From NCBI GenBank assembly GCA_965208835.1, contig OZ242358.1, forward strand, positions 704,001 through 768,000: a DNA stretch of 64,000 bases, in the 5' to 3' direction. Under the pieces are notes generated by a model that was given only the letters and a program-made list of their open reading frames with translations, was not told the DNA's origin and ran no database searches. A program made the translations under genes and the position numbers. This DNA is from Candidatus Latescibacterota bacterium. GTDB lineage: Bacteria; Latescibacterota; UBA2968; GCA-2709665. This document shows positions 1 to 64,000 of this stretch, piece after piece (position 1 is the first letter of the stretch; every line of letters starts with the position of its first letter).

Positions 1-1
1 A

Positions 2-487
2 GCCTACAGCGTGTTCGGACAGTTCTTCACACCACCAAAACCGGACCGTCCTGAAGCGAACGGCCATCGCGTGATGTTCTCACCCGCGAAAGAGCGGAGC
101 AACGATGTGTTTCTGACGGTGATGACGATGTGTGACGAACAGGAGGAGCAGCTGCCGGTCGACTTCGTTGAACTCCCGGAAGCCTTCGTTGTCACGCTGG
201 CGGACCGGGTGGTGGTCTTGAGCCGGACAGGCAAGCTGCTGGAGCAGACGCTGCAGGTGGAGGTCGCGGACGGCGAAAGCCGACAACTGCTGTTGACCGG
301 CCTGGCGCCTGGCGACTGGAGTATCCGCGACAGGGACGGTATTGTCCGGTACAGCGCCCGGGTCGACGCGCACAGGAATACCGCTTTTTTCGTGGTTCCC
401 GGGGGGAAATATACCGTTCAACCCAGAGCCATCTCCGGCGCGGGGGAGTTCCAGGCCTCACAGGATTTCATGCCCGCCGTCAGATAG
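2..487 (+). CDS. C-terminal part of a heparinase II (PL21)/heparinase II-III-like protein; 5' end lies outside the window
   Basis: Frame is open from base 2. GHRVMFSPAKERSNDVFLTVM...VVTLADRVVVLSRTG...LLLTGLAPGDWSI...FFVVPGGKYTV resembles the C-terminal beta domains of Pedobacter heparinase II as I recall them (GWRVEISP...YLNVIQ...VQLADRIVTFSK...TDLLPGTWQV). Confidence 0.6.
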   Translation, partial: AYSVFGQFFTPPKPDRPEANGHRVMFSPAKERSNDVFLTVMTMCDEQEEQLPVDFVELPEAFVVTLADRVVVLSRTGKLLEQTLQVEVADGESRQLLLTGLAPGDWSIRDRDGIVRYSARVDAHRNTAFFVVPGGKYTVQPRAISGAGEFQASQDFMPAVR

Positions 488-521
488 TTGGCAGGATGAG
501 AACAAGCTTGATTGGATTGCT

Positions 522-1547
522 TTACGCTGGTTTGCGGGCGTGAACGAGGTACATCGGCGTGAAGATCCCGAGCCGGCCGGCTTCGACCATGGCTTCCGCG
601 CAGAGCTCCAGGGTGTCCGCTACGCGTACCGATCCCTGCGGCGCCATGCGGATCGCCTCGAGCGCCTTGAGGGAATTCGTAGTGACCCAGCGCCCGACCC
701 TCGATCTGCGGAAGCCGGTCAGAGAGAGACCGGAACCGATCAGAGGTTGATACCAGGGGATGGACGGACCATTCTGGATCGAAAGATCCCGGGCTTCCAA
801 TACCTCAAAGCCAACAGTTCGAAGCGCTTGATCGACCGCGTGGGTGTCGTCGATCACGAACAGACTGCCTCCCAGCTGAATGTCGGCCTTGATCCTGAGA
901 TGGTGGGGATCGTTGGCGTCGAAGCGATCGGTCATACAGTATTCGTACGCAGCGAAGCACGCGCCCGGCTTCAGCAGACGATGTACCTCGCTGTAGATGC
1001 TGACTTTGTCCGGCGCACAGCAAGATGCCTCGATGGAGTAGGCCGCATCGAACGACTCGTCCGGAGCGTCCACATGCAGGAAGTCGCAGTGCAGGAACTC
1101 GGTCAAATGCGCCAGGCCCGCTTCTTCGGAAAGTCTCCGGGCACGTTCGAGTTGGTAGGCATTGCTGTTTATGCCGACGACTCTGGCGCCGGAAAAGCGG
1201 GCGATTTCCAATAACGGCCCTCCGACGCCGCAACCCAGATCGGCAACGACCATCCCGGTTTCGAGTTCGAGTACCTGCGCCACGTAGCGTTCGTGGCGAG
1301 CAAGCGATTCCTTGAAGCTCTCTCCGAGGACGCGCGGGGCGAAGTGAAAGGACCTGCCCCATCCAAACTCAAAGAAGTCCGTTACCACGTCATAGTAGAG
1401 ATTGTTGACCTTCCACTCGGCAGGTTTCTCCTCCTCCGGTGGAACCTGGCCGGCCATTTTGAAGCTATGTTCGTATTCGCTTATGGTCGAAGCGATATCG
1501 GCATCGCTGTCTTTATGCCTGAGGCTTTTTGAGAGCTTGACTGACAT
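522..1547 (-). CDS. smt: Sterol 24-C-methyltransferase (ERG6/SMT family)
   Basis: All SMT regions are present: YYDVVTDFFEFGWGRSFHF (region I), LARHE, DLGCGVGGP (SAM motif), YSIEASCCAP (region III), LLKPG..FAAYEY (region IV), IPWYQPL and C-terminal GRLGIFTPMY..ARKP. RBS GGAGG lies upstream. Confidence 0.93.
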   Translation of the reverse strand: MSVKLSKSLRHKDSDADIASTISEYEHSFKMAGQVPPEEEKPAEWKVNNLYYDVVTDFFEFGWGRSFHFAPRVLGESFKESLARHERYVAQVLELETGMVVADLGCGVGGPLLEIARFSGARVVGINSNAYQLERARRLSEEAGLAHLTEFLHCDFLHVDAPDESFDAAYSIEASCCAPDKVSIYSEVHRLLKPGACFAAYEYCMTDRFDANDPHHLRIKADIQLGGSLFVIDDTHAVDQALRTVGFEVLEARDLSIQNGPSIPWYQPLIGSGLSLTGFRRSRVGRWVTTNSLKALEAIRMAPQGSVRVADTLELCAEAMVEAGRLGIFTPMYLVHARKPA

Positions 1548-1731
1548 CGAAACGTCCTCCGACAGGTTTGCTTTTCAGGTACCGCCCCATTTACAGCAAC
1601 CTGCGAGCCGGGTCGGCTTCCATTTCGAAATGTATGGGAAAAGCACGGCGCCCGCCATAGTACACATTAAATCGGCGCGCGTTGGAAACGGGAGGCGCCG
1701 ATCAGTCCAGCCGTTTGTATCTTTCACATCC

Positions 1732-2820
1732 TCAATCGTTCGTTTCTTCCTCTCCCGGCGGGGAATCGTGTAGCGGAAACCGTGTCTTGAACGCAGGTGT
1801 GGCGCGGAACGCCACGTCTCCCGAGTGCGGGTCAGCGGATAAGAAGCACGCGGCGATGCCGCGCTCCGCGGCCCATGAGATCCCCTCCTTTCTACCCATG
1901 ACGAACAGCGCCGTCGAGAGTACGTCCGCGACGAATGCGTTTTCGTGCCAGACGGCGACCGACCCGGTTCGGTCGACCGGCCGGCCGTTGCGCGGGTCGA
2001 CGATGTGGCCGATGCGGCGTCCGTCCGCCGTGTCCGGGTCCTGCTCGGATCCGCTGCTCGTGGCGATTGAGCCGGCGGCGAGAGTTAACTCGAGAACCGC
2101 CTTTTGGCGCTGCGCCGGATGTGCAAGGCCGACTGACCACGGGCCATCGGACGATTCACCGGACACGGCCACCTGCCCGCCGAAATCGATGAACCATGCG
2201 CCGCGCCGGTCGCGCTCGGCCTCTCGGACCCGATCCAGCGCCTCGCCCTTGCCGAATCCGCCCGCGTCCAGAATGACCGCTGCGCGCCGCGTGACGGCGC
2301 ACGACTCTGCATCGAGTACGAGCTTGTCGAAGCCGGAAGCGGCCAGCGCCGCCAGCGCCTCGCCGGCATCCGGTTCCCTGCCTTCTCCGCGCAGATCCCA
2401 CGCCTTGATGAGATTGCCTACGGCCGGATCGAACGCGCCGTCCGTGGCCGCATGCCACTGCGCAATGCGGGAGAAGAGTCCGCAGATGGCGGCCGGAACA
2501 GGCAGCGGTGTTCCCACTGGCTGTCCATTCACGGCGCTGAGGACGCTGTCGTCCCGCCAGGTGCTGAGTTCAGCTTCGGTGACCTCGATGACGCGGACCA
2601 TACGTTCCAGCTTCGCCAGACCGGTCTGACGATCCACGGTCTCAACCACGAAGGTGGCGTACGTGCCCATGAGGAACACGGCGCGCTCGATGCGGACTGG
2701 ATACGTCCCACCCGTGTCGCGCGCGGAAGCCGACCCCGTTGCGAAGGCCGCGGCTCCCAACCACAGGACCCACGGTACCGCGCGACGCACCGCGAGCCGG
2801 TTCAGGGTGAGCGTCCTCAT
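1732..2820 (-). CDS. apbE: FAD:protein FMN transferase (ApbE/Ftp)
   Basis: Signal peptide followed by MGT, ELSTWRDDS, TDGAFDPAVG, LDAGGFGKG, DFGGQ, IATSSG, GHIVDPRNG and ADVLSTALFVMG. Confidence 0.92.
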   Translation of the reverse strand: MRTLTLNRLAVRRAVPWVLWLGAAAFATGSASARDTGGTYPVRIERAVFLMGTYATFVVETVDRQTGLAKLERMVRVIEVTEAELSTWRDDSVLSAVNGQPVGTPLPVPAAICGLFSRIAQWHAATDGAFDPAVGNLIKAWDLRGEGREPDAGEALAALAASGFDKLVLDAESCAVTRRAAVILDAGGFGKGEALDRVREAERDRRGAWFIDFGGQVAVSGESSDGPWSVGLAHPAQRQKAVLELTLAAGSIATSSGSEQDPDTADGRRIGHIVDPRNGRPVDRTGSVAVWHENAFVADVLSTALFVMGRKEGISWAAERGIAACFLSADPHSGDVAFRATPAFKTRFPLHDSPPGEEETND

Positions 2821-3281
2821 GTTCTAGGCATTCGCGAGGCGGTGGCATTCGCCCTGCGGGGAGTGATCCGCCAGCCGTTGACGAGATGGACGCCGTAGCC
2901 GATAACGAAAACTGCGCTGGCCGCGACGTGGATCCAGATGAAGAGAGTGATGAGCGCCGGCGTGGTCGCGACCTGGATCAGATAGCCGCTGAGGGCCATC
3001 ACCGTGAAGCTCAGAAGCGAGGTCCATCCGGACCGTCGGTTTGCCGGCTTTCGTGAACGTAGCTTCCGGAACGAGTGCGAGCGGAACAACATGCCGAAGA
3101 AAGCGACGAACAGCGGCGCCGCGAGGATGTGAACCGACAGTGTCGAAGATTGCCACGGATGGTTGACGACGGCGAACGGGTCATCGGTCGTCATCGCGTA
3201 CTTCATGTAAAAGTAGACGATCCCGGTTCCCGTGACAATGACGTGGAAAGTATTGAAACCCCAGCGTTCCCACCAGGTCAT
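2817..3281 (-). CDS. Four-TM histidine-rich membrane protein (possible cytochrome b-like partner of the FMN-binding protein)
   Basis: Four hydrophobic segments with His residues in or near them (FHVIV, NHPWQ, VHILAAP, IHVAAS, GVHL). Overlaps both neighbours by 4 bp, indicating translational coupling. Confidence 0.7.
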   Translation of the reverse strand: MTWWERWGFNTFHVIVTGTGIVYFYMKYAMTTDDPFAVVNHPWQSSTLSVHILAAPLFVAFFGMLFRSHSFRKLRSRKPANRRSGWTSLLSFTVMALSGYLIQVATTPALITLFIWIHVAASAVFVIGYGVHLVNGWRITPRRANATASRMPRT

Positions 3282-3865
3282 TGCCCTTCCCTCCCAGGCT
3301 CGCGTCCCTCCAGCACCATGTCGAGGGCCAGCACGCGGCGCACGGCGGCGTTGACGGCGTGCGCGGTCAGCGTCGCCCCCGCGATGGGTCGGATCGCACG
3401 GTGGAGAGCGACGTCGTCAACGAGCGGTTTCCCGTAGTACTGCCCTTTCCATCGCTCGGAGGGGATGTACTCGGGGGGCTCGAGAAATGCGGTCACGTCG
3501 ATGCGCCGCACCCGCCCGTCCGATTCGAGCGAGATGAGCAGGCTCTCGCGCTTGGTCCGCACCACGTGCGTGTCGGCGTACGCCCTGCCGACGACGACGC
3601 CATCGCGCCGCGCCACGTAGCGGGCGTAGATGCGGGTCCGCACGTCCTCGCGCGCCAGCTCGGCTATCCGTTCCACCTGCTCGAACGTCAGGTAGACGCG
3701 ATCCCCGGTGATTGTCGCGCCTGCGAAGACCGCGTTCAGCGCTTCCTGGCGCGACACGACACCGGACTGTTCGGAAGCCGCGCCGCCTGCGAGCACGAGC
3801 CAGGTGACCAGAACGCTCGCAACGCGCCTGTGCGCCGCCCGCCCAGCGGTCGACTTCTGCACCAT
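3278..3865 (-). CDS. Periplasmic FMN-binding (FMN_bind) protein, likely ApbE substrate
   Basis: Signal peptide and flavinylation-type motif PIAGATLT..AV..AVRR, plus FLEPPEY. Start reassigned to the ATG at 3865, which follows a GGAGAAGG RBS. Confidence 0.85.
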   Translation of the reverse strand: MVQKSTAGRAAHRRVASVLVTWLVLAGGAASEQSGVVSRQEALNAVFAGATITGDRVYLTFEQVERIAELAREDVRTRIYARYVARRDGVVVGRAYADTHVVRTKRESLLISLESDGRVRRIDVTAFLEPPEYIPSERWKGQYYGKPLVDDVALHRAIRPIAGATLTAHAVNAAVRRVLALDMVLEGREPGREGQ

Positions 3866-4033
3866 GATCGGCCTTCTCCCAGTGTCATGTCCGGAAAATA
3901 AGTTGCCAAAATTCGCCCGTCGAGTCAACCGTCCAGCAAGGCGACTGAACGCAGACGACCTGCGCAGGGTCGGCCCAACGCCGTGAGACGGGATGAATCG
4001 GCGGGCGAATGGAGAGGAATCAACGGGACAGGA

Positions 4034-5410
4034 CTAGAACGCGTACCCGACGTTGACGTTGAACTGGTTGACGCCGCTGTCGGCGGGGTTGTTTACCCAC
4101 ATGTGGTCGACCTTGACGACGACGCCCGGTGTTGGCTTCAGATCGAGTCCGAACGTCGTGTACGTATTGTCCTTGGAGGCGCTCCGTGTGAATCCGGTCG
4201 CGACGGCCGCGTGTGTGTCGACCTTCTCGTAGCGGATGTAGGGAGTGAGTGCCACGTCGCCGGTCCCCGACGCCTGCGACAGCAGGTCATAGCCGATCTG
4301 CACGTAGCCGCCCTGCAGCTTCTTGCCTACGCCGCTTGATCCGGTAAGTTCGAGTACATGGTTCAGCTGGGGTGTGTCCTCTATCTGCGCCTGTGCGAAG
4401 AGACCCCGGAGGTCGAAGCCGCGCATCTGGACCTGCGCGTGGACGTCGAAGATGTTCGTACGGACGCCATAATTCCTGCCGTCGACCACGATGTCTCCCT
4501 GTCCGGAATTTCCGGTGTAGAAGCTGGCACCGAGGAACACGCCTGGAGTCGGCGTGAAATCGAGGCGACCCGTCAATGCGAAATCGTTCGCCTTGGCCTT
4601 CCCACCTTTCTGCCGGCCGCCTCGAACGCCGCTCGACGAGAAGGCGGAACCGTTGAAGCCATTGACGACGTAGGCGCGGAAGGCGAACTTGTCGTACGCG
4701 CCGTAGACGCCGCCACCGTTTTCCCGCCAGGTCGACGGGATGATCTTGTTCTCGGTCACCGGTCGTTCGGCTCCGAGGAAGACAGTCGGCTCGTGGAACT
4801 CGTTGACCAGTCCCATCGGGACCAGCAGCATGCCGGCCCGAACGCCGACATTCTCGTTTGCGAGGAAGTCGACGTACGCGAACTCGACGAAAATCTCCTT
4901 GGCGTGCTCGACCTCGATCTCCGAATTGAACAGGAACCGGTCGTTGAACCGGTAGCCGGCGTACAGGATCGCCCGCAGGTAGTCGAACTGGTCGGTCTTG
5001 TCCGAGGCGTAGTTCTCATAGAGCGCTTCGCCGTACCCGGCGATCGATACGCCCGATTTGATCTTGTAGGTCGCGGCCGCCGACGGCGCCAGCCCAAGCG
5101 CGCGGACCTGGTCGAGCGTCATCTCGTACTCGGGCTCGCCGCTGCGCAGCCGCTCGAGCTCCTCGGCGAGCAACTCGATCCGACGCTCGAGTTCCTTGAT
5201 GTCGACCTCATCCACCCTGGTATCCTGCTCCTCCGCCTCGTCCCTGGCCATCTCGCCCTCTGTGCTCGTTACATCACTGTCCGTTCCGGAGGCTGCGCCG
5301 TCCTGTGCTGCTGCGGTTTCGAGAGTGAACACGAGGAAGCCGGGAAACAGCATCAGCAGGATGAACTTCCATGACGCGGCGGTGCCTGATCTAATTCGAT
5401 CTCTTTTCAT
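4034..5410 (-). CDS. Outer-membrane beta-barrel porin (OprO/P-like) with N-terminal acidic/coiled-coil region
   Basis: Signal peptide, coiled coil IKELERRIELLAEELERLR, then IAGYGE, FNSEIEVEH, VEFAYVD, G.VNEFHEP, IIPSTWRENG and C-terminal VGYAF. Confidence 0.85.
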   Translation of the reverse strand: MKRDRIRSGTAASWKFILLMLFPGFLVFTLETAAAQDGAASGTDSDVTSTEGEMARDEAEEQDTRVDEVDIKELERRIELLAEELERLRSGEPEYEMTLDQVRALGLAPSAAATYKIKSGVSIAGYGEALYENYASDKTDQFDYLRAILYAGYRFNDRFLFNSEIEVEHAKEIFVEFAYVDFLANENVGVRAGMLLVPMGLVNEFHEPTVFLGAERPVTENKIIPSTWRENGGGVYGAYDKFAFRAYVVNGFNGSAFSSSGVRGGRQKGGKAKANDFALTGRLDFTPTPGVFLGASFYTGNSGQGDIVVDGRNYGVRTNIFDVHAQVQMRGFDLRGLFAQAQIEDTPQLNHVLELTGSSGVGKKLQGGYVQIGYDLLSQASGTGDVALTPYIRYEKVDTHAAVATGFTRSASKDNTYTTFGLDLKPTPGVVVKVDHMWVNNPADSGVNQFNVNVGYAF

Positions 5411-5573
5411 GCTTCTTTACTCCCTTCGTTTGATACCTGTGAATCGTTGTGCCGCACCCGATTGGGCAATACGCTGTTTACTTCAAGCCGCCCTGAGATT
5501 CGACGTCAAAGGGTGCGAATGTGGGCATCGGGAAGCTTTCCGGCTCAGAAAAAGCGCTCCTGCCCAACGTCCG

Positions 5574-6182
5574 TTATTTCGAATAGAGCTCGACGATTAG
5601 CTGTTCTTCAACCGTCGTTGGTATTTCATCTCGCATTGGATATTCCAAAAGCGTCCCACTCAAGTTTACTTTATCCACCGAAAGCCACGATTGGCCTGCA
5701 TCACCGGCGCGGCTGAGTGCATCGTGAACGAGTTGCATCTGACGGCTTCCGGCGCGGATCTGCACGGTATCGCCAGGCGCAACCTGGAATGACGGAATAT
5801 TCACGATTCGCCCGTTGACAACGATGTGGCGATGATTCACGAGTTGCCGTGCCGATCGTCGTGTTGGCGCAAAGCCCAGACGGAATATCAGGTTGTCCAG
5901 ACGACATTCGAGCGTCTGCAACAGCAACGCTCCGGTCACGCCCTTTCTGCCGGCGGCTTTTTGATAGTACCCTCGAAACTGTTTCTCCAGTACGCCGTAG
6001 ATACGCTTTGTCTTTTGTTTTTCGCGCAGCTGGAGTGCGTATTCCGATGGTTTACGACCCATTCTCTGTCCGTGCATGCCAGGCGGATAGTCTCGCTTCT
6101 CGAATGCGCAGTTTTTCTTGTCGCACAGTTTGATTCCTTCCCGGCGGCACAGCTTGCAGATCGGGCCGGTGTACCTCGCCAT
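5574..6182 (-). CDS. rpsD: 30S ribosomal protein S4
   Basis: MARYTGPICKLCRREG, PPGMHG, SEYALQLREKQK, LECRLDN.IFRLGFA.TR..ARQLVNH, EQLIVELYSK. ATG at 6182 follows a GGGAG RBS. Confidence 0.98.
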   Translation of the reverse strand: MARYTGPICKLCRREGIKLCDKKNCAFEKRDYPPGMHGQRMGRKPSEYALQLREKQKTKRIYGVLEKQFRGYYQKAAGRKGVTGALLLQTLECRLDNLIFRLGFAPTRRSARQLVNHRHIVVNGRIVNIPSFQVAPGDTVQIRAGSRQMQLVHDALSRAGDAGQSWLSVDKVNLSGTLLEYPMRDEIPTTVEEQLIVELYSK

Positions 6183-6320
6183 TCGATGTCTCCCTGTTTT
6201 TTGTATTGGCCGTGAAGTCATTCAAGGGGGGCGGCACGACCACCGTCGAAGCAATCCCGCTCCGCGTACCTGATCTGTTAATCGGAATCGGATGATTACT
6301 CTGTTTGAAACAAATAGGTT

Positions 6321-6390
6321 ATATTATAAACGTTAATTTGTATAGTCAATAATTTGTTTTAGATATAAAACAACCGAATCGACTTGTCAA
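6321..6390 (-). promoter_or_regulatory. Candidate sigma70 promoter(s) for rpsD in an AT-rich island
   Basis: On the minus strand, TTGACA (6390-6385) and TTGACT (6349-6344) each precede an AT-rich -10-like hexamer (TATATC; TAATAT/TATAAT at 6328-6321). Confidence 0.5.
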
Positions 6391-6831
6391 GGTTTTTTTA
6401 AAAAATCCCCGTTCAACACGCTAATCTTGGTCTTAAGTCAGCTAGAATCACTGTTCGTCGAGTACTGTTCCTTCGGCCTCAGACCCTGTTCGATCTGTTT
6501 TCGGCGGCCAGTTACCAACGCCGTGCCGACCCGGCCCGTGAGGAGAATCGACACCTCCTGGTGGGGTGGGAACATAGGATCCAGGCAATAGACGTTGCGT
6601 TGAATCTGTGCTATACTGTCACGGTGGGTGGAACTGTGATCAGGATACCGATTGACATCATAAGGGATTTTAATCATGGTTGGATCAGGGTAGAAAATAG
6701 CAGGTCGGTCGCGCAAGTTTTCAATCTGTATGGGCATCAGAACACTGGCGGCACAAACAACGCAACGAGCCGCCTGAATGCATCGTCAGGTCAAAATTTC
6801 GGGATAAATGCATGATGACAGGAGCGTATGA

Positions 6832-7611
6832 ATGAAATCGACTCTACGGCAGGAATATGATGAAAAGGGTTTCTGCATCGCGCACGGGGCTGTCGACGCA
6901 GGTCTTGCGGCCGAGACGGTTGAGCATGTGCAGTGGCTCGTCAAGAGGCATCCCGACACGCGGCCCGAGAAATTGCACCACAGCCTCCTTGTGGACGATC
7001 CCTTTATGCACCGCGTGGTCTGCGACGACCGGCTGCTGGATATCGCGGCACAGTTCATCGGACCCAACCTGGCGATGTTCGGCGCGCACTATATCGCCAA
7101 GAAGCCCGAGACCGGACAGGCCGTACGTTGGCACCAGGACGGATCCTACTGGCCGCTGGAGCCAATGGAGGTGACGACGCTGTGGGTCGCCGGCACGGAC
7201 TCCACCGTGGAAAACGGGTGCATGCGGGTACTGCCGGGGTCACACACCCGGCGTTTGCTCAAACGCTCGGAGATGGTCGAGCTGGATACCGATAAGTACG
7301 TACTCGGCATCGGGATGCGCCCCGATCAGATCGATGAAGCCGACGCCGTGGACGTGGAACTCAAGGCGGGAGATATTTCCATCCACCACCCCAATATCAT
7401 CCACGGCTCCAACTACAATACGTCGGACCACTGGCGCGTGGGACTCACCCTTCGCTACATTCCCACCAGCACCCGCGTGACACGGAAAACACAGCGGTCC
7501 ATCCTGTGCTGCGGGGAGGTGGTCCCCGAGGTCGGAAACCACTATGTGCCGCGGCCGAAATACGTCGTAGGAAAACACATGCAATTCGCCGGATGCGAGG
7601 CCTGGGCGTAG
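6832..7611 (+). CDS. Phytanoyl-CoA dioxygenase (PhyH) family Fe(II)/2OG oxygenase
   Basis: YDEKGF, WHQDGSYWP (HxD), ENGCMRVLPGSH, HHPNIIHGS, RVGLTLRY. RBS AGGAG. Confidence 0.9.
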   Translation: MKSTLRQEYDEKGFCIAHGAVDAGLAAETVEHVQWLVKRHPDTRPEKLHHSLLVDDPFMHRVVCDDRLLDIAAQFIGPNLAMFGAHYIAKKPETGQAVRWHQDGSYWPLEPMEVTTLWVAGTDSTVENGCMRVLPGSHTRRLLKRSEMVELDTDKYVLGIGMRPDQIDEADAVDVELKAGDISIHHPNIIHGSNYNTSDHWRVGLTLRYIPTSTRVTRKTQRSILCCGEVVPEVGNHYVPRPKYVVGKHMQFAGCEAWA

Positions 7612-7730
7612 TCCGCCGTTCCCGGGATCGACGACATCGTTGCCCTTGATGGGTAGGCGGGGGTAGCCAGACGCTGGAATTCGTTAACCATCTGTTTGAC
7701 GAGTCGTAGCCAAGAAGAGGAGGAAACGTC

Positions 7731-7961
7731 ATGGCTGGTCAAGGTTCGGGCGGCAACGTCCTTGCAGCTTTGTGCAGTCTGGTAATTCCAGGCCTGGGTC
7801 AGTTGCTTCAGGGACGATTCCTGATAGCGCTCATCCAGTTTTGCCTGGCCGCCGTACTGTGGGTCTTCCTGTTAGGGTGGTTGATTCACCTTTGGTCGAT
7901 TCTGGACGCGGCCCGGTGGAAGCCGTCAGAAAGTCCACCTCCTGCGAGCGGCACGGGTTGA
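7731..7961 (+). CDS. Small membrane protein (IPGLGQ motif)
   Basis: Strong RBS GAGGAGG. Sequence NVLAALCSLVIPGLGQLLQGR followed by hydrophobic helices and HLWSILDAA. Confidence 0.75.
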   Translation: MAGQGSGGNVLAALCSLVIPGLGQLLQGRFLIALIQFCLAAVLWVFLLGWLIHLWSILDAARWKPSESPPPASGTG

Positions 7962-8198
7962 ATGCCCGCGGTTCGCCGGGCGGCCTGTGATCGTGGCGCT
8001 GGTCGATGTGGTCGCCAACAGCAACCAAAGATTGTAGCGTTCGCGAAAAAGGCCAGGGACGATGCGGGCGGGGGGCCCGTGGGTGGGGGGTACTGCGGGG
8101 TGCCCCTTGTTTCGTTTAGGAGTGTTGACGTCGTCGTACGACCTGGAAGAACTGGCGTTGGATGCCCTGTATCAGAGAATTGAGAGGTCACCTTCTAC

Positions 8199-8220
8199 TC
8201 GAGGGCAGGGATGCCCTCGA
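8199..8220. repeat. REP-like palindrome / hairpin
   Basis: Perfect 9-bp stem TCGAGGGCA-GGGA-TGCCCTCGA in an intergenic region. Confidence 0.55.
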
Positions 8221-8334
8221 ACCGCACAGTCGTAGATCACGTCGTGATGGAGGGCGGGATGGGGGCGGTCGGGGTACGCGAAGGGCCGTCTCTTATTAAT
8301 ATTCGGTTTTCGAATCAAACAGAAGGGGTGAACC

Positions 8335-11300
8335 ATGGCATTCTCACCTGCGATTCATGAAACGGATCTTGGGCTGGGGGTCTGTATTTCGGCGCCTGCG
8401 GGGGATTCCTACCAGAATGCGGCCGGCAGTCTGAAGGCGGTCCTCGAGGATACCATTTCGGGGCGCGTGGACGTGCTGCCGGACGATAAACTGGATGCAG
8501 ACGGCCGGCACGTGATCGCGCTGGGGAACATGATGGACAGCGCGTTCCTGCGAACCCTCTACTTCCGGGCTTACGACCTGACCGACCGCGTGTGGCCGGG
8601 TCCCGGCGGGCGGGTGGTGCGCACAATGCCCCATTCGTTGGCAGAAGTGGGGCACGTTGTGGTGGCGGGCGCGAGCAGCGCGGAGGACATTGGCGATGCG
8701 GCCGGGGCGCTGGGTCGTTCGATAGCGGAAGGTGGACCGATACTGCCGTTCCAATATCAGGTAGATCCGGGCACATGGTCCGATCTGTACGTGGAGCCGG
8801 CGAATGAGTTGCTGGCCAAGAGCAACCGGGACATCGAGCAGGAATCCATCGGCGGAGGATCGGGTGACTGGACCTATATGATGGTTATCGCCGATATCGG
8901 GATGCTCGCGGTGCAGACGGGAAACGACAGGTTGATGTCGATGTTCTGCCATCAGATCCGCCACTTCGCCCGCACGCGCTGGTTCGAGCGGACGCTGGAG
9001 GACCCCACGTTGATCCACGGGTTCATCCGCGTGCTTCTGCTGCCGTTCACGATTCTTGAAAACCATCCCTCGCTTCCCGCCGAACAGCGGGAGGAGACGC
9101 TCGAAACGCTGCTGGGACTCTTCAGGTCCGCGGAGGGTGCAGGCAATGCCGGACTGTTGAGTTGCGTGGGCGTGGACCGGGTGCGCCAGAACCATCAGAC
9201 CCGTTCCGCGCTCGATCTGTTTTACGGAGGCCGGTATTTCCACCAGGTACACGGGCTCGCAGAGGGGTTGGCGTGGATGAAGCTGGCGGAGGTCTTCTTT
9301 GCGCCGCAGATGGGATCGAACAAGCCGGTGTGCGACTCGTGGGGCCATCAATGGGGGGCCTCTCTGTTCAACACGGCTGACTACGCGCTGGCGGCAGGGA
9401 AGATGGAATACTTTTCGAGCCCGCCCTACCTGGAGGGCGTGGACCGTGCGCTCATGGCACACAGCAACCTGGAACGAGGACCCGAACAATACTGCCGTAT
9501 GGCCGCGGCGGTAACGGGCAATGACGAATACCTGCAGCTTTGTGAATCCATTGACGAAGGCGCGGCGGCGGAACGGACCATTCGAGGCGCCGAGGAGCCC
9601 CTGCGGACCTGGGTGACCGGGCGACGGGCGGCGGTGCCGGAACGGTTGGGCCGGGTCGGCGTGGCCCCCCTGTCGCGATTGTTCTACGATTCTCTCGAAG
9701 AATACACCACGTTTGCGCCGGTGAACGGCATCTATCTGAGGAATCTGCCCTACGAACAGACGTTCGACAAGGTGTTCTTCCGTTCCGGATGGACGGACCA
9801 GGACGACTATCTTCTGCTGGACGGGATCTCGGGGGGCTCGCACTCCTATCAGGACGGCAACTGCATCGTGCGTTACACCAGCCGCGGCGCCTCCTGGTTC
9901 AGGTTTGCCGGAGGCCACCAGCCAGCGACGGTCCGGGACTACACGGGCGTGAGCGTATCCGTAGACGGCGCCGGCCCGGGGTGCGAGTCCAGGTACGCGG
10001 CCCTGCGGTACCTGCACGAAGGGCAGAACCTTGCCGCGGCAGGCACGTCGATGACCTATCCTGAGCAGGGCGACTGGTACCGGCATATCGTGTACAGCCG
10101 TGACGGGTGGTTTCTGGTGATCGACGAGGTGTGGCCCGTGGTGGCGGGAGAGTTTCTCGTGGAGTGTCGGTGGCACGTTCTGGGCGACGCGACCCTGACA
10201 GACGGCCGGTTGCAGTCGGTTCAGGGCGACGCGCAACTGAACATGCGCCACGCGGGGAGCGGGCGCCAGGAACTGGCGGCATCGGACTACTGGTGCGCGG
10301 AAGACCATTCGCGGTGGGTCCAGCGTTCCCTGGCGGCGCTCCGGCCTGGAACGGGGACCCGGATGGCGACGCTGTTCTGGACCGACCCGCTGGGTGATGG
10401 CAGGCATTTCAGTCTGGTCGAGGAGAAGAACGGTTATCTCGTCGAAGGGGGCCGCGAGCCCGTCACGGTTGCACTTACGGAGACCGCTGAAACCCCGGAG
10501 GTTTCTGCATCCGTCGCAACGCTGCCCACGGCCGGTCGGGTTGCGGATGGGTCGGATTCCGCGCCATTTCAGATTGCCGGCGGCAAAGCGAAGCCCGTCT
10601 GGCGAACCCGGTGTGCGGATGCCGTGACGGCGCTGGATATCGGAACGGACAAATGGTTCGGCGGCGACGGCGGCGGGCTGACAGCGTTTAATTCTAACGG
10701 CGATCAACTGTGGAAACGCGAGATCGACGGCGGCGTCTGCGCCATTGCGGCCATGGACGATGGCGGCGCTGCCGCGGGCGGCGGCGGGGAAACCGTACAC
10801 CGGCTGGATGCATCGGGAGAAACCCTCTGGTCCTATCGGATCGAATGGCAGCCGATGAACTGGGACAGCTGGTCCAGGAAGAACTGCGTGGTTTTGAGCC
10901 TCGCGTCGGGCGACATCGACGGCGACGGACGGGAGGAGATTCTGGCGGGGTGCGCCGACCGTCACGTATACGCATTCGACCACGGGGGCAGCCTGCTCTG
11001 GCGTTCCCCCTGCCAGTGGGGACCGCCGGTGTGTCTGGATACCGCGCGGCTGACAGATGGGCCGGAGCGGGAGACGCTCGCCGGCCTGGCGGACCCGGCC
11101 ATTCACGGGCACACGCTGGTTTTCGGGAAGGACGGGACGCTCTGGAAGCCCCTTAGGAGGCCGGACATCGTCAGCTGGTCGATTCCCTCCTGGTCGCGCT
11201 GCCTGCGCGTAGCGGACCTGAACGGGGACGGCCGGGACGAAGTGATCAGCGGGGTGGATACCAATCACCGTCAGTTGATCGTCTACGGGCGGGACGGCGA

Positions 11301-11649
11301 GGTGATCTGGGACGCGGACGCGGGCGGCGCCGTGCTCGCCGCGGAGGTCCGGGACGGACGCCTGTATGCCGGGGCGTCCAACGGTTTCGTGCAGTGCTTC
11401 GACGCCGCCGGCAGCCGCCTGTGGCGGCGGCTTCTCGTAGAGCCCGTGGCCGGCCTGGCGCCGGCTGGAGATGGAGGATGCCTGGCGGCACTGAGAGGCG
11501 GGCGCGTGGTGTACCTCGACGGCTCCGGAGAGATCCGGACGACTGACGCCGGGGAGTCTGAAGCGACGGTTACAGACTGGACATCCGGCTGGCCGGAAGG
11601 GGGACTGCTGGTGGGCCGAAAGGATGGCGCGCTCGAACTCTTCCGGTAG
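8335..11649 (+). CDS. Lyase-like (RQNH helical + heparinase II/III-like) protein with C-terminal FG-GAP/PQQ-like beta-propeller, paralog 1
   Basis: VIALGNMMDS N-domain, VRQNHQT, FDKVFFRSGW...YLLLDGISGGSHSYQDGNCI, RHIV...WFLVIDEV...ECRWH, then GDIDGDGREEILAG, DLNGDGRDEVISG and repeated G..LW motifs. No signal peptide. Confidence 0.85.
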   Translation: MAFSPAIHETDLGLGVCISAPAGDSYQNAAGSLKAVLEDTISGRVDVLPDDKLDADGRHVIALGNMMDSAFLRTLYFRAYDLTDRVWPGPGGRVVRTMPHSLAEVGHVVVAGASSAEDIGDAAGALGRSIAEGGPILPFQYQVDPGTWSDLYVEPANELLAKSNRDIEQESIGGGSGDWTYMMVIADIGMLAVQTGNDRLMSMFCHQIRHFARTRWFERTLEDPTLIHGFIRVLLLPFTILENHPSLPAEQREETLETLLGLFRSAEGAGNAGLLSCVGVDRVRQNHQTRSALDLFYGGRYFHQVHGLAEGLAWMKLAEVFFAPQMGSNKPVCDSWGHQWGASLFNTADYALAAGKMEYFSSPPYLEGVDRALMAHSNLERGPEQYCRMAAAVTGNDEYLQLCESIDEGAAAERTIRGAEEPLRTWVTGRRAAVPERLGRVGVAPLSRLFYDSLEEYTTFAPVNGIYLRNLPYEQTFDKVFFRSGWTDQDDYLLLDGISGGSHSYQDGNCIVRYTSRGASWFRFAGGHQPATVRDYTGVSVSVDGAGPGCESRYAALRYLHEGQNLAAAGTSMTYPEQGDWYRHIVYSRDGWFLVIDEVWPVVAGEFLVECRWHVLGDATLTDGRLQSVQGDAQLNMRHAGSGRQELAASDYWCAEDHSRWVQRSLAALRPGTGTRMATLFWTDPLGDGRHFSLVEEKNGYLVEGGREPVTVALTETAETPEVSASVATLPTAGRVADGSDSAPFQIAGGKAKPVWRTRCADAVTALDIGTDKWFGGDGGGLTAFNSNGDQLWKREIDGGVCAIAAMDDGGAAAGGGGETVHRLDASGETLWSYRIEWQPMNWDSWSRKNCVVLSLASGDIDGDGREEILAGCADRHVYAFDHGGSLLWRSPCQWGPPVCLDTARLTDGPERETLAGLADPAIHGHTLVFGKDGTLWKPLRRPDIVSWSIPSWSRCLRVADLNGDGRDEVISGVDTNHRQLIVYGRDGEVIWDADAGGAVLAAEVRDGRLYAGASNGFVQCFDAAGSRLWRRLLVEPVAGLAPAGDGGCLAALRGGRVVYLDGSGEIRTTDAGESEATVTDWTSGWPEGGLLVGRKDGALELFR

Positions 11650-11856
11650 ACTCAATTCCAGAAAAAGCAACGCCGCGCCGCCGGGAATCCATCCGAAACG
11701 GGTCGAAATGGTCGTCCGGAAGGATGTATCTTCCGTTCACGTCAAGTCACCTGAAGTTTCCTGGCAATCCGACGTCAAATCGCCTCTATCCGCTTGCCTG
11801 TATTCGACTTTGCGTCCCGGAAGAAGTGACGAATCAATGCTGTCAGACTCGACCTC

Positions 11857-13833
11857 CTATTGCTGGTCCAACACAATCACACCGCAACCGATACGCGCGC
11901 CGGCATTGCCCGAGGGTTGTGAGACGAAATCATCCGCGCCCGCATGGACGACGATCGCCTTGCCGATGACATCAATCGTTGAGCCGGTATCGATCTCCCA
12001 GAGATTCGTCGTTAATTCGATTCCGCCTGCGCCCTGGTCATTGACACTCGCATTGCCAATGTCGCCGAGGTGGAATTCACCTTCGCCCCATTTGCCGTGC
12101 GCAACGCCCGTGGGATTCCAATGCCCCCCGGCCGATGTCCCGTCCTGCGCACTGCAATCGCCCTTTGCGTGGATATGGACGGCGTGTTCGCCCGGGGACG
12201 CATTCGCCAGCGAAACCACCAGTTGGATGTTTTCGCCAAATTGTGTGAAAGTCGCTTTTCCGGACAATCCGCTGTCATTCGTCTCGCCGATTATCGCGGT
12301 CGCAACCGCGGCAGGCGTTGGATCGAAAACCACAAGTGCGCCGTTCTTGACAGTCAATACCGTCGGGTTGTAGACCCCGTCGCCAACGTTATCGAAAGAA
12401 AACGGACCCAAAACCGTGTCGAAATTCCGAATATTGCGCAACGCATCCCGAATATCTTCGGATTCCGGAGTCTCAGATCCCGATGCAGAGCGGGCATCTG
12501 AAATTGCTTGCGTCAAGATATAAACACTGGCGTAGGATTGTGCGGCAATCACATTGGGTTCAACCCCGTATCTTGACGTATAATTCTCGACGAAGGCGCG
12601 ATTACCAGGTGTATCGGCCATGCTGCTCCAGGCCGTAAACGCAATAACACCCTCGGCAGCGACGCCTGCACGCTTTATGCCGTCTGACGTCAGCACCGAA
12701 GACGTGATAAAGGGAACCTCGGCAGGAATACCGACTTGCCGTCCCTGAATCAGAATATCAGCCATGTCTACAGCTTGAGAAGAAATAAAGACGGCATCCG
12801 GATTCAACGCTCTTATCCGAGTCAGTTGCGCGGAAACATCGGCATCGGCGGTCTGGAAAGTCTCTGTCGTCACAATGTCAACGCCGCCTTCCGTGAGCGC
12901 GTTCCGAATGACCTCGTCGCTGCTTCGGGAAAAAACATCCGCGTCATCGAATATCGTCGCCACCTGCTTGTAGCCGAGCGCCTCCCGCGTCTTCTCGATG
13001 CCGCCGGGCACGTACCGATCTACGGTGAGACTCGCGCGAAAGAGAAAGTCCCCCATCTCACTGATACCTCGTGCGGCAGAAGTCGGACCGAGTGCCACAA
13101 CACGGTTTTCTTGCGCGATGGGAAAGGCCGCCACGGCCTGACTTGAAGTACGAGGACCGAGAATGGCGAGGACGCCATCTCGATGAATCAGCTTCTTAAA
13201 AGCCTCAACGGCACCATCTATCGTGCTGCGGCTATCTTCAATGATGAACTCGAATCTCGGCTCACCGTGCGCGTTATTGATCTCTTCAAGAGCCATTTCA
13301 GACGCGTTTCTCATTGGCGGACGGGGCGAACTGAACACACCGCTCAGATGCGGAACAAGACCGATGGCAATCACACCTATCCTGGATGATCGCGCCACCC
13401 GCGCCTTTCCGCCAACGGGCAACGCGACCAATGTCCTGTAACCATCATTGACCGGGATGCTGGACCAGTGGCCCGTCACGGCGCCATCCTGAGACGCGCG
13501 CGCTTGAAAATAACCCGTCGCCGGACTGGATATCTCCACTGTAACGCGCCCCTTGGCATCGGTCGTTCCCGACCACCGATAATCCGGCTTCCGCCCGGCA
13601 ATGGAACGCGCAAATTCGACCATCACATGTGCCGCGGGCGCGCCATCTCGCGACACAGACGCCTCCACCAGTGCCCCAGATGCACGACCATCGCCCGCTG
13701 CCGCCACCTTGCTCAGCGCGCGGCCAATCCGGTCATCCGACCCGGAAGACTCCAAAACGCGTTCGCGGCCGCAACTCCATGCAAGACCTGCGGCAAGAGC
13801 GACCATCATGACACTGCGAATCCTGTGCGACAT
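11857..13833 (-). CDS. Lipoprotein: N-terminal Ig-like module + LivJ-type (Peripla_BP_6) substrate-binding domain + C-terminal Cu/Zn superoxide dismutase
   Basis: Lipobox LAWSC. SBP motifs IGLVPHLSG, ALEEINN, ILGPRTSS, FLFRASL, IRALNPDAVF, TVLGPFSFD. SodC domain HAVHIH..GDCS..SAGGHWNP..HG..HLGDIGN..AIVVHAGADD..GNAGARIGCGVI. Confidence 0.88.
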   Translation of the reverse strand: MSHRIRSVMMVALAAGLAWSCGRERVLESSGSDDRIGRALSKVAAAGDGRASGALVEASVSRDGAPAAHVMVEFARSIAGRKPDYRWSGTTDAKGRVTVEISSPATGYFQARASQDGAVTGHWSSIPVNDGYRTLVALPVGGKARVARSSRIGVIAIGLVPHLSGVFSSPRPPMRNASEMALEEINNAHGEPRFEFIIEDSRSTIDGAVEAFKKLIHRDGVLAILGPRTSSQAVAAFPIAQENRVVALGPTSAARGISEMGDFLFRASLTVDRYVPGGIEKTREALGYKQVATIFDDADVFSRSSDEVIRNALTEGGVDIVTTETFQTADADVSAQLTRIRALNPDAVFISSQAVDMADILIQGRQVGIPAEVPFITSSVLTSDGIKRAGVAAEGVIAFTAWSSMADTPGNRAFVENYTSRYGVEPNVIAAQSYASVYILTQAISDARSASGSETPESEDIRDALRNIRNFDTVLGPFSFDNVGDGVYNPTVLTVKNGALVVFDPTPAAVATAIIGETNDSGLSGKATFTQFGENIQLVVSLANASPGEHAVHIHAKGDCSAQDGTSAGGHWNPTGVAHGKWGEGEFHLGDIGNASVNDQGAGGIELTTNLWEIDTGSTIDVIGKAIVVHAGADDFVSQPSGNAGARIGCGVIVLDQQ

Positions 13834-14084
13834 AACGACTCCTTATCTATGGACCTGAAGAACGGTTTGAGGTGGTTTCTATGCCCGGGTCATTGTATTT
13901 TGATTGCACAAAATCACCGTAACGCGATGAAATAGACGGATACACCCGTGAAAGTACAAGATAACGGTCACAGGGCTGCGATCGCAAGTCTTTCAGGCAA
14001 TCGGGAAGAAACCGCGTTCGACTCAGGCGCGCCGATCACGACGACACGTTTGCATCCGCGGCCGCGCGCAGAAAGGATTGCGAT

Positions 14085-17000
14085 ATGATCTTCCGCAAAC
14101 CTGTTCACGCGACGGATCTCACTGCCGGCGTCTGTATTTCGTCGCCCGGTGACGAGCCGTATCAGGCCGCTGCGAAGCGCCTTCAGGCGGCCCTGCACGG
14201 TGTGCTTTCGGAAAGCGTTGAAATCCTGCCGGACGCGCGGCTCGATTCGGGCGGGCGTCACGTAATCGCGTTGGGGAACATGATGGACAGCGCGTTCCTG
14301 AAGACGCTGTATTTCCGGGCATTCGATCTGACGGACCGGGTCTGGCCGGGCCCCGGCGGGTGGGCGATCCGTACCGCGCCGCACTCCCTGGACGACGCGG
14401 GGCACGTGGTGGTCGTGGGCGTGAGCGGCGCGGAGGACGTTACCGGGGCGGCGGATGCCCTCGGCAACACCATCGCCGAGGCGGGTATCACGCTTCCGTT
14501 CCAGTACCGCGTGCAGCCGGGGAGGTGGTCGGATCTGTATCTGAGGCCGGCGCGGGAGCGGCTGGAGGCCGGCGACACCCACCTGGAGCGGGAATATACG
14601 AGCGGGGCGGGCGACTGGACCTATATGCGCGCGATCGGGGACATCGGGATGCTGGCGGTCCGGACCGGGCAGGAGGCGTTGATGGAGATGTTCTGCCGGC
14701 AGGTCTGCCAATTTGCGCGTACGCGGTGGTTTGAGCGCCATCTGCCGGACCCTCCGCAGATTCACGGGTTCCTGAGGACCATGCTGCTTCCGTTCACGAT
14801 TCTGGAAAACCATCCGTCCATCCCTGCAGAAATGCGAGAGGAAACCCTGGACGCCCTCCTGGCGCTGTACCGATCGGGGGAAGGGGCCGGGAACAACGGA
14901 TTTCTGAGCCACGTCGGAGTGAAAAGGGTTCGGCAGAACCACCAGACCCGGTCGGCGCTGGACCTCTTTTACGGGGGACGGTATTTCCACCAGGTGCATG
15001 GGTTGGCCGAAGGCAGGGCGTGGATGAAGCTTGCGGAGGTCTTTTTTGCGCCGCAGATGACGTCCAACAAGCCCGTGTGCGACTCGTGGGGCCATCAGTG
15101 GGCCGCTTCATTGTTCAATACCGCGGATTTTGCGCTGGCGTCGGGGCGGTTGGATTACGTTTCGAGCAAGCCGTTCCTGGAGGGCGTGGACAGGGCGCTG
15201 ATTGCGCACAGCAACCTGGAACGAGGCCCGCAGCAGTACTTTCTGATGGCCGCGACGGCCACGGGGAACGATGAATACCTGCACCCCTGCGGCGTCTCGG
15301 ATGAGGATGCCCTGGCCGAACGAACCATAAAGGGACCGGAGGAACCGCTTCGGGCGTGGGTGACGGGGCGCCGGGCGCTGTCGCCGGAGAGGCTGGGACG
15401 GGTGGGTGTGGCGCCGCTCTCGCGGCTGTTCTATGATTCGCTCGAGGGTTCCAGCGGGTTTGCGCCCGAGGGCGTGTATCTGCGCGACGTGCCGTTCGAG
15501 CAGGCATTCGATAAGGTATTCTTCCGGTCCGGCTGGTCGGATGACGACGACTATCTGCTGTTGGATGGCATCTCGGGCGGGTCTCATTCGTATCAGGACG
15601 GCAACTGTATTGTGCGGTATACGGCGCGGGGACGGAACTGGTTCGGAGATCGCGTGGGTCCGGCCTCGGTGCGTGACCACAACGGAGTGAACATCGCAGT
15701 GGACGGGGCGGGCCCCGGACGCGAGTCCCGATACGCCGCCTTGAAATACGTGGAGGAGGGTGAAGCGTTTTCGGTGGCGGGCACTTCGATGCGATATCCC
15801 GGTCAGGGCGACTGGTATCGCCATATCGTATACGGCAGAGCGGGGTGGTTTCTCGTGGTGGACGAAATTTGGGCGCAGGCGGCGGGAGAGTTCCTGGTTG
15901 AGGGCCGCTGGCACGTGCTTGGAGTGGCAACGCTGTCGGATGGGTTCCTGCGCTCGGTCCAGGGGAATGCGATACTGAATATGCGGCACGCTGGAAGCGC
16001 TTCGCAGGATCTGGTGCGGGTGACTTCGGCCCTGGAAAAGGGCGGTATGCGATGGATCCAGCGCTCGTTGAGGACGCTTCAGCCGGGCGAAGGCGTGAGG
16101 TACGCGACCCTTTTCTGGAGTGACGATCAGGAGCAGGCCCGGTCGTACACGCTGGAACCGGAGGGGTCGGGCTATCGCATCGAGGGGCAGGGCAGGACGG
16201 AGACGGTTTCGTTCGCGGCGGAAAGCGAGGGCCCGAACCTGGAAGCCGATGCAGCCGTACTCCCAACGGCAGGCAGCATCGTCGAAACAACGGATCCGCG
16301 GCCGTTTGGCATCGCAAAGGGCGACGCGACGCCGGTGTGGCGCGGCGCATGCGGCGGAGCGGTGGCGTCGGTCGATGCGTGGGAGGGGGGCTGCTTCGCA
16401 GGCGACGACAGAGGAGGCATCACAGCGTTCGACCTGAACGGCGGTATACGATGGACCCATTCGATATCGGGAGGCGTCCGGACGGTGCTGGCCCTTGCCG
16501 ACGGCGGGGTCGTGGCCGGCGGGGAGGCGGAAGCCGTACACCGGCTGGACGGATCGGGCCGTGAGGTATGGTCCTGTCAACTCGAGTGGCAGCCGATGAA
16601 CTGGGACTACTGGACGTGGCTGAACTGCAAGGTGCTGAGCCTGGCGGCCGGCGATATTGACGGCGACGGGAAAGACGAGATTCTGGCCGGATGCGCGGAC
16701 CGCCACGTCTACGCGTTTAACGAGGATGGCTCGCTGCTGTGGCGCTCCGCCTGCCAGTGGGGTCCGCCCACGTGCTTGGCGGTGGCGCGGCTGCGGCAAG
16801 GGGACCGACGTCAGGTGCTGGCGGGGATGGCGGACCCGTCGATTCACGGATGCGTCCGGGTATTCGAATCAGACGGGGCGTGTGAGCAGACGCTGTCGCG
16901 GCCGGATATCATGAGCTGGTCGATTCCGTCGTGGTCGAAGTGCCTCGACGTGGCGGACGTAGACGGGGATGGATGGGAGGAAGTACTCAGTGGCGTGGAT

Positions 17001-17390
17001 ACCAACCACCGTCAGTTGATCGTGTATCGCAGGGATGGGAAGGTGTTGTGGGATGCGGACGTCGGTGGTGCTGTCGTGTCGGTCAACGCCAGTGAGGGTC
17101 GGGTGTACGCGGGGGCATCCAACGGATTTGCGCAGTGTTTCGCGGCGGACGGCACACGCCTGTGGAGCCGGTTTCTGGACGAACCGGTGGTCGGGCTGGC
17201 CCCGCGTGGAGATGGTGGGTCTCTGGCGGCCCTGGGAGGCGGAACGGTCGTCGGTCTGGACGGATCCGGAGCGGTCCGTACGACGCACACCGGGAATCCG
17301 GACGCAACGGCGGCTGACTGGGCATCCGCGTGGCCGGACGGCGGCCTGCTGGTGGGACGGAACGATGGCGCGCTGGAATGCTACCGGTAG
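14085..17390 (+). CDS. Lyase-like/beta-propeller protein, paralog 2
   Basis: Colinear with 8335..11649 and shares RQNHQT, GGSHSYQDGN and GDIDGDGKDEILAG. RBS AAAGGA. Confidence 0.85.
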   Translation: MIFRKPVHATDLTAGVCISSPGDEPYQAAAKRLQAALHGVLSESVEILPDARLDSGGRHVIALGNMMDSAFLKTLYFRAFDLTDRVWPGPGGWAIRTAPHSLDDAGHVVVVGVSGAEDVTGAADALGNTIAEAGITLPFQYRVQPGRWSDLYLRPARERLEAGDTHLEREYTSGAGDWTYMRAIGDIGMLAVRTGQEALMEMFCRQVCQFARTRWFERHLPDPPQIHGFLRTMLLPFTILENHPSIPAEMREETLDALLALYRSGEGAGNNGFLSHVGVKRVRQNHQTRSALDLFYGGRYFHQVHGLAEGRAWMKLAEVFFAPQMTSNKPVCDSWGHQWAASLFNTADFALASGRLDYVSSKPFLEGVDRALIAHSNLERGPQQYFLMAATATGNDEYLHPCGVSDEDALAERTIKGPEEPLRAWVTGRRALSPERLGRVGVAPLSRLFYDSLEGSSGFAPEGVYLRDVPFEQAFDKVFFRSGWSDDDDYLLLDGISGGSHSYQDGNCIVRYTARGRNWFGDRVGPASVRDHNGVNIAVDGAGPGRESRYAALKYVEEGEAFSVAGTSMRYPGQGDWYRHIVYGRAGWFLVVDEIWAQAAGEFLVEGRWHVLGVATLSDGFLRSVQGNAILNMRHAGSASQDLVRVTSALEKGGMRWIQRSLRTLQPGEGVRYATLFWSDDQEQARSYTLEPEGSGYRIEGQGRTETVSFAAESEGPNLEADAAVLPTAGSIVETTDPRPFGIAKGDATPVWRGACGGAVASVDAWEGGCFAGDDRGGITAFDLNGGIRWTHSISGGVRTVLALADGGVVAGGEAEAVHRLDGSGREVWSCQLEWQPMNWDYWTWLNCKVLSLAAGDIDGDGKDEILAGCADRHVYAFNEDGSLLWRSACQWGPPTCLAVARLRQGDRRQVLAGMADPSIHGCVRVFESDGACEQTLSRPDIMSWSIPSWSKCLDVADVDGDGWEEVLSGVDTNHRQLIVYRRDGKVLWDADVGGAVVSVNASEGRVYAGASNGFAQCFAADGTRLWSRFLDEPVVGLAPRGDGGSLAALGGGTVVGLDGSGAVRTTHTGNPDATAADWASAWPDGGLLVGRNDGALECYR

Positions 17391-17467
17391 GCGATGAGCA
17401 CGCCCGTCCACACATGTGAATTCACCCTCTGTGGTATCAAAGTCTTACACGGAGAAAGGATTGCGAT

Positions 17468-20400
17468 ATGATCTTCCGCAAACCTGTTCACCAGACGGAT
17501 CTCGCTGCCGGCGTCTGTATTTCGGCGCCCGATTCCGAGCCGTATCAGGCAGCGGCGAAGCGTCTTCAATCCGCCCTGAAGGATGTGCTTTCGGACGGCG
17601 CGGAGATCCTGCCCGACGTGCGTCTCGACGCGGGCGGACGCCACGTGATCGCGCTGGGTAACATGATGGACAGCGCGTTTGTGAGGACGATGTACTTCCG
17701 CGCATACGATCTGACGGACCGGATCTGGCCCGGCCCCGACGGCTGGGTAATCCGCACGGCACCGGATTCTCTGGAAGACGCGGGGCACGTGATCGTTGTG
17801 GGCGTAAGCCAGGCGGATGACGTCGCAGATGCGGCAGGAGCGCTTTCCCGTACGATCCGGGCGTCGGGTGCGGAACTTCCATTTCAGTACCACGTGAATC
17901 TGGGGAGATGGGCCGACCTGTACCTGAAGCCTGCACAGGAGCGGCTGAACCAGGGCGACGAGGCTTTGGAGCGGGAGTTTACGAGCGGACCGGGGGACTG
18001 GACCTACATGTGGGCCATTTCCGAAATCGGGATGCTGGCGGTGCAGACCGGCCTGGAGGAACTCATCCCGATGTTCTGCCGGCAGGTCCGCAACTTCGCG
18101 CGCACGCGGTGGTTCGAACGCCACCTGCCCGATCCGCCGCAGATTCACGGGTTCCTGAGGACCATGCTGCTGCCGTTCACCGTTCTCGAGAATCATCCGG
18201 GCCTTCCCGGAGACCAGCGGGAGGAGACGCTTGAAGCATTCCTGGGGCTGTACCGGTCCACGGAAGGCGCCGGTAATGCCGGATTCCTCAACCACGTGGG
18301 TGTGGACCGGGTGCGGCAGAACCATCAGACCATGTCCGGTCTCGATCTGTTTTATGGTGGCCGGTATTTCCACCAGGTGCACGGGTTGGCTGAAGGGCGG
18401 GCATGGATGAAACTGGCGGAGGTGTTCTTCGCGCCGCAGATGACGTCGAACAAGCCCGTGTGCGATTCGTGGGGGCATCAGTGGTCGTTTTCGCTCTTCA
18501 ATACCGCCGACTATGCATTGGCTTCCGGTAAGACGGATTACTTTACCAGCAAACCCTATCTGGAGGGCGTGGACCGGGCGCTGGTCGCACACAGCAATCT
18601 CGAAGGCGGGCCGCAACAGTACATGTTGATGGCCGCGGCGGTGACGGGAAACGACGAATACCTGCAGCTTTGCGGAACGTCGGACGAGGGCGGCCTGGCC
18701 GGGAAGGCTGTTCGTACGAACGTGGAGCCGTTCCGGACCTGGGTGACAGGACGAGGCGCCGCCACGCCGGAGCGGATGGGCCGTGTGGGCGTGGCTCCGC
18801 TTTCAAGGTTGTTCTACGATTCTCTGGAGGACATCGGTGGATTCGCGCCGGCGGGTGTTTACCTGCGTGACGTGCCTTTCGAACAGACGTTCGACAAGGT
18901 CTACTTCCGTTCCGGATGGACGGATGACGACGACTATCTGCTTCTTTGCGGTATCTCGGGAGGCTCCCATTCGTATCAGGACGGAAACTGTATCGTCCGG
19001 TACACCGGACGCGGAAAGAACTGGTTCGGGGGTCGCGTGGGTCCGGCATCGATCCGGGACCACAACGGGGTGAGCGTCGCGGTTGACGGCGCGGGGCCCG
19101 GCTGTGAGTCCCGGTATGCGGCCCTGCGATACGTCTCGGAGGGAGACCGACTCTCCGCCGCGGGGACGTCGATGGGGTATCCCGGCCAGGCGGACTGGAA
19201 TCGCCATATCGTGAACAGCCGGGACGGTTGGTTTCTGGTCATCGACGAAGTCCGGGCGAAGGCCGAAGGCGAGTACCTGATCGAGTGTCGCTGGCACGTG
19301 TATGGGGACGTGGAATCCTCCAACGGGGTGCTTCGAGCAATCCAGGAAGATGCCCGGCTGGAGATGCGGCATTCGGGTAGCGGCGCCCGGGAACTTGCAC
19401 CGGTGACATCGGCTCTGGCAGAAGGTGGAACGCGGTGGGTGCAGCGCTCGCTGAAGTCCCTCAAGCCCGATGAAGGGGTGAGATTCGCCACGCTGTTCTG
19501 GAGCGACGAAGGGACGCGGCAAAGGACGTTTGCGATGTCTGCCGAAGCGTCCGGCTATCGGGTTGAAGGCGAGGGGACGGTCGCCACGGTCTCCCTTTCA
19601 GCCGGGTGCGACGAAGTCAGGATCGGCGAAGACGCGGCGGTCCTTCCCACGTGGGGCGCCGCCCTGGACGGCTCCGATGCGGGACCGTTCGTCGCCGAGA
19701 AAGGTGGAGCGAAGCCGGCCTGGCGAGGATCGTGCGGCGCACCGGTTACGGCGATGGACGCGTGGGACGGGGGCTGCTTCGCGGGCGACGATGACGGCGG
19801 CGTTACGGCGTTCGACCGAAACGGTGAAAGGCGATGGACCCATCGTCTGTCAGGACGCGTACGAACGGTTCTCGCCCTTGCCGACGGCGGGGTGGTCGCC
19901 GGCGGGGATGGCGAAGCCGTGCGCCGGCTGGACGCATCGGGACAGGAGGTGCGGACGCATCAACTCGAGTGGCAGCCGATGAACTGGGACTACTGGACGT
20001 GGCTGAACTGCAAAGTCCTGAGCCTGGCGTCCGGAGATATCGACGGCGACGGCAGAGACGAGATCCTGGCCGGCTGCGCCGACCGTCACGTTTACGCGTT
20101 CGATGAGGGCGGCGCGCTGTTGTGGCGTTCCGCCTGCCAGTGGGGTCCGCCTACCTGCCTCGCGGTGGCGCGGCTGCGTGACGGGGACGGCCTTCACGTG
20201 CTCGTGGGGATGGCGGACCCGTCGATTCACGGGTGCGTCCGTGTGTTCGATGCCAGGGGCGCGTGCGTGAAGACGCTCTCGCGGCCCGATATCATGAGCT
20301 GGTCAATCCCCTCGTGGTCGAAGTGTCTTAGCGCGGCGGACCTGAACGGAGATGGCGTCGACGAAGTGCTCAGCGGCGTCGATACGAATCACAGACAGTT

Positions 20401-20760
20401 GATCGTCTATGGCGGGGACGGCACGTGTTGTGGGATGCGGACGCGGGCGGCGCCGTGCTGTCAGTGGCCTATGCTGAAGGGCGCATATTCGCGGGCGCCT
20501 CGAACGGTTACGTACAGTGTTTCGAAACAGGTGGCGATAGGCTGTGGCATGGTTTTCTGGCAGCGCCGGTGTTCGGCCTGTCGCCGGGAGAGGGAGGCGG
20601 TTGCCTGGTGGCGCTTGGAGATGGAAGGACGGTGGGCCTGGACGGCAGCGGCGAGATTGGCTGGTCGAGTGGTGGGAATGCGATAACCGCGGCGGCTGCG
20701 CGTCCGGAGGGCGGGATACTTGTAGGCAGGTTGGACGGAACGGTGGAGTGTTTCGCGTAG
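17468..20760 (+). pseudogene. Lyase-like/beta-propeller protein, paralog 3, frameshifted near 20423 (pseudogene or sequencing error)
   Basis: Matches paralogs 1 and 2 up to HRQLIVYGGDG. The homologous C-terminus (VLWDADAGGAV...GTVECFA*) continues in another frame at 20425..20760, so one base is missing (ggc ac- gtg). Confidence 0.8.
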
Positions 20761-20791
20761 GGTGAGATCGAACAAGGGGGAGGTAACGGCA

Positions 20792-23700
20792 ATGCAAATC
20801 GAACGTCCGCGTCCGCTGGAACCGGAAACGCCTCTTCGCGGGCCGAATGGCGTCCTGGTGGCGGCGCCCCGGTCCGGACATGGCCGGACGGCGGCCCGGC
20901 GCATCCACCGGGCGTTGCGGGATATTAACGCTCACGCCGAGCTTCTGGAGGACCCGCCCGGCGACGCGCTGACGGCGGCTGACCGCCCGGTGATCGTGGT
21001 CGGCAACCTGGCGGACAGCCGGTGCGTGCGCGAACTCTACTTCCGGTTCCTTTGCGCGACGGACCTGTGGTATCCGGGCCCGGGGGGATTCGAACTTCGG
21101 ACGCTCTGCGACCCTTTCGGAACCGGCTGCAACCTCATCCACGCGGGGTACAGCGACGCCGCGGGCGCCGCGTCGGTCACGGACGCGTTTAGTTCGCGCC
21201 TGGACGATCCGATTCCCCATTCTGCGGTGCTGGACGTCACGCGGCTGCCGCTGTCGTCACGCGAAGCGGCGCAAGTCCGGGCGGAGCCGCTTCTTCCTGC
21301 CGCGTGGCAAATCGCGAATACGATGCAGGGAGACCTGAAGGGATATCTCTACTATCTGACGGGAGACCCCGAACTCGGAGAGGAATACCGCCGGGCGTGG
21401 GAAGCGGTTGTCGAAAGCGGATACGTGAAGTCGGAGAAAATCGTCCAGGCACACCTCTACAGCCTCAGCCGCCTGCAGCCCTGGCGGCTGGTTGAGCACA
21501 TGGACCTCTTCAGCGAGGAGGAACGGCTTGCCATCACCCGGTTCATCTACGGCTGGGCCGAAAGCGCCGAAGGATGGCATCATGTAGGGCGCTGTCCCCG
21601 GGTGGTGAGCATGCACGTCCCCAGGCAGAACCACGAACTCATCCCGGCCCTGGCGTTGGCCTGTGCGGCCGCCTATTTCCGGACGCATTTCCCCGAACTG
21701 ACCGGTCCGGAGCAGTGGGAGGAGGTCGCCCGGCGGGCATACGCGCCGTACGGGCCGTCCTGGAAGCCGTTGTGCGACGGTCTCTGCCACGGCTGGTGGA
21801 TGTCGCAACCGGTGATGGTGGAATACGGGCTCAACGACCCCTCGCACGGGTACTTCGAGCAGGGAGGCGCCAGACAGGCCGCGGATGCGGCGTTGGCCGT
21901 GGTGAACAACGAGGGATGGCTTCCTTCGGCCGGAGACAGCGATCTGAACCGCCAGTTTCCCGGGCCCAGCCTGCGGACGGCAGCAGCCTATTTCGACGAC
22001 GGGCGGTACCGGTTCGTCCACGACCTCGCGCCGCCCGAACGCCGCCTGGTGAACCTGACGTCGCTGCCGCGAGCGTTCGACGCGGGTACGGCTCCGAAAG
22101 TGCCGGACGATCGGGTGGGGGTGACTGTCGTTCCGGTGGACCCGCTCCTTTATCACGCGTGGGAACGGGACCCCCAGGGCGCGCCGGGCGTTGTGACCAC
22201 GCCCCCGTCGGTCCCGATCGAACGGTGTTTCGACAAGCTCTCGGTGCGTACGGGATGGGAGCTCGATGACGACTTTCTCCTGATCGACGGTCTGGGCGGA
22301 GGAAGCCATTCGTACGACGACGCGGGCGGCATTCTGGACTACGCGCGTCTGGGTCTCTCGCTGATCGTTCAGGAGGACAGCTTCGTCCACTCCGCGCCCG
22401 AGCACATGTCGGCCGTCACGGTCGTCCGGGACGGGGAGTCCGGCGAGATACCGGGATTCGCGATATTGGAGGCGAACGAGACGGATCCAGACGGAAAAGT
22501 GTACCTGCGGATCCGGTTGAAGGACTACGCGGGCGCGGACTGGGTGCGCGAGGTCCACCTGCTTCCGGCGAGCTGCGTGGTATTCAACGATACCGTCATC
22601 GCGAACCAGGCGGGGGACTATGCCGTCGAGGCCCGTTTCCGATCCCCCGCCCGGCTGGACCTGGACGGCTGCGAGGCGCGTTGCGAGAGGCGCAGCCCGT
22701 CCGCCGGCGACGTGACGTTTCGGATCGAGAACCCTTGTGCGGCCGTTTCGGCGGCGGTCGTTGAAGAGCCCGTCCATCTGCGTTACAAGGATCCCCGGGA
22801 TCAGGAACTGTGGAAGGAGCGCTACCATACGGACGACGTCGTATTATCGACGTTTGTGGCGCGCCGCGCCGTACGACTGGAACCCGGCGAGGGCGTTCGC
22901 CTGACACACGTCGCGCAGGTGTGCGGGCCGGGAGAATCCGCGGTAAACCTTCGCGAGTGGGGCGACGACATCAGCTTTATACAGGGCGAAACATCGCGGC
23001 GTCTCGACGTGCTCCCTGTGCGACCGCCCGCACCGAGGCAATTCTCCGTTGAAGGCCGTCCCGGGGGGGCGGATGCCAACCGCGCGTTTGACGCCGGCGA
23101 ACGAATCCGCGCGATGCGCCCGCTTGGCGATGAATCTCTGGTTGTGGGCTCCGAGAGCGGCGCGGTATCATTCCTCGATCCGGATCGGCGGCCGGTCTGG
23201 TCCGTGGATCTGGACGGTCCCGTGTACGATATCGGCGCGGCGGAGGGCGAGGCGACGGTCCTGGCGGTTGGTCACGGCGCGAGCGGGCTGACCGGCCTGG
23301 ACATCCGGGGACGTTGGATCTGGCAGACGGACATCGAGCGGGAACCCTGTCCGTGGCCCTGGTGGGAACTGCCAACACCGGCCCCCGTACAGGTGGAAGG
23401 CGGGATGTTCAAGGGGGAAGCCTTCTTTGCCGTTGGCTGCGGCGACATCCAGATCCGGGGTTTCGACGGTGCGGGGCAGGAAAGTTGGCGCCAGCGTTAT
23501 AACGAGGGGGTGCCCGGCCGTATACGGATGGCCGACGTGAACGGGTGTGGCGAACCGGAAATCGTGGTCGGGGGCGAGGTGCTCAGCGATACGTCGAAAT
23601 GCCGCATTCTGGACCCGCGCGGGGATTTTCAGGCTCACCTGGACGTGGAGGGCTGGACCAGCATCCTGACGGCGCTTGCATTTGACGAAACCGGCGGCCG

Positions 23701-24115
23701 GCATTTCCTGGGCTGCGGCGCGAACCGCGGCCGTAACATGCACGTGTTCGAACTGGATGCGGGCGGGGAATGGGAAAGGCGCTGGGTGAAGCGGCTGGGC
23801 GGGCGGGTCACCGGCATCCGGTTCCTCGGGTCCGACCAAAACGTGATCACGGGTACGAGCCAGGGATTCCTGCTCTGTTACGACCTGGACGGGAACCGAA
23901 TCTGGCGCCGGCTTTTCGAAAAGGGCATCCGCCACCTGGCGCCGTTTGGAGACGAAACGCTTGTGATCGACGATCAGGGACAGCTCAGCGCGGTCACCGC
24001 ACCCGGAGACGTCCGGACGCTGAGCCGGTTGCCGGGACCATGCGCGATCGCGGAACCCTCCGGTACTGCAACCCTGATGGCATGCGGCAGCGAAGTGTGG
24101 CGAGTTGAACCGTAG
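20792..24115 (+). CDS. Lyase-like/beta-propeller protein, paralog 4 (divergent)
   Basis: VIVVGNLADS..ELYFR..TDLWYPGPGG N-domain, PRQNHE, CFDKLSVRTGW..FLLIDGLGGGSHSYDDAG, then a propeller with DVNGCGEPEIVVG. ATG 20792 follows a GGGGAGG RBS. Confidence 0.8.
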   Translation: MQIERPRPLEPETPLRGPNGVLVAAPRSGHGRTAARRIHRALRDINAHAELLEDPPGDALTAADRPVIVVGNLADSRCVRELYFRFLCATDLWYPGPGGFELRTLCDPFGTGCNLIHAGYSDAAGAASVTDAFSSRLDDPIPHSAVLDVTRLPLSSREAAQVRAEPLLPAAWQIANTMQGDLKGYLYYLTGDPELGEEYRRAWEAVVESGYVKSEKIVQAHLYSLSRLQPWRLVEHMDLFSEEERLAITRFIYGWAESAEGWHHVGRCPRVVSMHVPRQNHELIPALALACAAAYFRTHFPELTGPEQWEEVARRAYAPYGPSWKPLCDGLCHGWWMSQPVMVEYGLNDPSHGYFEQGGARQAADAALAVVNNEGWLPSAGDSDLNRQFPGPSLRTAAAYFDDGRYRFVHDLAPPERRLVNLTSLPRAFDAGTAPKVPDDRVGVTVVPVDPLLYHAWERDPQGAPGVVTTPPSVPIERCFDKLSVRTGWELDDDFLLIDGLGGGSHSYDDAGGILDYARLGLSLIVQEDSFVHSAPEHMSAVTVVRDGESGEIPGFAILEANETDPDGKVYLRIRLKDYAGADWVREVHLLPASCVVFNDTVIANQAGDYAVEARFRSPARLDLDGCEARCERRSPSAGDVTFRIENPCAAVSAAVVEEPVHLRYKDPRDQELWKERYHTDDVVLSTFVARRAVRLEPGEGVRLTHVAQVCGPGESAVNLREWGDDISFIQGETSRRLDVLPVRPPAPRQFSVEGRPGGADANRAFDAGERIRAMRPLGDESLVVGSESGAVSFLDPDRRPVWSVDLDGPVYDIGAAEGEATVLAVGHGASGLTGLDIRGRWIWQTDIEREPCPWPWWELPTPAPVQVEGGMFKGEAFFAVGCGDIQIRGFDGAGQESWRQRYNEGVPGRIRMADVNGCGEPEIVVGGEVLSDTSKCRILDPRGDFQAHLDVEGWTSILTALAFDETGGRHFLGCGANRGRNMHVFELDAGGEWERRWVKRLGGRVTGIRFLGSDQNVITGTSQGFLLCYDLDGNRIWRRLFEKGIRHLAPFGDETLVIDDQGQLSAVTAPGDVRTLSRLPGPCAIAEPSGTATLMACGSEVWRVEP

Positions 24116-24456
24116 GATCGGGCAAAACCATGTAGTCGCTCCCGGGAAAGCCAACCACACCGGTCCCAGGTCGGTTTCTGTCATGGACAGGTGTGATCTC
24201 AAAACGAACACCAAAACAGTTGTCATGCCCCGTATGGGGCACCCAAAGTGATGAAAATCGTTGCATTGTCAGGCTGACGTGCAACATTTCGGTTTTTGGC
24301 CTCTTGTGGCAATTGATCTCAGCCACGGATTTCGTATTTGGTTTTCAGTTTTCAGTCGCTTCGTCTTTTCGTTTTCTGGTTTATTCGCGTTCATTCGCGT
24401 TATTCGTAGTTTGGTATTTGGTCGTTTCGTCTTGCGTCTTTTCGCCGTTTCGTTTT

Positions 24457-24548
24457 TCGTAATCTCGTAATCTCGTAATCTCGTAATCTCGTAATCTCGT
24501 AATCTCGTAATCTCGTAATCTCGTAGTCTCGTAGTCTCGTAGTCTCGT
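24457..24548. repeat. Octamer tandem repeat (TCGTAATC)8(TCGTAGTC)3TCGT
   Basis: Read directly: 11.5 contiguous 8-bp units with no spacers, ending about 60 bp upstream of the next start codon. Confidence 0.95.
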
Positions 24549-24607
24549 TTCTTCGCAGTTTATCGTGTTATTTTCCAAGCAGCATCCGCAAAGACACGGA
24601 GGAGCCC

Positions 24608-25492
24608 ATGGACGACTATGAGCGATATCATTTCGACGTGAACGGATTCATTGTTGTCGAGAATATCCTGACAGCCGACGAAGTGGCGGCTCTGAACGAG
24701 GCGATCGACAACAACCCGGACCAGGTCCACATCCGGAAGGACGAGCTGCGGTTGTCCGGCGCCGCCAAACAGCATGGGGGAAAGGCCGCGCCCCTGTTGA
24801 AGGGTTCCCACGGTCGGGGAGATATCTTGAATATCCTGAACTGGCCCAAACCCTGGTGCCAGCCCTTCCGTGACCTGTTGACCCAGCCGCGGACAATGCG
24901 CTACATGCTGGAACTGATCGGCGACGGATTCCGCTACGGAAACGCAAACGGAATCAGCATGACGGCGGGCGCGGAGGGGTTCCTGTTTCACGGTGGAGGT
25001 ACGCCGAGGGGTCCGTATTATTCCGAGTTCCAGGACGGACGGATGTGGAACGGGCTGATGACGGTCTGCTATCAGCTTGCGGATGTCAACCCGGGGGACG
25101 GCGGATTCGCCTGCATTCCGGGCAGCCACCGGGCGAACTATCCCTGCCCGAAAGGTGTTCGGCGGCTGGATGTCCACCCGGAGTGGTTCAGGCATCTCCC
25201 GATGAAGGCAGGCTCGGCGTTGATCTTCACCGAGGCGCTCACCCACGGTACGCTTCCCTGGACGGCGTCGCACGAACGGAGAACCCTGCTCTACAGGTAC
25301 GGCGCGGGAGATATGGTGTTCGGGTCAGGGCCGGCTATCCACCCGGACGGATACGAGTCGTTCAAGGATGAATTGACGCCGTTGCAGCGCGCGTTGATGG
25401 AACCCCCCTATGCCAGCAGGCGGCCCAGCCTCGTGCCGCTGATCGACGAAGAGGAAGCATGCCAGGCGCGTGCGTCCGGAGGTCACGCCTGA
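24608..25492 (+). CDS. PhyH-family Fe(II)/2OG oxygenase with an HxG motif in place of HxD
   Basis: YHFDVNGFIVVENILT, FLFHGGG, DGGFACIPGSHRAN, KAGSALIFTEALTHGTLPW, RRTLLYRY. RBS GGAGGAG. Confidence 0.85.
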   Translation: MDDYERYHFDVNGFIVVENILTADEVAALNEAIDNNPDQVHIRKDELRLSGAAKQHGGKAAPLLKGSHGRGDILNILNWPKPWCQPFRDLLTQPRTMRYMLELIGDGFRYGNANGISMTAGAEGFLFHGGGTPRGPYYSEFQDGRMWNGLMTVCYQLADVNPGDGGFACIPGSHRANYPCPKGVRRLDVHPEWFRHLPMKAGSALIFTEALTHGTLPWTASHERRTLLYRYGAGDMVFGSGPAIHPDGYESFKDELTPLQRALMEPPYASRRPSLVPLIDEEEACQARASGGHA

Positions 25493-25523
25493 GTCGCGCC
25501 GCGGAAATCGTCTGGAGAAGGAA

Positions 25524-27878
25524 ATGCTGCTTGCGTCCGAAACAGCCCTCGTGTCCATGGATCTGGTCGTTTTAACAGTGACCCTCGCCGTACCCTGCCT
25601 GGGCGCAGTGTTCTACCTCTTGCCGGATGGCGACGACTCGGGCTCGGGTGGGCGCGGGTCTCCCTGGCAAAGTATCGATCGCGCGAATGCCGGCGCGAGG
25701 CCGGGTGACAGCGTTGTCTTTCTGCCGGGGGTCTACCAGGGCACGATCGCGCCGGAGTCCTCCGGAACACCGGATGCGCCCATCCGATTCCGGTCGGAGG
25801 CGAGGCACGCGGCGGTGCTTGCAGGTGGCGGAGAGAGTCGGTTGGCCGTGGACCTTCAGCGGAAGCGGGACATCAGCATTGAAGACTTTCGATTTGCGCC
25901 GGGCGATGGGCGGTGGATGCGTGCCGATGAATGCCGCCGCCTTTCCGTAACGGGTTGCTATATGGAGAAAGCCGGCGACGCAACCCCGTTCGTGCTGACC
26001 GGGTGCACGCACGTGCGCCTTCTCGACAACGTATTCCGGAAGGACCGCGTCGGCGGCAATATGTGCCAGGTCGTCGAGTGCACGTACGTGCTGATCGAGG
26101 GAAACGCGTTCGCGCGGGTCGGGCACTGCCCGCTGCAGATTTCAATGACGAATAATCTGGTGGTACGGTCGAATTGCTTTCACAACCCGTGGGGGCGCAA
26201 CTATGAATTCTGGGCGTCGGGAAGGGCCCTGGTGGAAGGGAATATCGTTACCGAGGCACTCGACAGCGCGCATTCGGCCGACAGCCGGGCGAAAAACCTG
26301 GTGATCGACGGTATCATCCGCTTCAACCGGGTCTACGGAAACCGGCATACGCCGCTCAACTCATCGAGTTACGTGCCAGTCAACTACCACGTGCGCGATC
26401 CGTTCCGCTTCGTCAATTCCAGGGTGTACCACAATACGATCGCGGACAATCTCGGGTACGGGTGGGAACTTACCGGGATCAACGTAAGCTCGAATGTGTT
26501 TGTAAACAATATCTTCTTCCGGAATGACAAGTACGGGGGCGGCGTCCAGATAGTGAGGGGCGCGGACATAGCAGGCGACAACCTGTTTCTGAACAACGTG
26601 TTCCGCGGCACGGAGGCCGGTCGGCGCGTGGTGCGGTACGGAGACCGGTTCCTGACGGTGGATGAAGCCAACCGGAACTCGGTGGTCCGGGGACACTGGC
26701 GGGAATTTGAGGATAATCTCGACGTGGACCCGGGCTTCACGGATCCGGCAAACCGCGATTTTCGCCTGCGACCGGACAGTCCGTGCATCGATGCGGGACG
26801 GGCGCTGACGCGGACGAGACGTGCCGGGCGGGGTCTAGAGGTCCCCGTCGACGACGGCAGATACTTCTACGACGGGTTCGACATCGAAGGTGAGAAGGGA
26901 GACCGGGTATCCATAGGGTCGGGAGACCGGATTGCCCGAATCGAGAAAGTCCAGCTCAACTATTACCAGCCCGACGTGCTCGTTCTGGACAGGGAGATGG
27001 AGTGGGAGGCCGGTGATCCGGTAAGCCTGCCCTGGTCGGGAGCGGCGCCGGATATCGGCGCCTGCCAGCGTGGACCGGGGAGTCCAGGGAGCATGATCGC
27101 GAAGGTCGAGCCGGTAAGGGCAAGACCCGGGGATGAAGTCAGGTTTCACGTCGAGCCGGCGGGAAAGGACATCGCTTCTGTCCGGTGGGACTTTGGCGAC
27201 GGCGTCACGATGGAGGCGGGCGACGCCGTTCACGTGTATTCGGAGCCCGGTCATTATCCGTCTCGTGTCAGGCTGGAGTACGCGGATGGCGATGCGGAGG
27301 TAGACGTGGCGTTTGTTAAAGTGGAACTGCCGGTTGATCGGGCCGCGCCGATGCTCGCGGTCGATTTCGAAGAAGAGACGACGCTGGATTGGGGCTACCT
27401 GTTCAAGATCTACCGGGGAAACCGGCTGACAGGACACGAATTTGTTACCGGTGGTTTCGGGGGAAGCAGGTGCGTTCGGCTTTTCGCAGAGACCGACGGA
27501 TCCGATCTGGGCTGCAGTCTCGCTCCCGGGGAATGGGATATCGACGCCTATCCGCTCATCCGGTTTGCCTATCGGATACCCGAGGGGGTTCCGGTGGGGC
27601 TGTGGCTCCAACCGTTTCCGGCGGAAGCCTACGGGGAAGGGGTTGTGATTGCGGGAGGTACGTCGTCGCGCGATTGCGGTCCATACCCGGACACGGACAC
27701 ATGCGCGTTACTGGATGACGGCCAATGGCACGTTGCGGAACTGGATGCGCGGACGATTCGCGAACGCATCGAGGAAGTCCGTCATTTGCGGCGCTTCCGG
27801 TTCTATACGCACGGGAACGCAAGAGAAGGACAGCACTTCTGGTTCGACGAGTTCGCGATTCTGCCAGCTGAAGGATGA
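25524..27878 (+). CDS. Right-handed beta-helix (PL9/DUF1565-like) protein with PKD domain and C-terminal CBM-like domain
   Basis: Hydrophobic N-terminus, GDDSGSG..SPWQSI..A..ARPGD.V..PGVY, Asn-rich beta-helix repeats, DFRLRPDSPCIDAG, APDIGA, PKD motif WDFGDG..HVYSEPGHY, DDGQWH..ELD. Confidence 0.78.
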   Translation: MLLASETALVSMDLVVLTVTLAVPCLGAVFYLLPDGDDSGSGGRGSPWQSIDRANAGARPGDSVVFLPGVYQGTIAPESSGTPDAPIRFRSEARHAAVLAGGGESRLAVDLQRKRDISIEDFRFAPGDGRWMRADECRRLSVTGCYMEKAGDATPFVLTGCTHVRLLDNVFRKDRVGGNMCQVVECTYVLIEGNAFARVGHCPLQISMTNNLVVRSNCFHNPWGRNYEFWASGRALVEGNIVTEALDSAHSADSRAKNLVIDGIIRFNRVYGNRHTPLNSSSYVPVNYHVRDPFRFVNSRVYHNTIADNLGYGWELTGINVSSNVFVNNIFFRNDKYGGGVQIVRGADIAGDNLFLNNVFRGTEAGRRVVRYGDRFLTVDEANRNSVVRGHWREFEDNLDVDPGFTDPANRDFRLRPDSPCIDAGRALTRTRRAGRGLEVPVDDGRYFYDGFDIEGEKGDRVSIGSGDRIARIEKVQLNYYQPDVLVLDREMEWEAGDPVSLPWSGAAPDIGACQRGPGSPGSMIAKVEPVRARPGDEVRFHVEPAGKDIASVRWDFGDGVTMEAGDAVHVYSEPGHYPSRVRLEYADGDAEVDVAFVKVELPVDRAAPMLAVDFEEETTLDWGYLFKIYRGNRLTGHEFVTGGFGGSRCVRLFAETDGSDLGCSLAPGEWDIDAYPLIRFAYRIPEGVPVGLWLQPFPAEAYGEGVVIAGGTSSRDCGPYPDTDTCALLDDGQWHVAELDARTIRERIEEVRHLRRFRFYTHGNAREGQHFWFDEFAILPAEG

Positions 27879-27910
27879 GGTCCTGCTGAGAGACACGGAA
27901 AAAGGCGGAT

Positions 27911-29896
27911 ATGGATCGATCCGGGGCGAAATCCCTTTCGGTTTCACGGTCAGCAAGAATGAGGGAAGGGATCACCCTCAGGTCGGTGGTTATCGGTGTG
28001 CTGGCCGTGGTCGCGATCAACCTCTGGGTGACCTACGCGGAGACAGTCGTACGCTCTTCCCGGCTAAACCTGAGTTTCTTTCAACTGACGCTGCTGAGCA
28101 TTTTCATCGCCCTTGTTGGCGGGGTGAACCCGCTGCTCCGGCGGGTCCGCCCCTGCGCCGTTCTGTCGCCTTCCGAGCTGTTGGCGGTGGCGGCGATCGG
28201 GATGGTGGGCTCGGTGGTGCCCACGTCCGGGGTCACCGGGTTCCTGGTGGGGGTGATCGGCAGCCCGATCTACTTCGCAACGCCGGAGAACGGGTGGGCG
28301 GAATACTACCACCCGCACCTGAAGGCGTGGATGGTCCCGTCCGACAGGGTTGCGCTGCGGGCGTTTTTCGAAGGCGGCGCGGTCGGGGTTGACGCCTGGA
28401 AAGCGTGGCTGGCGCCGTTTGCTTGGTGGGGCAGCCTGGTCGCGGCGCTCCTGGTGGGATCGGCCTGTGCGATGGTCATTCTGCGGAGGCAGTGGGCGGA
28501 ACACGAAAAGCTGGTCTATCCCCTGGCCGCGGTGCCGATCGAAATGGCGGAAGGCGCGTCGTCCCGAAGTACGCTTCCGGATTTCATGAGGGGTCGGCTC
28601 TTCTGGTTCGGGGCGGCATTGGCGTTCCTGCTTTTCGCCTGGCACGCGACCTCCTGGTTCTTCCACGGGATGCCCGGCATCCGGTTCTTTCCTCACGCGG
28701 GCTACTTCCGCTTCACGCGCTACTCTCCCGGCGTCTATATCCAGCCCCTGCAGTTCTACACCATCGGGTTCGCGTATTTCGCCAACCTGCAGGTGTTGTT
28801 CAGCATCTGGTTCTTTTTCCTGGTACACGTGGTGGAAGGCGGCATCTTCAACCGCCTGGGGTACCAGATCGAACGGTCCACCGATACCTTCAGCGCGGAT
28901 CCGCCCACCGAGGCGTGGCAGTGCTTCGGCGCGCTGGCCTGCCTGGTCGCCTGGCGGCTGTGGGTGGCCCGCACCCACCTGCGGGACGTCGTCCGCAAGG
29001 CGCTTCGGGCCGACCACCCGCTGGACGACGGCCGCGAGGTCCTGTCGTACCGGGCATCGGTCCTGGGCCTGCTGCTGAGCGCGATATATGCGCTGTTCTG
29101 GCTCCAGCGGTCCGGTATGGACGTGATCTCGGCGTCGATGTTCCTGTTTGCTCTCGGCATCATCTATATCGGACTGGCCCGGGTCGTGTCAGAGGCCGGT
29201 GTGGCGTACGCGCAGGGCACGGTGACGCCGCAGGCTTTCGTGATGGACCTGCGGGGTACCTACGGACTCTCCGGCGCCTGCCTCACGTCCATCGCGCTTT
29301 CCTACGCACTGATCGACTATATGCGGGGACTCTTTACACCCGGTCTGGCGCAGGCGGTGCGACTGGCGGACCGGATCCGCGGAAACCGGCGCCTCCTGCT
29401 GTTGTGCGTAACCGTGGGCGTGTTCGCGGGGCTCGTCTCATCGATCTGGTTTACGCTTCATCTGGGCCATACGCACGGCGCCTACAACTTCTCCCGGCTG
29501 TTCTTCAACGGGAATCCCAAGGCGGTCTTCTCCACCACCCTGGGACAGATGCGTACGCCGGGCGCGCCCGAGTTGAGCCGGGTGTTGTTCTTCGGGATCG
29601 GTGCGGGTCTGATGGCGGTGCTCACGTTCCTGCGGTACCGTTTTTCCTGGTGGCCGATCCACCCCATCGGACTGGCCGTGGCCGCCGCGGACAATGTGTA
29701 CAGCCTGGCGATGCCGGTATTCATGGCGTGGGCTGCAAAAGCAGTTGTCATGCGCGTTGGCGGGGTCGCCCTCTACCGCCGGTCCAAGCCGCTGTTCCTG
29801 GGTCTGCTGGTGGGATACACGGCGGGCGTCGTGCTCGCGTTTACGGTCGACGCCATCTGGTTTCCCGGGCAGGGGCACCAGGTGCACTGGTGGTAG
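27911..29896 (+). CDS. DUF6785/DUF6784-type multi-pass membrane protein (putative transporter), paralog 1
   Basis: About 660 aa with many TMs. GITLRSV.IG, YFATPENGW, ILRRQW.E.EKLVYPL, GF.YFANL..LFSIWFF, RYRF.WWPIHPIG, LYRR.KP.FLGL, C-terminal FPGQGHQVHWW. Confidence 0.8.
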   Translation: MDRSGAKSLSVSRSARMREGITLRSVVIGVLAVVAINLWVTYAETVVRSSRLNLSFFQLTLLSIFIALVGGVNPLLRRVRPCAVLSPSELLAVAAIGMVGSVVPTSGVTGFLVGVIGSPIYFATPENGWAEYYHPHLKAWMVPSDRVALRAFFEGGAVGVDAWKAWLAPFAWWGSLVAALLVGSACAMVILRRQWAEHEKLVYPLAAVPIEMAEGASSRSTLPDFMRGRLFWFGAALAFLLFAWHATSWFFHGMPGIRFFPHAGYFRFTRYSPGVYIQPLQFYTIGFAYFANLQVLFSIWFFFLVHVVEGGIFNRLGYQIERSTDTFSADPPTEAWQCFGALACLVAWRLWVARTHLRDVVRKALRADHPLDDGREVLSYRASVLGLLLSAIYALFWLQRSGMDVISASMFLFALGIIYIGLARVVSEAGVAYAQGTVTPQAFVMDLRGTYGLSGACLTSIALSYALIDYMRGLFTPGLAQAVRLADRIRGNRRLLLLCVTVGVFAGLVSSIWFTLHLGHTHGAYNFSRLFFNGNPKAVFSTTLGQMRTPGAPELSRVLFFGIGAGLMAVLTFLRYRFSWWPIHPIGLAVAAADNVYSLAMPVFMAWAAKAVVMRVGGVALYRRSKPLFLGLLVGYTAGVVLAFTVDAIWFPGQGHQVHWW

Positions 29897-30292
29897 CTGG
29901 AATGATCGAGCGACTTCCGCTGATTGTGCCTGCGCCGAGGTCTGGTCGGCAGGCAGGCCCCTCAGAAGTGGGTAGCCGGGAGACGTAAGACGGTAGAAGA
30001 AAGGCGGGTAGAGGTGAGAAAATCGGGTAGACGCAAGACGTAAGACGGTAGATGAAATCCTTGCCAGATGAGATATTCCTCCTTGCCTTTGGCACGATAG
30101 GAATCCTCACAAGGCAGGTAATCTCTCCCGTCTCCCGTCTCCCCTCTCACCAGGTGGTGGGCTGTGGTGTGGTCTTCTACCCTCTACCGGCTCCCGTCTC
30201 ACCGCTTTTGGTATACCCTCTACCCGCATTCAGGCTCATTGTGGCCAATTTGACTGTTGTCTTTTTTAATTTGAGGCTGATTGACGATATCC

Positions 30293-32263
30293 ATGGAATC
30301 ATCGCAGACACATACCGGGGAGCCACTGACAGAAGCCCCTCGGGATTTGCGAAGCGGAGTCACGCCGAGGTCCGTCGGGATCGGTCTGCTGATGGTGGTC
30401 TTCGTCAATTTCTGGATCCTCTACTCACTGTACCTGATCCGGGCTTCCTGGCTGCAGGTAACGCATTTCCCCATGGGGCTGTTCGTACCCTTCATGCTTC
30501 TGGCGCTGTTTGTCAATCCCGCGCTCAGGGCGCTCGGGCGCGGCAGGGGCCTGTCCCGGTCGGAGATTCTGGTGGTGGCCGCGATGGGGTTGACCGGTGC
30601 GATGGTACCGGGCTTCAGTCTGATGACCACGCTACTGGGAACCATCTCGGTCCCGTACTACCTGGCCACCCCGGAGAACCAGTGGAGCGCCTTCTTCCAT
30701 ATCCACATGCCGGACTGGATCGCACCGTCGAACCGCGGCGGCACCATGAGGATGCTGTTCGAAGGCCTCCCGTCGAAGGATGCTCCGATCCCCCTGGGCG
30801 CCTGGGCCGGGCCGCTGAGCTGGTGGATGGCCCTCGTGGGCGCTTTCGCCTTTGCTTCGATGTGCCTGATGGTAATTCTGCGCCGGCAGTGGGTGGAGTA
30901 CGAACGCCTGGTGTACCCGCTCGCGCAGGTGGCCGCGGACATGGCCGGCGATGTGCGGGACGGAGGCCTGTTTCCGGGATTCATGCGGACCCGTGCGTTC
31001 AAGTTCGGATTCGGGGCCGCCACCCTGGTGATGACCTGGAACATGATGTCGCATTTCGCGCCGGGGTTTCCCGAGATTCCGCTCGGCATCCCGTCGCGAT
31101 GGACCACGTTCTTCAAGGGATTTCCACCGCTCCACACGACCATCAATTTCTACACGATCGGATTCGCGTATCTGGCCAACCTGGACGTGCTCTTCAGCAT
31201 CTGGTTCTTCCACTTCATGGCGATGTGGGAGGTCTTCGCGTTCGGGCGCCTTGGGGTGGGCGGAATCTCGGGCGGGGCGGCCGTGTCGTGGCAGAGTATC
31301 GGCGCGCTGTGTACGCTGGTGGTGTGGGGGCTGTGGACCGCCCGGAAGCACCTGCGCCAGGTCCTCAGAGGGGCGCTCCGTCCGTCCGGCGACGATGCTG
31401 AGGAGATCCTGTCCTACCGGACGGCCGTGTCCGGCGCGGCGCTGAGCCTGATCTTCATCGTTGCGTGGTTTTATAATTCGGGCATGGGTCTGCTTCTTTC
31501 AACGGTGCTGGTTCTGTTGTTTTTCATTACCTACCTGGGCATCGCGCGGGTGGTGGCGCAGTCCGGCCTGCTGTACGTCAGCTCGCCCATGTTCCCGCAG
31601 ACCGCCATCCTGCGCACCGTCGGCCCGGCCGCGATTCCCGGCCGCGCGATGACCGCGCTGGCCTTTACCTTCGCCCTGCGAAACGACGGCCGGGGGCTCT
31701 TCATGCCCGCTCTGGCGCACGTGGCGAAGATCGGCGACCTGATCGGCGGAAACCGGCGGAGGCTGGGCCTTGCCATCGCGCTGGGCCTGGTCGGGGCCGT
31801 GGCGACGTCGGTCGGCCTGACGCTCTACTGGGGATATACGATCGGCGCGTACAATTTCGGGAGCATTGCCCTGCTCCGGCGGACGGTGCCCACCTTCAAC
31901 TCATTCGTGAGCATGATGTCCAGCCCGGACCCGGTGAAGCCTGAAGTTTTCGGGTATTTCGGGGCCGGCGGCATCGCGATGCTCGCGCTCACGTTTCTGC
32001 GTTACCGAGTACCTTGGTGGCCGCTGCACCCGCTGGGCCTGGCCGTTACCTGGTCGGGAATGACGGTGCATTCGGTGCTTTCGGTGTTTCTCGCCTGGTC
32101 GGTAAAGGCGATCGTGCTGAAGGCGGGCGGCGTTTTTCTCTACCGGCGTTCCATTCCCTTTTTCCTGGGACTGATGGTCGGATATGCGCTGAACGTCGGG
32201 GTATCGTTCGTGCTGGACATCACCTGGTTCGGCGGTGAGGGGCACGGTGTACATGCGTATTGA
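30293..32263 (+). CDS. DUF6785/DUF6784-type membrane protein, paralog 2
   Basis: Same motifs: YLATPENQW, ILRRQWVEYERLVYPL, WWPLHPLG, GEGHGVHAY. Confidence 0.8.
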   Translation: MESSQTHTGEPLTEAPRDLRSGVTPRSVGIGLLMVVFVNFWILYSLYLIRASWLQVTHFPMGLFVPFMLLALFVNPALRALGRGRGLSRSEILVVAAMGLTGAMVPGFSLMTTLLGTISVPYYLATPENQWSAFFHIHMPDWIAPSNRGGTMRMLFEGLPSKDAPIPLGAWAGPLSWWMALVGAFAFASMCLMVILRRQWVEYERLVYPLAQVAADMAGDVRDGGLFPGFMRTRAFKFGFGAATLVMTWNMMSHFAPGFPEIPLGIPSRWTTFFKGFPPLHTTINFYTIGFAYLANLDVLFSIWFFHFMAMWEVFAFGRLGVGGISGGAAVSWQSIGALCTLVVWGLWTARKHLRQVLRGALRPSGDDAEEILSYRTAVSGAALSLIFIVAWFYNSGMGLLLSTVLVLLFFITYLGIARVVAQSGLLYVSSPMFPQTAILRTVGPAAIPGRAMTALAFTFALRNDGRGLFMPALAHVAKIGDLIGGNRRRLGLAIALGLVGAVATSVGLTLYWGYTIGAYNFGSIALLRRTVPTFNSFVSMMSSPDPVKPEVFGYFGAGGIAMLALTFLRYRVPWWPLHPLGLAVTWSGMTVHSVLSVFLAWSVKAIVLKAGGVFLYRRSIPFFLGLMVGYALNVGVSFVLDITWFGGEGHGVHAY

Positions 32264-32282
32264 AAGACAGGAGAAGCGTAAC

Positions 32283-33536
32283 ATGCAGATGGGTCGATGG
32301 CTTTCGGTGGGCTGGTTATTCGTTTACGCGCTTGCCGCCTGCGGCGGGTCCGACGATGGATCGCCCGGTGAGAAGACGACGCTCAGAATCGCCTGGATGG
32401 GCCCGCAACGGGAAGCGTTCCGGGCGTGGAAGGAGGGATTCGAAGCGGAACATCCGGGCGTGCGGATCGAGCAGAGGTTCATCCCGTACGATCAGGGTCC
32501 AACGGTCTACAATACCATGATACAGGGAGGAACGCTTCCGGACCTCGGGTATCTTTTCATGGGGATGATTTCGGAGTACGCGGAGCGCGGGGTGCTGGAG
32601 CCGCTGGACGACTACATGTCGGCTGACGAACGCAACGCGTGGATTTCCACGGCTCTGAGCGCGGGCGAATACAGGGGAAAGACGTACGGGGTACCGCTGT
32701 GGGGCGCCAACCGGGTCCTCTACGCGCGCAGGGACTGGATGGAAGAGGAAGGGATAAGCGGACACCCCGAAACGTGGGAGGCGGTCCGGGACCTGGCAAT
32801 CAAGCTGAACAGCCCGCCCGAACGCTACGGGATCTGTGTGGGAGCGGGAAGGCCGAAACACCTGATGCAGGAACAGATCGCGATGATGTGGGGCTTCGGC
32901 GCCGACTTCTTCGACGGCGACGGCAGGCTTGCCATCAACAGCGCCGAGGCGGTGGCGTACGTGACGTTTCTCACGGATCTGCACCTCGTGGACAGGGCCA
33001 TGCCGCCGGGCATCCTGAATCTGAACGCGAATGATTGCTATGCAGTCATGGACGCGGGAAAGGCGGGTCTGACGTTCAGCGGGCCGTGGCAGTACGGACG
33101 GTGCCTGGATGCCGGAGTCGCGTGCGAGCCTCTGATGACGCCGGCGGGACGCGACCGGAAGATGCTGCTGATTCTGGATATTTTCTCCGTGTTCTCCACG
33201 TCGAAGCAGAAGGACCTGGCGTATGACTTCATCCGCTTTACGCAGCGGCCGGAAAATCGGGAGTTGATGGACGTGGAGAACGGGGGCGTGCCGGTGACCG
33301 GGACGGTGTCAGAGCACGCGTACTACAGGACGGTGCCGATCCGCAATTACCTGGCGCAGGCGGACCTGATCAAACTGACGCCAAAGCACCCGGAATGGAC
33401 GAAGATCCAGGACGGCTGGGGAGAGGCGATTCAGATGGTTCTGGCGGGTACGGCGTCTCCGCGTGAGGCGCTGGACAAGGTTTATTCGCGTCTGATGCGA
33501 GAACTGGAAGACCCGACGCTGCCCGGAGAGGATTGA
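32283..33536 (+). CDS. Sugar ABC transporter (CUT1) substrate-binding lipoprotein
   Basis: Lipobox ALAAC, FEAEHPGVRIE, LPDL, LEPLDDY, YRGKTYGVP, PETWE, SGPW. Confidence 0.9.
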   Translation: MQMGRWLSVGWLFVYALAACGGSDDGSPGEKTTLRIAWMGPQREAFRAWKEGFEAEHPGVRIEQRFIPYDQGPTVYNTMIQGGTLPDLGYLFMGMISEYAERGVLEPLDDYMSADERNAWISTALSAGEYRGKTYGVPLWGANRVLYARRDWMEEEGISGHPETWEAVRDLAIKLNSPPERYGICVGAGRPKHLMQEQIAMMWGFGADFFDGDGRLAINSAEAVAYVTFLTDLHLVDRAMPPGILNLNANDCYAVMDAGKAGLTFSGPWQYGRCLDAGVACEPLMTPAGRDRKMLLILDIFSVFSTSKQKDLAYDFIRFTQRPENRELMDVENGGVPVTGTVSEHAYYRTVPIRNYLAQADLIKLTPKHPEWTKIQDGWGEAIQMVLAGTASPREALDKVYSRLMRELEDPTLPGED

Positions 33537-33545
33537 GGAGGCCGC

Positions 33546-34412
33546 ATGGAGCGGGAGAAACGACGGCTGGCCTACCTCTACGTTGCCCCCGCGGCGGTGT
33601 GGTTGTTTCTGTTTATGGGGTATCCCATTCTGGACGTGATGGAGACGAGTCTCTATCACACGTCCTACAAGGGAGAGACGTTTGCCGGGTTAGGGAATTA
33701 CCTCGGACTCCTGCAGGACGATCTCTTTCTGCTTGTGCTGAAGAACACGGCCTTGTGGACGGCCCTGGCGGTTGCGATGAACGTGGGATTGGGTCTGGGC
33801 GTGGCGCTGTTGTTGAGCCGGGGGTCGGTTTTGAGCGAATGGGTCCGGGGCATGCTGATCCTGGCCTGGGCCATGCCGCTTGTGGTGGCGGCGATCACCT
33901 GGAAGTGGATGTACAACGGCGAGTACGGGCACCTGAATTCGCTTCTGCTGGGCCTGCAACTCATCGATGCGCCGGTTCAGTGGCTGACGGACGCTTCAAC
34001 GGCCTTTGCCGGTGCGCTGGTTGCCCGGTTGTGGACGGCCCTGCCTTTCACGACGTTCGCATTCCTGTCGGCGCTGCAGTCGATCCCCGGCGATCTGTAC
34101 GAGGCTTCCACGATCGACGGGGCTACGAAATTTCGACAATTCCGCCACATCACCCTGCCGCTCCTGCGTCCGGTTACGCTGGCGGTTCTGCTGGTCAGCG
34201 TGATCTGGTCCTTCAACAGCTTTGTCTTCATCTACGTTATTACGGCGGGAGGCCCGGCAAACCAGACCCAGATTATGGTCACGGAGATCTACAGGCGCGC
34301 GTTCGGCTATTTCAACTTCGGCCAGGCCGGCGCCCTCACCGTTCTGGCGTTCTTCCTGCTGCTTGGAATCAGTCTTCTTCAATGGCGGGTGTTCTACAGG
34401 CGGGAGGTATAG
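33546..34412 (+). CDS. Sugar ABC transporter permease (MalF/UgpA-like)
   Basis: EAA loop LQSIPGDLYEASTIDGA..FRHITLPLLRP and TAGGPANQT. Confidence 0.92.
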   Translation: MEREKRRLAYLYVAPAAVWLFLFMGYPILDVMETSLYHTSYKGETFAGLGNYLGLLQDDLFLLVLKNTALWTALAVAMNVGLGLGVALLLSRGSVLSEWVRGMLILAWAMPLVVAAITWKWMYNGEYGHLNSLLLGLQLIDAPVQWLTDASTAFAGALVARLWTALPFTTFAFLSALQSIPGDLYEASTIDGATKFRQFRHITLPLLRPVTLAVLLVSVIWSFNSFVFIYVITAGGPANQTQIMVTEIYRRAFGYFNFGQAGALTVLAFFLLLGISLLQWRVFYRREV

Positions 34413-35251
34413 TGGTGGGACCGTTCCGCGTGCGGCCAGCCGAAGTATTGCGGGCGCTTCTGATAGCGGGCGTCGCCGCCTTCGCGCTGTTTCCGTTTCT
34501 GGTGGTTGCGGGGACCTCCCTGAAGACGCTGGGCGAAGTGTTCCAATCGCCGGCGACGCTGGTGCCCAAGCTGTTTGCGTGGCAGAATTACGTGGATATC
34601 TTCGTCCGGATTCCAATGACCCGCCATCTGGCGAACAGTATGATTATCGCCACGGCAACCACGGTTCTGAATATTGCCGTTGCGACTCCGGCGGCCTACG
34701 CGATGGCGCGCATCAGGTTCCGCGGGCGCGGAGTGTTCGGTCTGGGCATCCTCGTGATGCAGATGTTTTCCCCCGTAATCGTTCTGATTCCGCTGTTCAA
34801 GGTGATGAAGGTGTTCCATCTTCTGGACACCTACAGCGGCCTGATTCTGGTGAATACCGCCGTTACCCTGCCGTTTTCAATCTGGATACTGGCGGGGTTC
34901 TTCAGGCACATTCCGGAAGAGCTGGAAGATGCCGCGATGATCGACGGCCTTTCCAGGACGGGCATGCTGTTCAGGATCGCCCTGCCGCTTACCGGGCCCG
35001 GGCTGGCGACGACCGCGATCTTTGCGTTCGTGACCGCCTGGAACGAGTTCATCTTCGCGCTGGTGCTGGTTTCCCGGAGGGAAATGCAGCCGATCACGAT
35101 GGCGCTCTATTCGTGGGAAAAGAACAACGTGGTGGAATGGAACCTGCTGATGGCGACCGCGGTGGTAGCGACGGTTCCCACCGTGCTGCTGTTTCTGCTG
35201 GTCAGGAAACGGTTGACATCGGGTCTGATGTCGGGAGCGGTGAAGTCCTGA
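34412..35251 (+). CDS. Sugar ABC transporter permease (MalG/UgpE-like)
   Basis: GTG start overlaps the previous stop after a GGAGG RBS. FFRHIPEELEDAAMIDG, AWNEF, SGLMSGAVKS. Confidence 0.92.
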   Translation: MVGPFRVRPAEVLRALLIAGVAAFALFPFLVVAGTSLKTLGEVFQSPATLVPKLFAWQNYVDIFVRIPMTRHLANSMIIATATTVLNIAVATPAAYAMARIRFRGRGVFGLGILVMQMFSPVIVLIPLFKVMKVFHLLDTYSGLILVNTAVTLPFSIWILAGFFRHIPEELEDAAMIDGLSRTGMLFRIALPLTGPGLATTAIFAFVTAWNEFIFALVLVSRREMQPITMALYSWEKNNVVEWNLLMATAVVATVPTVLLFLLVRKRLTSGLMSGAVKS

Positions 35252-35277
35252 GCGCGTTCAGGCCCCGCGTCCGTTTT

Positions 35278-36393
35278 TTATTCGGGTGTATCCCGGAGCA
35301 GCGCGGCTTCGGTCTCCCGGTCGAAGAAGTGGACGTAGGAGAGGTCGAATGCGAGCCGGACCTCCTCGTCCACCGAGGGGACGGGATCCGCGGTCACCCT
35401 GGCCACGCAGGAGGCGCGTCCGACGGTCAGGTAGAGCAAGGTCTCATGGCCCATCGGTTCGACGAGGTCGACATTCGCGGAGACGTTTTCTGATTCCCCG
35501 GGCCCGCGGGCTGAAGACGCGTAGTGGATGTGCTCGGGGCGGATTCCAAGGATGACGCGGCGGCCGATGTGCCCTGTCAGGCTGTCCCGGTGCCGGTCCG
35601 GTATCGGGAGGCGGAGGCCGTCTCGCCGGAACGCCAGGCCGGCATCCCGGACGAGTTCGCCCTCGAGGAAATTCATTGCCGGGCTGCCAATAAAGCCGGC
35701 GACGAACCGGTTCGCGGGTCTCCGGTACAGGTGGACCGGGGCTCCAACCTGCTGGATCCGTCCGTCTTGCATGACGACGAGGCGGTCGCCCATGGTCATC
35801 GCTTCGACCTGGTCGTGGGTGACGTAAATCATGGTCGCGTTGAGCCGTGCATGCAGCTTGCTGAGTTCCGTTCGCATCTGAACCCGTAGTCTGGCGTCCA
35901 GGTTGGACAGGGGCTCGTCGAATAGGAAGACCTTCGGCTTCCGAACGATAGCACGGCCAAGGGCTACCCGCTGACGCTGTCCGCCTGAGAGTTCCTTCGG
36001 CTTTCGGTGCAGCAGGTCCCGGATTCCCAGGATGTCCGCCGCCTCGCGCACCCGGTCGTCGATCTCCTCTCTGGGATATTTTCGCAGTTTCAGCCCGAAG
36101 GCCATGTTCCGGTAGGCGTCCATGTGGGGGTACAGGGCGTAGTTCTGAAAGACCATCGCGATGTTCCTGTCCTTGGGCGGAAGGTCGTTCGCCAGGCGTC
36201 CGTCAATGAAGATTTCGCCCCCGTCCGCCTCCTCCAGGCCCGCAATCAGCCGGAGCGTGGTCGATTTTCCGCATCCGGACGGCCCCACCAGCACGACAAA
36301 TTCGCCGTCCTCGACGCGAAGGCTGAAGTCGTCTACAGCGACGGTGTTCCCGTTGTAGATCTTTCTGGCGTTTTTGAGGACTACGGTTGCCAT
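35278..36393 (-). CDS. ugpC: Sugar ABC transporter ATPase (MalK/UgpC family)
   Basis: GPSGCGKSTT, VFQNYALYPH, LSGGQRQRVALGRA, FDEPLSNLD, YVTHDQVEAM and a TOBE domain. Confidence 0.93.
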   Translation of the reverse strand: MATVVLKNARKIYNGNTVAVDDFSLRVEDGEFVVLVGPSGCGKSTTLRLIAGLEEADGGEIFIDGRLANDLPPKDRNIAMVFQNYALYPHMDAYRNMAFGLKLRKYPREEIDDRVREAADILGIRDLLHRKPKELSGGQRQRVALGRAIVRKPKVFLFDEPLSNLDARLRVQMRTELSKLHARLNATMIYVTHDQVEAMTMGDRLVVMQDGRIQQVGAPVHLYRRPANRFVAGFIGSPAMNFLEGELVRDAGLAFRRDGLRLPIPDRHRDSLTGHIGRRVILGIRPEHIHYASSARGPGESENVSANVDLVEPMGHETLLYLTVGRASCVARVTADPVPSVDEEVRLAFDLSYVHFFDRETEAALLRDTPE

Positions 36394-36553
36394 CCCGACC
36401 CTTCCGAGGCGTGTGCCGCGATCGACCGGGTAAAGTAAGCACATTCTATCGCAATAACAAGCTCCCCGGGCTTCCTGCCGGCCTGGATCTCGCCGATGGT
36501 CCGGCCCTTCTGGCAGGCACGGACCGGGGTGTGATCACCGCATTGAGTCGGAC

Positions 36554-39307
36554 ATGATGCGTGTCATTTCGAAATCAGGATGGGCAGGAGCCTGTGCACT
36601 GACCGCCTCAATGGCGGTTTCATGGAGTTCGGTTTTCGGGGGTGAGCCTGTGAACATCAGGGATCTGCTGGGAGACCGGGGGATCAGCGGGGCGTTGCTA
36701 GAGGCCGAACGCACGCATCCCTACCTCTTCTTCTCTGCCGAAGACGTGCCGCGTCTGCGCGAAATGGCCGGGCGGGAACCGTACCGGACGTGTGCCGAGG
36801 GGATTGTCCGGGCGGCCAGGCTGACGTTGAGAAACCCGATTCCCAAAGAACCGCCCGCCGGAGCGTCCCACAGCCGTTTACCCGATGGCAGTTACGACGA
36901 GTCGTTTCTGAAGGCGACCTACGATTTTCTGTCCTATGCGTACGCGATGCAATACTACGGCCCGTTGTACGCGTTCGCGTACCTGCTGACGGAGGAGGAG
37001 GTCTTCGCCAGGCGCGCCAAGGCGTGGGCGCTGGCGTACGCGGGCTGGGAGAACTGGGGTCCGGCGGCCGATCCGTGGGATATGGAAGCGGCCATGATTC
37101 TGTCGGGAGCGGTGATCGTCTACGATTGGATTCCCGGTCGATTCTCCCGGGAGGAACGCGAACGTCTGCTTGCGGGACTGCGCGAGAAGGGGCGGAGACT
37201 GTGCGAGAAGGATGCGTACTGGCTGACGCAGGACCCGGCGGCACGGCGCGGGTCGCTTGCGAATAACCACAGGTGGCGGAGCATACCGCTTGAGGGACTG
37301 GCGGGGCTGGGGCTGCTCTACGAGGTCGAAGAGGCGCGGGACTGGCTGGATATGGGGTTGGTGCTCACGCGGGACTACCTCCTGCCGGCGGCCTATGGCA
37401 GAGACGGAGAGCGGATGGAGGGACGCGGCTGGCTGGGGGTCTGCCTGAGTGACGGGGGCCGGTTTATGGAGGCGCTGGCCCGAAACGGAGGGCCGGACCT
37501 GTTCGATACCGGGCCGTTGCGCCGGCTGTCGCACTTTCTGATTTTCGGGATGGAGATGTACAGCTCACGGGGGCACTATAACGATCGGGCGGGCCTTCTG
37601 GCGCACGCCGGCAGACTGCGGGATCCTGCGCTTCAGTGGCTGGCCCTGGAGCACGGTCTGGGACCCGATTTGAAGGGATACCCGGCGTACTGGTATAACC
37701 GGGATAATGCCCTTTACCAGCCTGAAACCCCTTATACGGTTTCCCTGCGGTGGGATGCCGGGACCGGCCGGATGCAGATCGAAGTGAATGGCGTCCCGCG
37801 GGACCGGCAGGATATTGAACGGGTGGAAGGGATCGACATGGTCACGCTTCGGGTTGAGGGCGATCGGGTCGAGATCGGTTCTCTTGAGGTCCTTGACGCC
37901 GCCGGGGGTGTCGTGGAATGCCTGGCCGGACCGGTCGCGCTGACGGAAGAACGGGGGGAGACGGCCCTCGGATTCGCCAGCTTGCGCGCCGGCGAGATCC
38001 GGGCTTCACTGCGTAAGTACCGATCGGACACCGGGCAGGCAATGCTGATGCTGATGTCCGGAGGGCGGCGTGTAAGGGGCATCGCATTTACAGGTGAACA
38101 CGAAATCGCCAAGGCAGTTGAGGAGATGGACGGAACGTATACGCTGGGAGTTGCGGCGGCGAAGGGGCTCTATTTCCACGGGCCCTGGGAGTTCCTGTTC
38201 TACGACGAGAGCCTGCCGCCGGCGGCTCCGAAGAATGACGTGACCGGGTTTCACTTCCGGGACCTTGGGCTGGTTAAGTTATACGACACGCTTCACGCGG
38301 AAGGGGTTAACGTCACGTTCACGTCCGGACCGGAAGTGAGTAAGGAACAGGGAGACAAGAATGCGTTTACGCTCACCGCGTTCGGGGAGCGTCTGTTGTC
38401 GCCGCCGCGGACACCGAAGACGGGCGAAGCGGCGCTGACGCAGGCGCAGTACGATCTGACGGCCTGGTACCAGGGCACACCGGGGCGAAACACGATTCTG
38501 GTGGATGGACGGGGACAGCCGACGGTGCACGAGGAAAGCCCTGTGCCGCGCGAGTACGAATCGCAATGGCTGGGACCGGAGGACGTTGCGAAGAGTGGAC
38601 GGATCGAGGAGACCTATTTCTCAAGGGACTACGATTACGTAAGGGGGGAGGCGGCGCACGCGTACCGACCCCTGCTGGATACCTATCGCCGCCATCTGAT
38701 GTTTTTAAAGCCGCAGGGCGACCCGGACCTGCGGTACCTGGTGCTGTTCGATGAGATCGAAACCGCCGGAAAGCGGCCCAGATCGATCGAATGGCGGCTG
38801 CTGAGCCCGTACGGCGAGGTGACAGTCGCCGGCGAAACGTCCAGAATCGAGGGACGCGCGGCATGGATGCACATCAGACATTTCTCGCCTGAGCCGTCCA
38901 CCGTCAGGATCGATTCCACGCCCGCCCCACGGGATGCGGATCGGCAGCCCTATCTGCGGTTTCCGACGCCGGGGCCGGTGAAGAGGGTGCACTACCTTCA
39001 CCTGCTTCAGCCGCTGCGTTCCGCTGAGGCTGAACCGGTTTCAGCGACGCGGGTGATGGCGCACGGTGGGATCGGCGTCCGGGTAAGCGCACCGGATGTG
39101 ACCGCTCTGGCGGTCTTCAGAACGGGAGATGAAAACGTCACCGCGGGCGGGCTGACCACGGACGCCCTCGCCAGTCTGGTGCGATGGGGACCGGACGGCG
39201 GCGGGTCGGTAGTCGTCCACGGCGGGACGTTTGCCGAGCTTGCCGGGAGACGCGTCTTCAGTTCCGAGGATGCGATGAGCGTTCTGGTCGAGCTACCGGT
39301 TGAGTAA
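36554..39307 (+). CDS. Secreted DUF4962/alginate lyase-like + heparinase II/III-like polysaccharide lyase with an inserted beta domain
   Basis: Signal peptide, HPYLFFS, YLLTEE..FARRAK.W, IVYDW, LANNH, DKNAFTLTAFGE, NTILVDGRGQ, DYVRGEA..AY, YRRHL.F, YLVLFDEI. Confidence 0.75.
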   Translation: MMRVISKSGWAGACALTASMAVSWSSVFGGEPVNIRDLLGDRGISGALLEAERTHPYLFFSAEDVPRLREMAGREPYRTCAEGIVRAARLTLRNPIPKEPPAGASHSRLPDGSYDESFLKATYDFLSYAYAMQYYGPLYAFAYLLTEEEVFARRAKAWALAYAGWENWGPAADPWDMEAAMILSGAVIVYDWIPGRFSREERERLLAGLREKGRRLCEKDAYWLTQDPAARRGSLANNHRWRSIPLEGLAGLGLLYEVEEARDWLDMGLVLTRDYLLPAAYGRDGERMEGRGWLGVCLSDGGRFMEALARNGGPDLFDTGPLRRLSHFLIFGMEMYSSRGHYNDRAGLLAHAGRLRDPALQWLALEHGLGPDLKGYPAYWYNRDNALYQPETPYTVSLRWDAGTGRMQIEVNGVPRDRQDIERVEGIDMVTLRVEGDRVEIGSLEVLDAAGGVVECLAGPVALTEERGETALGFASLRAGEIRASLRKYRSDTGQAMLMLMSGGRRVRGIAFTGEHEIAKAVEEMDGTYTLGVAAAKGLYFHGPWEFLFYDESLPPAAPKNDVTGFHFRDLGLVKLYDTLHAEGVNVTFTSGPEVSKEQGDKNAFTLTAFGERLLSPPRTPKTGEAALTQAQYDLTAWYQGTPGRNTILVDGRGQPTVHEESPVPREYESQWLGPEDVAKSGRIEETYFSRDYDYVRGEAAHAYRPLLDTYRRHLMFLKPQGDPDLRYLVLFDEIETAGKRPRSIEWRLLSPYGEVTVAGETSRIEGRAAWMHIRHFSPEPSTVRIDSTPAPRDADRQPYLRFPTPGPVKRVHYLHLLQPLRSAEAEPVSATRVMAHGGIGVRVSAPDVTALAVFRTGDENVTAGGLTTDALASLVRWGPDGGGSVVVHGGTFAELAGRRVFSSEDAMSVLVELPVE

Positions 39308-39441
39308 GCAATGGAGAGAATTCGTGCGGCGGGCGTATCCGGGCGACGACGTCTGGTTCGGACCGGTGGTTATCGGAAAGGGATTAGCGGCAGGAAGCGA
39401 GAGCGGGTTCGAGACCCGAGGGGGCCAGGAAGGAATGCGCG

Positions 39442-42400
39442 ATGGCAGGAGATCGGATTGATACGCTGAAGGAGATGCATCTGACCACGGACCTCAGCGA
39501 AGGGGCGGAGATCGTGGCGCCGGTAGAGCCGGAATGGGCGCGTCTCGGTCGGCGGCTGCGTGAGATGATCCGCGCGCATGCGGGCGTGGACCTGCCGATC
39601 GTGGATCCTGAAAGCCTGGCGCCCCTGCCGGATGGCCGGCACCGCGTGCTGCTGGGCAACGCGATGGTCAACGGCTCCATCATGGCGCTTTACCGGCGGC
39701 AATACGCGTTCCTGGACGACTGGTATCCAGGCGGGGACGGGTATGCGGTCCGGACGGTGCATAATCCGGAAAATTGCGGCTATAACGCGTTGCTGGTGGG
39801 CGGCAGCACGCTGGAGGGCGCGGCCAATGCGGTCGAGGCGCTGGAAGGCGTACTGGAAGAGACCGGGGGGCGGCTGAGATATACCAATCGGTCGCGGTCC
39901 GAGGTCCACGAGACATTGCTGCCGGAGATGACGCCGGAGGCGTTCCGGGAGTGGGTGGCGGCAATGTACCGGGACAATCTCAGTTACTATCCCGTAGAGC
40001 AGGGCACCTTCCTGGGTCTGACCCACCACCTGACCCACGATCCCGGCTGCGCGCGGATGTTCCGGGATGCGCTCTTCTACTACGAGGACCTGGTGAGGAA
40101 TCGCTATGACGGGAACTGGCTGTTCGAGCATATGTTGTTCATCTATTCCTGGGCGTGGCGGCTGTTCCTTGTCTGGGACCTGATCGAGGAGAGCGATGCG
40201 TTTACCGACGCGGAACGCCTTCGAATCACCAATGTGTTATGGGGGCTCGCAAACTACGTGGCCCGCACACGCTATTTCAAGGCCGAAACGCCGCCGCCGC
40301 TGGAGATCCGGCAGAACCACTGGACGTTCGCGGGGCTGAGCGGGTCGTTCTGCGCGGGTTATTTCGAATCCTACTACGGGATCACGCGATTCGAGAAGCA
40401 GGTCCGGTTCTCAAAGGCGGTTTTCGACGGCCAGGCGAACAGCTACAAGCCGAACGACGATGCGGGCGGAGGCTGGTGGGGCTACTGCTGGCTGGCGCCG
40501 TATCACCAGGTGATCTACGATTTGAAGCGCGACGATTTTCGCTTCCTGGAGAACGGCCAGCTCCGGACGATTGCCGACTACGGCATACAGGTGACGGACA
40601 ATCTCGGCGTTCCGGTGAGCTTCGGCGACATGTGGTCCTATATCGAGCAGGGGCGGTACGCCGTGGCGCTCAAGAACAAGACGATATCGCTCGAGCTCGC
40701 GATGGCCCTATGCACAGCAGCCTGGTACTATGAGGACGGGAGCTACCTCTGGGCGCTGGACTGGATGGGCGGCGCTCCGTATCCCGGCTGCTATTACCGT
40801 GCGCTGCCGAAGCGGGCGCCCGATCGGCTGGCAGGAGTCACCGTGGCGCCGTTCAACCGTTCGCTTTACGAGTGGGTGGAGCGGCACGCGCGCGGCGGCG
40901 CGAACGTGCCGATCGAGGAAGCGTTCGACAAGCTGGTAATGCGCGGAGGATTCGACAGCGATGACGAATACCTCCTGTTGGACGGGACGTCAACCTTCGC
41001 CCACGGACACGAGGACGGAAACTCGATCGGGCGGCTCACGTGGAAGGGGCGGATGTGGCTGGCGGATCTGGATTATATCTGGAAACGGCCCCGGCACCAC
41101 TCGTCTGTCGTGTCCATCTGTGACGGTGAAACCGTGGAGATGCCGCCCCTGGTGGCGTTGACATGGGCGGAGGCGTCCGGAGAGACCGCCTTCACGCGTA
41201 CGGTCGTGCCGGAATACAACGGACTGGACTGGACACGGGATATCTTCTGGGTGAGGGGCGGGTTCTTTCTGATCGCGGACTCGCTGAGGCTGCTCAAGGA
41301 CACGGATTACGATCTGAAGTGCCTGTGGCGGACGCTTGGCGAGGTCCGTCAGGAAGACCGAGAACTGAGGGTGGGACAGGAGGGCGTGTATTTCCGGCTC
41401 CTGAATGCGGATGATTCGGAAAAGTCGCTTCTGACGGAGGAAGCCCGCGTTGCGGGAACCGACCCCTACGAATCCTATGCGTTTGCCGACGGTCCGATCC
41501 GGATCTTCAGCCAGCACAAGGCGCTCCACGGGCGGCCCGGACACGTTGAACGGTATTTCAACCTGATGGTGGCGGGGTCGGAAGCGGAGATCGATGCGTG
41601 GCGGATCGAGCGCATCGGAGAGGGCAGGGTCAGGGTGGCGCACCCGGACGGTCCGACCGTATTCGGCGTTGACGGCGGGGAAACGCGAATAGGCGGGCTC
41701 AGGGTCGCCGCCGCCGCTTTCGCGTTGACCGAATCGAACCTGATACTGCTTGACGCGACGGGTCTGTGGGCGAATGGCGCGGTGTTTGAAAGCGACATGC
41801 CGGTGCACATCGTACTGTATCCGGGCGAGAGAGCGGGTGAAGTCCGCGCAAGCAAGGAGACCCGGGTTCGGACCGAAGGGATCTGTTTTGGCGGGGAGGT
41901 GGAACCAGAGGCGGACAAACTCACGGCCGGAACCCATCGGATCAGCCTGGAACCCGGTCTTGAGGACGTCCTGCGCGAGGCCGTCCGGTCCGGGACGCCG
42001 TACGAGCATCGCAGAGCGCCGGGAATACACGGTTTCGTGCCGAAAGATACGTCCCTCAGGCGTTTGTGGGAGGCGCAGGTCCGGGGACCGGTCCGATGCG
42101 CCGATGCGAAGGCTGACTCGATTGCGGTTGGGACGGGCAGCGGGCAGGTACTCGTGCTGGACCCCGACGGGCGGATTCGCTGGACGCGCGAGACCCGCGC
42201 CGAAGTGCGCGCCGTGCATCTTGCGGATTTGAAGGAAGGACGGCTTCTGGCCGGTGGCAGGGACCGCGCGCTGACGCTGTTCGATTCCGGAGGCGGGGTC
42301 TGCTGGAAGCGCCGGTTTTCGGAGTCGCACGGGGTGGATCAGAATGTGAACGCGGTGACGACGGCAGATCTGACCGGTGACGGAAATCCGGTGATCCTGA

Positions 42401-43113
42401 CAGCCACGGACGGGTGGCTGGTGTGGGCGCTGACGTCGGACGGAGAGGAAGTTTGGCAGCGGCAGATCGAACACCACGCCGCGCGGTCGATGGTCGTCAG
42501 CGACGTGGAGGGAGACGGCAGGCAGGAAGTCCTGGTGGGCGCTGAATATTACACGTCGAATCTGCTGGAGGCCGACGGGAGGATCCGGTGGACGGTAAAC
42601 GGGGGCCCCTGTTTCTCGGCGCTGGCCCTCGCGGACCTGAATGGCGACGGCGTGAAGGAATCGGTCTACGGCGCCATGGACGGAAACGTCTACACGGTGG
42701 ATTCGACTTCGGGAGAGGTCCTCTGGACGGCCAACCTGGGAGACGATGTCCGGCACGGCGTGGCGGTTCCCGAAAGAGGGTTTGCCGCAGGGAGCGAAAG
42801 CGGGCACGTGGCGCTGTTGAGCAGTACGGGGAAGAAGCGCTGGCGCCGGGACCTCGACGGCGGGGTGACCGGTCTGATTCTTCTCAAGGACGACAAAGCG
42901 GAGACGATAGTCGCCGGGACCTCCGAGGGGTGGGTTGTGTTTCTTTCTCTCGACGGAGAGGTCGTGGGCAGCCACCGCATGGAAGCCGGCGTGACCGTGT
43001 TGACCCGCCTTGCGCTGCCCGGATTGTCCGGTCTGCTGGTAGGGACGCACGGCGGCGGCGTGAGTGCCGTCAGTCCCGGTCCGGCGCCTTTCGATTTGCG
43101 CATCAATCCCTGA
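39442..43113 (+). CDS. Lyase-like/beta-propeller protein, paralog 5
   Basis: VLLGNAMVN..ALYRR..DDWYPGGDGY, IRQNHW, AFDKLVMRGGF..YLLLDG.STFAHGHEDGNSI, then a propeller with DLTGDG, DVEGDG and DLNGDG. Confidence 0.85.
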   Translation: MAGDRIDTLKEMHLTTDLSEGAEIVAPVEPEWARLGRRLREMIRAHAGVDLPIVDPESLAPLPDGRHRVLLGNAMVNGSIMALYRRQYAFLDDWYPGGDGYAVRTVHNPENCGYNALLVGGSTLEGAANAVEALEGVLEETGGRLRYTNRSRSEVHETLLPEMTPEAFREWVAAMYRDNLSYYPVEQGTFLGLTHHLTHDPGCARMFRDALFYYEDLVRNRYDGNWLFEHMLFIYSWAWRLFLVWDLIEESDAFTDAERLRITNVLWGLANYVARTRYFKAETPPPLEIRQNHWTFAGLSGSFCAGYFESYYGITRFEKQVRFSKAVFDGQANSYKPNDDAGGGWWGYCWLAPYHQVIYDLKRDDFRFLENGQLRTIADYGIQVTDNLGVPVSFGDMWSYIEQGRYAVALKNKTISLELAMALCTAAWYYEDGSYLWALDWMGGAPYPGCYYRALPKRAPDRLAGVTVAPFNRSLYEWVERHARGGANVPIEEAFDKLVMRGGFDSDDEYLLLDGTSTFAHGHEDGNSIGRLTWKGRMWLADLDYIWKRPRHHSSVVSICDGETVEMPPLVALTWAEASGETAFTRTVVPEYNGLDWTRDIFWVRGGFFLIADSLRLLKDTDYDLKCLWRTLGEVRQEDRELRVGQEGVYFRLLNADDSEKSLLTEEARVAGTDPYESYAFADGPIRIFSQHKALHGRPGHVERYFNLMVAGSEAEIDAWRIERIGEGRVRVAHPDGPTVFGVDGGETRIGGLRVAAAAFALTESNLILLDATGLWANGAVFESDMPVHIVLYPGERAGEVRASKETRVRTEGICFGGEVEPEADKLTAGTHRISLEPGLEDVLREAVRSGTPYEHRRAPGIHGFVPKDTSLRRLWEAQVRGPVRCADAKADSIAVGTGSGQVLVLDPDGRIRWTRETRAEVRAVHLADLKEGRLLAGGRDRALTLFDSGGGVCWKRRFSESHGVDQNVNAVTTADLTGDGNPVILTATDGWLVWALTSDGEEVWQRQIEHHAARSMVVSDVEGDGRQEVLVGAEYYTSNLLEADGRIRWTVNGGPCFSALALADLNGDGVKESVYGAMDGNVYTVDSTSGEVLWTANLGDDVRHGVAVPERGFAAGSESGHVALLSSTGKKRWRRDLDGGVTGLILLKDDKAETIVAGTSEGWVVFLSLDGEVVGSHRMEAGVTVLTRLALPGLSGLLVGTHGGGVSAVSPGPAPFDLRINP

Positions 43114-43198
43114 TCTCATAAATTGGGAGAACCTTGAACCGCCGTCCAATCGGCATGGCGTGGCGCCTTCCATACACCCTATTCCGGAGAACGATCCA

Positions 43199-44140
43199 AT
43201 GAAATTCGCACTCGTCCTGTCTCCTCTCGACGAAGAACGGATGGCCCTCGCCCGCCAGATCGGCGTGACCGACCTGGTGACGACACTTCCCAACGGCGGG
43301 CCGATCTGGGACTTTGACGCCATCGTACATCACAAACAACGCATCGCCGACGCGGGCCTCACGTGGTCCGTGGTGGAGTCCGTACCGATCTCGAACCGCA
43401 TCACGCTGGGTCTGGATGGCCGGGACGAGGATCTCGACGCGTACTGCCAGACCATCCGCAACCTGGGTGCGGCCGGTATCGGGATCATGTGCTGGAACTG
43501 GATGGCGGTGTTCAACTGGATGCGTACCTCGTTCACCACGCGCGGCCGGGGAGATGCGTTTGTGAGCAGCTACGATGACACGCTGATGCAGGACGCGCCC
43601 CCTACGCAATACGGGGAAGTAAGCGAAGTACGGCTCTGGGAAACCCTGGAGTACTTTCTCGAGCGGGTCATTCCCGTGGCCGAAGAGGCCGGCGTCAAGC
43701 AGGCGCTTCATCCGGACGATCCGCCCCTCTCGCCCGTCCGGGGAATCGGCCGCATCATCACCAGCGTGGACGCATTCCAGCGCGTCATCGACATTGTACC
43801 CAGCGAATACAACGGCATAACCTTCTGCCAGGGCAACTTCGCCGCAATGGGCGCGGACGTGCCTGCAGCCATCCGCCGGTTTGGGAACAGGATCCATTTT
43901 TCCCACTTCCGCGACGTGAGAGGAACCGTACCCAGTTTCGAGGAAACCTTCCACGACGAGGGCGACACGGACATGGCCGAGTGCATCCGGGCGTACCGGG
44001 ACATCGGTTTCACCGGACCCATACGGCCGGACCACGTCCCGGTGCTTTCCGGCGAAGCCAACGACCCGCCGGGCTACACCCTGATGGGAAGGCTCTACGC
44101 TGTCGGCTACATGAAAGGGCTGCTGGACGGAACGGCCTGA
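43199..44140 (+). CDS. uxuA: Mannonate dehydratase
   Basis: ARQIGVT, WSVVES, NWMAVFNW.RT, IPVAEEAGV..ALHPDDPP, TFCQG, HFRDV, RPDHVP, GRLYAVGYMKG. Confidence 0.92.
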   Translation: MKFALVLSPLDEERMALARQIGVTDLVTTLPNGGPIWDFDAIVHHKQRIADAGLTWSVVESVPISNRITLGLDGRDEDLDAYCQTIRNLGAAGIGIMCWNWMAVFNWMRTSFTTRGRGDAFVSSYDDTLMQDAPPTQYGEVSEVRLWETLEYFLERVIPVAEEAGVKQALHPDDPPLSPVRGIGRIITSVDAFQRVIDIVPSEYNGITFCQGNFAAMGADVPAAIRRFGNRIHFSHFRDVRGTVPSFEETFHDEGDTDMAECIRAYRDIGFTGPIRPDHVPVLSGEANDPPGYTLMGRLYAVGYMKGLLDGTA

Positions 44141-44449
44141 AGCCCGTTCACGAATCTCTCTTGTTCAGAAACAGGTACTTACATGGATGTACAGGATCGA
44201 CAGGATAAAAGCCGAAAACCCGGAAAAATGCCCCGGATATTTGTCGCTGGACGTCAAGTGAATTTACATCCATTTGTACGACCTCAATACCCCGTTTTCG
44301 CACCGTCACCTTCTGTGCCTTTTGTGCATTTTGTGGTAAATTAGCGGTTGTCTTTTTTCGAATTGAGGCAATCACCTGCTCAGTTGCCGAAGAGTTCCGG
44401 TCCGGTAAACTGACTTCAGGGCCACTTGCGGCGGCAAAGACGGAAATCC

Positions 44450-45412
44450 ATGCGCGAAATCAGAATAGGCGCCGCCCAGTTCGAAGCGCGGGATGCCGAC
44501 AAACCCTACAACCTTTCCCGCATCGACGCCCTTACGAGGCGGGCCGTCGACGCGGGCGCCGAAATCGTTTCCTTCCACGAGTGCTGCATTCCTGGCTACA
44601 CCTTTCTGCAGACCCTCCCGCGTTCCCGAATCGCCGAACTGGCCGAGCCCGTACCGGGCGGTCCATCCACGAATCGCCTTATCGACATCGCAAGGGAATA
44701 CAACGTCGCCGTCTTGGCCGGCCTTGTGGAAACGGAACGCGATGCACTCTACAACACCTATGTCGCCGTGGGTCCGGATGGCTACGTCGCAAAGCATCGC
44801 AAGCTGCACGCCTTCATCAGCAAGTTCATCGACTCCGGCGACGCGTTCACCGTTTTCGAACTCTGCGGCTGCCGAATGGGCATCCTGATCTGCTACGACA
44901 ACAACCTGCCTGAAAACGTGCGCCTGACAGCCATGACGGGCGCGGAAGTCATCTTCATGCCGCACGTCACCTGCGGGCTGCCCTCCGCCATGCCCGGCCG
45001 GGGTGTCATCGACCGCGCCCTCTGGGAGAACCGTGATCGCGACCCGGTATCGCTCCGGCAGGAATTCAACGGACCGAAGGGACGGGGCTGGCTCATGCGC
45101 TGGCTTCCGGCGCGCGCCTACGAAAACGGCGTCTACGCCGTTTATACGAATCCCATTGGCGTCGATCACGATACCGTCAAAAACGGCAATGCGATGATCC
45201 TGGACCCGTTCGGCGAAATCCTGGTCGAGTCGGAGGCGCTGGAGGACGACGTCGTGGTGGGGTTGCTCACGCCCGATAAGATACCGGTCTCCTCCGGGTA
45301 CCGCTATCTGCGCGCGCGCCGCCCCGACCTGTACGGCAAACTGGCGGAACCCCTACCGCCGGACATGCAGGGAGGCACGAATCCGGGCTGGAAACTGAAG
45401 GAACCGGAATAG
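44450..45412 (+). CDS. Carbon-nitrogen hydrolase (nitrilase superfamily)
   Basis: Catalytic E-K-C triad: SFHECC, KHRKLH, ILICYDN. Also ARAYENG and LRARRPDLY. Confidence 0.9.
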   Translation: MREIRIGAAQFEARDADKPYNLSRIDALTRRAVDAGAEIVSFHECCIPGYTFLQTLPRSRIAELAEPVPGGPSTNRLIDIAREYNVAVLAGLVETERDALYNTYVAVGPDGYVAKHRKLHAFISKFIDSGDAFTVFELCGCRMGILICYDNNLPENVRLTAMTGAEVIFMPHVTCGLPSAMPGRGVIDRALWENRDRDPVSLRQEFNGPKGRGWLMRWLPARAYENGVYAVYTNPIGVDHDTVKNGNAMILDPFGEILVESEALEDDVVVGLLTPDKIPVSSGYRYLRARRPDLYGKLAEPLPPDMQGGTNPGWKLKEPE

Positions 45413-45505
45413 ACACGGATGGAACGGATCGAGGGTATAATAGCAGGAGCAAGGGAAATTCCCCTCGATTATGCGTATAAGCGAATAATCCTACCAACTC
45501 GCATT

Positions 45506-45530
45506 GTAGGGGCGTCCTTCACGGGCGCCC
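45506..45530 (+). repeat. GTAG-type REP element
   Basis: GTAG tetranucleotide followed by the hairpin GGGCGTCC-TTCAC-GGGCGCCC. Confidence 0.55.
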
Positions 45531-45564
45531 GTCCTCCGGCGGCGAACTCCACTGAAAGGGAAAT

Positions 45565-47544
45565 ATGGCGCAGAGTTCCGCAATTCGAGCGGAGTCCGAA
45601 TCCCAAACGGCACTGAAGACCGACGCGGTGACGCTTCGCGCGGTCGGCATCGGCCTGCTGCTCGTGCTCGTCGTCAATTTCTGGATTTCAACCACCGAAT
45701 ACGTCATCCACGCCTCGCGGATGCAGCTCTCCTTTTTTCCCCTCGCCCTCTTTGCCGCCTTCCTCGTGCTGGTCATCGTCAACGGCTTCGTCCGCCGCCT
45801 CCGTCCGCACAGCGCCCTGCAGTCGTCCGAACTGCTCGCCATCCTGGCGATGGGGTTCGTGGGCGCCGTGGTGCCCACCTCGGGCATAACCGGCTTTCTC
45901 CTCGGCATTCTTTCGGGGGTCTACTATTTCGCCACGCCCGAGAACCAGTGGGCCAACTATCTCCATCCCAATATTCCGGGATGGGCCGTACCCTCGAACG
46001 AAAACCATGCGATGACCTGGTTTTACGAGGGGCTGCCCGAGGGGCAGCAAGCGCCGTACCAGGCCTGGATTGCGCCTTTGATCAGCTGGATCTTTTTTCT
46101 GCTGGCCCTATGCACGCTCCTGTTCTGTATTTCGGTAATCCTCCGCAAGCAGTGGGTGCGGAACGAGCGCCTGGTCTTTCCGCTGGCTTCCGTGGGGGCT
46201 ACGCTCACGCGCGGGAGCCGCGGCGGTTTCCTTCCGGATGCCCTGCGCGGCGGCCTCTTCTGGGGCGGCTTCGGCGTGGGATTCGGCGCCATTTCCTGGA
46301 ATATCCTCAACTATTTCTGGCCGGTCGTGCCCAAGATCCCCTTGCAGGGCAAGTGGGTCGTCTTTGCAAAAGGCTTTCCGCGCGTCAACACCCGCATCAA
46401 CTTTCTGACTGCGGGATTCGCGTACTTCGCCAACCTGAATATCCTGTTCTCGATCTGGGTCTTCTTTGTACTCTTTTTCTGGTTCGAAAACGGCATCATC
46501 AACCGCATCGGATACGTGATCCCGCGCAAGCCGCTCAACTTCTCTGCCGAAACCGAGGTCACGGCGTGGCAGGGTTTTGGCGCGCTGACCGTGCTGGTGC
46601 TGTGGAACCTCTGGACCGCCCGCACCCATATCAAAGCCGTCTTTGCCAGGGCATTCGGGAAGGGAGACGCGGATGACGCCGGCGAACTGCTCTCGTACCG
46701 GTTTGCCGTGTTCGGACTCATCGGCAGCCTCGTCTTCGTCTGCGCCTTCTTCTCCCAACTGGGCATGCAGGGTAAACTCGTCGCACTGCTCGTGCCCGCC
46801 CTGATCGTCAACTACCTCTCCATCGCCCGAATCGTCTGCGAGACGGGCCTGGCCTATATGCGTACTACGTTGACCGAACAGTACGCCGCCCTGTACACGA
46901 TCGGCACCAGCGCGCTCTCGCCCTCGAGCATGTCCGGCGTCAGCCTCACGTACAGCCTCGTCTGCCAGGGGAAGGGGACCTTTATGTCGCCCTTCATGCA
47001 CGTGGTCCGACTCGCGGACCTCATCCGCCGGAACCGGCGGCGGCTTGTGCCCGCCCTGGCCCTGGTCGTGGTCGTGGGCCTCGCGGCAGACTTCGCTCTC
47101 ACCATCTTCCTGGGTTATCGGACCGGCGCTTTCAATTTCAACGCCTGGCCCTTCTCCAGCGCCGGACGCTTCGCGTACGATCTCACCGTTACCCAGATGA
47201 GAAGCCCCTTCGATACCAGTTGGGAGCGGCTGGCCGTGTTCTGTGTGGGCGCCGCCGCGATGTCACTGCTGACCTTTCTGCACTACCGGCTGCCTTGGTG
47301 GCCGTTTCACCCCATCGCATTTCCCATTGCCTTCTCATGGAACACCCAGCTCACGTTTTTTTCGATCTTCGTCGTCTGGGCGATCAAGGCCATACTGCTC
47401 AAGGTTGGCGGCGTCAATCTCTACAGAAAATGGCAGCCCGCCTTCCTGGGGCTTCTGACCGGATACGTCCTGGCCATCACACTATCCTTCCTCGTGGACG
47501 CCGTCTGGTTCCCCGGCCAGGGTCACGGCGTACACAACTACTAG
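45565..47544 (+). CDS. DUF6785/DUF6784-type membrane protein, paralog 3
   Basis: YFATPENQW, ILRKQWVRNERLVFPL, WWPFHPIA, FPGQGHGVHNY. Confidence 0.8.
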   Translation: MAQSSAIRAESESQTALKTDAVTLRAVGIGLLLVLVVNFWISTTEYVIHASRMQLSFFPLALFAAFLVLVIVNGFVRRLRPHSALQSSELLAILAMGFVGAVVPTSGITGFLLGILSGVYYFATPENQWANYLHPNIPGWAVPSNENHAMTWFYEGLPEGQQAPYQAWIAPLISWIFFLLALCTLLFCISVILRKQWVRNERLVFPLASVGATLTRGSRGGFLPDALRGGLFWGGFGVGFGAISWNILNYFWPVVPKIPLQGKWVVFAKGFPRVNTRINFLTAGFAYFANLNILFSIWVFFVLFFWFENGIINRIGYVIPRKPLNFSAETEVTAWQGFGALTVLVLWNLWTARTHIKAVFARAFGKGDADDAGELLSYRFAVFGLIGSLVFVCAFFSQLGMQGKLVALLVPALIVNYLSIARIVCETGLAYMRTTLTEQYAALYTIGTSALSPSSMSGVSLTYSLVCQGKGTFMSPFMHVVRLADLIRRNRRRLVPALALVVVVGLAADFALTIFLGYRTGAFNFNAWPFSSAGRFAYDLTVTQMRSPFDTSWERLAVFCVGAAAMSLLTFLHYRLPWWPFHPIAFPIAFSWNTQLTFFSIFVVWAIKAILLKVGGVNLYRKWQPAFLGLLTGYVLAITLSFLVDAVWFPGQGHGVHNY

Positions 47545-47581
47545 GCACGATGGATGGCGGACATCCTTCCGCCACAAAACA

Positions 47582-47610
47582 AAGGGCCGACGATATTCCC
47601 GTCGGCCCTT
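47582..47610. terminator. Probable bidirectional terminator between convergent genes
   Basis: 11-bp stem AAGGGCCGACG/CGTCGGCCCTT with a 7-nt loop, A-rich on the left and T-containing on the right. Confidence 0.7.
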
Positions 47611-47637
47611 CCTGTTTGCCCGATTCTCCGGCGATGC

Positions 47638-49671
47638 TCAGGGCATCACCCGAAATACCGCTGAACTTGCCGCCTTGCTCGCCGCCTGCTGGTCCTCCAC
47701 GATCACCCTGAATGCCCATGGTCCCGGCGTGGACCCCTCCATATCCAGTGTGAGATAATGCGGCTGCCAATCCCTCGTTTCTCTGTACGAGTTGGTCACG
47801 GCCGTTGTCCACTCTGGAATGACCACGTCCTTTTCCTTCCACTTCTCCGGAAGCAGGCGGGTCTGGTATGTGATCCGGTAACTGGTGGCACCGAACTCAT
47901 CCCGCTTCAGATTGTAGACCTCGAAGTAGAACGACATGCTGGCGTCCCGCTGGCACTGCTTCAACGGGTTGGGCAACACCATAAACCTGTCCCGGCCGAA
48001 CGGTCGATCGTCCTGTTCGACCACCCGCTGAGCCAGGAGCAGGTCGCTGATTGCCAGTCTGTCCCGGCCGTACCGCCTGATCTGCAACGAATCGCGAAGG
48101 GTCCCCAGGCTGTGTTTGTTCAGGTCTTCCGTTTCGACCGCCAGGTGGTACTTCCCCGGATCCATTGAAAGGCGCTCGCCCCAGAAGAGGTATCCATCCC
48201 GCACGGCATTGCCTTCGATCCACGGCATTCTGTGAATGGGTGAAATGGTCTTCCTGACTTCCTGCCATCCTTCGTCAAACAGGAACAGACCCTGCCTGAG
48301 ATCCACAGCCTGAATTCCCGAGCTGACCTCGCGATGCGCGACGTGTTCGCCGGAAAGCGCATAGTACAGCTCCACCCGGGTCTTGCCGTCCTCGCCGCGA
48401 AACCTCGCGATCTCGAAGGGCGCGTCGTACCGTTTCAGCCAGTACGGGTCGCTGTAGTACTCGGGAACCCGCTTCACGAGGTCCTTGTATTTGCTCCGTA
48501 CCGATCCCCGAATCGAAACTTGCAGCACGTCCCAGTTGTTTTCACCCAGGCGTTCGAACGTTATGCTGAACCCCGGATAGCTCCACGTCTCGCGGAGCAG
48601 CACGTAATTCATCCGGTCCAGATAGATGTTTCGTGCGCCCGGTTGTCCATACCTTATGTATACCTGGCCGCGGTCCGTCTCCCAGCCCTCCACGCCGCGG
48701 TCCGGATCGGCAAACCTCAGATTGGCATACGCCACCCGCCTGCAGTGTTCCAGCATCCGCTCGTTTCCCGGTGTCAGGAACAAGGGGTCCCGGCCTGTCC
48801 AGAACCGGCGCAGGGTCTCTTCGTCCGGAAGTTCACCCCCGTCCCTCAACGCCTCCCGGTCCGTCAAAACCACCACCGACCTGATGAACTGCCGTTCCAG
48901 TCCGGACATCAGTTCCAGGCCTTCCGAATAGGCGGCGAAGGCCTTGTCCAGATTGTCACGGTTCTGGTAACCCAGCCCGGTGAAGAAATAAGCATCCCAG
49001 TCTTCCGGATGACGATCCGCATAATCTTCAAACAGCGCCACGAGCCGATCCGCCATATGGCCTTCAAGGTAGACCTGCCCCAGCAGAATCCGGGCAGGAC
49101 GATGTTCCGGGTCCACTTCCAGCACATGGGTCAGATAGCCGATCGCCTGCTCCCGCATTGCCATGCCGTAATTCCCGTAATTGAACCTTCGTTTCCGCTC
49201 AGGGCCCGATTTCAGGGTTTCCCGTTCCAGATTGTACATCATTTCACGGGCGGCGTATCTTCCGGCCTGATAGAGGGCGTCGGCGTCATTCGGCGAAAGC
49301 GCGATCGCCTTGCGGATCTGCTCGTAAAATTCATCCCTCGAACCCGACTGCCAGAAAATCTCCGCGTACGTCTTGACGTAGGCGGCGTTCTCCGGTTCGC
49401 GCTTCATCGCCCTGTGCACCCACTGCCTCGCGAACCGTCTGGACAACACCGTGCCGCGGCTCAGATAGTGCCTGGCCAGCGCGTGCATCGCCCTTCCCGA
49501 TGGATCGTACCGGACCGCCCGCTCCATCAGCGACACCCGCTTCATGTGCGACAGCGAGGTATCCGCCGCGGAGGCCAGCAGGGCCGCCACTTTGTACGCG
49601 TCCCGCTTTGCGGCCGCCGATGGGCTGGAGACGCAGAGGATGATCGTAAACAGCAGGGCGAGTCGCAACAT
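47638..49671 (-). CDS. TPR + GWxTD-domain protein
   Basis: Signal peptide, TPR-like helices, FWTGRDPLFLT..NERMLEHCRRVAYANLRF..GWETDRGQVYIRYG.P, C-terminal ISDLLLA..PNP..FYFEVYNL. Confidence 0.88.
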   Translation of the reverse strand: MLRLALLFTIILCVSSPSAAAKRDAYKVAALLASAADTSLSHMKRVSLMERAVRYDPSGRAMHALARHYLSRGTVLSRRFARQWVHRAMKREPENAAYVKTYAEIFWQSGSRDEFYEQIRKAIALSPNDADALYQAGRYAAREMMYNLERETLKSGPERKRRFNYGNYGMAMREQAIGYLTHVLEVDPEHRPARILLGQVYLEGHMADRLVALFEDYADRHPEDWDAYFFTGLGYQNRDNLDKAFAAYSEGLELMSGLERQFIRSVVVLTDREALRDGGELPDEETLRRFWTGRDPLFLTPGNERMLEHCRRVAYANLRFADPDRGVEGWETDRGQVYIRYGQPGARNIYLDRMNYVLLRETWSYPGFSITFERLGENNWDVLQVSIRGSVRSKYKDLVKRVPEYYSDPYWLKRYDAPFEIARFRGEDGKTRVELYYALSGEHVAHREVSSGIQAVDLRQGLFLFDEGWQEVRKTISPIHRMPWIEGNAVRDGYLFWGERLSMDPGKYHLAVETEDLNKHSLGTLRDSLQIRRYGRDRLAISDLLLAQRVVEQDDRPFGRDRFMVLPNPLKQCQRDASMSFYFEVYNLKRDEFGATSYRITYQTRLLPEKWKEKDVVIPEWTTAVTNSYRETRDWQPHYLTLDMEGSTPGPWAFRVIVEDQQAASKAASSAVFRVMP

Positions 49672-49855
49672 CAGGATTTCCAATTGATCGGGCGACGAGA
49701 GTCAACCGTCAAAGCGCCGGATTCCAGCGCGAGCGGCAGCCGGTTCAGGGAAGTCCTCAGCGGATTCCGTGTCATATTGTAGACCCGCCGGAGGAGTGAA
49801 TGGTTCCCTTGGCAAGAACGTTGTAACGTCGACAGAAGGGCGGGTTCTTCGCCGG

Positions 49856-51976
49856 TTACCACCTGACGCGAAAACGTGTTGTGGATTCGGTCTCGGTGCC
49901 GGACAGCAAGTCCTCGACGACCACCCGGAACGTGCGCAGACCCGGCGACGTCCCGTCCATGTCCACCCGCAGATACCGGGGTTCCCAGTCGCGGACGCCC
50001 CGGTACGTGTAGGACACCGCCGTCGTCCACTCAGGCTCCGGGTCCTCCAGCCGCCGCTTCTCCGGGAGCACCTGCGTCTGATAGCCAATCCTGTAATGCG
50101 TAGCGCCGAAGGTGTCGCGCGCCAGGTTGTACACCTCGAAATAAAACCACGCGCTTCCATCGCGCGAGCACTCATGCAATGGGTTGGGCAGCACGATATA
50201 CCTGCCGCGTTCCACCGGCCATTCATCGCGTTCCACGATCCGGCGCGCCATCAGCAGGCTGCTGATCTCCAGCGAATCGGGGTTGAACCGCCTCGCCTCC
50301 AACGGTTCCCTGAACGTCCCCACCTTCTTGCTCGGCTGGTCCTCCGCCTCCCCGGCCAGGTAATAATCCCCGGGCTCAAGCGTCAACTGCTCGCTCGCAA
50401 TCAGGTATCCGCGTTTGGTCGAGGCGTAATACAGCCAGGGCATCCGCCGCACGCGGCCGACCTCCCGCCGGAGCGTATCCCAGACCGTGTCGAACAGGAA
50501 CAGCGCCTGGACCACGTCCACCTCCCGGACACCGGGACCAACCTCCTTATGCGTGACCTGATCACCGGAAAGCGCATAGTACACTTCCACGCTCGTCTTT
50601 CCGCCGTCGCGCCGGAACTGCGCGATCTGATACGGCACGCTGTACTGATAGGGATAGCGGTAGTAATCCGGGACCAACGCCACCAGTTCGCTGAAGTTCA
50701 GTGTCTGCCCACCCAGCTTCGACTCGCCGAACCGCCACGAGTCCCAGGAATTCGTATTCAGGAATGAAACCTCGAACCCGTCGTACGTCCATGTATCCTT
50801 TCGAGGGTGGAATTCGAATATTCCCCCGGACGGCCGCCGGTTCCGCCGCCTCATCTCCGCTTCTTCCTCAATGGTCTTTGTCAGGCCCAGATCGATGTCC
50901 GCGGGCGTCATGTGCCGAGCCACAGGGTCGCCGTATCGGATATAGGCCTGTCCCCGGTCGGTCTCCCATCCGGCGTACCCGTTGATGGGGTCGCCGAAAC
51001 GCAGATTCGCGAAAGCCACGCGCCTGCACTGCTCCAGCATCCGCTCGTTGATCTCGCTCAGATACAACGGGTCCTTCCCGAACCAGAATTTCCGGATCTC
51101 TTCCACGTCCGGCGGTGGTTCCTCGTTCTTCGACGATTTCTTGTCACGCATCAGAAAGACCGATTGCATGAAGCGGCGTTGCCGGTCGGATAAACGCGCC
51201 AGACCGTCCACGTAGGCGCGGTAGGCGGCTTCGGGGTCGTCCCTTTGCTGATAGCCGAGTCCCATGAAGAAGTAGGCGTCGGCACGGCCCGGATTGCGTT
51301 CGATATCGTCCTGAAACAGGGAAATAAGCGCATTCGGCTTTCGCGCCATATAGTATGCCAGCCCGAGATGCACGCGGGACGGCCAGTGGTCGGCGTCCAG
51401 CCACAGGGCGCGGTCCAGGTATTCAATCCCCGCGTCCACGTCCATATCCGCGTACCCGCGCTGCGCGAACGTGCGCCCGGTCGTCACGTCACCGTCCCCT
51501 GCCACCCGCATCGCGTCCCCTACGTCCTCACGCGTGAAGAACGTCATTTCCCACGACCAGACCACGAACCGTCCCGCCCAATAGTACGCGCGCACGTTCC
51601 TGGGGTCCAGCGCGATGGCCTCCCGCGCTTTCTTGTACGAGGCGGACCTCGGTCCGGTGCGCCAGAGCAGCTCCGCGAAGGTCGCCGTGTATTCCCCGTT
51701 TTCGGGTTCACGCCCCATCGCCCGCTTGAGGAGCGACCGCGCCTGCTGCCGCGAATACGTCGTGCCTTTTTCCAGTCGCAATCGCGCGAGCGCATGGAGG
51801 GCGCGTCCCGTGCGGTCGAGCTTTATCGCCTCCTTCAGGAGGTCCCTGCGTCCGTCCAACCCCAGCGAGGTGTCGGCGGATGCCTGAATCAGGGAGTCAA
51901 CCTTCGCGGGGACGGCACGCGCGGCCTGCGCCGGGGTCGTCAACAACAGCAGGCAATTCAGGATCAATGCAATCAT
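49856..51976 (-). CDS. TPR + GWxTD-domain protein
   Basis: Start at ATG 51976 after a GGAGA RBS, then a signal peptide. KDPLYL..NERMLEQCRRVAFANLRF..GWETDRGQAYIRYGDP. Confidence 0.88.
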   Translation of the reverse strand: MIALILNCLLLLTTPAQAARAVPAKVDSLIQASADTSLGLDGRRDLLKEAIKLDRTGRALHALARLRLEKGTTYSRQQARSLLKRAMGREPENGEYTATFAELLWRTGPRSASYKKAREAIALDPRNVRAYYWAGRFVVWSWEMTFFTREDVGDAMRVAGDGDVTTGRTFAQRGYADMDVDAGIEYLDRALWLDADHWPSRVHLGLAYYMARKPNALISLFQDDIERNPGRADAYFFMGLGYQQRDDPEAAYRAYVDGLARLSDRQRRFMQSVFLMRDKKSSKNEEPPPDVEEIRKFWFGKDPLYLSEINERMLEQCRRVAFANLRFGDPINGYAGWETDRGQAYIRYGDPVARHMTPADIDLGLTKTIEEEAEMRRRNRRPSGGIFEFHPRKDTWTYDGFEVSFLNTNSWDSWRFGESKLGGQTLNFSELVALVPDYYRYPYQYSVPYQIAQFRRDGGKTSVEVYYALSGDQVTHKEVGPGVREVDVVQALFLFDTVWDTLRREVGRVRRMPWLYYASTKRGYLIASEQLTLEPGDYYLAGEAEDQPSKKVGTFREPLEARRFNPDSLEISSLLMARRIVERDEWPVERGRYIVLPNPLHECSRDGSAWFYFEVYNLARDTFGATHYRIGYQTQVLPEKRRLEDPEPEWTTAVSYTYRGVRDWEPRYLRVDMDGTSPGLRTFRVVVEDLLSGTETESTTRFRVRW

Positions 51977-52035
51977 TCGGATCTCCGAAAACCCGGCGGG
52001 ATTTTCTGTTATGCTTCTCCGATAACCACAATCTG

Positions 52036-53148
52036 CTACGGCGCCTGAACGGTCTCGCGGGAGCGACTGTACCGTTCGACCGCCTCCATATCCAGCTCGC
52101 ATCCCAGCCCCGGCGCCATGGGGACCGGCGTGAATCCGTCGGCGAATTCTCTCGACTCGCGGATCAGGCTGTGCTTTCTCACCCAGCTTCCGACGATGTC
52201 CGACGCCATCGTGCAGTTAGGCACCACGGCCACCGCGTGTACGTAGGAGGCTTCCAGGATTCCAAGGTCCACTCCGGAACCGTGCCAGCAGCGCATCCCG
52301 GCGGCCTCTGCGACGGCGGCGCTTTTCACGAAGCCCATCATGCTCCCTCCCAGATTCACGCAGTCCACCACGCCGGCCTTCACCGCGCGGATGACGTCCG
52401 ACCCGCTTCCGAGGTGCATCGCAATCGGGATGCTGGTGGCCTCGTAAATTGCAGCGTAGCCGTCCAGGTCCGACTTCGGAATCGGGTCTTCGAACACTTC
52501 CACATTGCCCAGGGCCTCGAGTTCACGGGCGAGTTCAATCGTCTGCGCCGCCGTACGAAACCGCTCGTTGGGGTCCACCGTGACCTTGAATTCCGGGCCG
52601 GCCACGTCCCGGATGGCCCGCAGCCGTTCCACCATCGGTTCCTCGATCTTGCACTTGATCTTGATGCCCTTGAAACCGTGCTCGAGCGCCCGCGCGACGG
52701 TCCGCTTTCCGTCTTCTGGCGTCTGGGAGCCCATCCAGTAGTCCGCGCGCACCCGGTCGCGCACCGCACCACCCATGAGCGCGTGAACGGGAAGCCCGCG
52801 CGCACGGCCTATAAGGTCGAAAACCGCCGTCTCCAGGGCGTGATACGCGGGACCCGTTCCCACGTTCAGCATCGTCTCCGTACCGTCGCTTCGAGGCTCG
52901 TAAATATTCTGCAGCGTTACCGCCTCGGGGTCCCTGCCAAGCACCAGGGCGGCGCCCGCACGCACGTCCTCGACGGGCACGCCACGGCCGGACTCGCCCA
53001 GCCCGTAATGCTCGGTATCCGTGTTGATCCGGAGAATATGCTTGGGTACCACGTCCCATCCGACTTCCGGTACCCATTCGGGGCTGTTCACGCGACCCGG
53101 ACGACTCGGCACCACCACGGTCCACAGATCCATCGACGTCATTTTCAT
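52036..53148 (-). CDS. Mandelate racemase/muconate lactonizing enzyme (enolase superfamily) protein
   Basis: GLGES, ALETAVFDLIGR..GLPVHALMGG.VRDRV, GFKGIKIK, VDPNE, FEDP, PGLGCELD. Confidence 0.88.
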   Translation of the reverse strand: MKMTSMDLWTVVVPSRPGRVNSPEWVPEVGWDVVPKHILRINTDTEHYGLGESGRGVPVEDVRAGAALVLGRDPEAVTLQNIYEPRSDGTETMLNVGTGPAYHALETAVFDLIGRARGLPVHALMGGAVRDRVRADYWMGSQTPEDGKRTVARALEHGFKGIKIKCKIEEPMVERLRAIRDVAGPEFKVTVDPNERFRTAAQTIELARELEALGNVEVFEDPIPKSDLDGYAAIYEATSIPIAMHLGSGSDVIRAVKAGVVDCVNLGGSMMGFVKSAAVAEAAGMRCWHGSGVDLGILEASYVHAVAVVPNCTMASDIVGSWVRKHSLIRESREFADGFTPVPMAPGLGCELDMEAVERYSRSRETVQAP

Positions 53149-53186
53149 CGTACGCTCCTCGGTTTCTGGTTTTCAACGAAAAGCAT

Positions 53187-53227
53187 TTGACAATCGTACT
53201 GCTATACTGTATATTGATAGTAATACA
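53187..53227 (+). promoter_or_regulatory. Sigma70 promoter overlapped by a YtrA-type GntR operator
   Basis: TTGACA (53187-92), 17-bp spacer, TATATT (53210-15). An imperfect palindrome TGTATATTGATAGTAATACA (53208-53227) covers the -10. Confidence 0.75.
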
Positions 53228-53251
53228 CTAATACACACAGGAGAATTCTCA

Positions 53252-53644
53252 GTGCTGATCGCGATCGATCACCACAGCGGCGTGCCGGTCTACCGGCAGT
53301 TGATGGACCAGATCAAGTTTCATATCGCCAGCGGCCTGTTGAAGCCTGGAGAAAAGCTGCCGGCCACACGCACGCTCTCCGCACAACTTGGCGTCAACCC
53401 GATGACAGTGAGCAAGGCCTACGGGTATCTGGAGGCCGAGGGCATGGTGGAGCGGCGGCGCGGACGTCCGTTGACCGTGAGTTACCTGGAGCCGGAAATG
53501 GTCGAAGTCCACAAGCTCAACCGGCTCCGGCAGAGCCTCGCGCCCGTCGCGGCCATCGCTAGACAGCTTGGCATCGAAAAGTCCCGGGCCCTGGAAATCT
53601 TCGGCCGGATGATAGACGACGCCGGGAATCAGGAGGAGCCATAA
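53252..53644 (+). CDS. GntR family regulator, YtrA subfamily
   Basis: GTG start after AGGAGA. PVYRQL..QIK..IASG.LKPGEKLP.TR.LS..LGVNPMTVSKAY, short C-domain, precedes an ABC ATPase. Confidence 0.9.
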   Translation: MLIAIDHHSGVPVYRQLMDQIKFHIASGLLKPGEKLPATRTLSAQLGVNPMTVSKAYGYLEAEGMVERRRGRPLTVSYLEPEMVEVHKLNRLRQSLAPVAAIARQLGIEKSRALEIFGRMIDDAGNQEEP

Positions 53645-53645
53645 T

Positions 53646-54530
53646 ATGGAATTCGCACTCGAAGTCAAGAATCTCACCAAGTCCTTCGGTGACGTCACCG
53701 CATTGGACAACGTGAGTGTGTCCGTTCCGAAGCCGGCTGTCGTGGGTCTCATCGGCAGAAACGGAAGCGGGAAGACCACCCTTCTCCGCCACGTCATCGG
53801 ACTCTACCTGCCGACCAGCGGACAATGCACCACCCTCGGATGCTCCAGCGACAAGCTCGGCCCGAACGAACTCTCGCGGATCGGGGTTGTGCACCAGGAG
53901 AACCGGTTCCTGGAATGGATGAAGGTGGAGCAGCATCTGCGCTATGTGTCCACCTTCTACAGGCACTGGGACCGTGACCTCGAGGAACGCCTGCTGGACG
54001 AACTGGAACTGGAATCCGATGCCCGGGTCGGGACCCTCTCACCGGGGAATGCCCAGAAACTGGGCATCATCCTGGCCGTCTGCCACCGGCCCGACCTGCT
54101 GATCCTGGACGAGCCCGTCAGCGGCCTGGACCCCATCACGCGCGAACAGTTCCTGAAATTCCTCCTCGAACTCCTTCAGCAGGACGCAAATACGATCGTC
54201 ATTTCGTCACACGTCCTGCACGACATCGAAAAGGTCATCGACCGCGTGATCTGTCTCGACCGGGGACGGATCAGGGCGGACGCCTCTCTGGACGATCTCC
54301 AGGAACGCTTCGCCGAATGGCGGGTCACCGCTAGGGACGGCAGGCTCCCCATCGGATTCGAAGAGAACTTCGTCATATCCCATGAGGGAGACAGCCGCCA
54401 GGCCCGCCTGCTCGTGAACGGCGCTTCCGACAACCTGGACGCGTTCAAGGCGAAATACGGCGTGGACGTGTCCAGCAGCCCGCTGAACCTGGAGCAGATG
54501 TTCCCGCTCCTGCTTGAGGAAACCCCGTGA
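53646..54530 (+). CDS. ABC transporter ATP-binding protein (YtrB-like)
   Basis: GRNGSGKTT, LSPG signature, ILDEPVSGLD, ISSH. Confidence 0.92.
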   Translation: MEFALEVKNLTKSFGDVTALDNVSVSVPKPAVVGLIGRNGSGKTTLLRHVIGLYLPTSGQCTTLGCSSDKLGPNELSRIGVVHQENRFLEWMKVEQHLRYVSTFYRHWDRDLEERLLDELELESDARVGTLSPGNAQKLGIILAVCHRPDLLILDEPVSGLDPITREQFLKFLLELLQQDANTIVISSHVLHDIEKVIDRVICLDRGRIRADASLDDLQERFAEWRVTARDGRLPIGFEENFVISHEGDSRQARLLVNGASDNLDAFKAKYGVDVSSSPLNLEQMFPLLLEETP

Positions 54531-55858
54531 TCGGAATCTACGCGCTGTACCGTTTGCTCTGGCGTCGGGCGATTCTTGCATTCTACGTGATATTTGCCGG
54601 GCTGATTGTGGGGTTGCTCTGGGCCGCGGGCACGCGACTCCCCGCCCTGTCAGAACCGGGACGCCTCATTCTGGTCACGATGGCCCTACCATCGATCGCC
54701 GGAGTCTTTGTCGGCCAGAGTGTGGGCGAGATCCAGCACACGCCGCTTTCCTGGTCGCTTCCCCGCCTTCACAGGCTGCTCTTTTCATCGGTATGTATCA
54801 CGGGAATCGGGCTCGCCGCCCTGACAACCTGGGCTTACCATTGGATGGGTGGCCTCGCCCCCGCAATCCCGATTCTTGCCTCGGTCTTCCTGTGGTACAG
54901 CCTGGCAATTGCTATCGGGACCTACGAATTCGTCGATGCCCGATCGCTCCGGTACCGCAGTTCAGTTGTCACCTATATTACGATTCTCATTACTATATTC
55001 GGCGTCCTCTCGATCAATCGAATCACCGATTATTACACAGCCCAACCGGTCCTTTGTACGCTTGTTACGCTGCTTGTCGCGATACTCTACCTGAAACGCA
55101 CACTCGCTGTCGGAGTCACCAGAGACAAATCGCTCGTCTCGATGCCGGTGTTCCATCGGTACACGTTCGGACCTCGTCAGACGGCGCGGATGACCGCACG
55201 GCGAGACTCCAGGCGGAAATGGAATCGCGCGGCTCCGCTCACCGGCCTGAACAGCTGGATCCGGGCCGCTGAATATGAGAATTACGGTATCGCACGGGCG
55301 GGATGGCTGGGCAGCGCGTTCCTGTACTCAACTGTCATTCTGTCTATCGTGGCGGTCCTTATTCAGTTATTCGGCCAGGCAGAAGCCGTTATCGTTCCAA
55401 TCACCCTGGGTCTTTGGATGCTGCAACTGTCTTTGTACGTGAAAACCGGATGGCTCTATCCTCTTTCGAGACTTGAACTGGCGAGGCTCACGTACTGGTG
55501 TAGCCTTCTACATAACGCTCTACATTGCGGGATCATGTTATTGACGTTTCTTCTGCTGGATGGCCTGACCGGAATCTTCGCCGGGCTGGACCTCGCGCGT
55601 CCGGTCCTGCTGATGTTCATCTGCAATCCGGTAATTCAATGGGTCCGCTTTCGGAACGAACAGTTCAAAGTTTCTTCATATGTAATTCTGGCGGTTTTTA
55701 TAATCGGCTATTCGATATTGATTACGATATGGCTCGAATTGGGCCCCAACATCCCTTTCGTCTACGAGGCCGCTGCGGCTGTAGGTCTCATCCTCCTGTC
55801 CCAAGCCCTCTTCCGTTACAAAGTGAACAGGTATTTCAGGAGGGGCGATCTCGTCTGA
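54527..55858 (+). CDS. Multi-pass membrane protein, probable ABC exporter permease 1
   Basis: About 12 TMs, overlaps the ATPase stop. IRAAEYENYG, LYPLSR, C-terminus LFRYKVNRYFRRGDLV. Confidence 0.78.
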   Translation: MIGIYALYRLLWRRAILAFYVIFAGLIVGLLWAAGTRLPALSEPGRLILVTMALPSIAGVFVGQSVGEIQHTPLSWSLPRLHRLLFSSVCITGIGLAALTTWAYHWMGGLAPAIPILASVFLWYSLAIAIGTYEFVDARSLRYRSSVVTYITILITIFGVLSINRITDYYTAQPVLCTLVTLLVAILYLKRTLAVGVTRDKSLVSMPVFHRYTFGPRQTARMTARRDSRRKWNRAAPLTGLNSWIRAAEYENYGIARAGWLGSAFLYSTVILSIVAVLIQLFGQAEAVIVPITLGLWMLQLSLYVKTGWLYPLSRLELARLTYWCSLLHNALHCGIMLLTFLLLDGLTGIFAGLDLARPVLLMFICNPVIQWVRFRNEQFKVSSYVILAVFIIGYSILITIWLELGPNIPFVYEAAAAVGLILLSQALFRYKVNRYFRRGDLV

Positions 55859-55894
55859 TCCGCGTTATTGCGCTTTATTAAAGGAGACCATTAC

Positions 55895-57361
55895 ATGGGA
55901 TTTGACGCGCTGTTCCGATTGCTCTCCTGGCGATCAGGCGTCTTTTTGGCGCTTTATTTAATATTCACTGTATGTTTCGTGTTGTTCTTTTATGCAGATG
56001 AGCGTTTTCCGGGAACGCCAAGACCAGGTCGGCTTAACTTTTTTGCCCTGTTCATTTCAGCATTTGTGGGCAGTTTTCTGGGTGGAGTTGTAGCAGGTAT
56101 CCGACGATGTTGGTTTTCGTGGACGCTTCCTAACCTTGGCAGGCGAATTCTCACCCCGCTGTTATTGTCGGCTATCATCACCGCCTTTCTTGTTGCTTGG
56201 CTTTACAAACGGCTCGGTGGCTCGGCACCTTGGCTCCCGGTTATTACGTTTGATCTCCTCTGGTTCAGTCTAGGTTTTGTTCACGGCTGGTACTTTTGGG
56301 GGATGTTCGGCACGCTCAAAAGCAATGTCCTCCAAACGTCGGTCTTCCACATTCGACCGTTCGGATTTATGATCCTCACTCTATCTGTACTCGTTTTTGC
56401 GAGTTTCGCGATCAACCGAATTGCTGACTTTTCCAGTTCCCAGCCAGTTTACTGTGTCATCCTGTCGATGCTGGCTGCTTGGCTATTACTGCGACACGTC
56501 CTTGGCCACCACGCTGCGAAGTTGATTGCGCTCTTCCCCGCACGTGACGTCAATGGATTCACCGGGGGTCTCACCGTCGCGGCTCCCATGACGTTGAATA
56601 GAATGTCCGTTCGGAAATCGCAGGAAAGGCGTCCGTTTACTGGTATTTTCAACATGATTCGAGCCGGCGAATATGAAAACCTCGGTATGGTGCGAGGAGG
56701 CTGGCCGGTCATTGCCGTCGGACTATCGGTTGTTGCTGTGCTGTGTGTGGTCATTCTGGCATACTACAAGGGATTCGAAAGGGGATCTCACGAAGCCGGG
56801 GTTCAGTTTGTCCACCACGCGATATTCGATCCTGCTTCCAAGAAGAATATGACCGTACTCGTATCGATTTTTCCAGCGATGATTGTCTCATTCCATTCCT
56901 TACTCGGAACGACGTTCCTCAAGGGTAATCTGCTTTATCCGCTTACCCGAATCCAGATTGCAAAAATCGCGTTCTGGGGCAGCTTATTTCACAACGCTGT
57001 TTTCTGTGTAATCCTGCTACTCACCTCTTGTCTTGCAGGAAGTCTAGCGTGGTTTTTCGCGGAATATGAATCTCCATACAAGCTTGTCCCCGAAATTATC
57101 CGGCCTCTTACACTGATGTTTGCCTTCAGCCCGTTCCTTTCGTGGATTCGCCTGCGATTTGGTCTGAGTCTGATGTCGTTTTGGGGAGGAGTTTTCCCCT
57201 TTACGTTTGGCGTTGGGATCCTGGGCATCTTGTGGCTTGAAACAGGTACTGGCATATCCAGTATCTATGAGATCCTCGGATGCACGGCTCTCATCCTCCT
57301 CTCCCAATGCCTCTTTCGTTACAAAGTGAACAGGTATTTCAAGACTGGCGATCTCGTCTGA
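55895..57361 (+). CDS. Multi-pass membrane protein, probable ABC exporter permease 2 (paralog, lower GC)
   Basis: RBS AAGGAG. IRAGEYENLG, LYPLTR, C-terminus LFRYKVNRYFKTGDLV. Confidence 0.78.
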   Translation: MGFDALFRLLSWRSGVFLALYLIFTVCFVLFFYADERFPGTPRPGRLNFFALFISAFVGSFLGGVVAGIRRCWFSWTLPNLGRRILTPLLLSAIITAFLVAWLYKRLGGSAPWLPVITFDLLWFSLGFVHGWYFWGMFGTLKSNVLQTSVFHIRPFGFMILTLSVLVFASFAINRIADFSSSQPVYCVILSMLAAWLLLRHVLGHHAAKLIALFPARDVNGFTGGLTVAAPMTLNRMSVRKSQERRPFTGIFNMIRAGEYENLGMVRGGWPVIAVGLSVVAVLCVVILAYYKGFERGSHEAGVQFVHHAIFDPASKKNMTVLVSIFPAMIVSFHSLLGTTFLKGNLLYPLTRIQIAKIAFWGSLFHNAVFCVILLLTSCLAGSLAWFFAEYESPYKLVPEIIRPLTLMFAFSPFLSWIRLRFGLSLMSFWGGVFPFTFGVGILGILWLETGTGISSIYEILGCTALILLSQCLFRYKVNRYFKTGDLV

Positions 57362-57397
57362 TCTTTCGTGTCCTGGCGGGATTGACTGATTGGCCGC

Positions 57398-60300
57398 CTA
57401 AGGCAGCGCCTCGAATTCACTCCAGACCGCGCCTGCCTTTCCCTCCTCGAGGCTGGTGGCCGGCAGGAGGAAGAACAGCGCCTCGATCCGCTCCCCGGCC
57501 TTCATCCACCTGTCCAGGTTGCCCAGCAGGAAGCATCCGACCTCGCCCAGGGCGAACCCGGCGGCGCGCGCCCCCTCCCCGGCCGCGCTCAGGAACAACG
57601 CCTCTCCATTCTTCCCGACGATCCCTCCCCAGTTCCAATTGCCGCCGCTGGTCCAGTGGGGCGCCGCAAGCGTAGAGACTGACGCTTCGGTTGCGTTATA
57701 AAAGGTCGCGGTGCCGGGTGACGCGGCGAACGCGGGCCAGACGCCGAAGCCCAGATCCCCGTCGGCGCCGACCCCAAGATCGTCGCGGCAGGTCACGCGA
57801 ATGGCCAGAACGTCCGCGCCGGGCGCGAGCAGGTATTCCCACGCGATGGACTGTCCGCGGGCGTGCTCCTGTGCGATACGGCAGTGGACGCGCACCCCGC
57901 GCCAGACCAGGCCCTGGCGACCCTTCCTTTCGATCACCCGGTACCGGAACCGCTCCTTGTAGAGCGTATCCTCGAGCCGGTCGTATTCGGGCGAAACGCC
58001 GCCGTACCACGGATTCATCCAGGCACGGGGTTCAGCGTCGGGGTACGGACAGTTGAGATACTCCCTGCCGTCGCGCCTGAGAGAAATCACGGTTCCCATG
58101 AAAGGAGGCGCGACTTTCACGGTCAATATCCCGTTGTCGACCGCAATGATGCGGCCCTTTTCCTGTCGCGATACCGAAACCGCCCGCGCGTTGGCGGGCA
58201 GGACCAGCGCCTTCTCCGAAAACCGGTAGACCGCCTCCTCGGTCTCGAAACGAACACTGATGTCCTCGACGCCCGGCCGGACCCGCGCCGTGGAGCGAAA
58301 GGCCACCTTCCGGACAACCGGATCGGCTTCACGGAGCGCCGAAACATCGACGGCCTTAACGTCTGGGCGCAGACCGTCGGATGCCTCCAGTATGAGTTTG
58401 CCGTCGAGCTTGTGTCTTCCCACGTGATTGAGGCGCAGCGTCGCTTCCACGGGATCTCCCGCCACGACCAGCGGGCGCGGCTCCATACCGCACGCGATCG
58501 GCCTTCGCGTGGACGCTGCGGACGTTTCGACCTCCGGAACGCTGCCGAACAGGGTCCGCCACCAGGCCCGGACCGTCTGCCAGTTCCCGTCTCCGACAAT
58601 GGCGTTGACAGGGTCGAGCGATTGAGACTCTCCCGGCTTCACGCGGACGGCTCGCGTTCGAAGACTGCCCCACGGGCCGGGGCTCACCCGCTCGGCCCGG
58701 TCCCACAGAATGCCGGTGATACAGCCATCGTCTTTCTCCACGCAGAACCATCCTTCGGGCCAGGCCGACGCTTCTTCCGAAAGCCTGAGGTCGTCCAGGT
58801 CCCGTCCTCCCGAACCGAACGCCTGCCGGGACACCCCTGGCTTCCCCGGCACGACCAGGGACGCGGTGCGGCCCATTCGCATCCACCAGCTTTGCGACAC
58901 CGAAAGGTCCAGCGGCAGGGAACTTCCGTTGATTACGGTATCCAGCACCCTGACCAGCGGGCCCTGTCCAACCAGGACGCTTCTTTCCAGCAACACGCCC
59001 GGTCGAGTCACTGAAGGCGTGTGCAGGCGGAGTACGACCCCGGCGCCGTCCCGCTCGACCCGCGCCTCGGCCTTCTCCTGAAACAGATCGCCACCGGCAA
59101 AGGGCGGGCCGAGGCCCGGGGCCTGCAGCTTCAGCCGGCGGGACCTCAGCGCCCGGAGCGAGTGAAAGATGTATATCTCGCCGCTGCGCAAATCGGCGTT
59201 GACCATCAGTCCGCCGCCGCACAGCAGGGCGTTCCGCTCTCCGACACATCCCGACACGCCGCCCGGCTCAACGGCCAGCAGGTCGAGGCGCCTGGTCTTG
59301 ACAGGAATTCCCTCGCTGTCCACCACCGCGGTGGTCTGGACGTCAATCGCAACAGGCCCTGCCCGCGGGGCCGTTACCGGCACCGTCAGCTCGGCCCCGC
59401 CCTTCGGATCGAGCGTAACCTCCCGCTCGCCGGCGTTGACATCCACGCCGCCCACGGGCATGACCCGGAGTTTCGCAGTACACGCCTCGTCCAGGTTGGA
59501 ACGCAGGGTCAGCGTGGCTTGCTCCGGCTTGCCCGGCGGTAGGATGGAGCGGGGGGCATCGACCGAAACGTCCACGGCCTGGCGTACATCGATCCCCGCC
59601 GCGAGTTCGATCCCCACCCCGTCGATCACCAGGTCGGTCCGTAGAACCGCCGCTTTGGGTTCGCGCGACTTCTCCTGGATGTTGGGATCGATGACGAACG
59701 TGCCCTCGATTTCGGTGGTGTCCGCGACGTCCATCGCCTCGCGTTTTTCGACCTTGATCCCGAGATCGCCCGAGGCGGCGAGAAAGACGCGCGTCGGGTG
59801 CGGCTTCTTGTTGACGATACGCCAGCGGACAGCGTGGGGGACGCCCGAAACCAACTTCTCGTCGGGAAGGCTGCACGACACCGTCAGGTCGTTGTTCTCG
59901 AGCTCAATGATCCCCCAGCTCTGGCGGTCGAACACCAGCCTGAGCAGATCGCCGTCCGGGGCGCGCCAGAGGTATTCGTAAACCTTCACCCTGCCCCGCG
60001 TCATCACGTCCTCTTCGGCCTTGAGTTCGCGCACCTGGGTTTCGTACCAATCGTGCCTGGCAAAGAACGCGGCGGCGAGCGGGTGCCGGCGGGCGGCGGG
60101 CGTAAAATTCTCCATGTGCACGGACGAGTCCGGCCGCCACATGAAGCCCATCTTCTTGTACAGGGGAACCGCCTGCAGGTTCCCCGGCCACGTGTACAGG
60201 TCGACCCGCTGATAGCCCGTCTCGTACGCGCGTTCCAAAGCGCCCCACAGCGCCGATTTTCCGTGCTTCTTCCCGTGGTAATTCGGGTGGCAGTTGAGGT

Positions 60301-60565
60301 GCGGAATGAACGCCTGCGCCTTCTGTCCCGGCGTGGCTCTTATCGTGCACAGGCTGATAATGCGCTCTTCATTCTCCGTGACGATCGCCCCCAGCAGATT
60401 GCTCTCCCGGATTTTTCGCTCCTGCTCCTCGGCCGTGGTCTGCCATCCGCCGCCGCCCGGCCAGCCCACGTCCGCTTCCATCTCGAGCGTGGCGAGCTTC
60501 CGGGCGTCGCCTTCCCGCCAATCCTCGACGAGATTTCTGGTTTTGTGCAGCAAAGGCCCCTCCAA
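57398..60565 (-). CDS. Large GNAT family N-acetyltransferase with beta-rich C-terminal domains
   Basis: LNCHPNYHGKKHGK (motif A), LYTWPGNLQAVPLYKKMGF (motif B), followed by about 850 aa of beta-rich sequence. TTG start is uncertain. Confidence 0.8.
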   Translation of the reverse strand: MEGPLLHKTRNLVEDWREGDARKLATLEMEADVGWPGGGGWQTTAEEQERKIRESNLLGAIVTENEERIISLCTIRATPGQKAQAFIPHLNCHPNYHGKKHGKSALWGALERAYETGYQRVDLYTWPGNLQAVPLYKKMGFMWRPDSSVHMENFTPAARRHPLAAAFFARHDWYETQVRELKAEEDVMTRGRVKVYEYLWRAPDGDLLRLVFDRQSWGIIELENNDLTVSCSLPDEKLVSGVPHAVRWRIVNKKPHPTRVFLAASGDLGIKVEKREAMDVADTTEIEGTFVIDPNIQEKSREPKAAVLRTDLVIDGVGIELAAGIDVRQAVDVSVDAPRSILPPGKPEQATLTLRSNLDEACTAKLRVMPVGGVDVNAGEREVTLDPKGGAELTVPVTAPRAGPVAIDVQTTAVVDSEGIPVKTRRLDLLAVEPGGVSGCVGERNALLCGGGLMVNADLRSGEIYIFHSLRALRSRRLKLQAPGLGPPFAGGDLFQEKAEARVERDGAGVVLRLHTPSVTRPGVLLERSVLVGQGPLVRVLDTVINGSSLPLDLSVSQSWWMRMGRTASLVVPGKPGVSRQAFGSGGRDLDDLRLSEEASAWPEGWFCVEKDDGCITGILWDRAERVSPGPWGSLRTRAVRVKPGESQSLDPVNAIVGDGNWQTVRAWWRTLFGSVPEVETSAASTRRPIACGMEPRPLVVAGDPVEATLRLNHVGRHKLDGKLILEASDGLRPDVKAVDVSALREADPVVRKVAFRSTARVRPGVEDISVRFETEEAVYRFSEKALVLPANARAVSVSRQEKGRIIAVDNGILTVKVAPPFMGTVISLRRDGREYLNCPYPDAEPRAWMNPWYGGVSPEYDRLEDTLYKERFRYRVIERKGRQGLVWRGVRVHCRIAQEHARGQSIAWEYLLAPGADVLAIRVTCRDDLGVGADGDLGFGVWPAFAASPGTATFYNATEASVSTLAAPHWTSGGNWNWGGIVGKNGEALFLSAAGEGARAAGFALGEVGCFLLGNLDRWMKAGERIEALFFLLPATSLEEGKAGAVWSEFEALP

Positions 60566-60622
60566 CCCAATCAGATTTGAATATTATTGAATATAACTTC
60601 CGAAAAACACATGCGACGGAGT

Positions 60623-62998
60623 TCAACAGGCAGTCTGGCCGGTATACAGGTCCTTCACGGTAACGATGAGCTTGTGGAAACCGGCGGGGGCGTTTGTCGC
60701 GTCGATCTGCAGAAAGGTGAAGTCATTCTTCTGATTTCCCCGGTATTGCGCCGTGACCGTCGTCTCGGTGCCGTCTCGCGTGCGGGGGGTATCCTCGATC
60801 TCTTCGGAGATCCTGTTTCGTTCCGGCAGGATGTATTTGACGCGATAACTCACGGTTTCTTCAGCTTCATCCCGCCAGAGGTCTTCCATGCTCTCGATGA
60901 TCGCTTCCTCCACGATGGTCTGGATTTCCACCGCGGCGCCCGCGCCCGGGGCATCGGTGGCAGCGAACCGCTCAGGCCGGATTTCCTCGCGTTCCGGCCG
61001 GGTCAGCCGGTAGGAAATCCGGTTTTTGGTCCCGCCGAACCGGTCTTTTTTCAGATTGTATATCTCCAGGTAGATAAACACCGGCTCGGACCTGCCGTAG
61101 GTATGTATGGGATTCGGCGTGACGCGAAGGTCCTCGCGACCCTCGGGAAACGCCGTTTTTGGCTGGATCCCGGACGCCAGCAGCAGATCGCTCATGGCCA
61201 GTGACGAATCCGCTGCGTCAAATGTCCGGTATTCGCGAAACGTACCGATAGAACCAGTGCCGCGGTCCCGGACCTCGACGACGAGCCGGTGCTGTCGAGG
61301 AGCGACCCGCAAAGTCCGATAGGACGCGACGTGGCTGCGCCGCAGGCTGTCGCTCTTTGAATCAACCGCCTCGTCGAAAACCGGCCATTGCATTGCGACG
61401 TCCATTTTCCTTCGGTAGACCTGGTCCCATTGTTCGTCGAACAGAAACACGCCATCCTCGAGATCCACAAATCCGTTCGGTTCGGATAAACGGACCCTAT
61501 CCTTTGGAATCGCGTAGGCGAATTCAACGCGAATACTGTCGCGCTCCTGAAAGGCCGCGACCTGGTGGGGCATCTGATATTTCTTTTCGCGATACGGATC
61601 GATATATCGCTGCGGCGTGTCTCGATATATATGCCTGGCAGGAGGCACATGGAGTTCCTGTAGCGTTCTTTGCTTCCGCCGTGCGTAGTGATCTCCCAGA
61701 TCCGGTCTCCATTGTGTGATGTAATACCTATCCCTATCGTCTATTACTTCCAAACTCACAGTCTGTTGTCTCGTACTCCGCCCCGGTGGGTCCGTCCCCA
61801 ACGCAAACCGCCATCCGTCCAACCGGTCGTCGCTCGCGAAAGAGATACTGAAGTCCTCATAGAGCCACGTGTTTTTCCAACCCGTGGAACCTCGGTAGAT
61901 ACGCCGTTTAAGATGGGGACCAAACTTGATGAATGCCTTGCCCTGATCGGTCTGCCATCCGGCAATTTCCTTGAAGGGTCGGCTGAACCTGTGGTTGGCG
62001 TATGCAACCCTGCCGCAATGCTCCATCTTTCTCTCGTTGAACGCCGTCAGAAACAGCGGATCATGGCTGCGCCAGAAACGGCCACGTCCGCCGTTCGTTC
62101 GATCCTCGACGCCGGTGTCACCGTACCGAACCGCCCGCGCCATCCGTGTCCGTTCCTCTTCCGAAGCGACCATCTCCACCGACTCCATTCGGGACCGCTC
62201 CTCAGCGGTCATTCGCTCAAGCGCTCGCTTGTAGTAGCTGTGCGCGACGTCCATTTCACCCAATATCTGATAACCCAGGCCACAGAACAGAAGCGCGTCC
62301 TTGTCCTCCGGCGCCCGATCCAGAAGACGCTTGAAGAGCAGGATCATCGCTTCCGGGTGCCCGATCTCAACGTGAAGGAGACCGAGCAGGTTATACGTGC
62401 CTCGAAACCCTGGGTTCGCGTCAATTCCGCGTTGAAAGTGGGCCTTTGCCTGATCGAGATCCCGCGCGGCAAGATGGTTCCATTTGTCGCTATCGATGTA
62501 GGACAGATACTCCTGCACCGCGAAATATCCTGCCCAGTATGCCGCCTCCGCGGTCTCCGGCTCAGCGTGCAGCAGTTTTTCATAGTGACGCACGGCATGC
62601 CACCAGAACCCCTGCCTGCTGAGCAGTTCGCCCAACGTCAAATGATAGTCTTTATTCTCCGGGTCGAGGCGCATGGCCTCATCAAGCGCTTTGCGGGCGC
62701 TCTGGCGGGTGAGCGGCGTGTTCAATTCCATATAAAGCTTTGCGATCTCATAGAGCGCGGGCGCGAATTTCCAGTTTAGCTTCAAGACCTGCTCGAACGC
62801 CCTGATACTCGCCTCTGGAGGCACTTTGCCGACCTGCGCCAGCGCCTCGCGATACAGCGAATCCCGTCGCGCGTCGTTTGGACCGGCGCGCACGTCGGCT
62901 GTCGCGAGAAGCACCACTGCCATGACGACCAGACCGGACATCAGCCTGACCGGCCGACGGGATGTGGCAGAACTCAAAACGCCCATTTGTAATACCAT
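60623..62998 (-). CDS. TPR + GWxTD-domain protein (C-terminus apparently clipped)
   Basis: Signal peptide, TPRs, FWRSHDPLFLT.FNERKMEHCGRVAYANHRF..GWQTDQG.AFIKFGP, MSDLLLA..PNP..IYLEIYNL. Confidence 0.85.
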   Translation of the reverse strand: MVLQMGVLSSATSRRPVRLMSGLVVMAVVLLATADVRAGPNDARRDSLYREALAQVGKVPPEASIRAFEQVLKLNWKFAPALYEIAKLYMELNTPLTRQSARKALDEAMRLDPENKDYHLTLGELLSRQGFWWHAVRHYEKLLHAEPETAEAAYWAGYFAVQEYLSYIDSDKWNHLAARDLDQAKAHFQRGIDANPGFRGTYNLLGLLHVEIGHPEAMILLFKRLLDRAPEDKDALLFCGLGYQILGEMDVAHSYYKRALERMTAEERSRMESVEMVASEEERTRMARAVRYGDTGVEDRTNGGRGRFWRSHDPLFLTAFNERKMEHCGRVAYANHRFSRPFKEIAGWQTDQGKAFIKFGPHLKRRIYRGSTGWKNTWLYEDFSISFASDDRLDGWRFALGTDPPGRSTRQQTVSLEVIDDRDRYYITQWRPDLGDHYARRKQRTLQELHVPPARHIYRDTPQRYIDPYREKKYQMPHQVAAFQERDSIRVEFAYAIPKDRVRLSEPNGFVDLEDGVFLFDEQWDQVYRRKMDVAMQWPVFDEAVDSKSDSLRRSHVASYRTLRVAPRQHRLVVEVRDRGTGSIGTFREYRTFDAADSSLAMSDLLLASGIQPKTAFPEGREDLRVTPNPIHTYGRSEPVFIYLEIYNLKKDRFGGTKNRISYRLTRPEREEIRPERFAATDAPGAGAAVEIQTIVEEAIIESMEDLWRDEAEETVSYRVKYILPERNRISEEIEDTPRTRDGTETTVTAQYRGNQKNDFTFLQIDATNAPAGFHKLIVTVKDLYTGQTAC

Positions 62999-63047
62999 CC
63001 AGTGACATGCAGCGCCATCAGGCGCGTGCGTACGGCCGCTGTCTCCG

Positions 63048-63998
63048 TCACTTCAACACGAACCCGGCATCCTTGGTCACGGTCTCACCACTGTTCAAAT
63101 CCGTGACGGCCACCTGCAGCACCTGCCGTCCCTCGCTATGCTGCCCGAGCTGCAACGCGACGTATTCCACCTCAGTGGAGTCAGTACCGACCTGCTCGGA
63201 TGCCACCTCGACCTCCACCTGCCGGTTTCCCCGCAGCCTCACAAGCCGTGCGATATTGCTGACGTTGGAATTCCCCTTTTCGCCCACGGTATAGGCGACG
63301 CGATATCTTGTCCGTCCGAACGTATCCTTCGTCAGATTATAGATTTCGTAATATACATTGACGCTGTGGCCCTTTCCGTACGTCCGGGTCGGCATTGGCA
63401 CAACGTGCAGGTCTCCCTTGCTGAACTTGCCGACCGCGTTGTCCTCAGTGATCCGCCAGGCCAGTTCCAGATCGCTCATCCGGAGACCGGTCTCAGGGTA
63501 GGCTTCTACCTGGATCATCTGGCGGTACCGCCCGCGCCTGCCGGTGCGTTTGTCCCTGGCCTCCACTTCCATCCTGTAGTGGCCCGGCGGAACGTCCAGC
63601 CGAACCAGGTCCGGAACAAATGCGCCTTCCTGCTGGGTCACGTCTCCGTGGCGCCGGAACAGTACGTCCCCACTCTCGCGGTAAACCTGACCTGTTTCCT
63701 TGTTCAATACGGCGACTGTCCTTTCGACGTCCAGGAACGTCGCGTCCTCAGCCTCCAGGTACTGCGCTGCCTGATGTGGAATCCCTGCATAGATTTCCAG
63801 TGCGGATGCCGTGTCAGCCTGCCCTCGGAAATCCGCCAGATCGTAGTAGAACTCCAGGGGATCTTCGTTCGCTGGCGGCTGGTAGTAGTCGGGGTATCGC
63901 GCCGCCGTTCGCATGCTCACGTTCCGGGGACTCAACCGGTTGAACGCGGCCAGCTTTCGGATGTCAATATCCACGTCGACCGGTGGCGGTGCGAAATC
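63048..63998 (-). CDS. C-terminal part of a GWxTD-family protein (5' end outside the window)
   Basis: Frame is open to the window edge (DFAPPP...). It has the same C-terminal domains as its paralogs: ADFRG, MSDLELA, PMP.RTY, VYYEIYNL.KD.FG.TRY.V.Y. The GWxTD motif itself is not in the window. Confidence 0.78.
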   Translation of the reverse strand, partial: DFAPPPVDVDIDIRKLAAFNRLSPRNVSMRTAARYPDYYQPPANEDPLEFYYDLADFRGQADTASALEIYAGIPHQAAQYLEAEDATFLDVERTVAVLNKETGQVYRESGDVLFRRHGDVTQQEGAFVPDLVRLDVPPGHYRMEVEARDKRTGRRGRYRQMIQVEAYPETGLRMSDLELAWRITEDNAVGKFSKGDLHVVPMPTRTYGKGHSVNVYYEIYNLTKDTFGRTRYRVAYTVGEKGNSNVSNIARLVRLRGNRQVEVEVASEQVGTDSTEVEYVALQLGQHSEGRQVLQVAVTDLNSGETVTKDAGFVLK

Positions 63999-64000
63999 AA

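Follow-up and report, generated by a model that had tools for sequence, protein, structure and literature searches.

Five predicted uronate enzymes with a heparinase II/III-like core and a C-terminal propeller in a Latescibacterota contig

A five-gene family and its neighbourhood

The window analysed here, 64,000 nucleotides of Candidatus Latescibacterota bacterium (assembly GCA_965208835.1, contig OZ242358.1, positions 704,001 to 768,000), holds a family of exactly five large paralogous genes, the first four of which form a conserved four-gene array (Table 1). The number five had been proposed in an initial annotation made from the sequence alone, and it held when a family HMM was run against all six-frame ORFs of the window and returned these five and no others. 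Paralog 4 is only 25% identical to paralog 1. Paralog 3 carries a frameshift near nt 20420, beyond which the conserved C-terminus is encoded in another frame that ends with the stop codon at 20758-20760.

Table 1. Coordinates, within the window, of the five paralogs, their motifs and neighbouring genes
Feature	Position	Strand	Remarks
PhyH-family dioxygenase	6832..7611	+	upstream of array
Paralog 1 (P0001)	8335..11649	+	1104 aa; H338/Y505 clade
Paralog 1, N-domain	8335-8775	+	approximate, from model
Paralog 1, toroid	8776-9594	+	approximate, from model
Paralog 1, RQNH	9184-9195	+	R284-H287; N286 at first turn of helix 286-306 (AF2 model)
Paralog 1, H338	9346..9348	+	site of the catalytic-type Tyr in the canonical clade
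Paralog 1, beta-sandwich	9640-10539	+	approximate, from model
Paralog 1, FDK block	9763..9855	+	FDK477-479 ... R483 ... H503-S-Y505-Q-D507
Paralog 1, propeller	10582-11646	+	approximate, from model
Paralog 2 (P0002)	14085..17390	+	1101 aa; H338/Y505 clade; HSYQD 15585-15599
Paralog 2, RQNH	14931-14942	+
Paralog 3 (P0003)	17468..20760	+	listed ORF stops at 20686 (1072 aa)
Paralog 3, RQNH	18314-18325	+
Paralog 4 (P0004)	20762..24115	+	1117 aa; H/Y clade; HSYDD 22307-22321
Paralog 4, RQNH	21623-21634	+
Second PhyH-family dioxygenase	24608-25492		downstream of paralog 4
SBP_bac_1, ABC sugar-type importer	32235-33536	+	neighbour domain scan
Permease, ABC sugar-type importer	33546-34412	+	neighbour domain scan
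MalK-type ATPase, ABC sugar-type importer	35278-36444	-	neighbour domain scan
Heparinase II/III-like protein P0076	36554..39307	+	DUF4962 + Hepar_II_III_C; hydrophobic N-terminus; NNH aligns with RQNH
Paralog 5 (P0005)	39442..43113	+	1223 aa; canonical clade; HGHED 41002-41016; N292-H293, Y348 (in WGYCW), H521-G-H523-E-D525
Paralog 5, RQNH	40309-40320	+
UxuA-type mannonate dehydratase (uronate catabolism)	43064..44140	+	directly downstream of paralog 5

Besides the genes in Table 1, the window holds MR_MLE (an enolase-superfamily dehydratase) and HepII_C at the window start, and no sulfatase, KduI/KduD or GH88/GH105 was found among the 30 window neighbours scanned. At the seven distant loci examined, a sulfatase with SGSH_C lies near relatives in four, MR_MLE in two and a glucuronyl-esterase-like gene in one. 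PhyH genes were also seen near relatives in loci L027 and L045.

None of the five genes here has a start codon further upstream, and the N-terminal residues of the proteins are part of the first domain's fold, which argues against a signal peptide and agrees with the cytoplasmic location first suggested for them. Many members of the wider family, in contrast, have hydrophobic N-termini and CBM domains (CBM_4_9 in 3 of 37 scanned relatives, CBM9 in 1 and an F5/8-type C domain in 1), so that a cytoplasmic location belongs to these copies and not to the family. Taken together, the lack of signal peptides, the importer, the secreted-looking heparinase II/III-like protein, UxuA and MR_MLE point to action in the cytoplasm on imported oligosaccharides. 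Exolytic oligo-alginate lyases are mostly periplasmic or cytoplasmic and act on oligosaccharides (PMC11921355).

Four domains and two conserved motifs

The AlphaFold (AF2) model of paralog 1 (pLDDT 91.3, pTM 0.90) divides into four domains: from the N-terminus, an alpha/beta domain, then an (alpha/alpha) toroid, an antiparallel beta-sandwich and finally an 8-bladed propeller. The toroid, sandwich and propeller had been anticipated in the initial annotation, which had missed the N-terminal domain. When toroid and sandwich were compared with the PDB by Foldseek, the best matches were PL15, PL12, PL35, PL17, PL39 and dermatan-sulfate epimerase 1 (E 8e-17 to 1e-12), led by the PL15 structure 3a0o (E 8.2e-17, TMt 0.51) and including PL12 4mmh, 5jmd and 4fnv, exoHep 6lja, PL39 6jp4, PL35 8khv (TMt 0.66), PL17 4ojz (TMt 0.56) and the epimerase 6hzn (TMt 0.55, E 3.4e-14); the TM-scores to lyases are moderate, at 0.45-0.66 on target. 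The model and these matches thus agree on a toroid followed by a two-layer antiparallel sandwich, the fold of the PL12/15/17/21/35/39 superfamily, and the sandwich is best read as a divergent Hepar_II_III_C domain. The N-domain (residues 1-147), modelled separately from five sequences only (pLDDT 81.9), is closest to the non-catalytic N-domain of the GH67 glucuronidase 1mqq (Foldseek E 8.9e-6, TMq 0.59) and also resembles the N-domains of GH115 glucuronidases, BcsB, GH20 and GH84, over a range of E 8.9e-6 to 1e-3 and TMq 0.45-0.64 that speaks of likeness of fold, not of homology.

The propeller has 32 strands, that is, 8 blades, and Foldseek matched it to designed 8-blade propellers (6tjg, TMt 0.86) and to BamB. 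By its four-stranded blades and Pfam scores it belongs with the FG-GAP/PQQ-like propellers: PQQ_2 stands above its cutoff of 27.6 in paralogs 1 (51.3 bits), 4 (28.5) and 5 (64.4), Beta-prop_CGLA above its cutoff of 26.8 in paralogs 2 (37.3) and 3 (44.9), and FG-GAP is also among the matches above cutoff. The calcium-type loops ascribed earlier to all five propellers are less general, since strict Dx[DN]xDG loops number two each in paralogs 1-3, one in paralog 5 and none in paralog 4. In the propeller, 148 diverse members have in common only a structural consensus of the Gly/Trp/Asp-x-Asp-Gly type.

The part of the proteins upstream of the propeller escapes sequence searches. Residues 1 to ~740 of all five have no Pfam or NCBIfam match at E<=0.1, the family profile finds no lyase structure in a PDB sequence search at E<=10, and neither PF07940 (Hepar_II_III_C, whose 24-bit gathering cutoff is not reached) nor DUF4962 (PF16332) matches any of the five at E<=0.1, in keeping with the initial view of an arrangement not recognised from characterised CAZymes. 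The family itself is large, at 1,417 clusters, and Hepar_II_III_C appears at E<=0.01 in 7 of 37 scanned relatives, of which P0185 alone passes PF07940 (27.5 bits against the 24-bit cutoff), with H551-x-H553-x-D555 inside the match. An ESM Atlas features search returned Hepar_II_III_C clusters at 0.92-0.94, which is a lead only. Seventy relatives are named only "hypothetical protein", "PQQ-binding-like beta-propeller repeat protein" or "BamB"; among the 150 matches listed, ten are 682-847 aa long. We found no characterised family member in the literature, a full-text search for heparinase, FG-GAP and lyase gave no paper, and related searches nowhere gave a description of this architecture.

Two motifs noticed at the outset bear up under alignment. 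RQNH occurs once in each of the five proteins (VRQNHQT in three, PRQNHEL and IRQNHWT), where about 0.0013 copies per 1100 aa would be expected from composition, and it forms a single aligned column block despite a mere 25-26% identity among the proteins. The block FDK..R.G[WF]...LL.[DC]G..[GF].H.[YH].D is likewise present in all five and, judging from the sequence, corresponds in paralog 1 to the HxHxD motif of Hepar_II_III_C. Among 151 diverse relatives, the toroid keeps N286 in 143, H287 in 150 and R252 in 145, and further on D478 is kept in 146, K479 in 147, R483 in 151, H503 in 149, D507 in 145, W581 in 147, R583 in 149 and D597 in 148. A shallow 5-sequence profile found no similarity to P0076 (probability 0.1), whereas hhalign, given the 219-row alignment of the family, placed RQNH opposite the ANNH of the P0076 group (probability 82.9%, E 9.2e-6).

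Active-site residues in two clades

As marks of the superfamily we used a Tyr ~52-57 residues after the Asn/His and, in an HxHxD context, a His ~130-166 residues after the Tyr, the latter range from Table 4 of PMC12088678. The catalytic residues given there are N336/H337-Y390-H555 in exoHep, N186/H187-Y239-H405 in Dp0100 and N192-Y246-H401 in GAGase II, and eight PL15 enzymes have His-to-Tyr distances of 53-55 (PMC11921355). The order N286-H287, position 338, H503 fits the published catalytic spacing (PMC12088678): paralog 1 reads H287-51-H338-165-H503 and paralog 5 reads H293-55-Y348-173-H521, so that the sandwich His stands in its HxHxD context at a spacing of 165-173. Similarly, H505/D507/D524/H536 follow the order of the GAGase II Mn ligands H403/D405/D421/H457 (PMC12088678). 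From order and spacing only, N286, H287, position 338, H503 and position 505 would share one cleft. The Asn-His pair, held initially to neutralise the uronate throughout PL5/12/15/17/21, is not universal, since Table 4 of PMC12088678 gives Arg314 as the neutraliser in the PL15 enzyme Atu3025 and Glu205 in PL21.

Paralog 5 retains all canonical residues, including the Tyr at +55, but paralogs 1-4 have His at +51/+52 in its place. These four belong to one clade in which the catalytic Tyr has become His and the metal-ligand His of HxH has become Tyr. Among the 91 relatives with His at 505, 72 have Tyr at 338 and about 15 others have a Tyr 1-2 residues off, whereas 43 of the 50 members with Tyr at 505 have His at the Tyr site. 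In this latter clade H346 and Y527 are missing, and the four commonest residues at 524 do not include Asp (5 of the 50 members have Glu); N286, H287, H503 and R483 are kept at 98-100%, and D507 and K479 are also near-invariant. In the five-way alignment as read, the acid at 524 is missing in paralogs 1 and 3, position 536 is Y in paralog 1 and M in paralog 4, and two or more metal-site residues are gone in paralogs 1-4. The Tyr/His exchange is one change on the family tree, and thus gives no independent covariation evidence for a 338-505 contact.

The initial annotation read all five as toroid lyases or related epimerases. The fold agrees with this, but Tyr is essential in every characterised family of Table 4 of PMC12088678, and paralogs 1-4, which are without it and have a degraded metal site, may not be ordinary lyases; the chemistry or the substrate of their clade has probably diverged.

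Interpretation and relation to known systems

With the fold, the conserved motifs, the size of the family and its genomic setting established, we lean, by a little, towards reading the five proteins as predicted cytoplasmic four-domain uronate enzymes with a heparinase II/III-like core, members of a large uncharacterised family. Toroid and sandwich together are the catalytic unit in the heparinase II/III-like uronate lyase superfamily (PL12, PL15, PL17, PL21, PL35, PL39, DS-epimerase). By analogy, N286-H287, where an inner toroid helix begins, would neutralise the uronate carboxylate, the His possibly being a base too; position 338 would be the Tyr acid/base site, H503 of HxHxD a base from the sandwich, and H505, D507, D524 and H536 a metal site. 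In the old clade, paralogs 1-4 would have exchanged Tyr338 for His and His505 for Tyr, and lost the conserved identities at 346, 524 and 527. The substrates may be imported acidic, possibly sulfated, oligosaccharides that are acted on in the cytoplasm, much as by exolytic oligo-uronide lyases. The four genes of the array would then differ in specificity, and the propeller and N-domain may have a binding or tunnel-forming role.

A more speculative extension, which we put forward as doubtful, is that this is a new PL-type family whose heparinase-like core is surrounded by two accessory domains, an N-domain resembling that of GH67 and an 8-blade propeller that binds Ca, and that in the old clade (including paralogs 1-4) the Tyr left the toroid helix for the second HxH position and the metal site was given up. 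These enzymes would then act on sulfated uronate oligosaccharides that have been imported, by a metal-independent elimination or by a novel reaction, for example dehydration or epimerisation, the array being a cytoplasmic multi-specificity set in Latescibacterota/Gemmatimonadota-type bacteria. If true, it would mean a rewired active site within the heparinase-like superfamily.

Rather unlikely is the alternative that in paralogs 1-4, and possibly throughout the family, a lyase-type site serves another uronate reaction without glycosidic cleavage, either C5 epimerisation as in DS-epimerase 1 or non-reducing-end dehydration as in the ulvan oligosaccharide dehydratase P29_PDnc. The epimerase works with the same fold and triad, its structure 6hzn is among the best fold matches, and the coherent remodelling at 338, 346, 505, 524 and 527 is retained at 25% identity within a conserved four-gene array; moreover, a protein first called a lyase proved to be an oligosaccharide dehydratase with a dispensable conserved Tyr (PMC8511951). 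However, the near-invariance of N286, H287, H503, D507, R483 and K479 is equally expected for C5 proton abstraction by a lyase, the catabolic setting of importer, UxuA and dehydratases suits depolymerisation more than epimerisation, and the parallel with P29_PDnc is drawn at the level of the reaction.

It is improbable that the proteins fall within a PL family or subfamily already defined in CAZy and escape detection here because its members in Pfam and the PDB are too far removed. The fold and the order of triad and metal site are those of PL15, PL17, PL35 and PL39 (PMC12088678), but the absence of profile matches to solved PL structures, the unannotated first 740 residues, the uninformative names of relatives and the literature searches all speak against it. 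Least probable of all is a toroid-sandwich that is dead in paralogs 1-4 and serves binding or as scaffold, which would account for the lost Tyr and degraded metal site but not for the retention of N286, H287, H503 and R483, or a catalytic propeller as in PL11, PL24, PL25, PL42 and the lambda-carrageenase family, which could draw on Beta-prop_CGLA (above cutoff here and to E 1.5e-34 in relatives) and a weak RGL11_C match, but the most conserved polar residues all lie in toroid and sandwich, the propeller consensus is structural, paralog 4 is without even the Ca-type loops, and in P0110, one of the ten short relatives (741 aa; a truncated contig is possible), the module match runs to residue 733 and leaves no space for a propeller.

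On the preferred reading, that of cytoplasmic uronate enzymes with a heparinase II/III-like core, the nearest known systems are the PL15 enzymes (Atu3025 oligo-alginate lyase, 3a0o/3afl; exoHep, 6lja), which give the best fold match and combine toroid and antiparallel sandwich with an extra N-terminal domain. The adjacent N336-H337 of exoHep is followed by Tyr at +53 and His at +165 (PMC12088678 Table 4), against 51 and 165 in paralog 1. The family described here nevertheless differs from PL15 in that no sequence similarity was detected, the N-domain is alpha/beta and GH67/GH20b-like, an 8-blade propeller follows at the C-terminus, and paralogs 1-4 have His in place of Tyr. The PL35 GAGases (8khv, 8khw), with the top TM-score on target for 8khv, PL17 Alg17c (4ojz) and PL39 Dp0100 (6jp4) are also like the present family and share the catalytic Asn/Tyr/His triad and an H-x-H-x-D motif with Asp and His metal ligands after it; H401/H403/D405/D421/H457 of GAGase II (PMC12088678) come in the same order as H503/H505/D507/D524/H536 in the canonical clade. 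Those enzymes have 580-770 aa and two or three domains, and the window proteins carry two more. In PF07940/PF16332 proteins such as P0076, the toroid aligns with the DUF4962 region. Dermatan-sulfate epimerase 1 (6hzn) has the same two-domain fold but is eukaryotic, belongs to the secretory pathway, acts on polymers and is without propeller and GH67-like N-domain. Finally, BamB and the propeller domain of lambda-carrageenase (PF25292) resemble the window propellers (PQQ_2, Beta-prop_CGLA and FG-GAP matches; Dx[DN]xDG loops in all but paralog 4), but here, in distinction to other FG-GAP/PQQ-like propellers, the propeller is C-terminal to a lyase-type module in a protein without a signal peptide.

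Paralogs, neighbours and cellular location

The five-member family marked by RQNH and by an FDK block, as proposed in the initial annotation, was confirmed by alignment and by a profile search of the window ORFs. The five proteins (paralogs 1-5, P0001-P0005; residue numbers are those of paralog 1 unless stated) can be aligned over their full length, each carries one RQNH in the context VRQNHQT (three proteins), PRQNHEL or IRQNHWT, and the FDK..R..G..H.[YH].D block is found in all five. When all six-frame ORFs were searched with the family profile, these five were the only members in the window, and their GC3 of 0.75-0.79 (window 62% GC) is high, as in real genes. The C-terminal propeller with DxDGDG loops stood as a propeller, but a motif count found no strict Dx[DN]xDG loops in paralog 4. 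The reading frame of paralog 3 shifts near nt 20420, such that the conserved propeller resumes in another frame after ...QLIVYGGDG and runs to a stop at 20758-20760, while the listed ORF instead ends behind an unrelated Cys/Arg-rich tail (region 20380-20760). An intact ORF of ~3.3 kb is the third copy in most related loci (e.g. L004-L007, L009 and L011; L numbers denote fetched GTDB species loci).

Coordinates in the window, in the P0001 model and in related loci
Feature	Position	Strand	Remarks
HepII_C fragment	11-487		window neighbour scan
Methyltransferase	522-1547	-	Sterol_MT_C (E 1.7e-24); sterol C-methyltransferase-like
PhyH-family dioxygenases	6832-7611; 24608-25492	+	flank the four-gene array
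Paralog 1 (P0001)	8335-11649	+	long ORF
Peripla_BP_6 fused to C-terminal Cu/Zn superoxide dismutase	11857-13833	-	E 2.4e-58 and 1.7e-36; inside paralog array
Paralog 2 (P0002)	14085-17390	+	long ORF; 66% identity to P0001
Paralog 3 (P0003)	17468-20686	+	as listed ORF; 63% identity to P0001
Paralog 4 (P0004)	20762-24115	+	long ORF; 25% identity to P0001
DUF6785 + DUF6784 membrane proteins	27911-29896; 30281-32263; 45565-47544	+	three paralogs, ~660 aa
P0076	36554-39307	+	heparinase II/III-like (DUF4962 + Hepar_II_III_C)
Paralog 5 (P0005)	39442-43113	+	long ORF; 26% identity to P0001
1055-aa protein	57398-60565	-	sole match N-terminal GNAT acetyltransferase; ~900 aa without match
Alpha/beta domain	P0001 residues ~1-147		AlphaFold2 model
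~13 helices	P0001 residues 150-416		AlphaFold2 model
Beta-sandwich	P0001 residues ~440-735		AlphaFold2 model
Propeller, 32 strands = 8 blades	P0001 residues ~756-1103		AlphaFold2 model
267-303 aa ORF	L027:9047-9850; L045:9144-9947; L037:8891-9802		no Pfam match; directly upstream of family gene, same strand; Opitutaceae/Cephaloticoccus

In two Opitutaceae loci (L027, L045), PhyH genes again lie no more than 10 kb away from distant family members. The DUF6785/DUF6784 trio adjoins ABC-importer genes, and in L016 and L021 the same domain pair is encoded close to family members; these membrane proteins may belong to an uptake system. Further neighbours are a beta-helix/PKD protein, an ABC sugar importer, P0076, UxuA and an enolase-superfamily protein. 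Genes resembling the sterol C-methyltransferase are uncommon in bacteria. Four ORFs of the window have no domain assignment (49856-52102, 748 aa; 4034-5410; 54527-55858; 55868-57361).

The cytoplasmic location that the initial annotation had put forward is probable for the window copies, where a cleaved signal peptide is unlikely, since no start codon was found upstream of the five ORFs and the N-termini are built into the first domain as strands (pLDDT >90) in the AlphaFold2 model. It does not extend to the family as a whole, many relatives elsewhere having hydrophobic N-termini and ~200-aa extensions; in a scan of 37 relatives, chosen by taking each fourth newly returned 50%-cluster representative, CBM_4_9 was found in three, and CBM9 and an F5/8-type C domain in one each. 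A hydropathy heuristic for signal peptides was dropped as unreliable, as P0076, with its clearly hydrophobic N-terminus, scored below P0001.

Fold and links to known families

The proposed order of toroid, heparinase-like sandwich and propeller proved right in the AlphaFold2 and Foldseek run that the initial annotation had suggested. The P0001 model, built with 43 aligned homologues, has a mean pLDDT of 91.3 and a pTM of 0.90. In a Foldseek search of the PDB (TM on target throughout), the toroid and sandwich together resemble PL15 Atu3025 (3a0o; E 8.2e-17, TM 0.51), PL12 heparinase III (4mmh, 5jmd, 4fnv), PL35 GAGase II (8khv, 0.66) and GAGase VII (8khw, 0.63), PL17 Alg17c (4ojz, 0.56) and dermatan-sulfate epimerase 1 (6hzn, 0.55), with exoHep (6lja) and PL39 Dp0100 (6jp4) as further matches, while the propeller resembles designed 8-blade proteins (6tjg, 0.86) and BamB.

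The reading that we favour, and judge to be just on the likely side, places the proteins in a new family within the heparinase II/III-like uronate-lyase superfamily, so far uncharacterised and extended by two domains. The enzymes of this genome would be cytoplasmic, with imported oligosaccharides that are acidic and possibly sulfated as their substrates; paralog 5 would be the canonical enzyme and paralogs 1-4 a rewired set. The same scaffold could instead carry out a non-lyase reaction; the epimerase among the fold matches (6hzn) is a precedent for one such activity, and another report (PMC8511951) for an oligosaccharide dehydratase, yet we consider either outcome rather unlikely.

At the sequence level, Pfam and NCBIfam matched only the propellers of the five proteins, leaving residues 1-740 without a match; a PDB search with the full profile returned propellers in 35 of 35 matches, and one with the N-terminal profile three matches at chance level, nothing meaningful. 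A profile of the five sequences showed no link to P0076 in hhalign (probability 0.1), whereas a 219-row family alignment, compared with P0076 and 10 homologues, aligned over the toroid with a probability of 82.9% (E 9.2e-6) and placed RQNH opposite the ANNH of P0076. This is the sole link of residues 1-740 to a known family by profile search, and the template profile is shallow, since a deeper alignment of P0076 gave only the 10 close homologues (64-97% identity). Hepar_II_III_C was matched at E<=0.01 by seven of the 37 scanned relatives, and one of these seven, P0185, exceeds its curated cutoff (27.5 vs 24 bits) with its H-x-H-x-D inside the match. The hhalign register and these matches form two weak sequence bridges to known families. 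An ESM Atlas feature search gave Hepar_II_III_C clusters at 0.92-0.94, as a lead only.

That the proteins belong unnoticed to an existing CAZy family seems improbable to us: the open literature, as distinct from subscription-only papers and the CAZy database, yielded no account of this architecture and only unrelated papers for PL43-46. The accessible text on a lambda-carrageenase (PMC12549532) holds a three-domain AlphaFold description without residue-level detail useful here.

The additional N-terminal domain was overlooked in the first reading. A second model, of residues 1-150 from five sequences (pLDDT 81.9), resembles the N-terminal domains of GH67 and GH115 alpha-glucuronidases, BcsB, GH20 and GH84 (Foldseek E 8.9e-6 to 1e-3, TMq 0.45-0.64). 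G64, Y76, D84, P88, G89 and G92 are each present in 142-149 of 151 relatives and lie within residues 64-114 (window about 8524-8676). Loop 81-90 has a block pLDDT of 94 in the full-length model vs 62 in the isolated domain, a difference that suggests packing of the loop against another domain and a possible contribution to the active site.

Relatives and two clades

At 50% identity the family falls into at least 1,417 clusters (E<=1e-3), 727 of which reach E<=1e-30. No names other than 'hypothetical', 'PQQ-binding-like beta-propeller repeat protein' or 'BamB' are given to the 70 relatives in a 90%-clustered database, so that surveys of carbohydrate degradation would miss the family.

Among 151 diverse relatives, Tyr was counted 77 times and His 52 times at position 338, with 91 His and 50 Tyr at position 505; the two positions together read Y/H in 72, H/Y in 43, Y/Y in 3 and H/H in 2. 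In most other members with His505 a small insertion displaces the Tyr by one or two residues, and paralog 5 (WGYCW) is such a case. On a FastTree tree of 152 rows with these columns removed, the combined state changed once, and it is thus a clade signature and not independent covariation; contact covariation of Tyr338/His505 vs His338/Tyr505 was rejected, only one of four independent pairs being informative. The 505=H clade (n=91), to which the canonical paralog 5 belongs, keeps D524 (77 D, 11 E), Y527 (84), H536 (89), H346 (68) and W587 (85). Paralogs 1-4 fall in the 505=Y clade (n=50), where position 524 is S, T or A, Tyr is missing from 527 and only 35 members retain H536.

Fifty GTDB species loci, fetched by patterns specific to the His338/Tyr505 (H/Y) clade, all come from MAGs, and among them this clade is confined to uncultured genomes. 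The hosts are Latescibacterota/Gemmatimonadota, Opitutaceae and other Verrucomicrobiota, Pirellulaceae and other Planctomycetota, Armatimonadota and Kiritimatiellia, groups presumed to break down complex acidic and sulfated glycans, and also 'Zipacnadia'. In a family-HMM scan, 33 loci had a single family ORF, 3 had two, 2 had three and 12 had four in a row, which we interpret as the tandem array of window paralogs 1-4. Copies 1 and 2 lie 2.2-3.1 kb apart in the window, L002, L014 and L015, the window gap containing a reverse-strand gene, and abut in L003-L013. Around distant members (75 neighbours scanned in seven loci), Sulfatase with SGSH_C occurred in four loci, DUF2961 with Peptidase_M55 in three, PhyH, MR_MLE and DUF6785/6784 in two each, and a glucuronyl-esterase-like gene in one. 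The 267-303 aa ORF upstream of family genes had no obvious counterpart in the window.

The putative active site

The following are near-invariant among the 151 relatives: N286 (143), H287 (150), R252 (145), D478 (146), K479 (147), R483 (151), H503 (149), D507 (145), W581 (147), R583 (149) and D597 (148); conservation is lower at R284 (114), and Q285 varies. That the module is dead, or that the propeller is the catalytic domain, we think hardly probable beside such conservation.

Related lyases, as described in two papers (PMC12088678; PMC11921355), have an Asn or Asn-His, a Tyr 52-57 residues on and a His 130-166 after the Tyr, as in exoHep (N336/H337-Y390-H555), Dp0100 (N186/H187-Y239-H405) and GAGase II (N192-Y246-H401) (PMC12088678). 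The spacing is H287-51-(residue 338)-165-H503 in paralog 1 and H293-55-Y348-173-H521 in paralog 5. From this order and spacing, the helix position in the model and the hhalign register, we read RQNH as the putative neutraliser/base pair, 338 as the putative Tyr site and H503 as the putative base of the sandwich domain. The initial annotation was correct on fold and architecture and incomplete on the active site.

A new lyase family could be established by characterising a canonical member (paralog 5) together with a rewired one (paralog 1 or 4), which would also test if heparinase-like lyases tolerate replacement of their Tyr acid/base and metal site, and reveal what a propeller contributes to a toroid lyase. 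For the metal site the comparison is with GAGase II, whose Mn site, as described in PMC12088678, consists of H403, D405, D421 and H457, and the family residues H505, D507, D524 and H536 follow in the same order.
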